Shown one piece after another: positions 1-64,000 of a DNA stretch of 64,000 nt. The position numbers and the translations under genes are program-made. How positions within the stretch are numbered: the first letter of the stretch is position 1; each line of letters starts with the position of its first letter. The DNA is from Malacoraja senta (lineage: Eukaryota), in assembly GCA_038087875.1 (NCBI GenBank), contig CM075987.1, positions 28,088,001 through 28,152,000 of the forward strand, given 5' to 3'. A model generated the notes under the pieces. That model ran no database searches and had not been told where the DNA came from. It was given only the letters and a program-made list of their open reading frames with translations.

Positions 1-425
1 TGCTGAGCACTGTGACCGACATGGCATCATGTAGAAGCCTCAATATTCTGATGTCATGGCAATCGTACCTTGATAGTATGCTCCAAAGAGCCTGGTGGTC
101 TACCGAGTCAAAAGCCTTTGTCAGGTCGATGAAGGCCATGTACAAAGGCTGCCTTTGTTCACGGCATTTTTCCTGGAGTTGGCGTGCTGTGAATATCATG
201 TCTGCTGTACCTCTGGATGGGCAGAAGCCACACTGTGATTCTGGGAGTACCACCGCAGACAGTGGTAGAAGTCGGCTTGCGAGGACACGAACAAGGACTT
301 TGCATGTTGTTGACAGGAGCGAGATGCCCCTGTGGTTTCCTCATTCAGCCTTGTCCCCTTCTTGAAAATGGTCACTATTAGAGCATCCGTGAGTTCTGAG
401 GAAAGTTCTTCTTTTTACCAGACCT
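1..425 (-). mobile_element. RTE (BovB-like) LINE reverse transcriptase fragment
   Basis: The minus strand reads QCGFCPSRGTADMIFTARQLQEKCREQRQPLYMAFIDLTKAFDSV. Confidence 0.85.
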
Positions 426-1559
426 TGTACATTTCCCAGACCTAGTCCAACTAGTAACAATGCACATAAAAAGGAGTAAAATTACATATTATTGTAAGAG
501 TTGGTAAGTATGATGATTCTGTTTTAGAATAATGCAGCATTAACAATAGCTGAGGGAAAGTTATAGATAGTAAATGTCAGGTTAAAAATGTAAAATAAAA
601 TGTAAGACCTAATAGAACAACTTGCAGAATTTGAATTAACATTGTGAAAAAGATTGCAAAAAGGATTTTAATACCCAGCAGTAAACGTTCTACAAAAACA
701 TTCTTTATTTTTCCTAGAGAAGTTTGAAACTTTATCTAAACCATGCCTGAGGGCAAAACATTTACAGTGGAGCCCTAAAATCTGGTAAAATGAAATTGTA
801 TTTTCTCCTTTTGTGTAATCTTTCAGGCAAATAAAAGTAAAGACAACAATGTATAAATTTAACATCATTTCTCAAATTAAAATCTATTAGATCCTTTAAC
901 ATATATGCTGAAAGTCCTTTTTGAAACAACATTCTTTCCTTCATTTATGTTAACTTTTATGTTTTTTATGTGGTTGTGTCTTGTTGCTTTTCACTGAGTA
1001 TGGCTGTACGGTGAACCTTGATGACCATATAAATAGAGTATTTTGCTATCTTCTGTGCCATTGTAATGTGCTATAAAATAATATTTTGCTCATTGTTCAT
1101 TCAGTTCCATACTGTTTTTTCCATTTAATTCCATTCATTACATTGGCCATAACCATGTTAGCGTGATGATTTGATGCATGAATTTTCTGGCACTGAAAAG
1201 CCTTGTGGAGGAATTGAAAGGCATTCATCCAAGGAGATTATATGGGAAGTCCCCTTCCAATGAAGGTCCACAAGTTTTAGGTGGACGCACCTCAAAGGAG
1301 TCTCCTTTGTAGGAGCCTCTCCTCTGACAAATATTTGCTACTTCACCATTCTGCTACAAAGCTTCTGCATGTTCCATAGGGATGTGTCGGCTAAGTTCAG
1401 AAACCACATAACCAGATGTATATGTGGTAAACCATTTTTTTTAAGCATCTGTAATATCCCAGTCCTGTTCCTGGATCTGCCTGTTATGATGGTACTGCGA
1501 CCCTACAGGTAATTCATACTGTCTCGACTCTAGGGACTAGCAGTGATCTTGACAGGGTT

Positions 1560-3250
1560 ATTGGTTTATTATTGTCACGTCTATCAAGATAGTGAAAACT
1601 TTTGTTTTCTTGCTATCCAGTCATATCATACCATACACGAGTACAATCAGACGATATGCAAGTACAACTGATAGTGCAAAGGGAAAAATACCAGAGTATA
1701 ATGTTATAGCATTATAGCGTTACAGTTACAGAGAAAGTGCAGAAAAAAGTGAAAGGTCCTTGATGAGGTAGGTTGGAAGATTGGGTCTACATCCTAGATC
1801 CTAGATTATGGGAGGACTATTCAGTAGTCCGATAACAGCGGGAAAGGAGCTGTTCTAGATTCTGGTGGTATGTGTTTTCAAGCTTTTGTATTATCTGCCT
1901 GGCCCCATAGCAGAAGCGTCCACGTCGCGGGGCTGGAAACTGGAAGTATCCCGAGCTAATTCTGCTACCACCATGTATTGCAACAAGTAATGGCTCCCAC
2001 TGATTGTCGCCGGAAGCTTGCGTCCTTTTCAGGACGGACGATTACAGCGATGTCAACATTTGGAACATGGAACATGGACACAAAAGAAGATTATCTGGCC
2101 AATGGGAGAGGAGAGAAAAGGGGAATAGTCCTTGATTATGTTGACTGCTTTCCCGAGGCAGCATGGTGTAGATGTAGTCTGTTGGAGCACAGGGGGTGGT
2201 GGTGGGGGTGAGGCTTGTTTGTGTGATGTAATTGGGCTACATCTACAACTCTCTGCAATTATCTCTCCTATTTCTTGAGGAGAGCTATTGCTAAACCAAG
2301 CTGTGATACATCCCAATGTGATGCTTTCTAGGGTGACTCTGTTGGTCGGTAAGAGTTGTTGGAGACTTGCCAAACTTCCTTAGTCTTCTGAGGAAGTAGA
2401 GGCATTAGTTCCTTTCTTTCCTCTAGCATGAGTGTGGTTAGTCTCAAACAAATTATTTGTGATACTTACACCCAGGAACTCGAAGCTCTCAACCATCTCC
2501 ACTTTGGCACTACTGATGTTAACATGGGCGTGTACATCATCTTGCTTCCTGAAATCAATAACTAGCTCCTTCATCTAGCTGACATTGAGGGAGAGGTTGT
2601 TGTTTTTACACCATGTCATTAGGCTCTCTATCTCCTTCCTCCTTTTGTCATTGTTCGACATCTGCAAACTTGTAAATTACGTTAGAGTAAATTCAGCCAT
2701 ATAATAAGGGCTGAGAGTACATCCTTATGGGGCACCAGTGTTGAGAATTATCATGTTTTGTCACCTATTCACACTTTATTGTGGTCTATGAACAGGAAGT
2801 TGTGGATCCAGTTGCAGAGGAGGTGATGAGTCCTCAGTCCAGGAGTTTGGAGATGAGTTTGATTGGGATTATGTTGTCGAATTATTAAATAGGAGTCTGA
2901 CAAAGCTGTCCTTATTCAGCAATGCGTGTATGGCGAGGGTGCTGGCGTTAGCCGTGGACCTATAGCGACAAAAAACAACTGCAGTGGATCAAAGTGTCAC
3001 GGAGGTTGGAGTCAATGTGCACCATGACCATCCTCTTGAAGCACATCACGGTGGATGCCAGAGCCACTGGATGGTGGTCATTAACACACACTTCTTTGCT
3101 TTTCTTTGGCCCCTGAATGATAATGGTCTTCTTAAATCAGGTGGAATCCTCTGAATGTAGCAAGGAGAGGTTAAAGATGTCTGTGAATACCCCTGCTAGC
3201 TGGTCCGCAGAGTTCCCGAGTACATGGTTGGTTAGTGCGACAGATGGATG
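1560..3250 (-). mobile_element. Degenerate Rex1/Babar (L2-like) LINE fragment(s)
   Basis: KELVIDFRK, FEFLGVSITNNL and LESITLGCITAWF motifs; 3' end near 1560; boundaries approximate. Confidence 0.7.
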
Positions 3251-4001
3251 CCTTCTTTAGAACCTAGCACGTAGTAAAGGAAAAATGAAGCTATCATTTC
3301 ATATAATTTCTGAAAATTCATATCATACTGAAACTCTGCTTTTCAGACCAAAATTTGTGAAAATATTACACTCCAATACACCTTTGTGAGTCACCTTCAA
3401 TACAGCACCTTGTCGAAGGCCTTTTGAAAATCCTACTGCTTCCCATTGTCCACCCTTTGATTACATATTCAAAAAATCTACTGAATCTAACAAACTCTGT
3501 TTCCCTTTCTTTCCATCTAACTCAGCTGAATTATATTACAAATTATTAGATATCTTATTACTATTTGCTAATGAACAATTCCAGCAGTTTTCCCGAGATA
3601 GATAATTAGCTGTCCTGTAGTTCCCTGCTTGCTCTCCATCCTTTCTTGAGTTGTAATTTTCCAATCATCTGGGGTTGTGACAAAATGTAGGGAATTTTGA
3701 ATGAGCATTGTTTCTGATGATACATCCTATAGAACTGTGAGATTCTATAAAGGTCAGGCTATCTAGCCCAGGTTCAATTACTTTAAGATCCTAAATCAAT
3801 GAGCTTCCTCGTATAAGCATGTAAGAATTGGCGATCAATGCATATGATTGATTAGTATTAAGTTACATTTGTAACTCTTCAATTAGTGGGTAATACATGC
3901 CTGCCTGTAGCAGGACCCTGATATTTTGTCTTGGCCCATTGTTGCACATCATCTTCAGCAAGGTTCCCATTGGAATGGAATTAATTTACTGTTCAACCTA
4001 G

Positions 4002-4043
4002 GTCACATTCACTCCAGAATCATGTCATCCCACCCGTCAGTCA
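4002..4043 (+). CDS. Exon, 42 nt, phase 2-2: SHSLQNHVIPPVS
   Basis: ttcaacctag|G...CA|gtaagc. Confidence 0.55.
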
Positions 4044-7000
4044 GTAAGCTGCAGTATGAAGACATTGTTTGCCCATGCACCACAACATTGACTCATTCAC
4101 TAGAGTTACATGGAAGAGTCTTACACTTGACACCTGCAAATCAATACAGTGTATACCACTGCACCCCAACTGACAAGATATGTTCATGATATCTCTCTTT
4201 AACACTTAGATTGCTTAATTTCAAGGGAGTTCCTCTTAATGATAGTAGTTATCACCGTGTTCTGTGCACTAACACAGCCCATGTAAAAAAGCTTTGCACA
4301 TCGCCTTTAAACTTTTCCCCTCTAACCTGAAAGCTATGCCCTCTATACTTTGACATTTCCACCCTGGGAATACTATCTACTCTATGTCTCTCCTAATTTT
4401 AGACTTCTATCGCGTCTCCCGTCAACCTCTGACATCCCAGAGAAAACAAACCAAGTTTGCGCAACCTCCCCTTATTGCCCAAACCCTTAAATCCAGGCAG
4501 CATTCAACACTCTTTCTGCACCCTTTTCAAAGTCTCCACATCTTTCCTATAATGGGGTGACCAGAACTGCACACAAGACTGCAAACAGATCAGACCTATC
4601 AGGATTTTGAAGTTCATAGAACTTACTATTCTGAATCCTAGTGTATATATAAGAATGTCACGGTGGCACAGCTAATCAAACTGCTGTTTAACAGTGTAGG
4701 AAGGAACAGCAGATGCTGGTTTAAACTGAAGATAGACACAAAAAGTTGGAGTAACTCAGCGGGACAGGCAGCATCTCTGAAGTGTTCCCATGTCTCTGTA
4801 AAAATATTGGTGACGTTTCGGGTTGAGACCAGGGTCTATCTGCTGTTTAACAGTGCCAGAGGGCAGGTTTAAGGAAGGCAAATGGCCTACAGTGCTCCTA
4901 ATTTATATGTTTGTATGTACATTCCTGCATCTATTGTATCAGGTGACTAATTAACAAGTAATCCTAATTTCTTCACCATTATTTGGTTCTCTGAATTGTT
5001 TGAGAGGCAGGATGTTAAGGAAGCATCCCTGATGTGAAGAACTCACCTTTAATGAGGTGGAGACCATGGAGCTCTTATTGATGTACTCTGCTTTAGCTGC
5101 AGAAAATTTGTAGCACAAGCATTAATTTATGGTCGCAGATTTTCATAGTTAAAGCGGCATTTCTATAAAACAGCAAAATGACATAATCTTAATAAATTAC
5201 TCCATTGCTTGAATATCAAGGGGCATGCATCACCCATGTTCAGTCTTTATCATTCTTTGCTATATTACCATTGTAGCATTGGGAGTCAAAGAAGATGAGA
5301 TAAGATCACGTTTATCAATCACTTGAGGATGACTGATAAAGATAATCTTGAGGAAGATGTTGTTGAAAACAAGACTAAACAATAAAATCATACCCCTTAT
5401 AACCTTCTCAAAATGATTGACTAGAATTGGAATCTGTATGAATGGTTTTAGTAAAACCAACATTTGATGGATAAGGTGAATTTTGTGAGGGAATGAAGGG
5501 AGTAGCACTAAGAAAGGTTGTAGCTAAACACTTGGACAAACAAAAGATTCAATTGATAGTCAAAAGAAAGGAAGAAACTTAAACAGAAAACTACCATCCA
5601 TGATGGTTTCCTTCTAGTACAAATGTTAAGTTATGGTTGCAGACTTTCATGGTTGTAGCAGCATTTATATAAAACAACACAATGACATTCTGTCCCACAT
5701 TCCGTTACCCGTATGCAGTGACCCACAAGAGCTTCATCTCAACTCACAAAAGGTTATAGTTTTACATATGCAACTAAACTGCACTGAACTGATCTGTGAA
5801 CGTTCGAGATGACTGGCATTTCTGTGCTGTTTATGTCTTGGAAGTCTGAGGGGCACATTCCTATAATTTGAACTAGACTAATTGGGACCCGTTGGGTCCC
5901 ATGTTCACACGGGAGGGCTGGTCCCCCAACGCAATATTCCACCTCTCCACCAATTCCAATATTGGTGGCCAGTGGGGGGGGGGGGGGGGGCTTTCTGGAG
6001 CGCTAGTATGGGTGTTGTGGGCCGAAGGGACTGGTTTCCAGAGGGCTAGTATGGACATTGTGGGCCAAATGGATTCTTGGGCTGGCAGCTCAGTCACTCA
6101 GGGCTGGTGGACTGGCAGCTCAGTCACTCGGGGCTGGTGGGCTGGCAGATCAGTCACTCAGGGCTGGTGGGCTGGCAGTTCACTCACGGCTATTCCTTGA
6201 AATTCCATTTCAAGCAGAGTGCAGGCCACCAAATTCAATTTCATAGCATTTCAAGCAGCATGCAGGCCACCAAATTCAATTTCACAGCATTTCAAGCAGA
6301 GTGCAGGCTACCAATTCATTTCATTTCAAGCAGCGTTCAGTTCACTCACGGCGTAGACTCACATTTCTGGACTCAACTCTCACTCGCAGTCTTCCAGGGT
6401 GACTGACTCACGTCCGGCCTCCGGGGCTTTATACTCCTGGGCCCCCAGTAGGGCCGTTACCTTCATCATGGTAATTGACAGGTGAGAGGACCAATCAGCT
6501 GATCTCAAGATTTTTGAAACATTCATAACTTTTTTTTTTTTCATCGATCGGAAAATTCCTTGCGGCTGCCTCAGCGGAAGAGGACTGTGAGTAAGATGGC
6601 CAAAAATCATAGCGATATATGGTAGCGTATTTTCTAAAACCAATATACAGGGCAGACAGGAAGTGGTCAAGATGAGACTTTTAGTTATATAGATTATTCG
6701 GTGGAAATTTAGTTTTCTGGCAAAGATGAGCTAGGGAAGCAAATGTGCTGATATTCTAAGAAAAGGAAGCATGTTTAACCCCCTCTGCATCATTACCATC
6801 CTTATTGAGTTAGACATAATGATCACAATGTCATGCTGCAAATAAAATAAATGATTTCTTCCTGTTTCCATCAACTTGCTAATTGAAGTCATCATTTTCT
6901 ATCCAAATTTTGCAGTTATTAGAAGCCTAATCAATATGTCTATGTATCTGATTTAGGTATAACCAATAACAAGATTATGAACCATATTAGTGAATACACA

Positions 7001-10000
7001 CCTTTAGTGTCAAAGCTTTGAGCTTTGAGAACTAGCATGAAGCCTTTTATTTCTGTCTTCTTTAGCTCGAATGATGAGATAGCATTTTTTTCTGGTGGAT
7101 CCCTCACAGGGCCTAGAAAAAGGACAAATGGGTGAAGATAAATTATCATCATCCACTATGATGTAAGCAGTGACATGAAGAATGATGATATTGAGGATGA
7201 GCATAATGAAGCAAGATTTGGCATGAGCTCCTACCATATATGCCTCTGTCTTAACTCCTTACACAGCAGATTGGTGGTTGCTTGCATTCTCAGAACCTTA
7301 GATTAACTGAGATAATTTTATCTGAGGAGAATTAGTGTCAGTGAGAATGTATGCGGGAAGCAATAATTCTTTTTCTAAAAGCTTATCAAGAAGAGACCAA
7401 AATAATAATGGGTCAACTTCCCAATGGAAATTGAAGCTACTCAAATCTTTAGAATTCCAGCAATCAAAGTGTGTGAACTCTCACATAGATGTGCAATTTC
7501 CATGTAATTTTCTTGACAGAAAGATATTGCATCGCATCGATTGAAGTGTTCCCATGTCTCTGTAAAAATATATTACAAAAAAACAGCTGTGACTTCAGAT
7601 TCTTCAGTTCTCATTTGTTGGAATGTTAGAAGCCCTTTCTACCTTCTAGGCAATGGTGAAGAGAAAATATTATTTTTGAATTATGCTTATATGGCTATTA
7701 TAGAATCAGCCCAGCACCGTTCAATGGACCTTCCTTTGTGAAACCTTACACTAGCATTTGTGCCAAGTAGTAACTTTTGCATTGTCATTCTGGGGAACTA
7801 AGATGCAGAGCTACAACTCAAGATTTCCCACAATCTGATTACGGCTATTACATTATCCAACTCATTGACCAATGGAGCCTAGACTCTAGTGGAATGTAAT
7901 GCATTCTGCATTATCCAAGCTGCATAAGGATACTATCTCTCAGGATATATTTGTTTCTTTGCTTAATCACATAAAGCACCCAGGAAGCAATGCAGCCAAT
8001 GCTTACATGTTAAGGCTTTATTATTAATGTATTTGTTTTTTTCATTATCTTATCAAATATCTTGGGAAATTAAAATGCACAATACTACTACATTTATCAT
8101 GTTTGAATTGAGTTCTCCTTGTAAGATTTGTAGAACACTTTCCCTTTAAAAGATCTTGAAGGCTGATGAAGCAAGGTGTTTCTTGTATAAAAGAATACGT
8201 AACATTTACTCCTTCATTCAACGTTTGATAGATTTTTGGATATTTCTGATATTTTTTTCAAATGTTACAAGCAACATTTTGTAAGAATGTTGTAATGATT
8301 AAAAAATATTATTTTACAGGAAAAGAACTTCACAGATGAGCTTTATAAAACTTGCTCTCATTTTCATTTTGTTTGTTGAATATGAATAAAGGAACTTGAT
8401 GTGAAAGAAAGTAGCCCTATTTACTCTGATAAATGGAAAGAGAACAACATAGTGTATAGATTTCGCTTGTATCTGAATCAGTTTAGCTATGACTGACAGG
8501 TGTGGTTCATATAAATTCTCACTCAATCCTAAATAAGATGAAAGCCCATGTTATTACAGGGAAAATACTAGTGTGGATAGAAGATTGGCTGAATGGCAGA
8601 AGGCAAAGAGTGGGAATAAAGGGGGCTTTTCCTGGCTGGATGCCAGTGACTAATGGTGTTCCATCGGTGTCTGTGCTGAGTCCGCTACTTTTCACATTGT
8701 ATATTAATGATTTGGATGATGGAATTGATGGTTTTGTGGCCAAGTTTGCAGATGATATGAAGATGGGTGGAGGGGCAGGTAGTGTAGAGCAGTGCTTCTT
8801 AAACTGGTGAATGGTTCACCCAAGGGTGAATGAAATTATTTGGGGGTGAATGGAACTAGAGGGGTGAATGAAGGGTGAATGACTTAATCTATTCAGATTT
8901 TTTTTTTTCTATACTTAAAAAAGGCATTGCCATTAAAGTGGTTAGTAAGCTCTTATTGGTTTTAATGGCAGTGGAGCTGGAAATATGATATGTTTTTTTC
9001 TCTCTACCTATGGTTTTCTAATTTCAAAGTAGCAGGATATTTCCCAAATTTACTGTAATATAATCTTTTAGGGAAGACCATGTTTTTTTTAGCTAGTTTT
9101 CCAAGAAAAAAACTGCAGTAATCAAAGCCCGAAAGGGTAGGATGGGGCTGAAGCTCAGTGTTTAGACGTTGGGATGGTTTTTTATCTAATCAAATGATTT
9201 TCCAACTCCAGTGGTAATTAAACTTCTTTTTTTTTTCCACTCCTAGTTTTCTTTACATATTTTTAGGACGTTCAAAAAGTTGAATAAAATAAACACTTAA
9301 GAAATTAGTTAATTTATGTTTTTTGCTCATGTGACAAAATAAATTATATATAAAATTATACACAAGGGAGAATAAGACAAAAATTACCAAAAAACATAAG
9401 AAAATTTAGTCGAGGGTGAATGAAATTTTGTGATAAAGTCTCAAGGGTGAATGACTGAAATAGTTTAAGAAGCACTGGTGCAGAGGGAAGCAGGGAGTCT
9501 GCAGAATGACTGGTTGGGAGAGTGGGCAAAGAAGTGACAGATGGAATACAGCAGAGCACTTAGGTAGCAGGAGTAAAGGCATAGACTATTTTCTAAATGG
9601 GGACAGGATTCAGAAATTGGAGGTGGAAAGGGAATTGGGAATGCTAGTTGAGGATTTCCAAAAGGTTAATTTGTTGTGGCTGTGGAGGCCAAGTCCTTGG
9701 GTATTTTTAAAGCACAGATTGACAGGTTCTTGATTAGTAAGGGTGTCAAGGGTTACGGCGAGAAGGCAGGAGAATGGCGTTGAGAGGGAAAGATAGATTC
9801 GCCATGATTGAATGGCGGAGTAGACTCGATGGGCCGAATGGCGTAATTCTGCTTCTAGTACATGAATTTATGAATCATTTCAGTGTGTGTGTAAAATCAT
9901 TTTGAATTAACTATTTAGATTTTGATAATCCATAAAATATATTTTAACTTGTTCTGTTTGCTATTTAGATTTTGCAGTTCTGTGCCTATTGATGACACAA

Positions 10001-13000
10001 TGTATTCAGACACTGATGGAGCAACTGACTACCGTCAGATTTACAGGTCAGTGCTAGTGGAAAAAAATGTGAAGTTACTTCGCAATGTGAAATGTCAGTG
10101 TTGAAAAATGTGCTCCCTAATTTATAAATATTAAAATGTTTTGAATATTATCTGAAACATCCGAAAAATCCAGAAGAAATTGTGCAGATTATGTCAATAC
10201 CACACAGCTGATAACAAGCAAATTTTAATTTTGGAAGGTTTTTTTGAATGTTAGAACCAAAATTATATTGACTTTGTTTTCTCCATGGTAATAGCTCAGA
10301 TCTCACCACCACCTTTTCAAGAGCAATTGGGGATGGGCAAGAAATGTTGACGGCACCCAGATCATAAAAATGAATTTAAATTATGGAGGTATAATTAAAA
10401 AGCAAAATTACATTACATTGTATGTGTCAAAGCTGTCAATGGCTTTGAAAAACATGGAGAGACATTCTTTAGCCAACAATTAAATAAAGGATTCATTATC
10501 CTCAAGAACATGATATAATCGCGGCATTTAAGAGGCTGTCAGATAGGCAGGTGGATCTGCAAGGAATGAAGGGATATCAATCACATGCGTGGAAAGGAGA
10601 TTAGTTTATCTTGACATTATATTCGGCATAGATATTATGGGCGAAAGGGACTATTCCTGTGTTTACCTATTTTCTTTTTATATTTGGTGTAGTACAGGCA
10701 GGTAGAAGTTGGTGGTAAAGGTGATAAAATTGACCAATTCTGCATGCGTGCAGGAAGCAGCACAGATGCAGTTGTCGATTTAATGGAGAAAGAGATGGTG
10801 GTGTATGCCGGATTAGGCTCGATACAAGGATTGCTTCACGTAGCCAACACAATGACATGTGTAGCTAGAGCCCATGTGGAGTGCCCGTGACTACTCGTTT
10901 AGTTTATTATTGTCACATGTACCGGTGTACAGCAAAAAGCTTTGGTTTGCGTGCTATCCAGTCAGTCGAGCTACTGCTGTTATTTGTCTCTGAGAGACCA
11001 TCTCCCCAATAGTATCCAAATTGGTTTACCTGTTTGAAAGGGAGATAGCCACAGGAGACTTTGACACAAACTGCCAGCCTTTCCTGGTGGTCACCTGTCT
11101 AACTGGCTGAACCTTTGGTGTTGCCATCACCCTGAAACTATTGCCTACAACTCTCTCTGCCTCCTGTATGGTCCTCAATGTGTCCAACTGCCGCTCCAAC
11201 CAATCCATGTGGTCTGAGATGAGCTGCAGCTGAACACATTTCTTACAGATATAGTCGTGAGGACACTTGACTGCTCCTAGATTGGCGACATTGGACAGGA
11301 TGAGCATACCACTCCACTAAATGCCCCTATAAAACAAAATATAAATCTAGTGGATTTAAGGATAAGTAAACCCTCAACACCTTACCTTGATTTTGTGTGC
11401 CCTTCTCACCGAAGCCTGGTTTTCACCAAACCTTACATTTTGATCTACTAGCAAGCAGTCCTCTTAAAATGAACACGCTGCAAGATTCTGATTCTCTTTC
11501 AGTTGTTGCTCAGGCTGTTGGGCCTGAAAAACATATATATATATATATATATACACACATCAGTAATTATAGAAACATAGAAAATAGGTGCAGGAGTAGA
11601 CCATTCGGCCCTTCGAGCCAGCACCGCCATTTCAATATGATCATGGCTGATCATCCAAAATCAGTACCCTGTTCCTGCTTTTCCCCCCATATCCCTTGAT
11701 TCTGTTAGCCCCGAGAGCTAAATCTAACTCTCTCTTGAAAACATCCAGTGAATTGGCCTCCACTGTCTTCTCTGGCAGAGAATTCCACAGATTTACAACT
11801 CTCTGGGTGAAAACATTTTTCCTCATCTCAATCCTAAATGGCTTACCCATTATTTTTAAACTGTGACCTCTGGTTCTGGACCCCTCCAACATCGGGAACA
11901 TGTTTGGGGTCAAAGACATTTTGAAAGTCCAGATGCACCATATCCACTGGCTCTCCCTTATCCATTCTACTTGTTACATCCTCAAAAAATTCCAGAAGAT
12001 TAGTCAAGCATGATTTCCCCTTCATAAATCCATGCTCGCTTTGACCGATCCCGTCACTGCTTACCAAATACACTGTTATTACATCTTTAATAATCAACTC
12101 AAGTATCTTCCCCACTACCGATGCATGGTTAACTGGTCTATAATTCCCCATTTTCTCTCTACCTCCTTTCTTAAAATGTGGGGTTACATTAGCTACCCTC
12201 AAGTCCACAGGAACTGATCCAGAATCTATAGAACATTGGAAAATGATCCCAAATGCATCCCCGATTTCTAAGGCCACCTCCTTGAGTACTCTGGGATGCA
12301 GACCATCAGGCCCTGAGGATTTATCTGCCTTCAGTCCCAACAGTTTACTTAACACCATTTCCTGACTAATGTGGATTCCCTTCAGTTCCTCCCTCCCACT
12401 AGATCCTTGATCCCCTAGTATTTCTGGGAGTTTGTTTGCATCTTCCTTAGTAAAGACAGAACCAAAATACTTGTTTAACTGTCTGCTATTTCCTTGTTTC
12501 CCATTATAAATTCACCTGTTTCTGACTGTAAGGGACCTACATTTCTCTTCACTAATCTTTTCCTCTTCACATATCTAAAGAAGCTTTACGCCAGACAGGG
12601 ATGAACAATTGTTGTAGTTCATCTACGCGATCTTTAAATCTTTGCCATTGCAACTTCACCGTCAACCCTTTAAGTATCATTTGCCAGTCTATCCTAGCCA
12701 ATTCCCGTCTCATAACATCAAAAGGAATTAGAAAGAATTATGTATTCTTTCTCAGATCAGCTGTACATGCTTTATGCATTTTGTACGCATAATACATCAT
12801 GTTTTCCCTTTTCATCTTTTAGTTCTGGGCCTCGTGACGAATATCCATTTGAAGAAAAAGATAATGGAGACACCAGCACAACAATGCATAGGTCAGGGTA
12901 ACTGGGTTTGTACCTCATGGAGAGTTAGGGTGTCCATTTGCACCCTACAGTGAATTTATTAATTTCTAAGGATTCAAAAATGGGTTGTGTTCTTCTGAAT

Positions 13001-16000
13001 TTCAATTTAAAATGACAATTAATACACAAAATAGTTGTGCTATAACTCCTGGATAAGCGCTCAACTAAGAAAACCAAGCCCAAAACCAAAGTATTATCTC
13101 ACTAAATACACCAACTTACAATAAATGATTCCATATCCCCTCCTCCCTCCACTATCTTCCACTAATCCTAGCCCATCATTAAGCTTGTAACATCTCAAAT
13201 ATCTCCCTTGCACGAGACTGGGATACATTTGCACAGACTACAATTACCAAGAAATACACATACTGCATGTCTTACGTTTCCTTTCTGCCCCCAACTGACA
13301 CTTTCTTCTCCATCAAATCCACCTACTGCCTCGCTCTGCTGCCTCTGACATCTGCTTTACAGCCTGATGCAAACTCTGTCCACGAATTCCTAGCTCTCCA
13401 AATAGCGACGTGATCGATCTCGCTATGATATATATTTTTTCAATAAGTAAAGAGTTAATGTTACCAAAACCAATCTTTCTAAGCACTGATTAAAGCACAT
13501 TTAAATAGTAGGGAATAATTAAAACTTAAAAGTGAAATAAGTAAAATCTTATAACAACTTAGCCCATGTTGAGAATCTTTATTCAAATCAATGGGGACTC
13601 GGATCCAGTTAGTGTTGAATCCTAGAAACTCTAGCTTCATCATTAGACCGTTTGTGTGATGGCATCTGTTTCTTTGCTTGCCAGGGACTGAGTAGGTTTG
13701 CATAAGTTGAAGACTTACTTACCTGGGCATAACTAAGCCTCGCAATTGCTATACATAACTGGTGCGATCCATTGAACTTACATTTCTCTGCTTATTTTAC
13801 CATAATGGAATAAAACATTTTTTGTATTGATGTTTCCAATTAATTTCTTGACAAGATAAACACAGAGTATATTATTTGAAGAAATTAATTATTGTTCAAC
13901 ATTTACAAGTCTGTTATTTTTTCCTACTTAGCATGTTCCATTAATTCAAGGCACTTGAAATAAACTATATCAAAGAAATTTACAAATTAATGCTCTCATC
14001 ATGAAGCTGCCCATTGGAAGGTCACATCCTATAAATGTGGACATGATGGTTTGCAATTCCCATTCAAATTGTTGTTCATACAAACGGACTGCTGTGTGAG
14101 TGTGGTAGTCATACAGTCTGAAAACAGGCCCTTCGGCTCAACTAGCCCATGCCGATCAATATGCCCCATCTATACTAGTTCACGTTATAGGAGTAGAATT
14201 AGGCCATTCGACCATCGACTCCACTCTGTCATTCAATCATGGCTGATCACTGTCTCCTAATCCCATTTTCCTGCCTTCTCCCCATAACCCTCGACACCTG
14301 TTCTAATGAAGAATTTGTCTTCCTTTGCCTTAAAATAATCCACGGACTAGGCCTCCACAGCCCTCTGTGTCAATGAGTTCTGCAGATTAACTACCCTCTG
14401 ACTAGGAGAGGTCCCCCCTCATCCTTCTAAACTCCAGCAAGAAGAGGCCCAGTGTTGTCAAACACTCATCATATGTCAATCCACTCATTCCTGGGATCAT
14501 TCTTGTAAACCTCCTCTAGACCCTCTCCAGAGCCAGCACATCCTTCCTCAGATATGTGGCCCAAATTTGCTCACAGTACTCCAAATACAGCCAGACCAGC
14601 ACCTTATAGAGCCTCAACATTTCATCTGAGTTTATGTATTCTAGTCCTCTTGATTTAATGCTAGCATTGAATTTGCCTTCCTTACTACCGATTCGATTTG
14701 CAAATTAACTTTTTGGGAGTCCTGCACCAGCACTCCCAAGTCTCTTTGCACCTCTGATTTCTGGATTCTCTCTCCAGAGAGTAGGAGTTTGTAGAATCCA
14801 GGTTATGCATACTCAGAATGAGTTCCTCTTTTGCCAAAACTCTATTCTGAACATACTGATTGCAAAATGTATCCCATTTATTTGAAGTAATCTGGTAAAA
14901 TATAAAACTTGTCATATGTTCATTCATTAAGAGTGCTCACATTTCATTTGAAAGATGCTAAAACAATGAATTTTCAATCTATTTTGTGCATAGTTTTGGA
15001 CCAAGCGTGTAATTGATAACTTCATTAAAATTAAACTTATCAATTAATTGATTTTCAATTTGGTAAATGCTGAATTATCTTTTCTGTTTTTAATTTTACT
15101 CTATCTCACTTTGAAATATAGGTCAGGTGAACAACCTTGGCCTGATCAAGAATACTACAGACAGAGACATAACATTGATAGCAGGAAGGAGAACAGATCA
15201 CAGTAAGTGGTTATGACATAACGATTAATCAGTCAGATCTTTTAGAGAATTAAACAATCTTTAGTGCACTTTCTTATATTTATAATGTAATACATTCAGA
15301 AAGATTACCATTAATAAAGTCGACAATCAGATTGTATCTATAACAGCTGAAATGCTAAAACTGATTAATTTCACTGTCTTTATATCACTTTTCCCTATTG
15401 AAATACTTGTTTTTATAATGCAATTTTCTATACACAATATTTCTTTGATGCACAACTATGGAGTTATAGCTGAGCTACTTGTAAATAGCTCTTTTTTTAA
15501 ATTATTCTAAGACTCTTTATCTACATCCTGTTTTGTTCAATACTTACTGATGAATACTGTGATGTATTTATGTTGTTGGGGTCAGCCAACTATGTTGGCA
15601 TCTTTCACATGCAGATGACAGAGAGCTTTCTGCATTTCTGTGACTCTCGTTTTAGTCGAGTAGTTTCTGTCAAAGAATTCAAGAGGTTAAAGATAGAAAC
15701 ATAGAAACATAGAAAATAGGTGCAGGAGTAGGCCATTCGGCCATTCGAGCCTGCACCGCCATTCAATATGATCATGGCTGATCACCCAACTCAGTATCCT
15801 GTACCTGCCTTCTCTCCATACCCCCTGATCCCTGTAGCCACAAGGGCCACATCTAACTCCCTCTTAAATATAGCCAATGAACTGGCCTCAACTACCTTCT
15901 GTGGCAGAGAATTCCAGAGATTCACGACTCTGTGTGAAAAATGTTTTCCTCATCTCGGTCCTAAAAGATTTCCCCCTTATCCTTAAACTGTGACCCCTTG

Positions 16001-19000
16001 TTCTGGACTTCCCCAACATCGGGAACAATCTTCCTGCATCTAGCCTGTCCAACCCCTTAAGAATTTTGTACGTTTCTATAAGATCCCCCCCTCAATCTTC
16101 TAAATTCTAGCGAGTACAAACCGAGTCTATCCAGTCTTTCTTCATATGAAAGTCCTGACATCCCAGGAATCAGTCTGGTGAACCTTCTCTGTACTCCCTC
16201 TATGGAAAGAATGTCTTTCCTCAGATTAGGAGACCAAAATTGTACGCAATACTCCAGGTGTGGTCTCACCAAGACCTTGTACAACTGCAGTAGAACATCT
16301 CTGCTCCTATACTCAAATCCTTTTGCTATGAATGCTAACATACCATTCGCCTTCTTCACTGCCTGCTGCACCTGCATGCCTACTTTTAATGACTGGTGTA
16401 CCATGACACCCAGGTCTCGTTGCATCTCCCCTTTTCCTAATCGGCCACCATTCAGATAATAGTCTACTTTCCTGTTTTTGCCACCAAAGTGGATAACCTC
16501 ACATTTATCCACATTATACTGCATCTGCCATGCATTTGCCCACTCACCCAGCCTATCCAAGTCCCCTTGCAGCCTCCGAGCATCCTCCTCACAGCTAACA
16601 CTGCCCCCCAGCTTCGTGTCATCCGCAAACTTGGAGATGTTGCATTCAATTCCCTCGTCCAAATCATTAATATATGTCGTAAATAGCTGGGGTCCCAGCA
16701 CTGAGCCTTGCGGTACCCCACTAGTCACTGCCTGCCATTGTGAAAAGGACCCGTTTACTCCTACTCTTTGCATCCTGTCTGCCAGCCAGTTCTCTATCCA
16801 CATCAATACTGAACCCCCAATACCGTGTGCTTTAAGTTTGTATACTAATCTCTTACGTGGGACCTTGTCGAAAGCCTTCTGAAAGTCCAGATATAACACA
16901 TCCACTGGTTCTCCCTTATCCACTCTACTAGTTACATCCTCGAAAAATTATATAAGATTCGTCAGACATGATTTACCTTTCATAAATCCATGCTGAGTTT
17001 GTCCAATGATTTCACTACTTTCCAAATGTGCTGCTATCCCATCTTTAATAACTGATTCTAGCAGTTTCCCCACTACCGATGTTAGACTAACTGGTCTGTA
17101 ATTCCCCGTTTTATCTCTCCCTCCCTTTTTAAAAAGTGGGGTTCCATTAGCTACCCTCCAATCCTCAGGAACTACTCCAGAATCTAAAGAGTTTTGAATA
17201 ATTATCACTAATGCATCCACTATTTCTGGGGCTACTTCCTCATGTACTCTGGGATGCAGCCTATCTGGCGCTGGGGATTTATCTGCCTTTAATCCATTCA
17301 ATTTACCTAACACCACTTCCCGGCTAACCTGGATTTCATTCAGTTCCTCCATCTCATTTGACCCCCGATCCCCTGCTATTTCCGGCAGATTATTTATGTC
17401 TTCCTTAGTGAAAACAGAACCAAAGTAGTTATTCAATTGGTCTGCCATGTCCTTGTTCCCCATGATCAATTCACCTGTTTCTGACTGCAAGGGACCTACA
17501 TTTGTTTTAACTAATCTTTTTCTTTTCACATATCTATAAAAGCTTTTGCAGTCAGTTTTTATGTTCCCTGCCAGTTTTCTTTCATAATCTATTTTCCCAT
17601 TCCAAATTAAGCCCTTTGTCCTCCTCTGCTGGACTCTGAATTTCTCCCAGTCCTCTGGTAGGCTGCTTTTTCTGGCTAATTTGTACGCTTCATCTTTTGT
17701 TTTGATACTATCCCTGATTTCCCTCGTTATCCATGGATGCACTACCTTCCCTGATTTTTTTTTGTTGCCAAACTTGGATGAACAATTGTTGTAGTTTATC
17801 CATGCAGTCTTTAAATGCCTTCCATTGCATATCTACCGTCAACCCATTAAGAATCAATTGCCAGTCTATCTTGGCCAATTCACTTCTCATACCCTCAAAG
17901 TTACCTTTCTTTAAGTTCAGGACCCTTGTTTCTGAATTAACAATGTCACTCTCCATCCTAATGAAGAACTCAACCATATTATGGTCACTCTTGCCCAAGG
18001 GGCCACGCACAACAAGACTGCTAACTAACCCTTCCTCATTACTCAATACCCAATCTAGAATAGCCTGCTCTCTCGTTGGTTCCTCTACATGTTGGTTTAG
18101 AAAACTATCCCGCATACATTCCAAGAAATCCTCTTCCTCAGCACCCTTGCCAATTTGATTCACCCAATCTATATGTAGATTGAAGTCACCCATTATAACT
18201 GTTTTACCTTTGTTGCACGCATTTCTAATTTCCTGTTTGATGCCATCCCCAACTCCACTACTACCGTTAGGTGGCCTGTACACAACTCCCACTAGCGTTT
18301 TCTGCCCCTTAGTGTTTCGCAGCTCTACCCATATCGATTCCACATCCTCCAAGCTAATGTCCTTCCTTTCTATTGCGTTAATCTGCTCTCTAACCAGCAA
18401 CGCTACCCCACCTCCTTTCCCTTTCTGTCTATCCCTCCTGAATATTGAATATCCCTGGGTGTTCAGCTCCCAGCCTTGGTTACCCTGGAGCCATGTCTCT
18501 GCGATCCCAACTATATCATAGTCATTAATAGCTATCTGCACATTCAACTCATCCACCTTATTACAAATGCTCCTTGCATTGAGACACAAAGCCTTCAGGC
18601 TTGTTTTTACAACACTCTTACCGCTTATAAAATTATGTTGAAAAGTGGCCCTTTTTGATTTTTGCCCTGGATTTGTCTGACTGCCACTTTTACTTTTCAC
18701 CTTGCTACCTATTGCTTCTACCCTCATTTTGCACCCCTCCGTCTCTACGCTCACACATTTAAGAAACCCTTTCCCTTTAACTCCATCCTCAACTATCCCA
18801 TTTGACACCCCACCCCCCTTATTCAGTTTAAAACCACCCGTGTAGCAGTGGCAAACCTGCCTGCCAGAATGCTGGTCCCCAACCTGTTAAGATGCAATCC
18901 GTCCCTTTTGTACAGTTCCCCCTTACTCCAAAACAGATCCCAGTGATCTAAGAATCTAAATCCCTGCCCCGTGCACCAGTTCCTCAGCCACACATTCAGG

Positions 19001-22000
19001 TCCCGTATCTCCCTGTTCCTGCTCTCGCCAGCATGAGGAACTGGAAGCAAACCGGAGATAACAACCCTGGAGGTCCTGCTTTTCAGCATTTTTCCAAGCT
19101 CTCTAAAGTCACGCTGCAGAATATTCATCCCCTTCTTTCCGACATCGTTTGTGCCGACATGCACTACCACTTCCGGCTGTTCACCTTCGCCCTTGAGGAT
19201 TTTCTGCACTCTGTCCGTGACATCCTGGATCCTGGCACCAGGAAGGCAGCACACCATCCTCGAATCCCGTCTGTTGCCGCAGAAACCCCTGTCCGTACCT
19301 CTCACAATGGAGTCTCCCACTACAATGACGTTGCCTGACTTTGGCCTTTTTAGTTTTGGCTCAACAGCCCTATTCACATCGCAAGCCAGTCTGCCGCTCA
19401 GTGTTAAAACATCTTCTGTCCCGACAGCTTCCAAGTGGGTGAACCTGTTCACAAGAGGTACAACATCCGGGGACATTTGCATTCCATGCTTCCCTCCCCT
19501 CCCTTTCTCACTGTCTCCCACCTTCTCTCTTCCAGTACCTTAGGGGTAACAATATTACTGTAGGACTTGTCGAGGAACGACTCCGTTTCTCGGACAAACC
19601 TGAGGTCATCCACTTGCTTCTCCAGTTCCCCAACACGGTCCTTCAGGAGCTGTACCTGGATGCACTTGTCACATTTGTAGCAGCCAGAGGCACCAGCAGT
19701 GTCCTTGACCCCCCACATACTGCAAGCATCACACTGAATCAGCTTGCCTGACATCTCCTTCTTTCGTCTCTCCCTCTGCAGTGTTTTGCGTAGCCTCCTC
19801 TCCTCAGCCTCCTCGCCAAAGACTCTCGAGCCAAAGACTCTCGAGCCAAAGACTCTCGAGCCAAAGACTCACACTTTTCTCACAGGGCACTTCCCCCACT
19901 GCCACTCCCTAAGAGCAGTCTTGCTTATATTGACTGATAAATTGCCTAATTTACCAATTTACAATCCAAATTCCTCAGTTTTCAACTGTTTTCCCCGCTT
20001 TGACTCACTTCTCTCCTCCCTCTTGGGCTAGAGCAAATCAGTGTTTTCTCTTGCTAATCTTCTCCTGCTGTTGCTTCCAAATCTGCAGCAGCTCTGAGTA
20101 GTCTGTCTGTGCTTTTCCTCTCATTTTCAACTGTTTTCCCCCCTCTCTTCAGCCAAATGCTTAAACTCTTCAAACATCTTACTTTAGGTTTGTAATTTTT
20201 TTTAATTGCAAAAAAATGTAATCTGTTACCTTCTTACAAAATTCTGTTTTGGAATATAGGTCTCCTTCTCGAAATAGTAGAACCTTTGAGCCACCTGATA
20301 CATCGATCAAAATGTATGTTTCTAGGTTAGAGTAAATAATAAAGTAGTGTTGGTGTAGTCAATCTGTTCATAATATAGACATTCATAATATGCAATTATC
20401 CTGCATTGTACAATTGTATAATATACAACTGGCATTGAAAGAGGATGAGGAGCAAGAGAGCAAATTAAATGGCAGTAACACAAAGATAATAAAATCGGAA
20501 ATTAAGACCAGAGCCAAGTGCAAATTGGTTTGGAGTCAATAATGTGAGGATCTCAAAGATTGGCGTGGGAGTAAAGAATTGCAATTTATATGGGCCTATC
20601 ATCAGTAGTGGTAAAGAGGGAACTCTGTGTTGGGTTGAGTTTCATTTGAATTAAGCTCAGATCAAAATCCTTGGAAATCAAATAAGTAGGGCTGAAGATA
20701 AGGTTTTGAACTGAATAGTGCAAGGATAATTCACGTGAGGGAAATCGACAATGATAATCAGTCTATTGGGAAACGATAGTGCGTACAAACAAAAAAATAT
20801 ACCTCTAATTAAAATCAGAGTAAAAATACAAAACTGTACAAGCTTCAGTAAAGGAGGGATAGCCCTCATAAAAGTATGAGACAATAAACAATAGGAAGAG
20901 GATCTTAGCTGAGAAAATTAAGAAATAGTTTAAGAAGGAACGTTGGAAAATCAAAAGTAGGCAAAAAATGTTGGAGAAACTCAGTGGGTGAGGCAGCATC
21001 ACAAATAAGCAATTACTTTTCACATTTATTAGACTAAGTGCATTGGCACCATGCATCAATCTGCATTTATTTCTCAGAAGACCTGTCCTGGGCCAAGTGC
21101 ATAGATGTGTCGCAGTATAATGAGAAACAGCATGTCACTGAAAATTCTACAGTGTCCAAACTTGTTGCATAGTGGCCTGGCACCACAACTCCACCACACA
21201 GGATCACAAAAGGCTGTGAGTAGTGGTGGGCTCAGCCTAATCCACCATGGGTACAGCCCTCCCAACTATTAAAAATATCTACCTGAGATGCTTCCTCAAG
21301 AAGGTGGCATTCATCATCAAGCATCCGCACTATCTGGGCCATGGATGTTCTTGCTGCTACCATCAGGCAGGAGGTACAGACACCTGAAGTCCCATGCCAC
21401 TATGTTCAGCAACAGTTAAATTCTTATAGCTGTCACGTTCTTGAACAACCTGCACAACTATAATCCTAACTCAGCAACAGAACATCATTGATAACCTCAT
21501 GTATTACCAGGAACTGGTTTTCTAATTGTGTTTCGCACCTATGTCTTGTGTGAAGTTTTTTTTCTTTTTCACTGTCTTTATATCACTTTTCCCTATTGAA
21601 ATACTTGTTTTTATAATGCAATTTTTTTCTATGCACAAGGTTTCTTTGGTGCACAACTATGGAGGTATAGTTGAGCTACCTGTAAATTGCTTTAAAAAAA
21701 ATTAATCTAAGACTCTTTATCTACATCCTGTTTTGTTCAATACTTACTGATGAATACTGTGATGTATTTATGTTGTTTGGGTCAGCCAACTATGTTGGCA
21801 TCTTTCACATGCAGATGACAGAGAGCTTTCTGCGTTTCTGTGACTCTCATTTTAATATGAGAGTAGTTTCTGTGAAACAATTCAAGAGGTTGAAGATATT
21901 TCAGCCAAATGCGTAAACTCTTCAAACAATCTTACTTTAGGTTTGAAATTTTTTTAAATTGCAAACAAATGTCATCTGTTACCCTCTTACAAAACTCTGT

Positions 22001-25000
22001 TTCGGAATATAGGTCTCCTCGAATTAGCAGAACCTTTGAGCCACCTGATACATCGAGCAAAATGCATGTTTCCAGGTTAGAGTAAATAATAAAGTAGTGT
22101 TGGTGTAGTCAATCTGTTCATAATATAGACGTTCATAATATGCAATTATCCTGCCTGGTACAATTGTATAATATACAACTGGCATTGAAAGAGGATGAGG
22201 AGCAAGAGAGCAAATTAAATGGCAGTAACACAATGATAATAATATCGGAAAGTAAGACCAGAGCCAAGTGCAAAGGAACCTTGTCAAAGGCCTTACTGAA
22301 GTCCATATAGACAACATCCACTGCTTTACCCTCATCAATTTCCCTAGTAACCTCTACGAAAAATTCAAGAAGATTAATCAAACATGACCTTCCAGGCACA
22401 AATCCATGTTGACTGTTCCTAATCAGACCCTGTTTATCCAGATGCTTATATATATTATCCCTAAGTATCCTTTCCATTAATTTGCCCACCACTGACGTCA
22501 AACTAACAGGTCTATAATTGCTAGGTTTACTCTTAGAACCCTTTTTAAACAATGGAACAACATGCGCAGTACGCCAATCCTCCGGCACTATTCCCGTTTC
22601 TAATGACATTTGAAATATTTCTGTCATAGCCCCTGCTATTTCTACACTAACTTCCCTCAATGTCCTAGGGAATATCCTGTCAGGACCTGGAGACTTATCC
22701 GTTTTCATATTTTTCAAAAGTGTCCACACTTCCTCTTCTTTGAATCTCATAGTTTCCATTGCTACTCTGCTTGTTTCCCTTACCTCACATAATTCAATAT
22801 CCTTCTCCTTGGTGAATACCGAAGAAAAGAAATTGTTCAATATCTCCCCCATCTCTTTTGGCTCTGCAGATAGCTGTCCACCCTGACTCTCCAATGGACC
22901 AATTTTATTCCTTGTTATCCTTTTGCTATTAATATAGCTGTAGAAACCCTTTGGGTTTACTTTCACCTTACTTGCCAAAGCAACCTCATATCTTTTAGCT
23001 TTTCTAATTTCTTTCTTAAGATTCTTTTTACATTCTTTATACTCCTGCAGCACCTCATTTACTCCATGCTGCCTATAATTATTGTAGATCTCTCTCTTTT
23101 TCTGAACCAAGTGTCCAATTTCCCTTGAAAACCATGGCTCTTTCCAATTTTTACAATTTCCTTTCAACCGAACAGGGACATAAAGATTCTGTACTCTTAA
23201 AATTTCACCTTTAAATGTCCTCCATTTCCCTTCTACATCCTTCCCATAAAACAACATGTCCCAACTCACTCCTTTTAAATCCTTTCGCATCTCCTCAAAG
23301 TTAGCCTTTCTCCAGTCAAAAATCTCAACCTTAGGTCCAGTTCTGACCCTCTCCATAATTATATTGAAACTAATGGTATTGTGATCACTGGACCCAAAGT
23401 GCTCCCCAACGCATACCTCCGCCACCTGCCCTGTCTCATTTCCTAACAGGAGGTCCAGCACTGCCCCTTCTCTTGTAGGTACCTCTATGTATTGCTGCAA
23501 AAAACTATCCTGCACACATTTTACAAACTCCAAACCATCCAGCCCTTTTACAGAATGTGTTTCCCAGTCTATGTGTGGAAAGTTGAAATCTCCCACAATC
23601 ACTACCTTGTGCTTACTACTAATATCTTCTATCTCCTTACATATTTGCTCTTCCAATTCTCGCTCTCCATTAGGCGGTCTATAATACACCCCTATAAGTG
23701 TTGCTACCCCTTTCCCATTTATCAGTTCCACCCAAATAGCCTCCCTAGACGAGCCCTCTAATCTATCCTGCCAAAGCACTGCTGTGTGTATACCAGACTC
23801 TAAGATGCACTCTGAGTGTATACCAGACGCTTTCAAATCAATTATGATGACAAATCAATAAGGCAACAAGTTATTTTTGATCTAATATTGATGTCATGAG
23901 AAGGGATTCATCAGTTGTGCAGTTAAGGAGCCATCAGGGAAAAGTAATCAATCATGATTTGGTCCAATTTTAAAATTAAGACTGGTAGCACTTTAGTTCA
24001 ATACAAAATCAAGGTCTTAAATCTAAATAAGCCAACTATAAAAGATATGAGGCGTGAGTTGGATTTGGCAGATTGGGAAACTGCATTAAGGCCAATGGAA
24101 AAGGCTTTTAATGTTGTCAAAAAGAACAACAGGCTCAAGGATTGGGAAAATTGAAGAATTCAGCAAAGTAGGACAAAACATTAACAAGGAAAGGAAAGTC
24201 TAGAGCAAATCATAAAAGCTGTGTGGCAAAGCTATTATAAGCCTCTGCTACTTCCATATCAACCGATGCAGACGGACATCATCCAGCATTTGTTGACTGT
24301 TCTTGGCGTGTATGGCAACACAGGCAAAGGTCATCTACCATTTGGGTGTTGCAGTGGAAGCTTAGACTTCTGCCCAGTTTCCTGGCATCTTGGCTCTGGA
24401 TACCAGACTTCAGTCTATCTCCAGCAATTCCCATTCAATTGTAGCAGGACTCTCAGGTTGCCTATAAAGCCTGGTTGCTGTAATTTGGAGTGAAACACTC
24501 TAGTTTACATCCAGTCAGTCTAGACCCCACCTGTATTGCAGTTTCTTCCATTGCTATATTTATATTTTTTGCATACACCGTAATTTACTTAAAACAATAC
24601 CAGATATTTACTAGATATGTAACTAATCCAGTATTATGAGAGTTATAAAATTGTACAACACATAAATGGGTGTTCTGGCTTACCATAGTCACGCTGTCAC
24701 TTTGTGCCCAAACTTCACTCATCCCATTTGCCTCATCCTTCAATGCCTTGCCTACAATTTGATTTGAAGATAGACACAAAATGCTGGAGTAACTCAGCAG
24801 GACAGGCAGCATCTCTGGAGAGAAGGAATGGGTGAGGTTTTGGGGCGAGACCCTTCTTCAGGATTCCTCAGTTTTGATTTTTATGTTTTTCTGTGTTCTA
24901 TCCTTGCTTTTTTTTTTAGGGCATTCACTCCTGGACCTCCTGAGGAAGGCGTGTTTGGCGGTCAGGATAATGATTCAAATGGTTTGCCTATCTGTAGGTC

Positions 25001-28000
25001 AGTGCAATGGCTTTGTGAGTTACAGAATAGCAAAAACATTTAATCACACCTATAATAATACAACAACAATTGTGTGTGGGTCATTGCTCTGCTGAATTAT
25101 TGTGGGTTCCAGGCCTTAGATCCACAAGCATAATTCGAATGAATGAATGAATGAATGAATAAGTTTATTGGCCAAGTATTCACATACAAGGAATTTGCTT
25201 TGGTGCTCCGCCCGCAAGTGACAACATGGCATACAGTGACAGTTAGGAATGACATAATGGCCTAATTCTGTTCCTATCACTTATGACTTTATGACTATCT
25301 GCAATACCACCCACTTTTGTATCTGCAAACTTGCTCATCTTGCCATGTAAATTTCATCCAAATTATTGATATTGATGACAAACAGTAACTGGCCCAGCAC
25401 CGAACCCTGAGGCGCACCACTAGTCACAGGCCTGCAGTCTGAGAAGCAACCTTCCACCATCTCCCTCTGTTTCTTTCCATGAAGCCAATTCTCTATCCAT
25501 TCTTTTTAATGCATTTGATGCTGATGCTTTCCATGATGTGGTAAGGGTTGGTCCATTGAGTATGAGAATTTTGTCAGCCATTCAGCAAACCACCAGAACA
25601 CTGATACCTGCTCAGACCACCCATCCTAACTAGTCTGGAAGGCAGATTTATTTTTTCAGCATGTCAATCACTATAATGCACCATGACAACTCCATGTTTT
25701 TTAGATGTCATGGCAGTTCTGACAGGAGCCATGTCTGTCTAATATTTTTACATTTCTCTTTGATCTTTGTGATACATATTGTATGGCATATCTATAGAAG
25801 GTAGATGGTTGATCATGCTTTTTCTTTTTAACTAGGGATGTTCTGTCACCCTCACAGTAAGTATTCAAATAATTTTTGGTGCTGCTCTAGTACTAATTGT
25901 CTGAGAGAAATTTCTGCTGGGAAAGCAGAAACATTTCTGCAAATATCTTAGTTTTACAACATTTTCAAGGAGGCGCCTCGTGATAACATAGCATTATCAC
26001 TTATCTTAGATAGGCAATAAAATATCCTATTTACAGTTGTCACAACTTATATTAACTAAAAATAAATGTAAATTTCAGTGGTGTTGATTGGACACCAGGA
26101 GAATTCCAAGCTTTTCAAATACTGACGGACCTTTACCTTTCACCTTAATTGTCAAATGAGATCATAATTTAAGAATAAAGAGTAAGCCATTTAGAACGGA
26201 GTCGAGGAAACACTTTTTCTCACAGAGAGTGGTGAGTCTGTGGAATTCTCTGCCTCAGAGGGCGGTGGAGGCAGGTTCTCTGGATGCTTTGAAGAGAGAG
26301 CTAGATAGAGCTCTTAAAAATAGCGGAGTCAAGGGATATAGGGAGAAGGCAGGAACGGGGTACTGATTGGGGATGATCAGCCATGATCACATTGAATGGC
26401 GGTGCTGGCTCGAAGGGCCAAATGGCCTACTCCTGCATCTATTGTCTATTGTCTATTGTCTATTGTCTATTGTCCATAATTTAACATCAGATTTAAAAGA
26501 CAGGAATGCAGACTTTTGCCAATATTTTCCTTGAATCTTGGACTCGGTTAAGTACTGGATTTTTGGGACTTGAATCCGTGAGTTTTTCACTCAGTGCCAA
26601 ATGCTTATTAATTGGGTCAAATTAATATTCAATTATTGTGAGGAAATTAGGTGTTCAATAGGTTGGAATCCGTATCTGGTGAATTCCAATATACCAGATG
26701 TGCGCTAGTTACAGGAAGCCTCCCTGAAACTGGTCACATAAGCTAACATTTTTTTTTCCATTTTCAATTTGTTTTTCAAGATAGTTTAATTTACTTTATA
26801 CTGTTACTATCATGGCTGACTCGTTTTCTAAGCATGTTTGACTATTTCCATTTGGACTTACCCACTTCAGTTCAATTTAGTTTATTGTCATGTGTTGCCC
26901 TCACCTATCAGAATAAAATCAGGTTGATTACTCAGCTACTATAACTATACCTCAGAGATGGAAAGGCAAAGAAGTGATTTTGTTCAAGCCTGTGACTTCT
27001 TAATGACTGACATATTAACAATGAATTTCAATATGTTTGGGAATTGTTACCAGTGATATTATCTGACCCATCGGGGCTCCCTGGATTCTTGGTGTTAGCA
27101 ATTACTCCTCTTTCACTTGATTAATACAGCAGAGAATTTATTAAAAATATGTGCTGTACAGTATAATTGGAAGATTCGCAGTGGCCTTCATTTGTTACCC
27201 AACAAATGTAATTGTTCTATTTTAGTACATATGAAAATTCCCTTGACTCTGTTAAACACATCTGATTATGTATTCCAATGATTTCAAGGAGCCAACGTTT
27301 ATTGTATTGTATTGTATATCTTTATTGTCATTTCCTGAGTATTCGCATACCCAGATGAAACAAAAAAACTTTCCTCAACCAGTGTCCATTTCAGTGTGCA
27401 GTAAAAAATAAATAGAAGTACACACACTCTTCATACACACCACTCGCTCCAAAAACCCACGAAAACACCGAACTTTCACTGGGAGAGGCCGCTGCAAACT
27501 CCGGTCGCGCCGCCATCTTGTAAAATCTTTAAAAAAGATTTAATGTAAATTATAGATTTAATTATTTATATAATTATTAATTCTATATCAATCATCTTAT
27601 ACACCTCCATAAGATCAATTGGTAATAAATTATATAATTATATTGAATAGAATTATATTAAAAATATGATTATATTAAATATGATTAATAATTATAATCA
27701 GACATAATTATTTATAATATTTATTTATATGATTGTTTATAGATTTATAAATTATAGACTGATTTTAATACTGCAGTTATGAAACAATTTCTATATCATG
27801 AAGGTCATCCAGATGTGTTATATTGATGGTTGTATTAGATGGTTGTATTATGTTATCATTTACATTTCTCATCCACTTAAATAGATCTATTTATATGCAT
27901 GTTTTCATATTTCCACCTTGCTCTTTGACCATGCACTTATAGGATGTAAAGATATAGAGCTTTCCATTATTTCATTTATGAAATAGAAATAATGTAAATC

Positions 28001-31000
28001 ATATCTACCAATGGCACGTGTGCAGCACAAAAATGCCATCAAGAGAAAATCCAAGTCTCACCCGCTGATATTTAATAGGATTATTAAAGTGGAATCCCTT
28101 ACTATTGATATCCTGAGGGATTACCGTAGATCAAAAACTGAACTGGAATAACTATATACATAAGATAGGCACAAAACGCTGGAGTATCTCAACGGGTCAG
28201 ACAGCAACTCTGGAAAAAAGGAATAGGTGACGTTTTGGTTCGAGACCCTTCTACAGACCGAGTCTTGAGCTGAAACGTCACCTATCCTTTTTGATGGAGA
28301 ACTGCAGACGCTGGTTTAAACTGAAGACAGATACAAAAGGCTGGAGTAACTCAGCGGGTCAGGCAACATCTCTGGAGGAAAGGAATAGGTGACGTTTCGG
28401 TTCTGAAAAAGGGTCTCAACCCGAAAGGTCACCAATTCCTTTTCTCCAAAGATGCTACCTGATTTGCTGAGTTACTTCATAGAAACATAGAAACATAGAA
28501 AATAGGTGCAGTAGGAGGCCATTTGGCCCTTCGAGCCAGCATTGCCATTAATTGTGATCATGGCTGATCGTCCCCAATCAATAATCCGTGCCTGCCTTCT
28601 CCCCATGTCCTTGATTCCACTAGCCCCTAGAGCTCTATCTAACTCTCTCTTAAATCCATCCAGTGATTTGGCCTCCACTGCCCTCTGTGGCAGGGAATTC
28701 CACAATTCACAACTCTCTGGGTGAAAATGTTTTTTCTCACCTCAGTCTTAAATGGCCTCCCCTTTATTCTAAGACTGTGGCCCCTGGTTCTGGACTCGCC
28801 CAACATTGGGAACATTTTTCCTGCATCTAGCTTGTCCAGTCCTTCAGCCTTTTGTGTCTGTCTTATAGCAACTCGCTTGATAGGCACCTATCCACAACAA
28901 TTCACTCACTTCACCATCAAAGCAGAGTAGCAGCTGTACGTACCTTCTACAGGATACACTGCAATGATTCACCCATGCTATCTGAGACATCGGCTTCCAA
29001 ACTCATGCCTTTCTGCCCTTAATGGATAAGGGCAACAATGACATGGGATCCCAGCTAAAAGTTGCCCTCCCGGCTACACAGCATTCTCATTTGGAAATAT
29101 ATTGCCATTCTCTCACTGTTGCTTGGTCAAAATCCTCAAACTCTCTCCCTAACAACATTATGGGTATACATAATACCTAAGTGATTGCAGCACTTCATGA
29201 AGGCAGCTCACTATTAACTTTCCCAGAGCAATTAGAGATGGGCAATTAAATGCTGGCTCTGCCATTGAAGCCCATACCCCTTGAATGCATATTAAAAAAC
29301 ATTATTTCACCATGAATAGTTAATTTTGAATATCAGGTGTGAAAGAGTGAAATTATATAAGGTACCAATGGCTTGCTCAAATTCTCAATATAATTGTGTT
29401 AATGTATGGCTCAACACATATGAATGTAAAAAATATTCCAACAATTTATTTGGAAGTATTCAACAGACTAGCATTTCATTTCATCACACCCTTGGAAAGA
29501 TTGTGAAAGAGTAGTCTCCATATGAATATTTTCAATGTTTAATTATATTTAGTTACTCCTAGAAAGTTGTAGGCTGTAAAAAGTAAAATTAATAATTCTG
29601 GTTTTCTATTTACACGATCTTGCTTTAAAATGTAGATTCCCCAACCGAATTTGGCTTGATCAAGACAACTGCAGACAAAGTTATGTAATTGACACAAATA
29701 CGCAAGATGACAGATCACCGTAAGTGATAAAAATGCAAAAAGTAATCAGTCAGAATATTTCAGGGAATTTGTTGTATTTTCATATATTTTTATGTGATGC
29801 ATTCAGTCGTTAGTTGGGATCAACTCAACAGAGTATTTAAAATGCACCTGTAAATGTTACTGAACATTGTATGAGTACCTCAATAAATAAAAAAATAATT
29901 GGTATGAAAAATGTACAGTAGAATTTAGTCAGGGCATTGACTCCAAGAGTCAGGAAGTTATGTTGCAGTTTTATAAAACTTTGGTTCACCCACATTTGAA
30001 CTATTGTGTAAAATTCTGGTTGTCCCAACATCGAAGGATGTGGAGGCTTTGGAGAGGCTGCAAAATAAATTTACCAGAATGCTGCTTGTATTTGAGAGTA
30101 TTAACTATAGAAAAGGTTCGATAAACTTAGATTGTTTTCTCTGAAGTGTCAGAGGCTGAGAGGAGACCTGATAGAAATATATAAAATGATGAGAGGCATG
30201 GATAGGGTAGATAGTCAGAACCTTTTCCCCATGATGGAAAAATCAAATAGTACAGGGCATAGCTTTAAGTTAAGAGGGGCAAAGTTTAAAGGAGATGTGT
30301 GGGGCATGTTTTTTTACATGGTGTAGTAGGTGCCTATAATGCACTTCCTGGGTTGATGGAGAAATAGATACAATGGTGGCATTTAAGAGGCTTGTAGATA
30401 GACATATGAATATGCAGGGAATGGCGAGATTGGAGATAATTTGGCATCGTGTTCAGCGTGGCATCGGTCTGGCCCTGTTCCTGCGCTATAATGTTCTGGA
30501 TGTTCTATTAATGCTTTAAGCATTAGGCTAATTTTATAGCATTCCTGGGCTTCACACGAGCCAGGTAAAGTATATGTATGGTACGTTTAAGAACTGAACG
30601 AACCACCTGCTATGACCTAGAAGTGTTTGTACCAGACTATACCAGTTAGTTGAGAGTTTCTGCATTTAGTACATGATGCACTGTTTATGCTTATTGCTTA
30701 AGCCAATTGCTTATGCTTGCAGCAACACAAGAAAACATGCGTAACAAAGGGGGTTTGCAGAGCAACCTGGTGAAATACCAGCAAACTGAAAGTTGCTGTA
30801 GATTCTAGACCAGGAACATTGACTTGTACCTTTTTATTCCACATATACTGCCTGACCTGATCAGTTCTTCTAACATTCTGTTTTTTGTTCCTGAAACAAT
30901 AATTCTGCTTCTCCCTCAACTGCTGTAACCTGACCCACTGAGGATTTCCAACATTTTCTGTTCTATTTTCAGATTTCTAGCACATGCAATGATTTGCTTT

Positions 31001-34000
31001 TGAAAGTAATTCATAGCTCCTGTCTACACACCAGCTTAATCATTCTGGCTATTGTGGAGCATTGTAGATGAGTGGGTTTTGACTAGAATATGTTTCTGGG
31101 AAAGGAATATAGTAATTCTAAGATAATGCAGATAAGTGGCTGAATTTCTGAGATAGTCTTGCTCAGTAATTTTCTAATCAAAAATACCAAAAAATGTTCT
31201 CTGGTTTCCTTTCATGTAATTTCTCTCTATTTTGGAATAATCACTTCAAAAACGTAGAAACATAGAGCAACATGAAGCATCCAGCAATAGAAACACTCCC
31301 AGGTAGTAAAAATGTGATTATCTATTCAGTGTTTGGAAATTCAGGGCATAATTTGGGTCAAATTGAGTCAAGGTTCTGAGGTAACTTTGCTAAATGAGTT
31401 ACCAAAGTACTGATGAAAGGACTCACTTCTATGTTTTCATTTCCAATACTGGTTATGCTACCACGTTATAAAGTGTGAGTGTTTCTCTATGTGCTGTGCT
31501 TTTAATTAGAATATTTAATTGTGGGAGGCAAATCAATTCCTCATCCCAGATATTCACAATAGATAGGGAATAGGGAATAGGGAATAGGGAATTTGGATAG
31601 GGAACCGAATATTTTAAGCTGGAAAGGGTACAAAAAAGATTTGTGAGGATGTTGCCAAGACTCAAGGGCCTGAACTATAGGGAAAGATTGGGCAGACTAG
31701 GACTTTATTCCATGGAGCACAGGAGGCTGAGAGGGTAATCTTATATAAGTGTATAAATTCATAAGGGGAATAGATAGGGTGAATGTAGAGAATCTTTTAC
31801 CAAGAGTAGCAGAATCAAAACCAGAGGACATAGATTTAAGGTGAGAGTGGCAAGATTTAGAGTCATAGAAACAGGCCCTACGGCCCAACTTGCCCACACC
31901 GGCCAACATGTCCCTGTTACACTAGTCCCACCTGCCTACGTTTGGTCCATATCTCTCCAAACCTGTCCTATCCATGTACCTGTCCAACTGCTTCTTAAAT
32001 GTTGGGATAGTCCCTGCCTCAACGACCTCCTCTGGCAGCTTGTTCCATACAACCACCACACTTTGTGTGATAAAGTTACCCCTCAGATTCATATTAAATC
32101 TTTTCCCATTCATGTTAAACCTATGTCCTCTAGTCCGTGATTCACCTACTCTGGGCAAGAGACTCTGTGCATCTACCTGATCTATTCCTCTCATGATTTT
32201 GTACTACTCCAAGGATTCTATTATATTAAACTCTGATGTCTGACTTATGCTTTTGTTTTCTTATGTCTTATCTTATCTTCTACACACTTTGTCATTCCGG
32301 AGACTCTAGAGACTAACTCAAAGCTCTCATATACAGTGCATGAAATATCAGTATCTGAGTTGGTAATAGCATGTATCAAGGGAGGAAATATATTCATGAT
32401 TACTGGTACTCTTCTTCGTCTTGTTGTGTGATCTGGCCACGTTAAGCTTCTTAACTACACGATGGAGAAATGGCACAAGGATAGACTAAGGTGGGAGAGG
32501 ATGAAGGTAAGTATCCGCTTCTACCTGTTGCATCATGTAAGACAGAAGAGATCTCAGGTGATGGGATGAGAACACTGTCATCTTCAACAGGTTCAGCTCC
32601 ACATTTGACCATTAACTCATCAATTGCTTTTCTTGTAAGGAAGAAGACGTCTATAATAATAAGGAGTATTTTGGGGTAATGTAATTGGGATCCCTCGCTT
32701 TCTTTCTGGGGATTATCCAGTCAACCCCTATATGTTTCTAGTTATAGTTCATTATTTCAACTGTAATCACCATTATAGATCTTTTATGCATGTAAACATA
32801 TTTTGATGGCAGACTAACCTATACAAATTCTTCATTCAAAAAATACTTTAATAAAATTATAGAAGGATTTGAAAACATGTTTCAAATGTTATTTCTTTGC
32901 TCTGTTTCAGAACGAGACAGTCACCTATATTACGGTAAGTGTTTTAAAAGCAATTTGTATTGCAAAATGTTTCTGGGCATGGAGATGAAGATTTTGAAAT
33001 AATTTGTTCTAGTTAAGACCAAAATCTTTAGGCCATGCAGTAGTTGTGCAGGTTCTCTGCTGACAATGGCAAGATTCTTATCTGGTTCAGGTCAAACTAA
33101 GGCTGCTGTATTCCCTTCAATACAATTACTGAACAAACCTCTCATAATCTAAGGATGTACTTCAATCTCCCAACCTACCTCATTGCAGCCCTTGCAATTT
33201 TTTATCTGCACTTTCTCTGTAACTGTAACACTATAATGTTGTAACACTATATTGGGCACTATAGTAATTTTCTCTTTGCACCACCTGTTTATGACTTGAT
33301 TGTACTTGTGTATATCATCATTTGACTGGATAGCACACAAGCAAAGGTTTTCTCTGTATCTTGGTACACATGACAATAATAAACCGATACTGCTCTCAAC
33401 TTTTGAGCCATCTCTTCTCTCCCATAAACATTACTTAGTTACAACCGCATACTGTTGCCTGGCTTCTTTGCTCATCCACTGAATACCTAGTGGAAGCATC
33501 CTCCCCACATCCATTCTTTCCAAGCCTTTCACTAATCTGTATGTTTCATTGAGGTCCCCCCTCATTTTTCTAAATTGGAAGAGAGGCTAATGGAATTCAA
33601 ACTCTCTCTATTTTTATTTTAGATTTCCAGCATGTTTTGTATGTTTGTTTTTGTATTGTAGTTAATCTTTTCCTGATTTGCTTCCTCAGGTTGCCACCAA
33701 GTTCAAGTCCCATGTCGTGAGTACAGCACACATCGTTTGCACGGTTTTCAGAGTAGTTTCCTCAAACAATCTAGAAATTCAATGTGGTTTGTCAAAAAAA
33801 TCAAGATCCCACTTTCTGTTGCCAGAGTGGACACGTCCATTCCGAAGATAAACATATTTCAGAATGCATCAAACATCTGTGGAAGCCAGTGATGTTGGGT
33901 GATGTGGAACCCAAAAATAAGTGTTGATAAAATGAAGGGAAATATTTTTGGTTATCTGAGATTATAGCAACAGAGCATGTATGATTTATTTTCTCATAAT

Positions 34001-37000
34001 AGGAATGCAGAATCTGGAACTTTTGGCAAGTCAGGGAAATCAAAGCTAATGTTGGCATTTGTGACTTACAGTATCTGCATTTCACAGAGATATTTTCAAG
34101 TTATACATTCTGGCCATCTCAGATTTTGGGAAAACTAATGGCTTTCAAGTTGCCTAAACCTGGAACCAGGTCATACCTGCTCCAGTTGTCAACATCTGCA
34201 GTTCCATGTATCTCAACAAACAGCCCTGTCAGGATAACTAGGTAATTTTCACGTTAGTGCCAAGACCTTAATAATTTAGCGTCTAAGTTAATAACTTAGA
34301 TGAAGGAACCAAGTATATTGTAGCCAAGCTTGTTTTGATACAAAGATGGTTGGAAAGCATATTGAGAAGAGGGCACAAATAATCTTTAAAGGAAAATAAA
34401 TAGGTTGTGAGTGAGAAAAGATTGATAGATGTAAGGAAATGTGTGATTATCCACTTTAGTCAGTAGAATATAAGAGTATAATATAGTTTAATTTGGGAGA
34501 AATTACAGAATGCAGTGGGAAAGTGGGATTGACTAATTTTGTATAAAAACCAAATAATTAGGAAGGGAAATGCAGTGTTAGTTATATTGCTGTTGTTGGG
34601 AGCGCGCTGGGACACTTGGTTTGTTTATTCAAGGGACGGTGACTTTGCATTGGAAGAATTACAGGAAAGATTTACAAAGCTCACTTTTAGAATGAAGAGG
34701 TTGTTTTTTCAGAAACTATTGAGCAGGTTGGGTATATATTTATTGGTATAATGTGGGTAAATATGAGATTGTTCCAAAAAATTATTTATGTAGCAAGAAT
34801 GAGACATAAAATGATGAGAAGGCTTGAGTAGATACTAAAGTTATATTTCCTCATGTGTCATTCTATAACATGGTATACTTTCAGAATAAAGGGTTGCCTC
34901 TAGTAGGATAACTTTAAATAATCTATATTAACGAATGGCAGAGAACACTTGAGGTTCGTATGCCAACCCTTGCTCCTATTTCATCTGTTCTTTTATGCGG
35001 AGGTTACTTTAGGGAAAGCATGAAATGAATACTGTGACTGGTTAGCAGGCAACAGAAGCTTTTCACTGTACCTCGGTACATGTGACAATAAACTAAAACT
35101 GAATTGCACTAATGTGCATGTAAAAATTAGGTTTTAGCCTGCTGTTTTGGGACTAATTGATGACTGCTATAATTTAAACCATTAAAAGGAAACCTTCAGC
35201 ACACACGTACCAGGATAATTTTTAATGAAATGGTGCGTGTGGCTTTCACACACATATCTCCACTTAAAGTCTGGAGTGCATTAGCTGGCAGAAAGGGATG
35301 CTGAGACAGGAAATGTGTAGACTTTCTTAGCATTGACATCAGAAGACCTCTTGGAAGCAGATGTCCTCATTTCTCTGAGAGCATGAAACCACAGAATCAA
35401 TTAACACAATCAACATGAAAATAAATCACCAAGGCATTACAACCAATAGACAATGTCCCAAGACTTTACTGCTAAATCACAAAATGTTCAATGATTGCGT
35501 GATCTGGATACAATCAAATCTGACAAATCTACTGCTCAATGCCACATGTTGCTCAGACTTACTAGGAAACAACTCGAAACCAACAACCACTTATCAACAA
35601 ACGTGAGCACATACATAATAGCATTATATTCATTTACAATATCCACTCTTCCTCTTTCAAAATATCTGGGACAAAGTAGACACTACCAGAGTCTGACTGG
35701 GGAAATTGAATCACAGCTCCCTTGAGGTTATTGTAACCTCAAACTGTTCTGCCACTCAACAAGATGATGACTGGTCTAAAGTTGCCCATTGTTCTATTTT
35801 TGCCCATTCCCTGTAATCCCTGACTCCCTTTTGGTTCAAAATCTGTCTGTCTTGAATATATTTAGTGGCTCACTCTTTACAGTTTTTAGTTCAAAGATTC
35901 TAATGATTCACAGCCTTAAATAAGAATAAATTCCTCCCATTGATTTGGCCCATCATCTTCATCCATGAAATTTGAACCACATTCATGATGGGAGAATTGA
36001 TCTTAACTTCAAAATGAAATCTCTCCTCTGTACACATTTCTAAAGTAATACCTCACACCCTTCTCCTCCATAGCTCTTTTTTACCAGAACAATATAACAA
36101 CCAGAACACTTGAGTGTGGAAGATGGGCAGACCACTTAAGTAAGTAAGTCTTCTTCTTATCGAGTCCACACACAAGATTAGAAGTTGAGCTGAACACATT
36201 TATCGGCATCTGCATACAATGGTGTCTGTCTTGTCGCTTCTTGGGCTTCTTGTGCGTGGTGGTGGAAAGATTGGTGGAAACCGGGCCGCGACGTGAACGC
36301 TCTTTCCTTGACTACAGTAAGTAAGTAATAAGTAACTACTTACTTAAGTAATCTGCACATCTTCCGCATTCAAGTGTTCTGGTTGCTATATTGTTCTAGT
36401 AAAAAATTAATTGTAAAAACTGGCATTGAAGAGCTTCCAACTCACAAGCAAAGGTCATCTTGCTACACATGACAATAATAAACCGATACTGCTCTCAACT
36501 TTTGAGCCATCTCTTCTCTCCCATAAACATTACTTAGTTGCAACTGCATACTGTTGCCTGGCTTCTTTGGTCATCCACTGAATACCTAGTGGAAGCATCC
36601 TCCCCACATCCATTCTTTCCAAGCCTTTCACTAATCTGTATGTTTCATTGAGGTCCCCCTCATTTTTCTAAATTGGAAGAGAGGCTAATGGAATTCAAAC
36701 TCTCTCTATTTTTATTTTAGATTTCCAGCATGTTTTGTATGTTTGTTTTTGTATTGTAGTTAATCTTTTCCTGATTTGCTTCCTCAGGTTGCCACCAAGT
36801 TCAAGTCCCATGTCGTGAGTACAGCACACATCGTTTGCACGATTTTCAGAGTAGTTTCTTCAAACAATCTAGAAATTCAACGTGGTTTGTCAAAAAAATC
36901 AAGATCCCACTTTCTGTTGCCAGAGTGGACACGTCCATTCCGAAGATAAACATATTTCAGAATGCATCAAACATCTGTGGAAGCCAGTGATGTTGGGTGA

Positions 37001-40000
37001 TGTGGAACCCAAAAATAAGTGTTGATAAAATGAAGGGAAATATTTTTGGTTATCTGAGATTATAGCAACAGAGCATGTATGATTTATTTTCTCATAATAG
37101 GAATGCAGAATCTGGAACTTTTGGCAAGTCAGGGAAATCAAAGCTAATGTTGGCATTTGTGACTTACAGTATCTGCATTTCACAGAGATATTTTCAAGTT
37201 ATACATTCTGGCCATCTCAGATTTTGGGAAAACTAATGGCTTTCAAGTTGCCTAAACCTGGAACCAGGTCATACATGCTCAAGTTGTCAACATCTGCAGT
37301 TCCATGTATCTCAACAAACAGCCCTGTCAGGATAACTAGGTAATTTTCACGTTAGTGCCAAGACCTTAATAATTTAGCGTCTAAGTTAATAACTTAGATG
37401 AAGGAACCAAATATATTGCAGCCAAGCTTGTTTTGATACAAATATGGTGGGAAAGCATATTGAGAAGAGGGCACAAAGAATCTTTAAAGGAAAATAAATA
37501 GGTTGTGAGTGAGAAAAGACTGATAGATGTAAGGAAATGTGTGATTATCCACTTTAGTCAGTAGAATATAAGAGTATAATATAGTTTAATTTGGGATAAA
37601 TTACAGAATGCAGTGGGAAAGTGGGATTGAGTAATTTTGTATAAAAACCAAATAATTAGGAAGGGAAATGCAGTGTTAGTTATATTGCTGTTGTTGGGAG
37701 CGCGCTGGGACACTTGGTTTGTTTATTCAAGGGACGGTGACTTTGCATTGGAAGAATTACAGGAAAGATTTACAAAGCTCACTTTTAGAATGAAGAGGTT
37801 GTTTTTTCAGAAACTATTGAGCAGGTTGGGTATATATTTATTGGTATAATGTGGTATATGAGATATATTGGTATATGTGGTATATTTATTGGTATATGAG
37901 ATTGATCCAAAAAAATATTTATGTAGCAAGAATGAGACGTAAAATGATGAGAAGGCTTGAGTAGATACTAAAGTAATATTTCCTCATGTGTCATTCTATA
38001 ACATGGTATACTTTCAGAATAAAGGGTTGCCTCTAGTAGGATAACTTTAAATAATCTATATTAATAAATGGCAGAGAACACTTGAGGTTCGTATGCCAAC
38101 CCTTGCTCCTATTTCATCTGTTCTTTTATGCGGAGGTTACTTTAGGGAAAGCATGAAATGAATACTGTGACTGGTTAGCAGGCAACAGAAGCTTTTCACT
38201 GTACCTCGGTACATGTGATAATAAACTAAAACTGAATTGCACTAATGTGCATGTAAAAATTAGGTTTTAGCCTGCTGTTTTGGGACTAATTGATGACTGC
38301 TATAATTTAAACCATTAAAAGGAAACCTTCAGCACACACGTACCAGGATAATTTTTAATGAAATGGTGCGTGTGGCTTTCACACACATATCTCCACTTAA
38401 AGTCTGGAGTGCATTAGCTGGCAGAAAGGGATGCTGAGACAGGAAATGTGTAGACTTTCTTAGCATTGACATCAGAAGACCTCTTGGAAGCAGATGTCCT
38501 CATTTCTCTGAGAGCATGAAACCACAGAATCAATTAACACGATCAACATGAAAATAAATCACCAAGGCATTACAACCAATAGACAATGTCCCAAGACTTT
38601 ACTGCTAAATCACAAAATGTTCAATGATTGCGTGATCTGGATACAATCAAATCTGACAAATCTACTGCTCAATGCCACATGTTGCTCAGACTTACTAGGA
38701 AACAACTAGAAACCAACAACTACTTATCAACAAACGTGAGCACATACATAATAGCATTATATTCATTTACAATATCCACTCTTCCTCTTTCAAAATATCT
38801 GGGACAAAGTAGACACTACCAGAGTCTGACTGGGAAAATTGAATCACAGCTCCCTTGAGGTTATTGTAACCTCAAACTGTTCTACCACTCAACAAGATGA
38901 TGACTGGTCTAAAGTTGCCCATTGTTCTATTTTTGCCCATTCCCTGTAATCCCTGACTCCCTTTTGGTTCAAAATCTGTCTGTCTTGAACATATTTAGTG
39001 GCTCACTCTTTACAGTTTTTAGTTCAAAGATTCTAATGATTCACAGCCTTAAATAAGAATAAATTCCTCCCATTGATTTGGCCCATCATATTCATCCATG
39101 AAATTTGAACCACATTCATGATGGGAGAATTGATCTTAACTTCAAAATGAAATCTCTCCTCTGTACACATTTCTAAAGTAATACCTCACACCCTTCTCCT
39201 CCATAGCTCTTTTTTACCAGAACAATATAACAACCAGAACACTTGAGTGTGGAAGATGGGCAGACCACTTAAGTAAGTAAGTCTTCTTCTTATCGAGTCC
39301 ACACACAAGATTAGAAGTTGAGCTGAACACATTTATCGGCATCTGCATCCAATGGTGTCTGTCTTGTCGCTTCTTGGGCTTCTTGTGCGTGGTGGTGGAA
39401 AGATTGGTGGAAACCGGGCCACGACCTGAACGCTCTTTCCTTGACTGCAGTAAGTAAGTAATAAGTAACTACTTACTTAAGTAATCTGCACATCTTCCGC
39501 ATTCAAGTGTTCTGGTTGCTATATTGTTCTAGTAAAAAATTAATTGTAAAAACTGGCATTGAAGAGCTTCCAACTCACCAAGCCCAGCTATTTCTATATG
39601 CTCCCTATACATTCGTTCATCTTTTTATGGAGGCTTTTAAAACAAACGTGGAGTTGACCACTATCAGTTATGCTATTGCATACCAATTGCCTAGGGCAAC
39701 AATATTTGGAATAATTGCTGCTATTATGAGGTAATTCCATAAGATTAGTAGTTGAGAGCCCAACTAATTGATACATTTACATTACAATTACTTTGATGAA
39801 GACATTCTTCAAATTAGATTGTGGATGTTTGAAATATTCAAGAAAGATGATAGATTTCTGTTAAGTGAGGATAAGACTCAATAATGGGAAAATGAAATGA
39901 GTTACATATTACATAGAATGTAATCATATAACAAAACATGTTTGTAGTAAAAACATGGCAATTCTTGTTTCTTATTCAACTTTCCAATGTATTTAGGGTT

Positions 40001-43000
40001 GAATTTCAATGACTTAGATACTTAGATACATAGAAAATAGGTGCAGGAGTAGGCCATTCGGCCCTTCGAGCCTGCACCGCCATTCAATATGATCATGGCT
40101 GATCATCCAACTCAGTATCCCGTACCTGCCTTCTCTCCATACCCCCTGATCCCTTTAGCCACAAGGGCCACATCTAACTCCCTCTTAAATATAGCCAATG
40201 AACTGGCCTCAACTACCGTCTGTGGCAGAGAGTTCCAGAGATTCACCACTCTGTGTGAAAAAGTTTTTCCTCATCTCGGTCTTAAAGGATTTCCCCCTTA
40301 TCCTTAAGCTGTGACCCCTTGTCCTGGACTTCCCCAACATTGGGAACAATCTTCCTGCATCTAGCCTGTCCAACCCCATAAGAATTTTGTACGTTTCTAT
40401 AAGATCCCCTCTCAATCTCCTAAATTCTAGCGAGTATAAGCCAAGTCTATCCAGTCTTTCTTCATATGAAAGTCCTGACATCCCAGGAATCAGTCTGGTG
40501 AACCTTCTTTGCACTCCCTCTATGGCTATAATGTCCTTCCTCAGATTTGGAGACCAAAACTGTACGCAATACTCCAGGTGTGGTCTCACCAAGACCCTGT
40601 ACAACTGCAGTAGAACCTCCCTGCTCCTATAGTCAAATCCTCTTGCTATGAAGGCCAACATACCATTCGCTTTCTTCACTGCCTGCTGCACCTGCATGCC
40701 TACTTTCAATGACTGGTGTACCATGACACCCAGGTCTCGCTGCATCTCCCCATTTCCTAATCGGCCACCATTTAGATAATAGTCTGCCTTCCCGTTTTTG
40801 CCACCAAAGTGGATAACCTCACATTTATCCACATTATACTGCATCTGCCAAACATTTGCCCACTCACCCAGCCTATCCAAGTCACCTTGCAGTCTCCTAG
40901 CATCCTCCTCACAGCTAACACTGCCCCCCAGCTTAGTGTCATCCGCAAACTTGGAGATGTTGCTTTCAATTCCCTCGTCCAGATCATTAATATAAATTGT
41001 AAATAGCTGGGGTCCCAGCACTGAGCCTTGCGGTACCCCACTAGTCACTGCCTGCCATTGTGAAAAGGACCCGTTTACTCCTACTCTTTGCTTCCTGTTT
41101 GTCAGCCAGTTCTCTATCCACATCAATACTGAACCCCCAATACCGTGTGATTTAAGTTTGTATCCTAATCTCTTATGTGGTACCTTGTCGAAAGCCTTCT
41201 GAAAGTCCAGATACAACACATTCACTGGTTCTCCCCTATCCACTCTACTAGTTACATCCTCGAAAAATTCTATAAGATTCGTCAGACACGATTTACCTTT
41301 CGTAAATCCATGCTGACTTTGTCCAATGATTTCACCACTTTCCAAATGTGCTGCTATCCCATCTTTAATAACTGACTCTAGCAGTTTCCCCACTACCGAT
41401 GTTAGACTACCTGGTCTGTAATTCCCCGTTTTCTCTCTCCCTCCCTTCTTAAAAAGTTTGCTACCCTCCAATCCTCAGGAACTACTCCAGAATCTAAAGA
41501 GTTTTGAAAAATTATCACTAATGCATCCACTATTTCTGGAGCTACTTCCTTAAGTATTCTGGGATGCAGCCTATCTGGCCCTGGTGATTTACCCAACACC
41601 ACTTCCCGACTAACCTGGATTTCACTCAGTTCCTCCATCTCCTTTGACCCGCGGCCACCTGCTATTTCCGGCAGATTATTTATGTCTTCCTTAGTGAAGA
41701 CGGAACCAAAGTAGTTATTCAATTGGTCCGCCATATCCTTGTTCCCCATGATCAATTCACCTGTTTCTGACTGCAAGGGACCTACATTTGTTTTAACTAA
41801 TCTCTTTCTCTTCACATATCTATAAAAACTTTTGCAGTCAGTTTTTATGTTCCCTGCCAGTTTCCTTTCATAATCTATTTTCCCTTTCCTAATTAAGCCC
41901 TTTGTCCTCCTCTGCTGGTCTCTGAATTTCTCCCAGTCCTCTGGTATGCTGCTTTTTCTGGCTAATTTGTACGCATCATCTTTTGCTTTGATACTATCCC
42001 TGATTTCCCTTGTTATCCACGGATGCACTACCTTCCCTGATTTATTCTTTTGCCAAACTGGGATGAACAATTTTTGTAGTTCATCCATGCAGTCTTTAAA
42101 TGCCTTCCATTGCATATCCACCGTCAACCCTTTTAGAACTAATTGCCAGTCAATCTTGGCCAATTCACGTCTCATACCCTCAAAGTTACCTTTCTTTAAG
42201 TTCAGAACCGTTGTTTCTGAATTAACAATGTCACTCTCCATCCTAATGAAGAACTCAACCATATTATGGTCACTCTTGCCCAAGGGGGCACGCACAACAA
42301 GACTGCTAACTAACCCTTCCTCATTACTCAATACCCAGTCTAGAATAGCCTGCTCTCTCTCGTTGGTTCCTCTACATGTTGGTTTAGATAACTATCCCTC
42401 ATACATTCCAAGAAATCCTCTTCCTCAGCACCCCTGCCAATTTGATTCACCCAATCTATATGTAGATTGAAGTCACCCATTATAACTGTTTTGCCTTTGT
42501 TGCACGCCTGTACACAACACCCACCAGCGTTTTCTGCCCCTTAGTGTTTCGCAGCTCTACCCATACCGATTCCACTTAAAATATTTCATCCAATTCTGGT
42601 CTGTCACAAAAAACGAAAAGGTGGCAGACTGCTGCTATGGAGACTTTGCTGCTGAGGTTTTGGCAACCTCAAGGCTTTTAACTGCTCTTTACCTCTTTCA
42701 CTTTTGCAGGTCACCTGATTATGTGCCATCCCTACACTCAGCATACGTTTAGCAGTGAACAGTCTCTACCGTCTTTTTGGGGTGAAATTCTCCATTGAAA
42801 TAACATTGGAATAGCCTCTTTGCCCAGAATGTCTATGGCTATGCTGTTGAAGCAATTGACGGAAAAAAACCAGAAATCCCCATATCCAGAGATTGCTTTT
42901 TAAAAAGAGTAAAATACAGAAGTTAGAAACCCAGGGTCTACTAGATTTGTTTACAGCAGGACCATGTACAGTAGTCAATGTGCAAATATTATCTCAGCAT

Positions 43001-46000
43001 TTCAATTTAAGCAATTTGCCTTCATCATTATATTTGCATTTGAAAATGAATACCAACTTATGCTGGAGTAATGCTCCTGAATGAACCATGTGATTATGTA
43101 TTGCTATTTTTTTTATGTAAAAAATTAAAATATTTTTATTTTTATTAGGATTAAAAGGGAGCCATCACCATTGCATGATACGTAAGAAACTTCCTTATTT
43201 TATGAAATTATTTGTATCCAGAAAGAATAAGCTTCTGATCACTTTGTGCCCACGAGCAGAGATCAGGAACTCTTATTTCCAAAGCAAAAATATGTAGATG
43301 CTGGAAATGTGAAATCAAATCAGAAAATTGTGAAAAACACCAGCAGACAAGGTGCCATCTGTTGAGAGACAAAATCAAAGTTAATGTTTTAACTTGCTGA
43401 CCTTTTATTGGAGCCCTTTCAACTAACGAATGTTCAACGACCTGAAACGCTAACTCTATTCCTCTCTCCTTGATCTGATGAGTGTTTTTAGCATTTTTTG
43501 TTATATTGATGATTGTATTTACAAACAACAGTCATCTTTGGAAAATGGAATGTAACCACCTTCTTCTGATATACAGCACTCTTGACAGCTATCACATGCT
43601 TCATAGCAGCAGCTCGGATTGCCACAGGCTGCTACTGTGGAGAACTGTGCTGGTAACGTTTTTGTGAACAAGTTAGAATGCAAATCACCTTGAATACATT
43701 TAACTGTGCTTTTTGCCAATGCCGTAGCTTTGACAGGCCATCTAATTATGTGCCAGCACTACAAACAACACCTGCTTAGTGCACCAAGAACAACTAATTT
43801 CTAAGCATGTAATTTCTCAGGGGCAACCAGTTAGATGTGCAAATCTTGCCAGAAATCCCCACCTCTTCAGAATGCTTTTAATAAAATTAAGAAGTTAGAA
43901 ACCCACAAATAAGAGATTTTTGTTATGTCAGAACCATGATCGATAATCAAAATGAAAGTATTACCAGCATTACAATCTCAGACATTTGCCTTAATTATAT
44001 TACCTGCATGTGATAATGACTACCAAATAATACTATAGCAATGCCATTGAATGGAACCTCCAAATTATTAAATATGGTTTAAAAAAAATACAGAATAAAC
44101 AAATATATTTGTGTTGCTTTTTATTTTAGGGTTCTGAGAAAGCCTTCACCTTCAATGCTTGATAAGTAAGTACCTTCCTTATTGACTCAAGCACTTTTGT
44201 CCGAAGAACGAGTTTCCATTCACTTCTTGAGCACAGAGATTGGAAGCTCTTACTTCCACCCCAATGAACTTGTTTTATTGATAGCAATTATTTATTTTCC
44301 CATTTCCCCTTGTAACTAGTAAGACCTAGGAAGATTGGCGAGGGGCGGGAATTAGGGGGAGGCAGGATCCAATGCAGGACTGAAGGAGAAGAGAGGTGGG
44401 AAGTTAATATGGAAGGAAATGAAAGAAAGTTCAGTGGACAGGATAAGCATGACAGCATGACAGGGAGCTAGGAAGATCTGTTGGATTGAATTGTATTTAT
44501 TTGAATGCAAGAGTCCTGATGGGTAAAGCAGATGAACTCAGGGTGTGGATAGGTACATGCGACTGGGGCATTGTAGCCATTATGGAAACTTGGCTAAGAG
44601 AGGGACAGGACTGGCAGCTTAATGTTCCAGCGTACAGGTGCTACAGGTTCTTATTCTTAAACTGTGACCCCTGGTTCTTGACTCCCCCAACATCGGGAAA
44701 AACATTTTCTGCACCTAGCCTGTCCAATTGGTTAAGAATTATATCACATTTATCCACATTATACTGCATCTGCTATCAGAGACGGAATCCGCTATCAAAA
44801 CATGGAGGGGACCCGGGACAGGAGGGGCACAATTTTTTGGCGGCCGCGCGCGCATGCGCACACTCACACACACACTCACACACACACAAGCGATGAATCG
44901 GAAGCTTCAGCCGTGCACCCTGTGAACTCGGTAATTAACTCGGGATTCTTCCAGTTTCCAGCCCCGCGACGTGGATGCCTCTACTACGGGGCCGTTACCG
45001 TTAGAATGAGTCAATTAGTGCAGATCTGTACCACAGATTTAAAAAACACTGGACATCATAATATAGGACAGGACACTTTCAAGCAGCTTGTCCTGTGCTA
45101 TATTATGTTGTCCACTGTCCAGCATGATGTCCAGTGTTTTGTTTAAATCTGTGGTAGCTCTAGTATGGAAATTACAGTATGAGCTATTAAAAGCAAGCAA
45201 TATATAAATGATCTGCATTATATGCAACCTAAAACTTTGTATTCTTTGTATTCTTGGATGTATTAAACATTTTTTTCCCCAATTGCCAGCTGTAAAAATA
45301 GAGGATGTCAATTAGTTAATAAAATTGCTTTATAATCTGCAGAAGCATTTGGTCTCTGTAGTTGTGTGTTTTGTTGCCTTTGGCCCGAAGGGTCGAATGG
45401 CCTCCTCCTGCACCTATTTTCTATGTTTCTATGCAACTGTCATGCATGAAATTTTGTTCAGACTTGTTTGAATAACAATAAAGGAAATTCAATTCAATTC
45501 AATTCAATCTACAGGTGGAGATTCCCTCCCTCTATTTGGAAATGATTCATGATGGAAATCATACATTCATAACTTCAAGACACAATCTGAATTCAATTGT
45601 ATTCAATTTTTGTCAATTACTTCATGTAATGCCAATATCTGATTACAACATTCATGAACATAAATGAGACCCAAGTAAAAAAAATAAAATGTATGGATTT
45701 CTCTAATAAAGAACTTAGAAATGTAGTTCATACGAATTCAAATTCCCTCATAAAATGTTAGAAATTTGTAAAAAGGGTTGCAATGAAAGTTTGATTCACA
45801 AGAATAGTAAGATTAAACGAGAACTTACCAGTTTGAAGTTTGATCTTTATTTTATGAGGAGTAACGTTGAGGGATTACGTGAAGAAGACCCCGTCCAGCC
45901 GCACACGCGTCAATCTTTCAAAGCAGCGGAGTGACAATCACAGACGATAATTACTGAAGTATGATAGTAAGATGTATAAATAACTTAGAACTACCAGCTT

Positions 46001-49000
46001 GATCCTTTTATGAGGGTGGGAGCGGAGGGCACGTAATCCCTCAACGTTACTCCTCATAAAATAAAGATCAAACTTCAAACTGGTAAGCTCGTTTAATCTT
46101 ACTATTTTACTTCGGAGTCACGTGAGTGACTACGTGAAGATTTCAAAGCTCTGTGATTTCACACCGTGGATTCAAATCCAGGTGTTCACTGCATCGATTG
46201 ACTCTATTTGAGTAAGCACAATCAACAATGCATAACCACAACATTTGAATGTAATCAGTTAATGGTTTTATTTATTTTAATAAAAAATAACAAAATTAGG
46301 CCCATTTATTATAATGGGGGATTTAATACTGTATCCAGCACGGCACCACCAAACCCTCTGAGATCTTTAATCTCCTTATGGTAATACTTGTGAAACATCT
46401 GTTCACTTGCCCATCCTGCGGCCGCGAGAATAAGGTCTATTGCACGTCTGAATCCCTGGCCGCTGATGTTGATGCCGCCCTGGTGGAATGAGATTTAATT
46501 TTATCAGTATCAATACCTGAATATCTCAACACCTGTTTCAACCATCGTGAAATTGTTTGTGTTGACACTTTCTTATGAGGCTTTTTATGACTAATAAAAA
46601 AATGCCAATTCGGTGCCTCTTAAAACTTTTGTTTTTTCTATGTAACATTTCACATATGTTACTACACACAGTCGTGGATCTGTAGGATATGCTAAAAATT
46701 CCAACTTGCATCCTGTGAACCCAGGTCTACTTTGCTTCAGTAAATCATAGACATAGAATGTCACGGCATTTTGCCCTACTTTCATTCTATCAATTCTGAG
46801 TTTCTGTAATGTTTGAACTCTCTAAGCTGAAACTAATGCCATGAGCATAACCAATTTCATGGTGATTTTGGATAATGACAGAGTTTCAACTGGATTCCAA
46901 TTCCTTAGCAACATCAGTACATCTTTTACATTCCAAATTTCTGTATACCTAGGTCTGGGAGGATTAGAGTTGAAAATTCCTTTCATAAACCTACAGCCCC
47001 AAGGATGTGCTCCTATTGGAGTTTGTTCTGATTCACTGCTTAAATATGCAGAGAGTGCACTTCGTGCAGTATTAATTGCACTATAACTTAATTTTAATTC
47101 ATAGTATAGAGTAGAAAGGAACTCTATTACATCTGAAATTTCTGCTGGGTTATATGCAATATGTTTCCCTGAACAAAACTCCTCCCATTTCTTTATATAG
47201 GAGATGTACTGCTTCTGGGTACTATTCCTCCAGGCTGCTGTCATAACATCCACCGTACGGTCTGGTAATCCTTTCCAAGATATGGCCTTCTTAGAATCTG
47301 CAAATCAACAAACCAATATGATCATGTAAAGGATGTGGTTCATCAGTCACAGGGTGTACAAGCAGTTTAATCTGCTTTGGAATAACCATAAGGGTTTTTT
47401 TTTTATTTATTTTTTTTAAATTATTTTTAACACCAGTGGGTACCATAGCTGTTTAGGCCAATCTGGTACTACCAAAATCCCTGAGGCTGAATCTTGTTTA
47501 ATTTTCTGTATGCATCTGTGGATTAAACAAAATGGCGGGAACGCATACAGAAACATACCACCCCAATGTAGCGAGAAAGCATCCACCGCTACTGCTCCAG
47601 GATCAGGTTCCCATGACACATACTTAGGCAACTGGTGGTTCAATCTTGATGCAAACAGATCAATTTCTGGCATTCCAAATTGTGTGATAATTTGTGTGAA
47701 TATTTTCCGATTTAACATCCATTCTGTATTATCATTAAATTTACGTGATCTTTTGTCTGCAATTGTATTAATTTTTACCTGGTAAATATATTGCTGACAG
47801 CCAAATTTTTCTGGCAATACCCCAGGTCCAAATTTCATTTGCCAATTTATCACATGATTCTGATTTTATACCACCCATGTGATTTATGTATGCTACAGCT
47901 GTAGTATTGTCAACCTGTACCTGAACATGCACATTTCCCATATCAGTGCAATAAGCTCTAAGGCCGTAAAATGCGCCTAATAGCTCTAGGTAATTGATTC
48001 CCAGATTTTCCAGCAAAGGTACTTCATTCACATTCCACCTACCTCCACAGCTGGAAATCATGTTAGTAGCGCCCCAACTCAGCGCACTTACATCAGTCTG
48101 TAGAGTGACGGAAGGTGTTTCTACCAGAACTTTTCTGGAAGCATTAGAAACATTGTTAATCCACCATTCTATTTCTGTAATGGATTGAATTATTAATTTC
48201 ATGGGCCTGTCAAAATGCCCTCTATTCATTTTTAACGCTTGTACCTTAGCTCTCTGTAAACATTGATAATGCAATGGTCCAAACGTGACTGCTGGAAACC
48301 CTGCAATTAATTTGCCTAGCAAGCTTGCCACTTCTCTAATTGAAGGTGTGTCCTCGTTAATGAGTTTTATGCAACCTTCAATTAACTGCAGCTTTTTATC
48401 TTTTGGCAAAGTGATTACCATGTGTTCGGAGTTAATTGTGACCCCTAGGTAATCAATCTTTTTGCTTGGTAACAATTTAGATTTTTGTAGGTGAATAATG
48501 AAACCTAATTTCTCAAAATGTATTTGACTCTGGATACTGACAATTTTGCAGCAGCCAAAGTGTCCCCATACAATGAGGATATCATCTAAATAAGCCATTA
48601 ATACATGGCCCTCAGCTCTTAACAGAGCTAAAATTGTTTTGAGCAATTTAGTGAATAATCTTGGTGCTGAAGTCAGACCATTGGGCAATGCTTTAAATTG
48701 CCATAACTGACTCATCCATCTAAATTTCAAATATCTTTGATCATTACCATGCATTGTCACGGAATAATATGCATCTTGCAGATCTATGCTTGCCATGTAG
48801 CAATTTTCTGTGATTAGCTGAATTGCATTAGTAAATGTTTCCATTTTGAAATGTTTGTATTGTACATAAAGGTTAAGATTTGTCAGATCCAATATGATTC
48901 TACATCCACCATCCTTTTTTGTTCTTGGAAAAATATTTGATACAAACTGATGGTGTTGTTCTACTGACTTCTCTATTACCCCCTTTTTGGTTAAAGTTTC

Positions 49001-52000
49001 TAATTCTCCTTTGATCAACTTATTCTCTTCTTTTGAGAAAATTCGTGACCAGTTTGAATTTTCTTGCCTTGGAGGATCCAAATGTGGATAGAAACTCAAT
49101 TTTGAATCCTACAATGCTATTTAGAATAAATGAATCATTTCTTTTAGGAAGAATCGTAACCTTCCCCCTACTTGTGAATGTGAAACATTTATTGAATTCC
49201 TTACCAGACCAGGACCCCCTACCTTGGGGTTTGCCACCGGCAATTGTCCGCTTCTGGTAGGCACATTGTAACCTCCACGTATCCCCGGTGCAGCACGCCA
49301 ACGTGTATACGAGAATGATCGGCTTGTTCCTTCTCCAGCACCAGTATTCCGCCTTCTAGGGATACTGTATTCGCACCGCTCTGCTCATCATCGGTGGTTT
49401 CATCATCATGCCACTCAAGGTTCTTGACTCTTCATTCAAGTCCTTTTAGCTTCTTTGCTAGATTTTCTCCAAACAGCAGCTTAGGCATTTGTATGTTGGT
49501 TGGTTTGCAAAGCCCTGCATACTTAGGAAGAATATTTGGTCTTATTGCATTTTTACGAATATAATTTATTTCAAAAATGTGCACCCCACATCAGTGCTAG
49601 AGCATCTTGTTGTGAATCTGATACATAATCATCATCCAAACCTCTGGCAAATGCCATGATGCCTGACCCCAGCAATTTCAATACACGTTGCAATTTCAAT
49701 TCTTGTGAGCGTAAACCAATGCTCAAATAACCCCAAATCAAGTTATTTACTGCTGGAACTGTCAGCAATTCACAATTTGCTGGGGCCTCGTACTGTTTCA
49801 TAGTCTCATCCATAGATACTTCCTGGAGCTGATGGGAGAGTAGATAGTTTATAGTCATTTCTATTTCCTCCCTCAAAGGTTCCCCCTTTACTCTAGGAAC
49901 AGCAAACTTTTGTGCTAGTCCAGGAACTTTCAGCTCTGATAATGGGCTCTCATCCTCACAGAATTCATCTTCTGAATCTAGATGTTCCTATTCAGGTTTG
50001 GTAAATTCTGGCTCCCCTGTTTCAGGTAAGTCTATGCCAGATTCCCCCTGCGCGGGCTCTCTTATCGGCCCACGGATAGGCAGCCCTGTTTCAGGTGCTG
50101 CTGGTGCTGGCTCAACTCTAGGCCAACGCTTCATAATTTTCCCTTTAGGAACTTTCGGTGCTGGCACATAAGTACGTTTGTACTGTCTTTTTTTTTAGAC
50201 ATTTCTGGTACTGGCTCTTCAGTAGGCCAGCACATATACTGCCTTTTTTCAGGCATTTCTGGCACTGGCTCTCCTGTAGGCCAACCCCTGTAATACCTTT
50301 GCACAGTCATTTCTGATGGCTCTCCTGTAGGCCACCCTTGTGCCTGTCCCAACCAAAGCACACCCTGTGCTGTATCCTCCATTGACCTGATTCCTCCTGT
50401 GGGGGTTCTTTGTAAATCCCCATCAGGAGCTCTAAACTGGCGACCCTTACAGCCATAACGTTTTCTGCTGCAGGAGGGTATACCTCCGGGTCTGACTCTT
50501 CCGAGTCTACAGATCGGGCCGACTTTTGTCCAGCCTTGCGCCCCACCGCCGGCGGTTTAACGGCACATTCGACCGTAACGGGAGTTGATGGCTTCGATGC
50601 CCCTGCCTCCTCTTCCTGACGCCCGCTACCCTTAGCATCGGGGGTTTTACCTGCGGTGCATCCCTGGCCTCTCCTTCCCCTACGCTCTTTCTCCATTCTG
50701 AGTTTGTGTGGACCTCTGCCAACACGTCTGAGCGGGAAGAAGAGCGCCCTGTAAGTAAAAACGAAACCACTTACCTTGTCCGATTTTTACTTTAAATTTG
50801 CTTTACTCACCGCTGGAGGAGCTCCTGCTCCTCCACACACGGTCATGAACGCTATGCGTCTGATCGATAATGACGCGTGTGCGGCTGGACGGGGTCTTCT
50901 TCACGTAGTCACTCACGTGACTCCGAAGTAAAATTGGTATTTAGCAACACTTTATTAGTATCATTAACACTTAATAATATTTTATTAGTATTATTAACAC
51001 CTAGTTATATTCATTTAGACAAGTGAAAACTTCCAAATACACGCCGTCTGGAATCTGACCGCCGACCACCAACATCGAGCAGCCGCGATCTGCGGTCTGT
51101 GATCTGCGGTCTGCGGTCTGCGGTCTGCGGTTGTGCTCGCGCCTGACATTTTAAATGCATCTCCCGTTAATTTAATTCAAAGGAACGCATCATACTTGAA
51201 GCAAGGTCAGTTCATACAATTATATTATGAGGATTAATGAATGGATTTCGATGCAACAATGGCAGACAGTTAACACATCGTTTTCGTGAAGGGACCTTGC
51301 TTCAAGTATTTCGCGTTCCTTTGAATAAAATTAATGGGAGATAGACAATAGACAATGTCATTAAAACTCAGATGATTCGAGGCATTTAACACTCCATTCC
51401 ATTCCTTTGACACGAAAACAATGTGACACAATTATAATTACCAAGGATGCAGGAATGGGATCGATGGCAGTTAACAGTCACAAAGACAGTTAGCACATCA
51501 TTTTTTTTGTCAGAGGAATGCAGTGATGAACGAACGACTCGAATCGAACGTCTCGACTCGAACGACTTTAAACGAACGAAAAACCCGACATACCTTACAA
51601 AGCTTGTAACGTGAGGGGGACTATCCCCTACCTCTGAAAACATGGAGGGGACACGTCCCCTCTGGCCCCCCCGGGATTTCCGCCGTTGTCTGCCATGCAT
51701 CTGCCCACTCACCCAACCTGTCCAAGTCACACTGCAGCCTCATAGCTTCCTTCTCGCAGCTCACACTACCACCCAGCTTTGTGTCAACCGCAAACTTGGA
51801 GATTTTACACTGCCTGCCATTCGGAAAAGCACCCATTAATTCCTATTCTTCCTGTCTGCCAACCAGTTCTCTATCCATGTCAATACCTACCCCCCAATAC
51901 CATGTGCTCTAATTTTACACACTAATCTCTTGTTTGGGACCTTGTCAAAGGCTTTTGGAAAGTCCAGATACACCAACCACATCCACTGGCTCTCCATTAT

Positions 52001-55000
52001 CTATTCTACTTGTTACATCCCCAAAAAGTTCCAGAAGATTAGTCAAGCATGATTTTCCCTTCATAAATCCATGCTGACTGACCGATCATGTCACTGCTTT
52101 CCAAATGCGCTGCTATAACATCTTTAATAATCGACTCAAGCATCTTCCCCACTAACGATGTAAGGCTAACTAGTCTATAATTCCCTGTGTTCTCTCTTCC
52201 TCCTGTCTTAAAAAGTGGGGTTAACTACCCTTCAGTCCACAGGAACTGATCCAGAGTCTACAGAACATTAGAAAATGGTCATCAATGCATCCACGATTTC
52301 TAGGGCAACCTCCTTGAGTACCCTGGGATGCAGACCATGAAGGGGCTGTCCCACTGAGGCAAACCGACTCAAACTCGCAGCATGGCCGACACGTGGTCCT
52401 AGGAGGTCCTATGAGGTCACTGGAACTCTCCTTCATGCTCGAGGGAAGTTCCCGCATACTCGCGGCCTCAGTTTGGTCGAGGAAAAATTCTCAGCATGTT
52501 GAAAAGTTTTCCGCGAGTAAAAATTGGTCGGCATGGTTCTTTTGAACTCATAGTGCAGTGGAGTGGGGTCGCTATGTAGTTACAGGCAGTCGAGGGCAGC
52601 TGTAGGCAATCTCCTTCACTGACCGGGCATTTTAATTGACTCATTGGAGTTTCAGGACCAAGGAAAAGCGACCGGTAATGTAAAATGCTCGCTAAACTTT
52701 ATTAAAAGTTGTCTGGCTTCTTAAAAATGTCTCCACCCCTCCCCCCCCCCCCACGTTCTCGCCCCGTTCTCGCCCCCTTCTCTCCCCTTCTCTCCCCCTC
52801 TCTTGCCCTCTCTCCCCCTCTCCCCCCCTCTCTCCCCTTCTCTCCCCTTCTCTCCCATTCTCTCTCCCCCCTCCTCTCTAAAGGACTTACCATACAGTGT
52901 GGCAGCTGTCTTTTACCTTCCTCTTCATCGCAGGTGTGAATTTCAGACAGCGCTCCCCGCCTTTGCGATGTGTTTGTGTGTGTGTGTGTGTGCGTGCGGT
53001 CGGTCGATCCAGCTCGCGGTTTCAATGCTGACGATCGATCCAGCTCGACGTTTTTCAGGCGAGTATCCTCGAGCTTGAAGGTCGAAGACAGTCGCTGAAA
53101 GGTTGCGTCAGTGGGGACAGGCCCTTTAGGCCCTGAGGATTTATCTGCCTTCAGTCCTAACAGTTTACCTAACGCCATTTCCTGACTAACGTGGATTTCC
53201 TTCAGTTCCTCCCTCCCGCTAGACCCTCGGTCTCCTAGTATTTTGGGGAGATTATTTGTGTCTTCCTCAGTGAAAACGGAACCTAAGTAATTGTTTAACT
53301 GTTCTGCTATTTCCTTGTTTCCCATTATAAATTCACCTGTTTCTGACTGTAAGGGATCTACATTTGTCTTCACTAATCTCTTCCTCTTCACATATCTATA
53401 GAAGCTTTAACAGTTTTTATATTCCCCGCAAGCTTTTTTCATGCTCTATTTTCCCCCTCTTAATTAACACCTTTGGCAAGTCATCATGTAATTATGCTTC
53501 ACATGAGGATAGTGTTCTAACATCATACAATTTACTTACCTAGTGAGAACATATAGCACAATATCTTTCAACTATTAATGTTAAAGCAGACGTAAGTCAA
53601 ACAATATGTCAATTAATATTGTACAAGTTAGGGTCACATGTAGATTTTTTTTTAATTTCAATTTTTTACTTATATTTTCAATGTTTTATATATGTTTCTT
53701 TGGTCTGCAATTTTCCCACATTTAATCTTTCTACTGCTAAAATTCTGTTCATAATTCTGATAATGTTTCTTGTTTATTTTGTTTTCTCAGTAATATGAAG
53801 GAGTCTCCATCTCCTGATATGTAAGTATACTGAGGTTCTTCAGACAGATTTGAAAATACTCCTTAGAGAAAACTCTGGAGATTGGAGAAAAAACTCTAAT
53901 CTCTTTAGGAAAGAGATTAAACTGGTGTCAGGGGATATGGGGAGAAGGGAGGAGAATGGAGTTTGAATGGAGAGATAGATCAGCCATAATAGAATGGCGA
54001 AGTAGACAATGGACCAAATGGCCTAATTCTACTCCGATCACTTATGGCCTTATGTTCCCTGTGCCATGTGCTATTGGATATAGAGATAGCAGATTCAAAT
54101 TCTTAAAGCAGTGAGTTCCGTGGAAAGTGGGATCTGTACAGGCCAGATAGAATAATAGAGATACGACCCATGTCCTTACAGGAGAGTTTGTTAGTGTTGT
54201 GGGAGGAGGTTTAAACCAATTTAGCAGGAAGATAGGCACAGAAAGGTTGCACTGAAAAGGAGTAAGATATGGTACAGAAAGCAGTGAAAGAGTAAAACAG
54301 CATTAGAAAAGGATATTGAAAATTCTTAAGATCAGACCAAAGAATTTTGCAAGAAGATATAGGAAGGGTCTGTAATGCAGGCATGTAAAGGCAAACAACA
54401 AATTAAACAGTTGGTGTACTGCAGAACCTGGTAATCTTGGTTAAAAAAAAAGGACAGGACTGAGTTCTAAATATTACTGTAGACATAGTATTCATGAATG
54501 TCAAAGAAGAGGAGAAGTAGAGCAAGTGGCATTATTTAGAGTCATAGTCATACTGTGTGGAAACAGGCCCTTCAGCCCACCTAGCCCACACTGGCCAACA
54601 TGTCCCATCTACACTCATCCCTGCCTACATTTGGCCCATATCCCTCTAAACTTGTCGTATCCATGTACCTGTCTAAATGTTTCTTAAATGTTGCAATAGT
54701 CCCTGCCTCAACTACCTCCTCCAGCAGCTCATTCCATAAAATCACCGCCCATTGTGTAAAAATGGTTACCCCTCGGGTTCCAATTAAATCTTTCCACCCT
54801 CACCTTAAACCTATGCCCTCTGCTTCGAGATTCCCCTACACCGGGCAAGATACTCTGTGTGTCTACCCCATATATTCCTCTCATGATTTTGTACACGTCT
54901 ATAAGATTCAGTCACTGAAAGTAAACATCAGGTCCAGCAGGCAGAGAAGAAAGACATTCCTTCAATTGACCAACATTGCGGGAGGATTTGAGTTTAGGAG

Positions 55001-58000
55001 CAAGAAGGTCCTACTGCAGTTGTAGGGCCCCGGTGAGACCGCACCTGGAGTATTGTGTGCAGTTTTGGTCTCCTAATTTGAGGAAGGACATTCTTGCTAT
55101 TGAGGGAGTGCAGCGTATGTTCACGAGGTTAATTCCCGGGATGGCGGGACTGACATATGATGAAAGAATGGGTCGACTGGGCTTGTATTCACTGGAATTT
55201 AGTAGGATGAGAGGGGATCTTATAGAAACATATTAGATTCTTAAAGGATCGGACAGGCTAGATGCAGGAAAAAATGTTCCCAATGTTGGGGGAGTCCAGA
55301 ACCAGGGGTCACAGTTTAAGAATAAGGAATAGGCCATTTAGGACTGAGATGAGGAAAAACCTTCAAACTCAGAGACTTGTGAATCTGCCACAGGAGGCAG
55401 TGGAGACCAAATCACTGGATGTTTTCAAGAGAGAGTTAGATTTAGCTCTTAGGGCTAAAGGAATCAAGGGATATGGGAAAAAAAGCCAAAATGGGGTACT
55501 GATTTTGGATGATCAGCCATGATCACAATGAATGGAGGTGCTGGCTCGAAGGGCCGAATGGCCTACTCCTGCATATATTTTCTATGTTTTCTATGTTTCT
55601 ATGTACCCCTCATCCTCCTGTGCCTTATGGAATAGAGTCCTAGCCTGCTTAACATCTCCCTATAGCTCAGTCCCTCGAGTCCTGGCAACATCCTTGTTAA
55701 TCTTCTCTACACCCTTTCAGGCTTGACAACATGTGCCCTATAACAAGATGCCCAAAATTGAACACAATACTTTAAATACGGTCCCGCCAACGTCTTAAAC
55801 AACCATTTCATAAGGAGAATATTACTGGAGAGAGGGAGGAATGATTGTGCATAAAATATATATTTTCAGATTTAAAAAGGCAATAGATTTTTGATTACCC
55901 TATGGCAAATATTCTATAAGCTGTCAACATGCGAAGGAAAGTGAGGAGCAAATTTTTAAGGATGGTCCAAAAAGTCCTGTGACCATAGTGGTTTATCCTA
56001 ATATAGACCACTTTAAAATTATTACGATGCTCTGCATTGTAAAATTATGTGCAATTCAATAAAAAGTATTTAGGTATACAGTGTGGAATGTTCACCTTAA
56101 GTCTGGATTTGTGATAGATCAATTGAGAAATTCATTACTAAGAAACATCAACAACTCCATTGTCATTGTATCATGGGACAACCAGAAGTCAATTGTGAGA
56201 TGAATGTACTTTTTTCTGTCCAGAATCTCCTGTGTAACCATGTTCCCAGCTGCAAATGCCATCATCCCGAAATTTCTGATGTTCTTTTGTGTCTTTAGGA
56301 TGAGAGCATCTCCGTCTAGACGTAGGTGAGTACAAAACACTGAGTCATTGGGAAGCACATTCCCATCTAGTATGTGAGCATTATTATCCAGTTATTATTC
56401 GGTCATGGTAATAAAGAAATCAATCCGCACATTTGTGATCCAGAATATTATTATAGATGGGGCCATAATGTTTCATAATGAAGGGAGATGATACGATGCT
56501 CCCACAACTAAATATATGACCAATTGATGGCTATTTGTGTCAGCAAATGATTATAGTCACAAAAACTCAACAAAGTGCATTTATTTACACTGTGCCTTAA
56601 ATGTTGCAAAAGCTCTGAATGAATTTAATATATGTGTCATCAAATAGAATCTGTAACAGATATACCGAAGGAGTTATTCGGGAGTACATAAATTGCTTAA
56701 CAGACTTTAAGGGATGTCTTAAAAGAGGAAGGCCTGAGAATTCATCCCCTTTTTGCAGCATGATACTTGTTGTTCAATTATGTCAATTTAATACATTTCA
56801 AAGGCCAACTAAGAGTCTCCAACATTTTCTGTTTTTGTTTCTGATTTAGAATCAGACTGATATTCCAAAGAGGGATGGGGGTCAGTGATTTCTCTCAAAG
56901 AAGTAATCTTGATTCCATTAGCACAAACATAATTCAGTTTAAAAAGATGTACAAAAACACTTTTTTTTAAGGATATTGGGATGAGGATAGGTGATTGTGA
57001 GTGGGATATTTGTTATACTGATTGTATTGGGAAGGGTGATTATAGGGTGATGGGTTGTATATATGACTAAGATACTGTATAGTATATGAGGGTTTTTTCT
57101 TTTCATTTTTTTCATTTTTTCTCTCTTTTTTTGTATGGCTTTGTAAATATTTGATTAGTGTATAAATGTAAATAATTTGGTGTACATATAGCTGCTGGTG
57201 TACATATAGCTGCTAAATTTGTATAAGATAATTATAAGCAGTTGAATAAGGGGTGGGAATTAATAAGCTTTGGCTTCTTCCTGCTCCTTTTCGGACACAT
57301 ACGATTTCATTTATTTATAAATATTGTTTATGACACATAAATATTCTTGTTTTGTTTTATTGTATGCTGTTTCACACTTGATTTTTATTCTTTTATTCTG
57401 TTCGAAATAAAGAATTAAATTAAAAAAAAATAATAATAATAATAATAAAGCCAGTGGAAATCGCAGAAAAAACTCTTCAATGGGCGGATTAATGGAAGAT
57501 AGTTGCGTTTATTATGGACAATTATATCCCAGGCCATCACTACAGAAATACATCAGAGTACAGACCCAGGCCAGATCTCTCACAGGTGCTTCATCACTAA
57601 TCTTTTCTCCTTCCAAATAGTCCCAAGCAGAAAGATGTGGACCATGTTCTTGATCAAAACCATGCAATGTTGGTGCCACGGAAAAGTTAGCAGCAATGAT
57701 CCATGCCCTAAAAATTGGATCACCTACAGCAAATCTCTCAAGTCACTGGGAAAATAGCACCATGCGCTCTCCGCAAAATCTTACAAATTCACTGAAGGGT
57801 TAACAAGTCTATCAGTATCTTCTCCCAGGCCAAAGTCCCGAAACCTGAGGCCCTAGTTACACACAGTCTCCTCCATTGGAGAAGCCTTGTCCTTTGCATG
57901 GCCAACGCCAGACTCATAGACACTCCTTTCGGACCTCTGGTCAAAGCTTCCTTGAAAAAAGATAACTTTCCCTCTGACACTTGGAATTCTCTGGCCTATG

Positions 58001-61000
58001 TCTGTAAAGCGTAATTCACACCAGCAATAATTCCAATAAGGTTTCAGTAGGAGATTATTATAACACATGCAGATAGACTTTAAATAAATACTTTGTGAGC
58101 CTTAGAACATGAGAAAATTATTTCTTATTCCTTCTAAAAGTCAAAACCAGGTGTTATTTCCTTCTTGATGTTCTCCATTACAGGCAGACAAAAAGTGGCA
58201 TTTTTTGACAGACTGACATTACATACGTTTCATATTTTAGATAAGCAGAAAATCAAACATAAATATTCACAAAATTATTGTATTTTTTCCTTTATTTTAT
58301 TCTGATTTGTGTAGTCCAACCTATGGTTTTAGCTCGGATGCATTACCATTTTCTACATGGTAAGTGTGATAACCCTGCCTATCAATTATCTTATAATAGT
58401 AAAGAAGGTTACAAAATGCTGAAGTAACTCAACGGATCAGGCAGCATCTCGTTGGCTAGGGACAGTGTAATCCCAAGAGGAATAGATTGATGCAAACTGT
58501 GGAGTGATTAAATGACTCTGGAGGAAGTGGGGTGGGAGGGGGAGGGAGAGGGAGGAGTGAGGGTGGCGTAGAAGTGTGTAGAAGTTAACTAAAATTAGAG
58601 AATTCAATGTTCATACTGCTCGGTTGTGAGCTACCAAAGCAAAATATGATGTTTCTGTTCCTCCAATATGCGCATGGCCTCACTCTGGCAATGGAGGAGG
58701 CTCGGGACAAAAAGGTCAGAATGGGAATGGGAAGGGGCGTTAAAGTGGTTTAGCAACTGGGAGGTCCAGTAGGCCTCGGTAGACCCATCGTAAGTGTTCA
58801 GCAAAACAGTCGGCGAGTCTAGGCTTGGTCACCCCGATGTACAGGAGCCCACATCAGGAACACTGGATGCATTAGATGAGGTTAGAGGAGGTGCATGTGA
58901 ACCTCTGTCTCACCCGTGTACTGGTAGCAGAAAATCTGAATGTGTAGGGATAGTTAAAGTTCCAATCAAGACACATGCTGAATGATGCTGCTTTTCCAAT
59001 GTGTTGATGGAATTCCAGTTATTCACGCAAAGATCAATTTTTAATCACTGTTAGTGTCTTGTAGATATTTGAAGGTTTGAGGGAACCAGGTGGCATGTCA
59101 CGCACACACTGCAATTAGGATATAATAGACCAAGGGGGACCCGTTGGGTCCCGCCCATCCCCTCAACGCGCCGTTGCAGGGGTGGGTGGGGGGGCCTGCG
59201 GCGTTACCCACACACTGCAAATTAGGATATAATGTAGTGGGTAAAATATAAAACAAACTACAGATGCTGGAAAATTGAAAAAAATGAAATAATGCTGGAA
59301 ATACTCAGCAGTTCTGTGTCTGTAAAAAGAGAAACAGTTAATATTTCAATTCCAGGACCCTTCTTCAGAACTAGGTAAGAGAGAAGTTAAGTTTGTTTTT
59401 AGTAGCAAGAAGGTCATGGAGGAATGGGTAAAAACAAAATAATATCTTTGACAGGATGAGACCAAATCAGTAAATGTAGAAGTAGGAGTCACGGTTGGTA
59501 TTAGATTATGCTCTGTATTGTTCATAGCTATCAGACATGCCCAACAGGCCAGACACATAGAAAAAGAAAAACTCAGCTGAAACAATGACCGGGTATGACA
59601 GAGTAAAAAATAAAGACAATTACCTAAAGTTGGAGAAAATATTGAGTCTAGATAGATACATGATGCCCAGACAGAAGATGAGGTGTTGTTATTCAAGCTG
59701 TCGTAACAGTGCAGAAGATCACAGGTAGAAAGGTCAAAGTGGAAGTGGGATCGTAAATTAGAGTGGCAGGCACCCAGAAGCTTATGGTCAGTCCTCTGGA
59801 TTGAATGCAAGTCTTTAAACAGTGAGCAAAGCAGATGAGAGTTCCCTTATTCTCAGAGTTAAAAGAGGAAGCACGGGCATTAAAGGAGTAAGGATGAGAA
59901 ATGATATATTGTGCTTGGTGCTGAGGAAAATAATGCAGAATAGAGAATTATATAGGCGGTGTAGTGTAGGCTAAATTATATAGAGAATTATGTAGGCTAA
60001 ATAGTGGTAAGTGGCAACTTACAGAAGATGAATAAAGATTGGAATATACTTGTTTTTCCAAACCTAGTTATAAGGTCATAAGAAATAGTAGAATTAGGCC
60101 ATTCGGCCATCAAGACTATGACATTCAATCATGGCTGATCTATCTCTCCCTCCTAACCCCATTCTCCTGCCTTCTCCCCATAACCTCTGACACCTGTACT
60201 AATCAAGAATCTATCTATCTCTGCCTTAAAAATATCCACCGACTTGGCCTCCACACTCTTCTGTGGCAAAGAATTCCATAGATTCACCACCCTCTGACTA
60301 AAGAAATTTCTCCTACTCTTCCTAAAAGAACGTCCTTTAATTCTGAGGCTATGACCTCTAGTCCTAGACTCCCCCACTAGTGGAAACATCCTCTCCACAT
60401 CCACTCTATCCGAGCTCACAATATTCCAAATGCGGCCTTACCAGCGCCTTATAGAGCCTCAACAATTTGACACAACAGTTTGACTGCCTGACCGCGGGAG
60501 AGGAAGCAAGAAAGAGATAAAACTTTTTGCATACAAGCCAACTTGAAATAAATGCTAGCATTGAGTTTGTTTTCTTTACTACTGATTCGACTTGCAGATT
60601 CACTTTTTGGGAATCCTGCACCAGCGCTCCCAAATCCCTTTGCAACTCCAATTTCTGGATTCTCACCACATTTAGAAAATAGTCTATGCCTTTATTCCTA
60701 CTACCAAAATGCATGACTCCACACTTTGCTACACTATATTCCATCTGCCACTTCTCTGCCCTCTCTCCCAACCCGTCCAAGTCCTGCAGAGTCCCTGCTT
60801 TCTCTGCACTACCTGCCCTTCTAGTTATGTTCGTATCATCCGTAAACTTGGCCACGAAGCCTTCAATCCACTTGTCCAAATCATTAATATACAACGTGAT
60901 GATTAGCGGCCCCAGGACCGACCCTGGGGAACTCCGCTAGTCACTGGCAGCCGACCAGAAAAAGCCCCCTTTATTGCCACTCTTTATCTTCTGCCATCCA

Positions 61001-63010
61001 GCCAACCTGCTATCCATGCTATTATCTGCCCTTTGATACCGTGGGCTCTCATCTTCCTACGCAGCCTAATGTGCGGCACCTTATCAAAGGCTTTCTAAAA
61101 ATCTAAGTAAAATCTACTTTGTCTGTCCTGCTATTTACTTCTTCAAAGAATTCCAGCAAATTTGTCAAGCAAGACCTCCCCTTCACAAAGCCATGCTGAC
61201 TTCAGCCTATTTTATTGTGAACTTCTAAGTACTCCATAACCTTATCCTTTATAATGGACTTTAAATTTTACCAACCATCGAAGTCAGACTAACAGGCCTA
61301 TAGTTCCCACTAATCTGCTTTGCTCCCTTCTTGTGCAGCGGGGTAATTTTGGCAATTTTCCAATCATCTGGATCCATTCCTGACTCTAGTGATTCCTGTA
61401 ATATCACTGTCAATGCCTCCACAATCTCTAAAGCCACCTCTTTCAGAACCCCAGGGTGCAGTCCATCTTGTCCAGGTGACTTATCCACCTTCAGCCCTTT
61501 CAGCTTCCCAAGCACCTTCTCCCTGGTAATAGCCACTCCACTAACTTCTACCCCCTGACTCGCTTGAATTTCAGGCACGTTGCAGGTGTCTTCCACTGTG
61601 AAGACTGATGCAAAAAAGTTATTCAACTCCTCTCTCATTTTTTTATTCCCCATTATCACTTCTCCTGCATCATACTCCAGCGGTCCAACGTCCACTCTTG
61701 CCTCTTTCTTGCTCTTTATATAACTGAAGAGACTCTTGCTATCCTCTTTTATATTATTGGCTAGCTTACCTTTGTATTTCATCTTTTCTCCCCATGTTTT
61801 CTTTTTAGTAACCCTCTCTTATTCTTTAAAAACATCCCAATCCTCTGGCTTCCACACCCCTCTGCCCACCTTCCTGTCATTCCAATATAATGTATAACGC
61901 TGAATATTTAGCTCCAGGCTCCGATCCTCTTGCAGCCAAGTCTCTGTAATTCCACAACATCATACCTACCAATCTCTAACTGTGCTACACGCTCATCCAC
62001 TTTGTTTCTTATACTACGCGCATTCAAATACAACACCTTTAATTCGGTATTCACCTCCCTTCTCACACTGGTCCCGATTTTACCCGACCTTACTCTCTTA
62101 CCCCTGATTGAACTTTCTGTCACATTAATTTGGGAGACTTCTGTAACATTTCCTGCACTCTCTTCCCCTTTAACTCCATCCTTACACTTCCAATTCACTG
62201 ACCCCCCCCACCCATTATTTAGTTTAAAGTTCTATCTACTGCCTTAGTTATACGGATTGCCACCAGTCTGGTTCTGGTCAGGTTCAAGTGGAATCCACCC
62301 TGTCCATGTAATATAACATAATATGACTTTATAACACATTGGATCTATAATCTTTTGGCAATATTGTAACTGCTGTCTTCCCAACCCACCTTTATCCATT
62401 ATATTTTGTGATTCACACACATTTATTTCCACCTGTTGCCAAAAGAGCAGCAATCACAAGGATGCGGAATTTCAGACTTCTCAAAGAAAGAGCAAGATAA
62501 TGAAATAGGAAAGGGAAAGTTGAATACAAGAATAAACTAAAGAATAGAAAGACAGACTATAAAAGCTTCCAGAGATATGTAAAGGAAAACAATAACAATA
62601 GTTATTGTGGACTATTTAGGTATATTTCTTGAAGATGATGTGGAAAATTTATTGGTAATTGGAATAATGAATGGATCTTCAAAATATGAGGAGCTCATAG
62701 ACATTGCGATTAGCACAAAATTAGTATTGGATAAATTAATGGTACTGCAAGGCAATACAGTATAACCGCAAGACCCTTTGACCTTCCATCCAAAGATTGG
62801 AAAGAGGTGGCTGTGGAGACACTACCAGAGATCAGAACTGAACCTGGGTGAAGCCATGTTGCTCCAATTTATTTACACTCATCATTTTTGTTTCCAGGTT
62901 TAGATTCTGTAGCGAGAATGCTGGCAATATTTGTTGCAGTAACTATTGTTTCTCCTTTCTAACAGTTTATTTGCAAGTAGTAGGATATGTGCTAACTATC
63001 AACCTTTACA
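4002..63010 (+). CDS. Multi-exon gene (probably partial at both ends) built of symmetric phase-2 short exons/microexons; Ser-Pro-rich low-complexity protein of unknown identity
   Basis: About 18-20 AG/GT-bounded segments, most with pyrimidine tracts. All but the last candidate are multiples of 3, read 1 nt + codons + 2 nt, and are stop-free when joined. Several are mutual paralogs. Confidence 0.8.
4655..4860. mobile_element. tRNA-derived SINE head interrupted by a Penelope-like terminal-repeat fragment with a 16-bp duplication (ctgctgtttaacagtg at 4681-4696 and 4840-4855)
   Basis: Direct repeat seen; the insert matches the AGACACAAAA..GGAGTAACTCAGC family found elsewhere in the window. Confidence 0.55.
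5873..6693 (-). mobile_element. Non-autonomous Helitron
   Basis: On the minus strand: A|TCTATATAACT...GGGACCC-AAC-GGGTCCC hairpin (5884-5900)...CTAG|T. No TSD. Internal 30-bp and ~40-bp tandem repeats. Confidence 0.75.
7066..7131 (+). CDS. Candidate exon, 66 nt, phase 2-2: SNDEIAFFSGGSLTGPRKRTN (3' boundary uncertain; alternative donor after 7162)
   Basis: Strong acceptor ttttatttctgtcttctttag. The donor GG|gtgaag is weak; the stronger AT|gtaagc after 7162 gives 97 nt. Confidence 0.45.
8520..9870 (+). mobile_element. CR1 LINE 3' fragment split by a hAT element
   Basis: ILVWIEDWLNGRRQRV...YINDLD...KFADD, resuming after 9478. Confidence 0.85.
8790..9477. mobile_element. Non-autonomous hAT (Charlie-like) DNA transposon
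   Basis: Perfect 16-bp TIR CAGTGCTTCTTAAACT; 8-bp TSD gtgtagag/gtgcagag; subterminal GGGTGAATG repeats. Confidence 0.85.
9969..10046 (+). CDS. Exon A1, 78 nt (or 69 nt from 9978): FCSSVPIDDTMYSDTDGATDYRQIY
   Basis: ctatttag|A...AG|gtcagt; paralog of A2 and A3. Confidence 0.75.
11567..12723 (-). mobile_element. CR1 LINE, truncated and internally deleted
   Basis: KSSGPDGLHPRVLKE, NYRPV and GFMKGKSCLTNLLEFFE motifs; CR1 3' UTR and tail. Confidence 0.9.
12823..12891 (+). CDS. Exon A2, 69 nt: SGPRDEYPFEEKDNGDTSTTMH
   Basis: ttttcatcttttag|T...AG|gtcagg; GP..E..F...DN pattern shared with A3. Confidence 0.75.
15122..15202 (+). CDS. Exon B1, 81 nt: SGEQPWPDQEYYRQRHNIDSRKENRS
   Basis: aatatag|G...CA|gtaagt; paralog of B2. 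Confidence 0.8.
15696..20147 (-). mobile_element. Near full-length CR1 LINE: ORF1 (CxxC zinc finger + SGNH esterase, 19754-18823) and ORF2 (APE endonuclease + RT, 18808 to ~15900), both frameshifted
   Basis: CDAC/CDKC; GDSIVR, GTND and DGLH esterase motifs; LNARS, MGDFN and SDH endonuclease motifs; GVPQGSVLGP and FADD RT motifs; (CTATGTTT)n tail. Confidence 0.95.
19815..19870. repeat. 15-bp tandem repeat (gccaaagactctcga, ~3.7 copies) in the CR1 5' UTR
   Basis: Seen directly. Confidence 0.9.
20260..20325 (+). CDS. Exon C1, 66 nt: SPSRNSRTFEPPDTSIKMYVS (alternative in-frame donor after 20313)
   Basis: ggaatatag|G...AG|gttaga. Confidence 0.7.
21567..22274 (+). repeat. ~700-bp duplicate of 15369-15695 + 20148-20524, containing exon C
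   Basis: Near-identical sequence; the first copy is split by the CR1. Confidence 0.95.
22013..22075 (+). CDS. Exon C1', 63 nt: SPRISRTFEPPDTSSKMHVS (duplicate of C1)
   Basis: ggaatatag|G...AG|gttaga; differs from C1 by an in-frame 3-nt indel plus substitutions. Confidence 0.7.
22275..23785 (-). mobile_element. CR1 LINE ORF2 fragment (endonuclease to start of RT), different subfamily
   Basis: YYRPPN, VGDFNFP, SSDHN, KSPGPD and NYRPVSLTS motifs in the 567-aa ORF. Confidence 0.9.
24920..24997 (+). CDS. Exon A3, 78 nt: AFTPGPPEEGVFGGQDNDSNGLPIC
   Basis: poly-T tract then ag|G...AG|gtcagt. Confidence 0.8.
25836..25856 (+). CDS. Microexon D, 21 nt: DVLSPS
   Basis: tttttctttttaactag|G...CA|gtaagt. 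Confidence 0.7.
26170..26475 (+). mobile_element. CR1 3' end with (CTATTGT)n tail
   Basis: FSQRVVSLWNSLP motif, UTR and tail. Confidence 0.85.
28160..28477. mobile_element. Cluster of Penelope-like terminal-repeat fragments in both orientations
   Basis: Repeated GCTGGAGTAACTCAGC...GGTGACGTTTCGG units and their reverse complements. Confidence 0.55.
28478..28842 (-). mobile_element. CR1 3' end
   Basis: ESRTRGHSLRIKG motif and tail. Confidence 0.85.
29636..29719 (+). CDS. Exon B2, 84 nt: FPNRIWLDQDNCRQSYVIDTNTQDDRS
   Basis: aatgtag|A...CC|gtaagt; W.DQ...RQ...ID...RS shared with B1, and downstream intronic taatcagtcaga also shared. Confidence 0.8.
31240..31302 (+). pseudogene. Exon C2, a diverged C-type copy (SLQKRRNIEQHEASSNRNTP) with the original acceptor lost; possible in-frame 45-nt use from 31258
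   Basis: ttttggaata|atca versus ggaatatag|gtct in C1; ends CCCAG|gtagta. Confidence 0.5.
32911..32934 (+). CDS. Microexon, 24 nt: TRQSPIL
   Basis: tttctttgctctgtttcag|A...CG|gtaagt. Confidence 0.75.
33690..33716 (+). CDS. Microexon F, 27 nt: LPPSSSPM
   Basis: gatttgcttcctcag|G...TC|gtgagt. Confidence 0.75.
36077..36406. mobile_element. Palindromic (MITE-like) element with ~70-bp inverted arms and a central short retroposon ending in (AAG)n on the minus strand; second copy at 39210-39539
   Basis: The arm ttttaccagaacaatataacaaccagaacacttga... recurs as its reverse complement; the insert is flanked by gtaagtaagt. Confidence 0.65.
36788..36814 (+). CDS. Microexon F', 27 nt, identical copy of F
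   Basis: Lies within the 3.1-kb tandem duplication and has the same splice sites. Confidence 0.7.
40027..42575 (-). mobile_element. 5'-truncated CR1 of the same young subfamily as 15696-20147
   Basis: 420-aa RT ORF nearly identical to the first copy; small internal deletions. Confidence 0.95.
43149..43181 (+). CDS. Microexon H1, 33 nt: IKREPSPLHD
   Basis: tttttattag|G...AC|gtaaga. Confidence 0.75.
44130..44165 (+). CDS. Microexon H2, 36 nt: VLRKPSPSMLD
   Basis: tttttattttag|G...AA|gtaagt; paralog of H1. Confidence 0.75.
45803..50934 (-). mobile_element. DIRS1-type tyrosine-recombinase retrotransposon; complete structure, ORFs disrupted
   Basis: gag-like region (~50696-49300); RT/RNase H 49099-47768 (YLDD, TDVS, INYLEL, VDNTTA); methyltransferase-like 47853-47416 (IDLFAS, YAFPPF); tyrosine recombinase ~47300-46320 (KSHSTRAAST, AAGW...F.KYY); ITRs and ICR present. 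Confidence 0.95.
46030..46140. repeat. DIRS internal complementary region (ICR)
   Basis: Reverse complement of the left terminus (45803-45881) joined to the reverse complement of the right terminus (~50898-50934). Confidence 0.9.
52341..53125. mobile_element. Non-autonomous PIF/Harbinger-like MITE
   Basis: TIR AGGGGCTGTCCCACTGA / AGGGCCTGTCCCCACTGA; 3-bp flanks tga/tta at a CR1 tca site; internal CT-rich and GT microsatellites. Confidence 0.7.
53791..53820 (+). CDS. Microexon, 30 nt: NMKESPSPD
   Basis: ttttgttttctcag|T...AT|gtaagt. Confidence 0.75.
54540..55800. mobile_element. Minus-strand CR1 3' fragment with a plus-strand CR1 3' end (~54905-55603) inserted into it
   Basis: VRPHLEYCVQFWSP on the + strand with a (CTATGTTT)n tail; minus-strand CR1 continues on both sides. 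Confidence 0.8.
56299..56325 (+). CDS. Microexon, 27 nt: MRASPSRR
   Basis: ttcttttgtgtctttag|G...AG|gtgagt. Confidence 0.75.
56960..57449 (+). mobile_element. Probable L1/Tx1-type LINE 3' UTR with AATAAA and A/(AAT)n tail
   Basis: T-rich UTR, aataaa, and an aaaaaaaaa(taa)n tail. Confidence 0.4.
58315..58359 (+). CDS. Exon, 45 nt: PTYGFSSDALPFST
   Basis: long T tract...gtgtag|T...TG|gtaagt. Confidence 0.7.
60065..62230 (-). mobile_element. CR1 LINE, fragmented (endonuclease start to 3' end)
   Basis: YLNARSIRNK, KSPGQDGLHP, NYRPVSLTS, FTDD and ESRTRGH motifs. Confidence 0.9.
62898..63010 (+). CDS. Candidate exon, 113 nt, phase 2-1: FRFCSENAGNICCSNYCFSFLTVYLQVVGYVLTINLY (Cys-rich plus hydrophobic segment)
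   Basis: tttttgtttccag|G...A|gtaagc; open in the phase-2 frame. Confidence 0.35.
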
Positions 63011-63259
63011 GTAAGCTATAACCATTTCTTAACCTTTTATGAGTCCTATTACTTTCTCAACATACAACAGTGAATTTAGGATTGGGCACAAGGTGAATTG
63101 GTAAAAAATGTACTTAGGTCTTGAAGCTTTCTCGATAGTACCAATTTCTAGGTTAAATTCTGATCATCTGGTTACGTATAACCTTTTGGAGATGTAGATT
63201 AGTAAATTAAATATATTATAGACAACAGTATTCAACCTAGAATTGAAATTGGCAGTGCA

Positions 63260-64000
63260 TCCATACACTTTCTAGGTTTCATAGAGCATAGAACAGAACA
63301 GCACAAGAACAGGTCCTTCGGCCCACAATGTCTGTGCTGAGCATGATGCCAAGACCAACTCTTATCTGCTTGCACATCATCCATATCCCTCCATTCAGTA
63401 CATATATAAATACCTAACAAAAAGTCTCTTAAATTCCCCTGTTGTATCTGCCTTAACCACCATCCCTAAAAGCCTGTTCCAGGCACCCACCACCTTCTGT
63501 GTGAAAAAAAACATGCTCCTCACATATTGTGGCCCATTTTGGCCCTTCTAAGCTCTCACGATTTATTTTCTCCTTTCTTTATATTCTTCAAAGGCCATGT
63601 CTAATTCCTTTCTCTTGTGTTTTTCTGTGCTTCTTTTTTCTTTTTAAGCAAATTTACAACCTGCTTGGTCATCCAAGGTTCCCTTACTTTGTCATCCTTA
63701 TCCCTCCTCCTTACTGGAATATGCCGGTTCTGAACTTCGATCAACTGGCCTTTAAACAACTCCCACGTCAGATGTGAACTTACCTAATAACAACTGCTCC
63801 AAGTGTACCCTCCCGAGCTCCTGCCTAATAACGTTGTAACTTGCATCACTCCAATTAGTACTTCCCCACAAGGTCCAACCTTCTCCTTATTCAAAACCAT
63901 CTTTAAACTTATGGAGTTATGATCAGTATCCCCATAATACCAGTCACCTGGCCAGGCTCATTTCCCTTCCAATATGTTCCCTTCTCGGGTTGGATTCTCC
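63260..64000 (-). mobile_element. Degenerate CR1 fragments
   Basis: CR1 3' UTR-like sequence and endonuclease-region similarity. Confidence 0.6.

Follow-up and report, generated by a model that had tools for sequence, protein, structure and literature searches.

Do the short segments bounded by AG and GT that lie along a 64,000-nt stretch of the genome of Malacoraja senta (contig CM075987.1, positions 28,088,001 to 28,152,000; hereafter the window) belong to one hidden gene, and what would that gene encode? The original prediction, made by reading the raw DNA, joined them into about 20 symmetric exons of a single gene, all of one phase and coding for an unrecognised disordered protein rich in Ser and Pro. 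The window has a CpG observed/expected ratio of 0.35, a G+C content of 0.40 and abundant LINE-type open reading frames (ORFs) on the - strand, and these features together indicate vertebrate intron-rich DNA. CpG islands were found at many sites in a promoter scan, some of them within repeats, and no promoter inference was drawn from them. The host assembly is 1.94 Gb in size. With a probability of about 0.88, we regard the segments as coding exons 5-21 of the 41 exons of a + strand ortholog of LOC129712172, a gene for a predicted membrane protein with a tail built from microexons that may each carry motifs.

Splice sites and reading frame of the segments

On the + strand, every listed segment lies between AG and GT, is a multiple of three in length and contains no stop when one base is set off at its start and two at its end (phase 2-2), exactly as had been read from the raw DNA. 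A pyrimidine tract and a donor of the GTAAGT or GTGAGT type are present in most segments. When 16 segments were joined by script, the resulting 262 codons were free of stops in this frame, against 37 and 5 in the two alternative ones, so that the predicted continuous reading frame also holds.

Stretches of this kind could nevertheless be chance products, that is, open AG..GT-bounded intervals in intronic or intergenic DNA that are never exons. In a splice-site scan for intervals of 18-90 nt (acceptor >=4, donor >=6), the length is a multiple of three in 15 of 30 pairs on the + strand versus 8 of 17 on the - strand. A looser scan (4/4, 18-90 nt) of the + strand yields 60 strong AG..GT pairs, 22 of which are multiples of three, and such a supply of candidates speaks for chance. 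Because the enrichment is modest, splice sites and open frames do not by themselves prove that a segment is an exon.

Match to an ortholog in Leucoraja erinacea

A 61-aa open frame that includes exon 6 (12823..12891, 69 nt) was used in a HMMER scan of 1.84 billion representatives, and it located the 783-aa XP_055516398.1 (E = 2.1e-05), with the alignment covering the exon part of the query. This entry is "uncharacterized protein LOC129712172 isoform X2" of L. erinacea and is one of four isoforms (X1-X4, XP_055516397.1 to XP_055516400.1), of which the mapped isoform X1 has 794 aa. The proteins of this and the other relatives are computational RefSeq models. The 61-aa open frame of exon 5 gave no scoring entry in a word-index protein search (lengths "longer"), and Pfam searches with eight single-exon peptides returned no family. 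The protein that matches is an uncharacterized skate protein and not the product of a well-characterised gene. Initial SORBS-like and AbLIM-like assignments were abandoned after this ortholog had been identified.

The peptide of each segment was compared with 200 shuffles against the proteins of Leucoraja, Pristis, Mobula and Pristiophorus. For 17 segments (16 different peptides), collinear matches to the L. erinacea protein were obtained that no more than 1 of 200 shuffles equalled in any case, and it is this ordered match to the ortholog that proves their status as exons. The exon order read from the raw DNA agrees with the RefSeq models in L. erinacea. All 17 exons lie on the + strand in phase 2-2. 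Exon 5 (9969..10046, 78 nt), which would open the cytoplasmic tail, matches L. erinacea X1, and none of 200 shuffles reaches its score in Leucoraja, Pristis or Mobula; the same result (0/200) in the same three species was obtained for exon 6. Exon 7 (15122..15202, 81 nt) is a weak paralog of exon 12 (29636..29719, 84 nt), which encodes the best conserved tail motif from rays to sawshark, and for both exons no shuffle in 200 is as good in Leucoraja, Pristis or Pristiophorus. Exon 8 (20260..20325, 66 nt) is a tandem duplicate of exon 9 (22013..22075, 63 nt), the two copies differing by 3 nt in length. Exon 10 (24920..24997, 78 nt) matches the ortholog with 0/200 shuffles as good in Leucoraja and Pristis and 1/200 in Pristiophorus.

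The remaining exons of the window are shorter. In the L. erinacea protein, the residues of two microexons, exon 11 (25836..25856, 21 nt) and exon 13 (32911..32934, 24 nt), stand at the corresponding positions, with 1 of 200 shuffles as good in each case, and the 27-nt microexon 19 (56299..56325) is likewise in place (0/200). Exon 14 (33690..33716, 27 nt) matches the ortholog, and exon 15 (36788..36814, 27 nt) is its exact copy with identical splice sites. Exon 16 (43149..43181, 33 nt) belongs to a unit type that is amplified many-fold in Mobula. Matches to the ortholog were also found for exon 17 (44130..44165, 36 nt; 0/200 shuffles in Leucoraja, Pristis and Mobula and 1/200 in Pristiophorus), exon 18 (53791..53820, 30 nt) and exon 20 (58315..58359, 45 nt). 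Exon 21 (62966..63010, 45 nt), a further segment whose end coincides with the end coordinate of the original prediction, corresponds to a 15-aa block that is present in three of the four L. erinacea isoforms and skipped in X3.

Three other segments that had been assigned to the gene fared differently. The 42-nt segment at 4002..4043, with weak splice sites, lies inside the 32-kb intron 4, and the 66-nt segment at 7066..7131 has a good acceptor. Both are on the + strand, bounded by AG and GT, multiples of three in length and open; neither matches the proteins of the four species, where 128-196 and 124-200 of 200 shuffles, respectively, are as good. Exon support is thus lacking for these two, in line with a chance origin. 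The bracketed 45-nt segment at 31258..31302 (+ strand, AG/GT, open, divisible by three) is missing from all four L. erinacea isoforms, and 155 of 200 shuffles match Leucoraja as well as it does. In Pristis, it matches residues 200-219 at the right place (65% identity over 20 aa, E = 0.13 in a local search), with none of 200 shuffles as good. Because its acceptor has no pyrimidine tract, this could be a weak exon or one in decay. Of the roughly 20 proposed exons, 17 are therefore matched by the ortholog, and a reading of raw DNA without tools recovered a real 17-exon stretch in which most exons are too short for an ORF track.

Structure of the whole gene

To map the gene, flanks of 100 kb on both sides were added to the window, X1 was searched against the sequence with tblastn, and the result was refined at splice sites. 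The tblastn matches run collinearly along the + strand, beginning 41.4 kb upstream of the window and ending 52.9 kb downstream of it. The resulting gene model has 41 exons and a coding sequence (CDS) of 2418 nt that encodes 805 aa, closes with a stop codon and is free of internal stops, and 705 of 788 aligned residues (89.5%) are identical with L. erinacea X1. The CDS spans about 161 kb, from ~41 kb before the window to ~55 kb after it, and the window holds exons 5-21 of the 41. That 41 exons align collinearly with a protein annotated independently in a different species argues strongly against chance. The chance interpretation is refuted for the 17 segments, and as an account of the locus it has practically no probability left. 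Judged from this sequence similarity, the M. senta gene is the ortholog of L. erinacea LOC129712172.

In the coordinates used here, negative positions lie before the window start, and L007 to L017 denote pieces of flanking sequence; all exons are on the + strand. Upstream of the window are exon 1 (-41437..-41380, L007:8563-8620), which encodes a hydrophobic signal-like start, exon 2 (-32816..-32638, L008:7184-7362), exon 3 (-26585..-26546, L009:3415-3454) and exon 4 (-22252..-22093, L009:7748-7907), the exon of the predicted membrane helix. Downstream of the window follow exons 22-24 (L012:3448-3471, L012:4181-4207 and L012:9601-9624), exon 25 (L013:9200-9226), exons 26-28 (L014:491-517, 3585-3611 and 3828-3914), exons 29-34 (L015:555-581, 2019-2180, 3701-3772, 6655-6726, 8258-8320 and 9108-9179), exons 35-38 (L016:1179-1241, 2383-2454, 3028-3099 and 5110-5172) and exons 39-41 (L017:965-1033, 2810-2881 and 5481-5505, the last with the stop at its end). 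The donors are GT throughout except for one GC, at exon 23.

Introns 1-3 have phases 1, 0 and 1, and introns 4-40 are all of phase 2, 37 in a row. All 36 internal tail exons (exons 5-40) are accordingly multiples of three in phase 2-2, and 15 of these 36 are only 21-36 nt long. Over the whole gene, 15 of 41 exons are <=36 nt, totalling 408 of 2418 nt. Four sequencing runs mapped to 9900-29800 cover repeats only and contain no exon-exon joints, which makes them uninformative on expression; for a 5.25-kb query no RNA runs were listed, and a query of that length hides a small RNA. An exon that lies upstream of the gene matches GluN1, and its earlier label GRIK2/3 was wrong.

Features of the encoded protein

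The predicted protein begins with the hydrophobic signal-like sequence of exon 1, followed by an ectodomain of 109 aa with 25% Ser+Thr, three N-x-S/T sites and three Cys. Exon 4 encodes a juxtamembrane Cys pair, a short charged stretch, a hydrophobic helix of 26 residues and then basic residues. The remaining 672 aa form a tail with 110 Ser, 61 Pro and 57 Arg that is also rich in Asp, Glu and Gln; it contains 16 S/T-P sites and 24 Tyr. One ITIM-like pattern occurs in the tail. The R-x-x-S-x-P pattern is found twice there, too rarely for 14-3-3-type sites to be a general feature of the array units described below, and this reading was dropped. The L. erinacea protein has an Atlas model with a mean pLDDT of 0.37 and a pTM of 0.15, and because the model is disordered, the Atlas structure matches (all with TM <0.35) are meaningless. 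From these sequence features, the protein is predicted to consist of a signal peptide, a glycosylated ectodomain, one conserved membrane helix and a disordered cytoplasmic tail rich in Ser, Pro and Arg. The predicted disorder and richness in Ser and Pro thus hold for the 672-aa tail, but the whole is a putative single-pass membrane protein with a signal peptide and not purely a disordered chain.

Could the locus belong instead to a known named family with a fast-evolving tail (SRRM2-like or afadin-like; or TMEM154, EVI2B or TMEM119)? Some Pristiophorus isoforms carry automatic names of this type, and the Atlas feature look-alikes, which are small single-pass glycoproteins, score 0.82-0.88. By the calibration of the tool, however, scores below 0.9 are leads only, and among the ten best family-bearing matches, one is in the same family as the top one. 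Moreover, four different "-like" names are distributed among the isoforms of one Pristiophorus gene, which suggests that the names reflect compositional matches; the domains of the families behind the names SRRM2-like, afadin-like and serine-rich adhesin-like (e.g., RA/FHA/DIL/PDZ of afadin) are absent according to Pfam searches of the sawshark protein and others. In Pfam, the skate protein hit no family at E <= 1, nor did the sawshark, devil-ray and sawfish orthologs at E <= 0.01, and PDB searches found no relative. Membership in a named family is consequently very unlikely. That the protein had not been recognised in the original prediction agrees with the lack of Pfam and PDB relatives; NCBI models of it do exist, under the name "uncharacterized".

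Our best guess from these features is a membrane scaffold whose motif valency would be tuned by splicing. The protein would be a type I glycoprotein of the plasma membrane or an endomembrane, and its conserved helix might dock it to a partner or to itself. The disordered cytoplasmic tail could then act as a string of short linear motifs, such as proline-directed Ser sites and acidic Tyr motifs, with the number and mix of motifs set by the choice of included microexons. Transmembrane adaptors such as LAT, PAG and SIT have a short ectodomain, one helix, a juxtamembrane CxxC, Tyr-based SH2 motifs and a disordered tail. In the M. senta protein, a single helix and a predicted disordered tail with 24 Tyr are present, but the ectodomain has 109 aa, no CxxC comes after the helix, and a single ITIM-like pattern is seen; Pfam and PDB searches revealed no homology.

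Distribution and conservation among elasmobranchs

Orthologs were found in Mobula hypostoma (LOC134359957) and Pristis pectinata (LOC127582304) and as unnamed models in Pristiophorus japonicus and Narcine bancroftii; the elasmobranch relatives are all either unnamed or named by composition. The membrane-helix exon, which is single-copy in the M. senta genome, shows 84-94% identity with its counterparts in Pristis, Pristiophorus, Mobula and Narcine (E = 1e-17 to 1e-22) and 98% identity with that in Leucoraja. With the distant species, only the N-terminal fifth of the protein and a few tail motifs are held in common (22% query cover). Tail exons 7, 10, 12 and 17 retain matches from rays to sawshark that 0-1 of 200 shuffles equal, and several other tail exons have no detectable match beyond skates. 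Searches of limited reach with the whole protein or the helix exon found no relative outside elasmobranchs, which is in accordance with the suggestion that the protein may be lineage-specific. In the literature searched, no paper names LOC129712172, LOC134359957 or LOC127582304, and nothing related was found on elasmobranch genes for disordered proteins built from microexons or tandem exons.

Cassette isoforms

Because the tail exons share one reading phase, any of them can be skipped or copied freely, as had been proposed when the exons were first read, and the predicted isoforms indeed differ by whole cassettes while neighbouring exons are tandem duplicates. The Pristiophorus cluster has 24 isoforms, with names up to X41. 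In the 15 of these 24 that were compared, there are no substitution columns and 17 blocks that are either present or absent: 14 blocks of 9-10 aa, one of 21 aa, and two shorter alignment splits. The predicted isoforms of Leucoraja and Mobula also differ by whole blocks. Among the L. erinacea models, X4 skips the counterpart of exon 28 and X3, as noted above, that of exon 21.

Growth of the tail by exon duplication

It is evident from the M. senta sequence that neighbouring exons arose from each other. The flanks of exon 8 (20148-20524) and exon 9 (21900-22274) are 93.9% identical in self-BLAST, and the two exons lie in a duplicated unit of ~700 bp (91-94% identity), one copy of which was later split by a LINE. 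This element (15694..20148, - strand) sits in intron 7, which separates exon 7 from exon 8, and has endonuclease and reverse transcriptase ORFs (Pfam Exo_endo_phos and RVT_1). A second, 3.1-kb tandem duplication (33358..39583, + strand) consists of the copies 33358-36449 and 36457-39583, which are 98.5-98.9% identical, and it doubles exon 14. The exon 14/15 unit is present once in the L. erinacea isoforms, and the duplication is either recent and genome-specific or an assembly artefact. The exon order in L. erinacea LOC129712172 is otherwise collinear with that of the M. senta gene, one difference being that L. erinacea has the 27-nt exon 14 once whereas M. senta carries a second copy.

Farther downstream, an array of eight live units and one dead unit was found. 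The live exons are 63 or 72 nt long, a difference of 9 nt, and have nearly identical splice sites, and all length changes in the array are multiples of three. Compared with L. erinacea, the M. senta array has one extra pair of 72+63 nt, and it has the dead unit where the L. erinacea unit is live. In this dead ninth unit, the acceptor AG has changed to AA and 4 nt are deleted. Different units have been amplified in different lineages: an 11-12-aa unit resembling exons 16/17 in Mobula, 9-10-aa units in the sawshark, and the 63/72-nt array in skates. Tandem duplications of one exon or of an exon pair have lengthened the tail, and the amplified units are not the same in these lineages.

Growth of this kind raises the possibility that the gene is real and spliced but that most of the tail is near-neutral filler, with only the ectodomain, the helix and a few tail motifs mattering. 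In the eight-unit array, the variable columns at codon positions 1, 2 and 3 number 9, 10 and 7, respectively, and the summed pairwise pN/pS is ~1.7; codon-level purifying selection in this array thus left no sign, as near-neutral change would predict. The proportion of variable columns is modestly lower in the exon (22/63) than in the upstream (93/194) and downstream (36/70) flanks, and the array exons are open in a second frame too. The dead unit, the variation of unit number and type between close as well as distant relatives, and the tail exons that go unmatched beyond skates point in the same direction as the substitution pattern. On the other hand, an open frame has been kept through 36 tail exons and 672 residues, the array has changed in length only by multiples of three, and the splice sites are intact in every live unit. 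The matches of exons 7, 10, 12 and 17 from rays to sawshark also argue against a tail that is mostly filler, and we consider this alternative unlikely, if less so than membership in a named family. A membrane protein with a tail of motif-bearing microexons remains our preferred interpretation. The gene can serve as a test bed for how microexon arrays are born, independently spliced and lost, and for whether splicing tunes the number of motifs in the tail of a membrane protein.

Comparison with known systems

Exon shuffling is usually associated with the 1-1 class, and among introns phase 2 is the least frequent; a run of 36 exons in phase 2-2 is set against this background. In the portion of their study drawn on here, Schad et al. 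(2013; PMC3632108) describe genes for disordered proteins with symmetric exons that share one phase, internal tandem duplication, repeated short motifs and alternative splicing. As far as that portion goes, the M. senta gene has in common with human genes of this group a run of symmetric exons in one phase, homology between neighbouring exons, repeated short motifs and, in predicted isoforms, alternative use of the symmetric exons, and its product is probably disordered too, but it differs from them in that its run is of phase 2-2, is very long (36 exons) and includes many microexons. Homology between neighbouring exons is seen here in exons 8/9, in exons 14/15 and in the array of 8+1 units. 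A mostly disordered product is defined in the same portion of PMC3632108 by more than 70% predicted disorder; the signs of it here are indirect and comprise the pLDDT of 0.37, the pTM of 0.15, the composition, and the lack of a Pfam domain. The gene is an extreme and clean case of a predicted disordered protein that arose by tandem duplication of exons in one phase. It is real, yet it was already annotated automatically in relatives, and its architecture is of a known kind in extreme form.

A second comparison is with the micro-exon genes (MEGs) of schistosomes, which are platyhelminth gene families and for which the source cited is reportedly the work of DeMarco and colleagues from 2010. In the part of PMC4350168 used here, these genes are described as having tiny symmetric exons that are alternatively spliced into a pool of variant proteins, with small secreted products. 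Relative to that description, the M. senta gene shares very small symmetric exons, isoforms differing by a few residues (here in predicted models) and fast evolution. It differs in that it belongs to another phylum and is unrelated in sequence, and that its product would be an 805-aa membrane protein with the variable part in the cytoplasm. Furthermore, MEGs in this description have most of their coding sequence in tiny exons; in M. senta, 36 of 41 exons are symmetric, but those of <=36 nt contribute 408 of 2418 nt. One may still speculate that the gene is a vertebrate counterpart of the micro-exon genes: an elasmobranch-restricted membrane protein with a near-invariant docking helix, in which each tail microexon would be one motif and lineages or cells would vary the cassettes. 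This proposal is tentative and, in our judgement, more doubtful than not. If it is true, the gene would encode a set of related membrane scaffolds that differ in motif valency, with dozens of cassette combinations.

The PEVK region of titin is a third system with similar exons. It consists of tandem-duplicated short exons of the same phase, ~25-28 codons each, which are differentially spliced and encode a disordered segment. The M. senta gene, for which no homology with titin is expected, resembles it in the array of short same-phase exons and the predicted disordered product, and differs from it in composition (Ser, Pro, Arg, Asp and Gln versus Pro, Glu, Val and Lys), in cellular place and in function.

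Odd exons and units of the tail

Exon 28 (87 nt; positions 3828-3914 of L014, a piece beyond the window) is hydrophobic and Cys-rich, in contrast to the remainder of the protein's S/P/R-rich tail, and has a weak donor; isoform X4 of Leucoraja erinacea skips it. Exon 28 could form another cassette, after the membrane helix, that dips into the membrane or carries a lipid anchor. Exon 23 (27 nt; L012:4181-4207) bears a GC donor (AAG|gcaaga), the sole non-GT donor among the 40 introns. The array of repeated 63/72-nt exons also includes a dead copy at about 4247-4314 of L015 (window coordinate ~98247-98314), in which the acceptor AG has changed to AA and 4 nt are deleted; the counterpart of this unit is included in the L. 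erinacea protein models.

The automatic names given to the orthologous gene of Pristiophorus japonicus are inconsistent. The isoforms of this one gene (models P0011 and P0015-P0028) bear four unrelated names, namely SRRM2-like, afadin-like, heat shock protein DDB_G0288861-like and serine-rich adhesin-like, which is a sign of composition-driven naming. A second match to the membrane-helix exon lies on the same contig at G000:C11:24048370-24048489 (L023); it is weak (33% identity, E = 0.037) and probably due to chance.

Retroelements and repeats in the introns

Three LINEs reside in introns of the gene, all in antisense orientation. Two of them (15694-18220 and 40015-42507 of the window, minus strand), each with endonuclease and reverse transcriptase ORFs, belong to one family and share 93.5% identity across 2.5 kb; the third (22133-23854) is unlike the other two. 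Within intron 17, a further retroelement on the minus strand (46822-49108) is a tyrosine-recombinase (DIRS-like) element; it has a reverse transcriptase ORF (RVT_1, E = 6.8e-18), and the adjoining ORF contains a SAM-like domain of the phage-integrase type (E = 3.5e-07). Directly upstream of exon 10 there is a very high-copy short repeat (~24766-24835); contig depth here reaches hundred-thousands in four runs, all of other organisms, and in the same runs many loose ends occur at 24766/24767 and 24821/24835.

Upstream neighborhood

A plus-strand exon (L002:6304-6447) located ~93.6 kb ahead of the window encodes the final membrane helix of GluN1 and the segment after it, matching PDB chains of this NMDA receptor subunit with E = 2.4e-25. 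The GluN1 gene is thus the upstream neighbor, on the same strand as the gene, and a kainate receptor identity for this exon was dropped on account of the match. Between the two genes, ~55.8 kb before the window start, a splice-bounded open segment on the minus strand (L006:4162-4317) shows a weak, below-cut-off match to the C-type-lectin-like Pfam family UL45 (E = 0.0047), and may be an exon of a minus-strand gene.

What the first reader, a model, noticed from the sequence alone, without database searches (positions are those of the whole stretch)
9969..31302. Higher-order exon module duplicated: A-A-B-C-C then A-D-B-C
A2 and A3 align (SGPRDEYPFEEKDN vs PGPPEEGVFGGQDN, both ending AG|gtcag). 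B1 and B2 align (W.DQ...RQ...ID...RS plus shared intronic taatcagtcaga). C1' and C2 align over 20 codons. The preserved order implies an old multi-exon block duplication, overlaid by younger single-exon duplications. Amino-acid divergence is high while lengths and splice sites are kept, suggesting selection on frame and architecture rather than sequence, or diversifying selection (inference).
Basis: partly seen in the sequence, partly recalled or inferred. Interest (0 to 1): 0.7.

Follow-up and report, generated by a model that had tools for sequence, protein, structure and literature searches.

The report
Ray membrane protein's duplicated exon module
These short exons belong to an unnamed shark-and-ray membrane protein whose long, likely floppy inner tail carries a block of exons that was likely doubled in the common ancestor of skates and rays and then trimmed differently in each lineage, a real but known way that genes grow.

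Summary
The duplication is real, and the gene is now identified. The nine segments are frame-preserving (phase 2) mini-exons. They belong to the ortholog of Leucoraja erinacea LOC129712172, an uncharacterised single-pass membrane protein for which I found only shark and ray relatives. Eight of the nine are in all four Leucoraja RefSeq isoforms. B1/B2 and C/C2 are homologous in exon and flanking intron. A2/A3 is weak in DNA but clear through the sawfish ortholog (15/25 identical). The one shark model with a long tail has a single A-D-B-C module. Skate and sawfish have two B exons, and the devil ray keeps C1 before A3, so the block likely doubled in the skate-ray ancestor. Lengths and splice sites are not all kept: C2 lost its acceptor and is absent from 4 of 4 Leucoraja isoforms. 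Paralog dN/dS is 0.72 (95% CI 0.37-1.28), so diversifying selection is not shown. The likely mechanism is an exon accordion: symmetric exons in a low-constraint tail are gained and lost without frameshift, and each lineage has expanded a different module. The mechanism is known; the gene family is undescribed.

The parts
9969..10046 (+). Exon A1, 78 nt, phase 2-2; a second in-frame acceptor at 9978 would give 69 nt
   Evidence: 21/25 aa identical to Leucoraja, which uses the upstream acceptor; 15/25 to sawfish and devil ray A1
12823..12891 (+). Exon A2, 69 nt (alternative donor at 12897 gives 75 nt); first exon of module copy 1
   Evidence: 20/22 to Leucoraja, 9/22 to sawfish A2; two donors scored
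15122..15202 (+). Exon B1, 81 nt
   Evidence: 23/26 to Leucoraja, 18/26 to sawfish B1; homologous to B2 with flanks
20260..20325 (+). Exon C1, 66 nt; the Leucoraja protein corresponds to the internal donor after 20313 (54 nt)
   Evidence: 16/17 to Leucoraja
22013..22075 (+). Exon C1', 63 nt; younger single-exon duplicate of C1, shared with Leucoraja
   Evidence: 58/63 nt to C1, flanks 93-97% over about 700 nt (15369-15695 plus 20148-20524 against 21567-22274); 16/20 aa to Leucoraja
24920..24997 (+). Exon A3, 78 nt; first exon of module copy 2
   Evidence: 20/25 to Leucoraja, 10/25 to sawfish A3
25836..25856 (+). Micro-exon D, 21 nt; ancestral part of the module (present in sawshark and sawfish), no remnant found in copy 1
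   Evidence: 6/6 to Leucoraja; D-like hexapeptide before B in P0005 and P0020; remnant search z=-1.3
29636..29719 (+). Exon B2, 84 nt; the most conserved exon of the module
   Evidence: 27/27 to Leucoraja, 22/27 to sawfish; 2 of 2 differences in two related organisms are synonymous
31241..31302 (+). C2: ortholog of the sawfish C exon whose original acceptor is deleted; only an in-frame AG 17 nt further in remains (31258-31302, 45 nt); likely decayed or rarely used
   Evidence: 13/20 aa to the sawfish exon; acceptor gap in alignment; absent from 4 of 4 Leucoraja isoforms
32911..32934 (+). Exon E, 24 nt, same gene
   Evidence: 6/7 to Leucoraja
33336..39583 (+). Young 3.1-kb tandem duplication holding two identical copies of a 27-nt exon E2 (33690-33716 and 36788-36814), both with intact splice sites
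   Evidence: 37 mismatches in 3105 aligned nt; E2 8/8 to Leucoraja, which has one copy
43149..44165 (+). Exons F (43149-43181) and G (44130-44165), another single-exon duplicate pair
   Evidence: z=18.5, intron-only z=25.9 and 16.2; 9/10 and 10/11 to Leucoraja
53791..63010 (+). Exons H (53791-53820), I (56299-56325), K (58315-58359), L (62966-63010), all phase 2-2; the gene continues beyond the window
   Evidence: tblastn of Leucoraja isoform X1

Best explanation
The segments are frame-preserving mini-exons that encode part of the long, likely disordered cytoplasmic tail of an unnamed shark-and-ray single-pass membrane protein, and an ancestral A-D-B-C exon block was likely duplicated once by unequal recombination in the ancestor of skates and rays. 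Shown: gene identity, phase-2 symmetry, homology of the copies, one module in the sawshark model against two in rays, and lineage-specific exon sets. Inferred: after the duplication each lineage dropped or re-copied single exons without frameshift (skate: D lost from copy 1, C1 doubled, C2 decayed; the sawfish model lacks C1; the devil ray models seen lack B). Inferred function: the conserved part is the membrane anchor with its two juxtamembrane cysteines; the tail likely works as a low-constraint Ser/Pro/Arg-rich phosphorylation and docking scaffold whose length and motif number are set by exon copy number and alternative splicing, with B2 the likeliest real binding motif.
For: The ortholog in Leucoraja contains 8 of the 9 segments in the same order. 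Orthologs have one strong hydrophobic segment, a weak N-terminal hydrophobic segment in the Leucoraja X1 and catshark models, an S/T/P-rich ectodomain (0.30-0.39 in three models) and long tails with 16-18% Ser and 8-11% Pro. All 22 invariant alignment columns fall in residues 97-143, none in the tail. Order in orthologs: sawshark A,a,A,A,D,B,C,X; sawfish A1,A2,B1,A3,D,B2,C2,X; devil ray A1,A2,C1,A3 or A1,A2,C1,X. Ray B1s and B2s form separate groups, and the shark B is about equally close to both sawfish copies (15/26, 16/27). In the A tree, ray A2 and A3 group together apart from the shark A exons (64% bootstrap). Intron flanks of B and of the C acceptor are homologous. Other lineages expanded other modules: an F/G-like motif occurs 17 times in devil ray, 4 in sawfish and 2 in skate; two other motifs 18 times each only in sawshark; a QSDY-type motif 8 times only in skate. 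The sawshark cluster holds 24 isoform records.
Against: The AU test does not reject the alternative that A2 and A3 are older than the block duplication (p=0.107 and 0.218 for the two alternative trees). A2/A3 are more diverged than B1/B2 (31/63 against 51/81 nt) and their flanks barely align. Only one shark model has a long tail, so loss of one module in the sawshark cannot be excluded. The middle of the introns shows no homology. Catshark and electric-ray models have tails of only 11-95 aa, which means either that the tail is dispensable or that those models are incomplete. No Pfam family, solved structure or RNA data supports any function. All exon sets of other species are read from RefSeq-type protein models, not from their DNA.
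Confidence: 0.72

Rival explanations
1. A2 and A3 come from the older tandem A-A pair seen in the shark; the ray duplication copied A-D-B-C and then lost A and D from the first copy, so only B-C is the surviving duplicated block.
For: A2/A3 are more diverged than B1/B2 and have almost no flank homology; the AU test keeps both such trees in the confidence set; the shark has several A exons.
Against: Sawfish A2 and A3 share the EEKDN motif and a proline column that the last shark A lacks, and sawfish A3 is closer to the shark's penultimate A (12/20) than to its last A (10/25). The single-block tree has the best likelihood. Transposon insertions lie within about 60-100 nt of both A acceptors, which would erase the flanks.
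Confidence: 0.17
2. The tail exons are under diversifying selection, for instance as an immune or gamete-recognition protein in an arms race, and the duplication supplied raw material.
For: Skate A2 and A3 are only 9/22 and 10/25 identical to the sawfish orthologs, less than the probably silent C2 (13/20), with long skate branches. In one related organism 5 of 6 changed A1 codons are non-synonymous (the table was cut, so the list may be incomplete).
Against: Pooled paralog dN/dS is 0.72-0.96 with intervals that span 1; A2-A3 alone gives dN below dS; B2 changes are synonymous; the region is predicted to be cytoplasmic; the ITIM-like motifs of the skate C-terminal repeat are absent from sawfish, devil ray and sawshark models.
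Confidence: 0.15
3. B and C were duplicated independently as single exons and the repeated order is a coincidence.
For: Homology is limited to about 150 nt around each exon; single-exon duplication is frequent in this gene (C1/C1', E2, F/G).
Against: B1/B2 and C1'/C2 have the same divergence (pS 0.36 and 0.41, pN 0.37 and 0.38); homology runs into the B-C intron from both ends in both copies; non-adjacent placement in the same order would need two transpositions.
Confidence: 0.05

Closest known systems
Leucoraja erinacea LOC129712172 (XP_055516397-400) and its unnamed orthologs in Pristis, Mobula, Narcine, Scyliorhinus, Pristiophorus
   Same: This is the orthologous gene: 198 of 221 residues identical over 14 exons, same order (exon K left out of the sum because of a 2-residue gap)
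   Different: The window has a second copy of exon E2 and an in-frame remnant of C2; the records carry no function and no described repeat structure
Tandem and multi-exon internal duplication in animal genes, e.g. obscurin (PMC9013439, abstract and case-study section read), the nebulin eight-exon triplicate region (PMC9109913, search listing) and seven-module super-repeats (PMC7754682, abstract read)
   Same: Blocks of exons are duplicated as units, copy number varies between lineages, and repeats are differentially spliced
   Different: Those repeats are folded or binding modules with kept sequence; here the units are 7-28 aa, have no Pfam match, sit behind a transmembrane helix and mostly evolve near the neutral rate
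Olduvai/NBPF triplets (PMC9584774, 10.1101/2021.07.06.450945; search listing only)
   Same: Higher-order repeat of exon modules, lineage-specific expansion
   Different: Primate, young, many copies, a Pfam domain; no sequence relation was found
Transmembrane adaptor proteins SIT and TRIM (PMC2193021, PMC2212462; search listing with abstract starts)
   Same: Single membrane helix, extracellular cysteines near the membrane, non-enzymatic tail
   Different: No conserved tyrosine signalling motifs across orthologs, much longer tail and ectodomain, no sequence match

Membership tests
Ortholog group of Leucoraja LOC129712172 | High identity and collinear exons | tested here: met
   198/221 aa over 14 exons in order
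Ortholog group of Leucoraja LOC129712172 | Conserved CDCS motif plus transmembrane exon upstream | not testable with these tools
   Not found in the window by tblastn; it would lie upstream, and no genome is held
Multi-exon block (internal) duplication | Homologous exons in repeated order | tested here: met
   B1/B2, C1/C2, A2/A3
Multi-exon block (internal) duplication | Homologous intron sequence between the copied exons | tested here: inconclusive
   Met for both B flanks and the C acceptor flank; not met for intron interiors, the C donor flank and the A acceptor flank
Multi-exon block (internal) duplication | All copied exons have the same age | tested here: inconclusive
   B and C agree; A2/A3 look older and the AU test is not significant
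Multi-exon block (internal) duplication | Outgroup with a single module | tested here: met
   The sawshark model has one D-B-C; one species, protein model only
Mutually exclusive tandem exons | Only one copy is included per transcript | tested here: not met
   A1, A2, A3, B1, B2, C1, C1' occur together in 4 of 4 Leucoraja isoforms
Transmembrane adaptor proteins (SIT, TRIM, LAT type) | Single membrane helix and no catalytic domain | tested here: met
   Hydropathy; no Pfam family above cut-off in 7 of 7 proteins
Transmembrane adaptor proteins (SIT, TRIM, LAT type) | Conserved tyrosine-based SH2-docking motifs | tested here: not met
   ITIM-like motifs 2 in Leucoraja, 0 in sawfish, devil ray and sawshark; YxxL/I 4, 0, 1, 1
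Transmembrane adaptor proteins (SIT, TRIM, LAT type) | Expression in lymphocytes and disulfide-linked dimer | not testable with these tools
Genes under diversifying selection | dN/dS significantly above 1 | tested here: not met
   0.96 (0.41-2.27) and 0.72 (0.37-1.28), 46 and 68 codons, low power

The most novel reading that the evidence does not exclude
An elasmobranch-only surface receptor whose cytoplasmic tail is an exon accordion under adaptive tuning: every lineage has amplified a different phase-2 phospho-motif exon (2 to 18 copies), splicing produces dozens of tail variants, and some skate exons were driven by positive selection, giving sharks and rays a signalling-strength dial unknown in bony vertebrates.
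Probability: 0.12. Interest if true: 0.65.

Novelty: new member of a known kind. Interest (0 to 1): 0.35.

Why it matters
The mechanism (block and single-exon duplication of symmetric exons) is textbook, so the duplication alone is not surprising. The gene is a compact natural series of exon birth and death: five duplication ages in 55 kb, from an old block shared by skates and rays to a 1.2%-diverged copy, plus an exon (C2) that is expressed in sawfish but apparently decayed in skates. The module order could serve as a rare genomic character for batoid monophyly. The protein family itself, with a strongly conserved membrane anchor and no relative found outside sharks and rays, is undescribed in the papers searched.

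Tried and rejected
No whole genome is held, so synteny and the upstream exons could not be examined. No RNA holder was listed; this says nothing on expression. One search was swamped by transposon reads and its difference table was cut (40 rows shown, 1912 not), so no exon-versus-intron rate was computed from it. Candidate exon U0 (7066-7131) was dropped: weak donor and no match in any ortholog. Candidate J (56850) was dropped: its length is not a multiple of 3 and it has no match. No remnant of D in copy 1, and none of the X and Y exons that follow C in sawfish and sawshark, was found (best z 0.9-2.4). Pfam gave 0 families at cut-off; PDB sequences 0 hits; ESM Atlas no hit at 0.9 or above, leads only. 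The phmmer search of 1.84 billion representatives gave 8 hits: 7 elasmobranch and one plant repeat protein at E=7e-4, taken as a low-complexity match. The third homolog search returned only the sawshark protein and missed known longer orthologs, so that search is insensitive. The homodimer prediction of the membrane segment gave no verdict. An assembly artefact for the 3.1-kb duplication was considered: the copies differ by 1.2%, while the 8 listed contig pieces of a second sample of the same organism differ from the window at 3 of about 5100 nt, so a real young duplication is more likely. Literature: the four LOC identifiers gave 0 papers; a five-term search on elasmobranch uncharacterised single-pass proteins with exon duplication gave 0; one search gave nothing relevant. 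Supplementary tables were not searched and could list the gene. Earlier scan notes near this place or like this protein: none; three notes on other pieces of the genome do not bear on it.
Full report
What the window is. The 64 kb is 39% GC, rich in SINE and LINE copies, and holds no long host reading frame; seven long frames that I scanned all carry reverse transcriptase, endonuclease or integrase domains. It lies inside one gene on the + strand. I defined the candidate mini-exons by eye and with a splice-site scan. All have lengths divisible by three and are open in phase 2; 6 of 17 entries have a stop in phase 1 and 15 of 17 in phase 0.

Gene identity. A two-sequence profile of B1 and B2 found one protein among 13 candidates: Leucoraja erinacea LOC129712172, E=9e-22. 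tblastn of its isoform X1 placed A1, A2, B1, C1, C1', A3, D, B2, E, E2, F, G, H, I, K and L in order along the window. Identity is 198 of 221 residues over 14 exons, with K left out for a gap and L not summed, so the window comes from another skate (inference). The protein has a weak N-terminal hydrophobic segment, an S/T/P-rich ectodomain, a CDCS motif, one strong hydrophobic segment and a tail of about 650 residues. Type I topology with a cytoplasmic tail is my inference from this layout. Orthologs were found in sawfish, two devil rays, an electric ray, catshark and sawshark, and none in bony vertebrates at E<=0.001. All 22 invariant columns lie in and around the membrane segment. No Pfam family or solved structure matches.

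Is the duplication real? Yes. B1-B2 (z=30) and C-C2 (z=10-11) far exceed shuffles. Intron alone aligns on both sides of B and on the acceptor side of C (z=9.8, 4.6, 6.4), and the shared intronic 12-mer is unique to these two places. A2-A3 fails the plain DNA test (z=2.0) but passes when anchored at the donor (31/63 nt, p=0.0006), and the sawfish copies are 15/25 identical. Against a simple picture: intron interiors, the C donor flank and the A acceptor flank show nothing but transposons.

History. Reading the ortholog proteins by module (my parsing): the sawshark has several A exons, then one D, B, C and X. The sawfish has A1, A2, B1, A3, D, B2, C2, X. The devil ray isoforms seen have A1, A2, C1 and then A3 or X. 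The skate has A1, A2, B1, C1, C1', A3, D, B2 and a C2 remnant. The union of the ray forms is [A2 B1 C1][A3 D B2 C2], so the ancestral unit was likely A-D-B-C, doubled after the split from sharks and before skates, sawfish and devil rays diverged. PMC7612883 (passages read) reports skates as sister to the other batoids in its likelihood tree and in molecular studies, though not in its parsimony tree. PMC10671267 (passages read) uses 159 million years as calibration for the sawfish order, which gives a rough minimum age (inference). At the columns where the sawfish B copies differ, the shark residue is kept by B1 at 5 and by B2 at 6, as expected for two descendants of one exon. The inclusion of A in the block is likely but unproven: 64% bootstrap, best likelihood, alternatives not rejected.

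Younger events. C1' copies about 700 nt around C1 at 93-97% and is shared with Leucoraja. F and G are an older pair. A 3.1-kb tandem duplication at 1.2% divergence doubled exon E2. C2 lost its acceptor by a short deletion; it matches the expressed sawfish exon at 13/20 but is in 0 of 4 Leucoraja isoforms. An in-frame AG 17 nt further in could still be used; this is untested.

Selection. Paralog dN/dS is about 1 for B and C, and 0.72 pooled with A, with intervals spanning 1. The C1/C1' exon (58/63) is no more conserved than its flanks. B2 is the exception: 27/27 to Leucoraja, 22/27 to sawfish, and both differences seen in two related organisms are synonymous, 2 in 84 exon nt against 23 in about 374 flank nt for one of them. 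A2 and A3 changed fast on the skate branch, which leaves room for episodic positive selection that I could not test.

How it likely works. Because every exon starts and ends in phase 2, any exon or block can be copied, skipped or lost without a frameshift (established rule for symmetric exons; recalled). A tail rich in Ser, Pro and Arg and poor in conserved positions tolerates this. Each lineage has amplified a different module, and the sawshark has at least 24 isoform records. I therefore read the tail as a low-constraint phosphorylation and docking scaffold with 13-23 S/T-P sites in the four long-tailed models, anchored by a conserved membrane segment. This functional step is inferred; nothing here tests it. 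It resembles transmembrane adaptor proteins in layout but fails their defining test, conserved tyrosine motifs.

Comparison with what is known. Multi-exon duplication with lineage-specific copy number is documented for obscurin (PMC9013439, abstract and case studies read), nebulin (PMC7754682 abstract read; PMC9109913 listing) and NBPF triplets (listings). This gene is a new example of that known kind. No paper naming these loci was found; supplementary tables were not searched.

Verdict. Observation confirmed; interpretation partly supported; new member of a known kind; interest 0.35.

Noticed in passing
window 33336-39583: A 3.1-kb tandem duplication, 1.2% diverged, doubles the 27-nt exon E2 with identical splice sites; Leucoraja isoforms have one copy.
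   Followed up: partly
window about 45820-50935, minus strand: DIRS-like retrotransposon in an intron: reverse transcriptase and integrase N-terminal matches, split inverted terminal repeats and an internal complementary region; the family name is recalled, not tested.
   Followed up: partly
window 15696-20147, 22275-23755, 11569-12722, 39999-42580: Antisense LINE copies with endonuclease or reverse transcriptase matches inside the introns; the one at 15696 split the first copy of the C1 duplication unit.
   Followed up: partly
window 9969 and 9978: A1 has two in-frame acceptors 9 nt apart; A2 uses only the equivalent of the inner one, which suggests how it shortened. In one related organism the inner AG of A1 is changed.
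   Followed up: partly
Leucoraja P0004, C-terminal part (beyond the window): Eight QSDY-type repeats, two fitting the ITIM consensus, are present in the skate protein but not in the sawfish, devil ray or sawshark models.
   Followed up: partly
P0022 and P0023 clusters: Catshark and electric-ray models of this gene end 11-95 residues after the membrane segment: short-tail isoforms or incomplete annotation.
   Followed up: no
window 643-670: A weak match (z=2.5, best of 15 frames tested) to a cysteine-containing shark exon that lies between the membrane segment and the A exons; no clean splice sites, probably chance.
   Followed up: no
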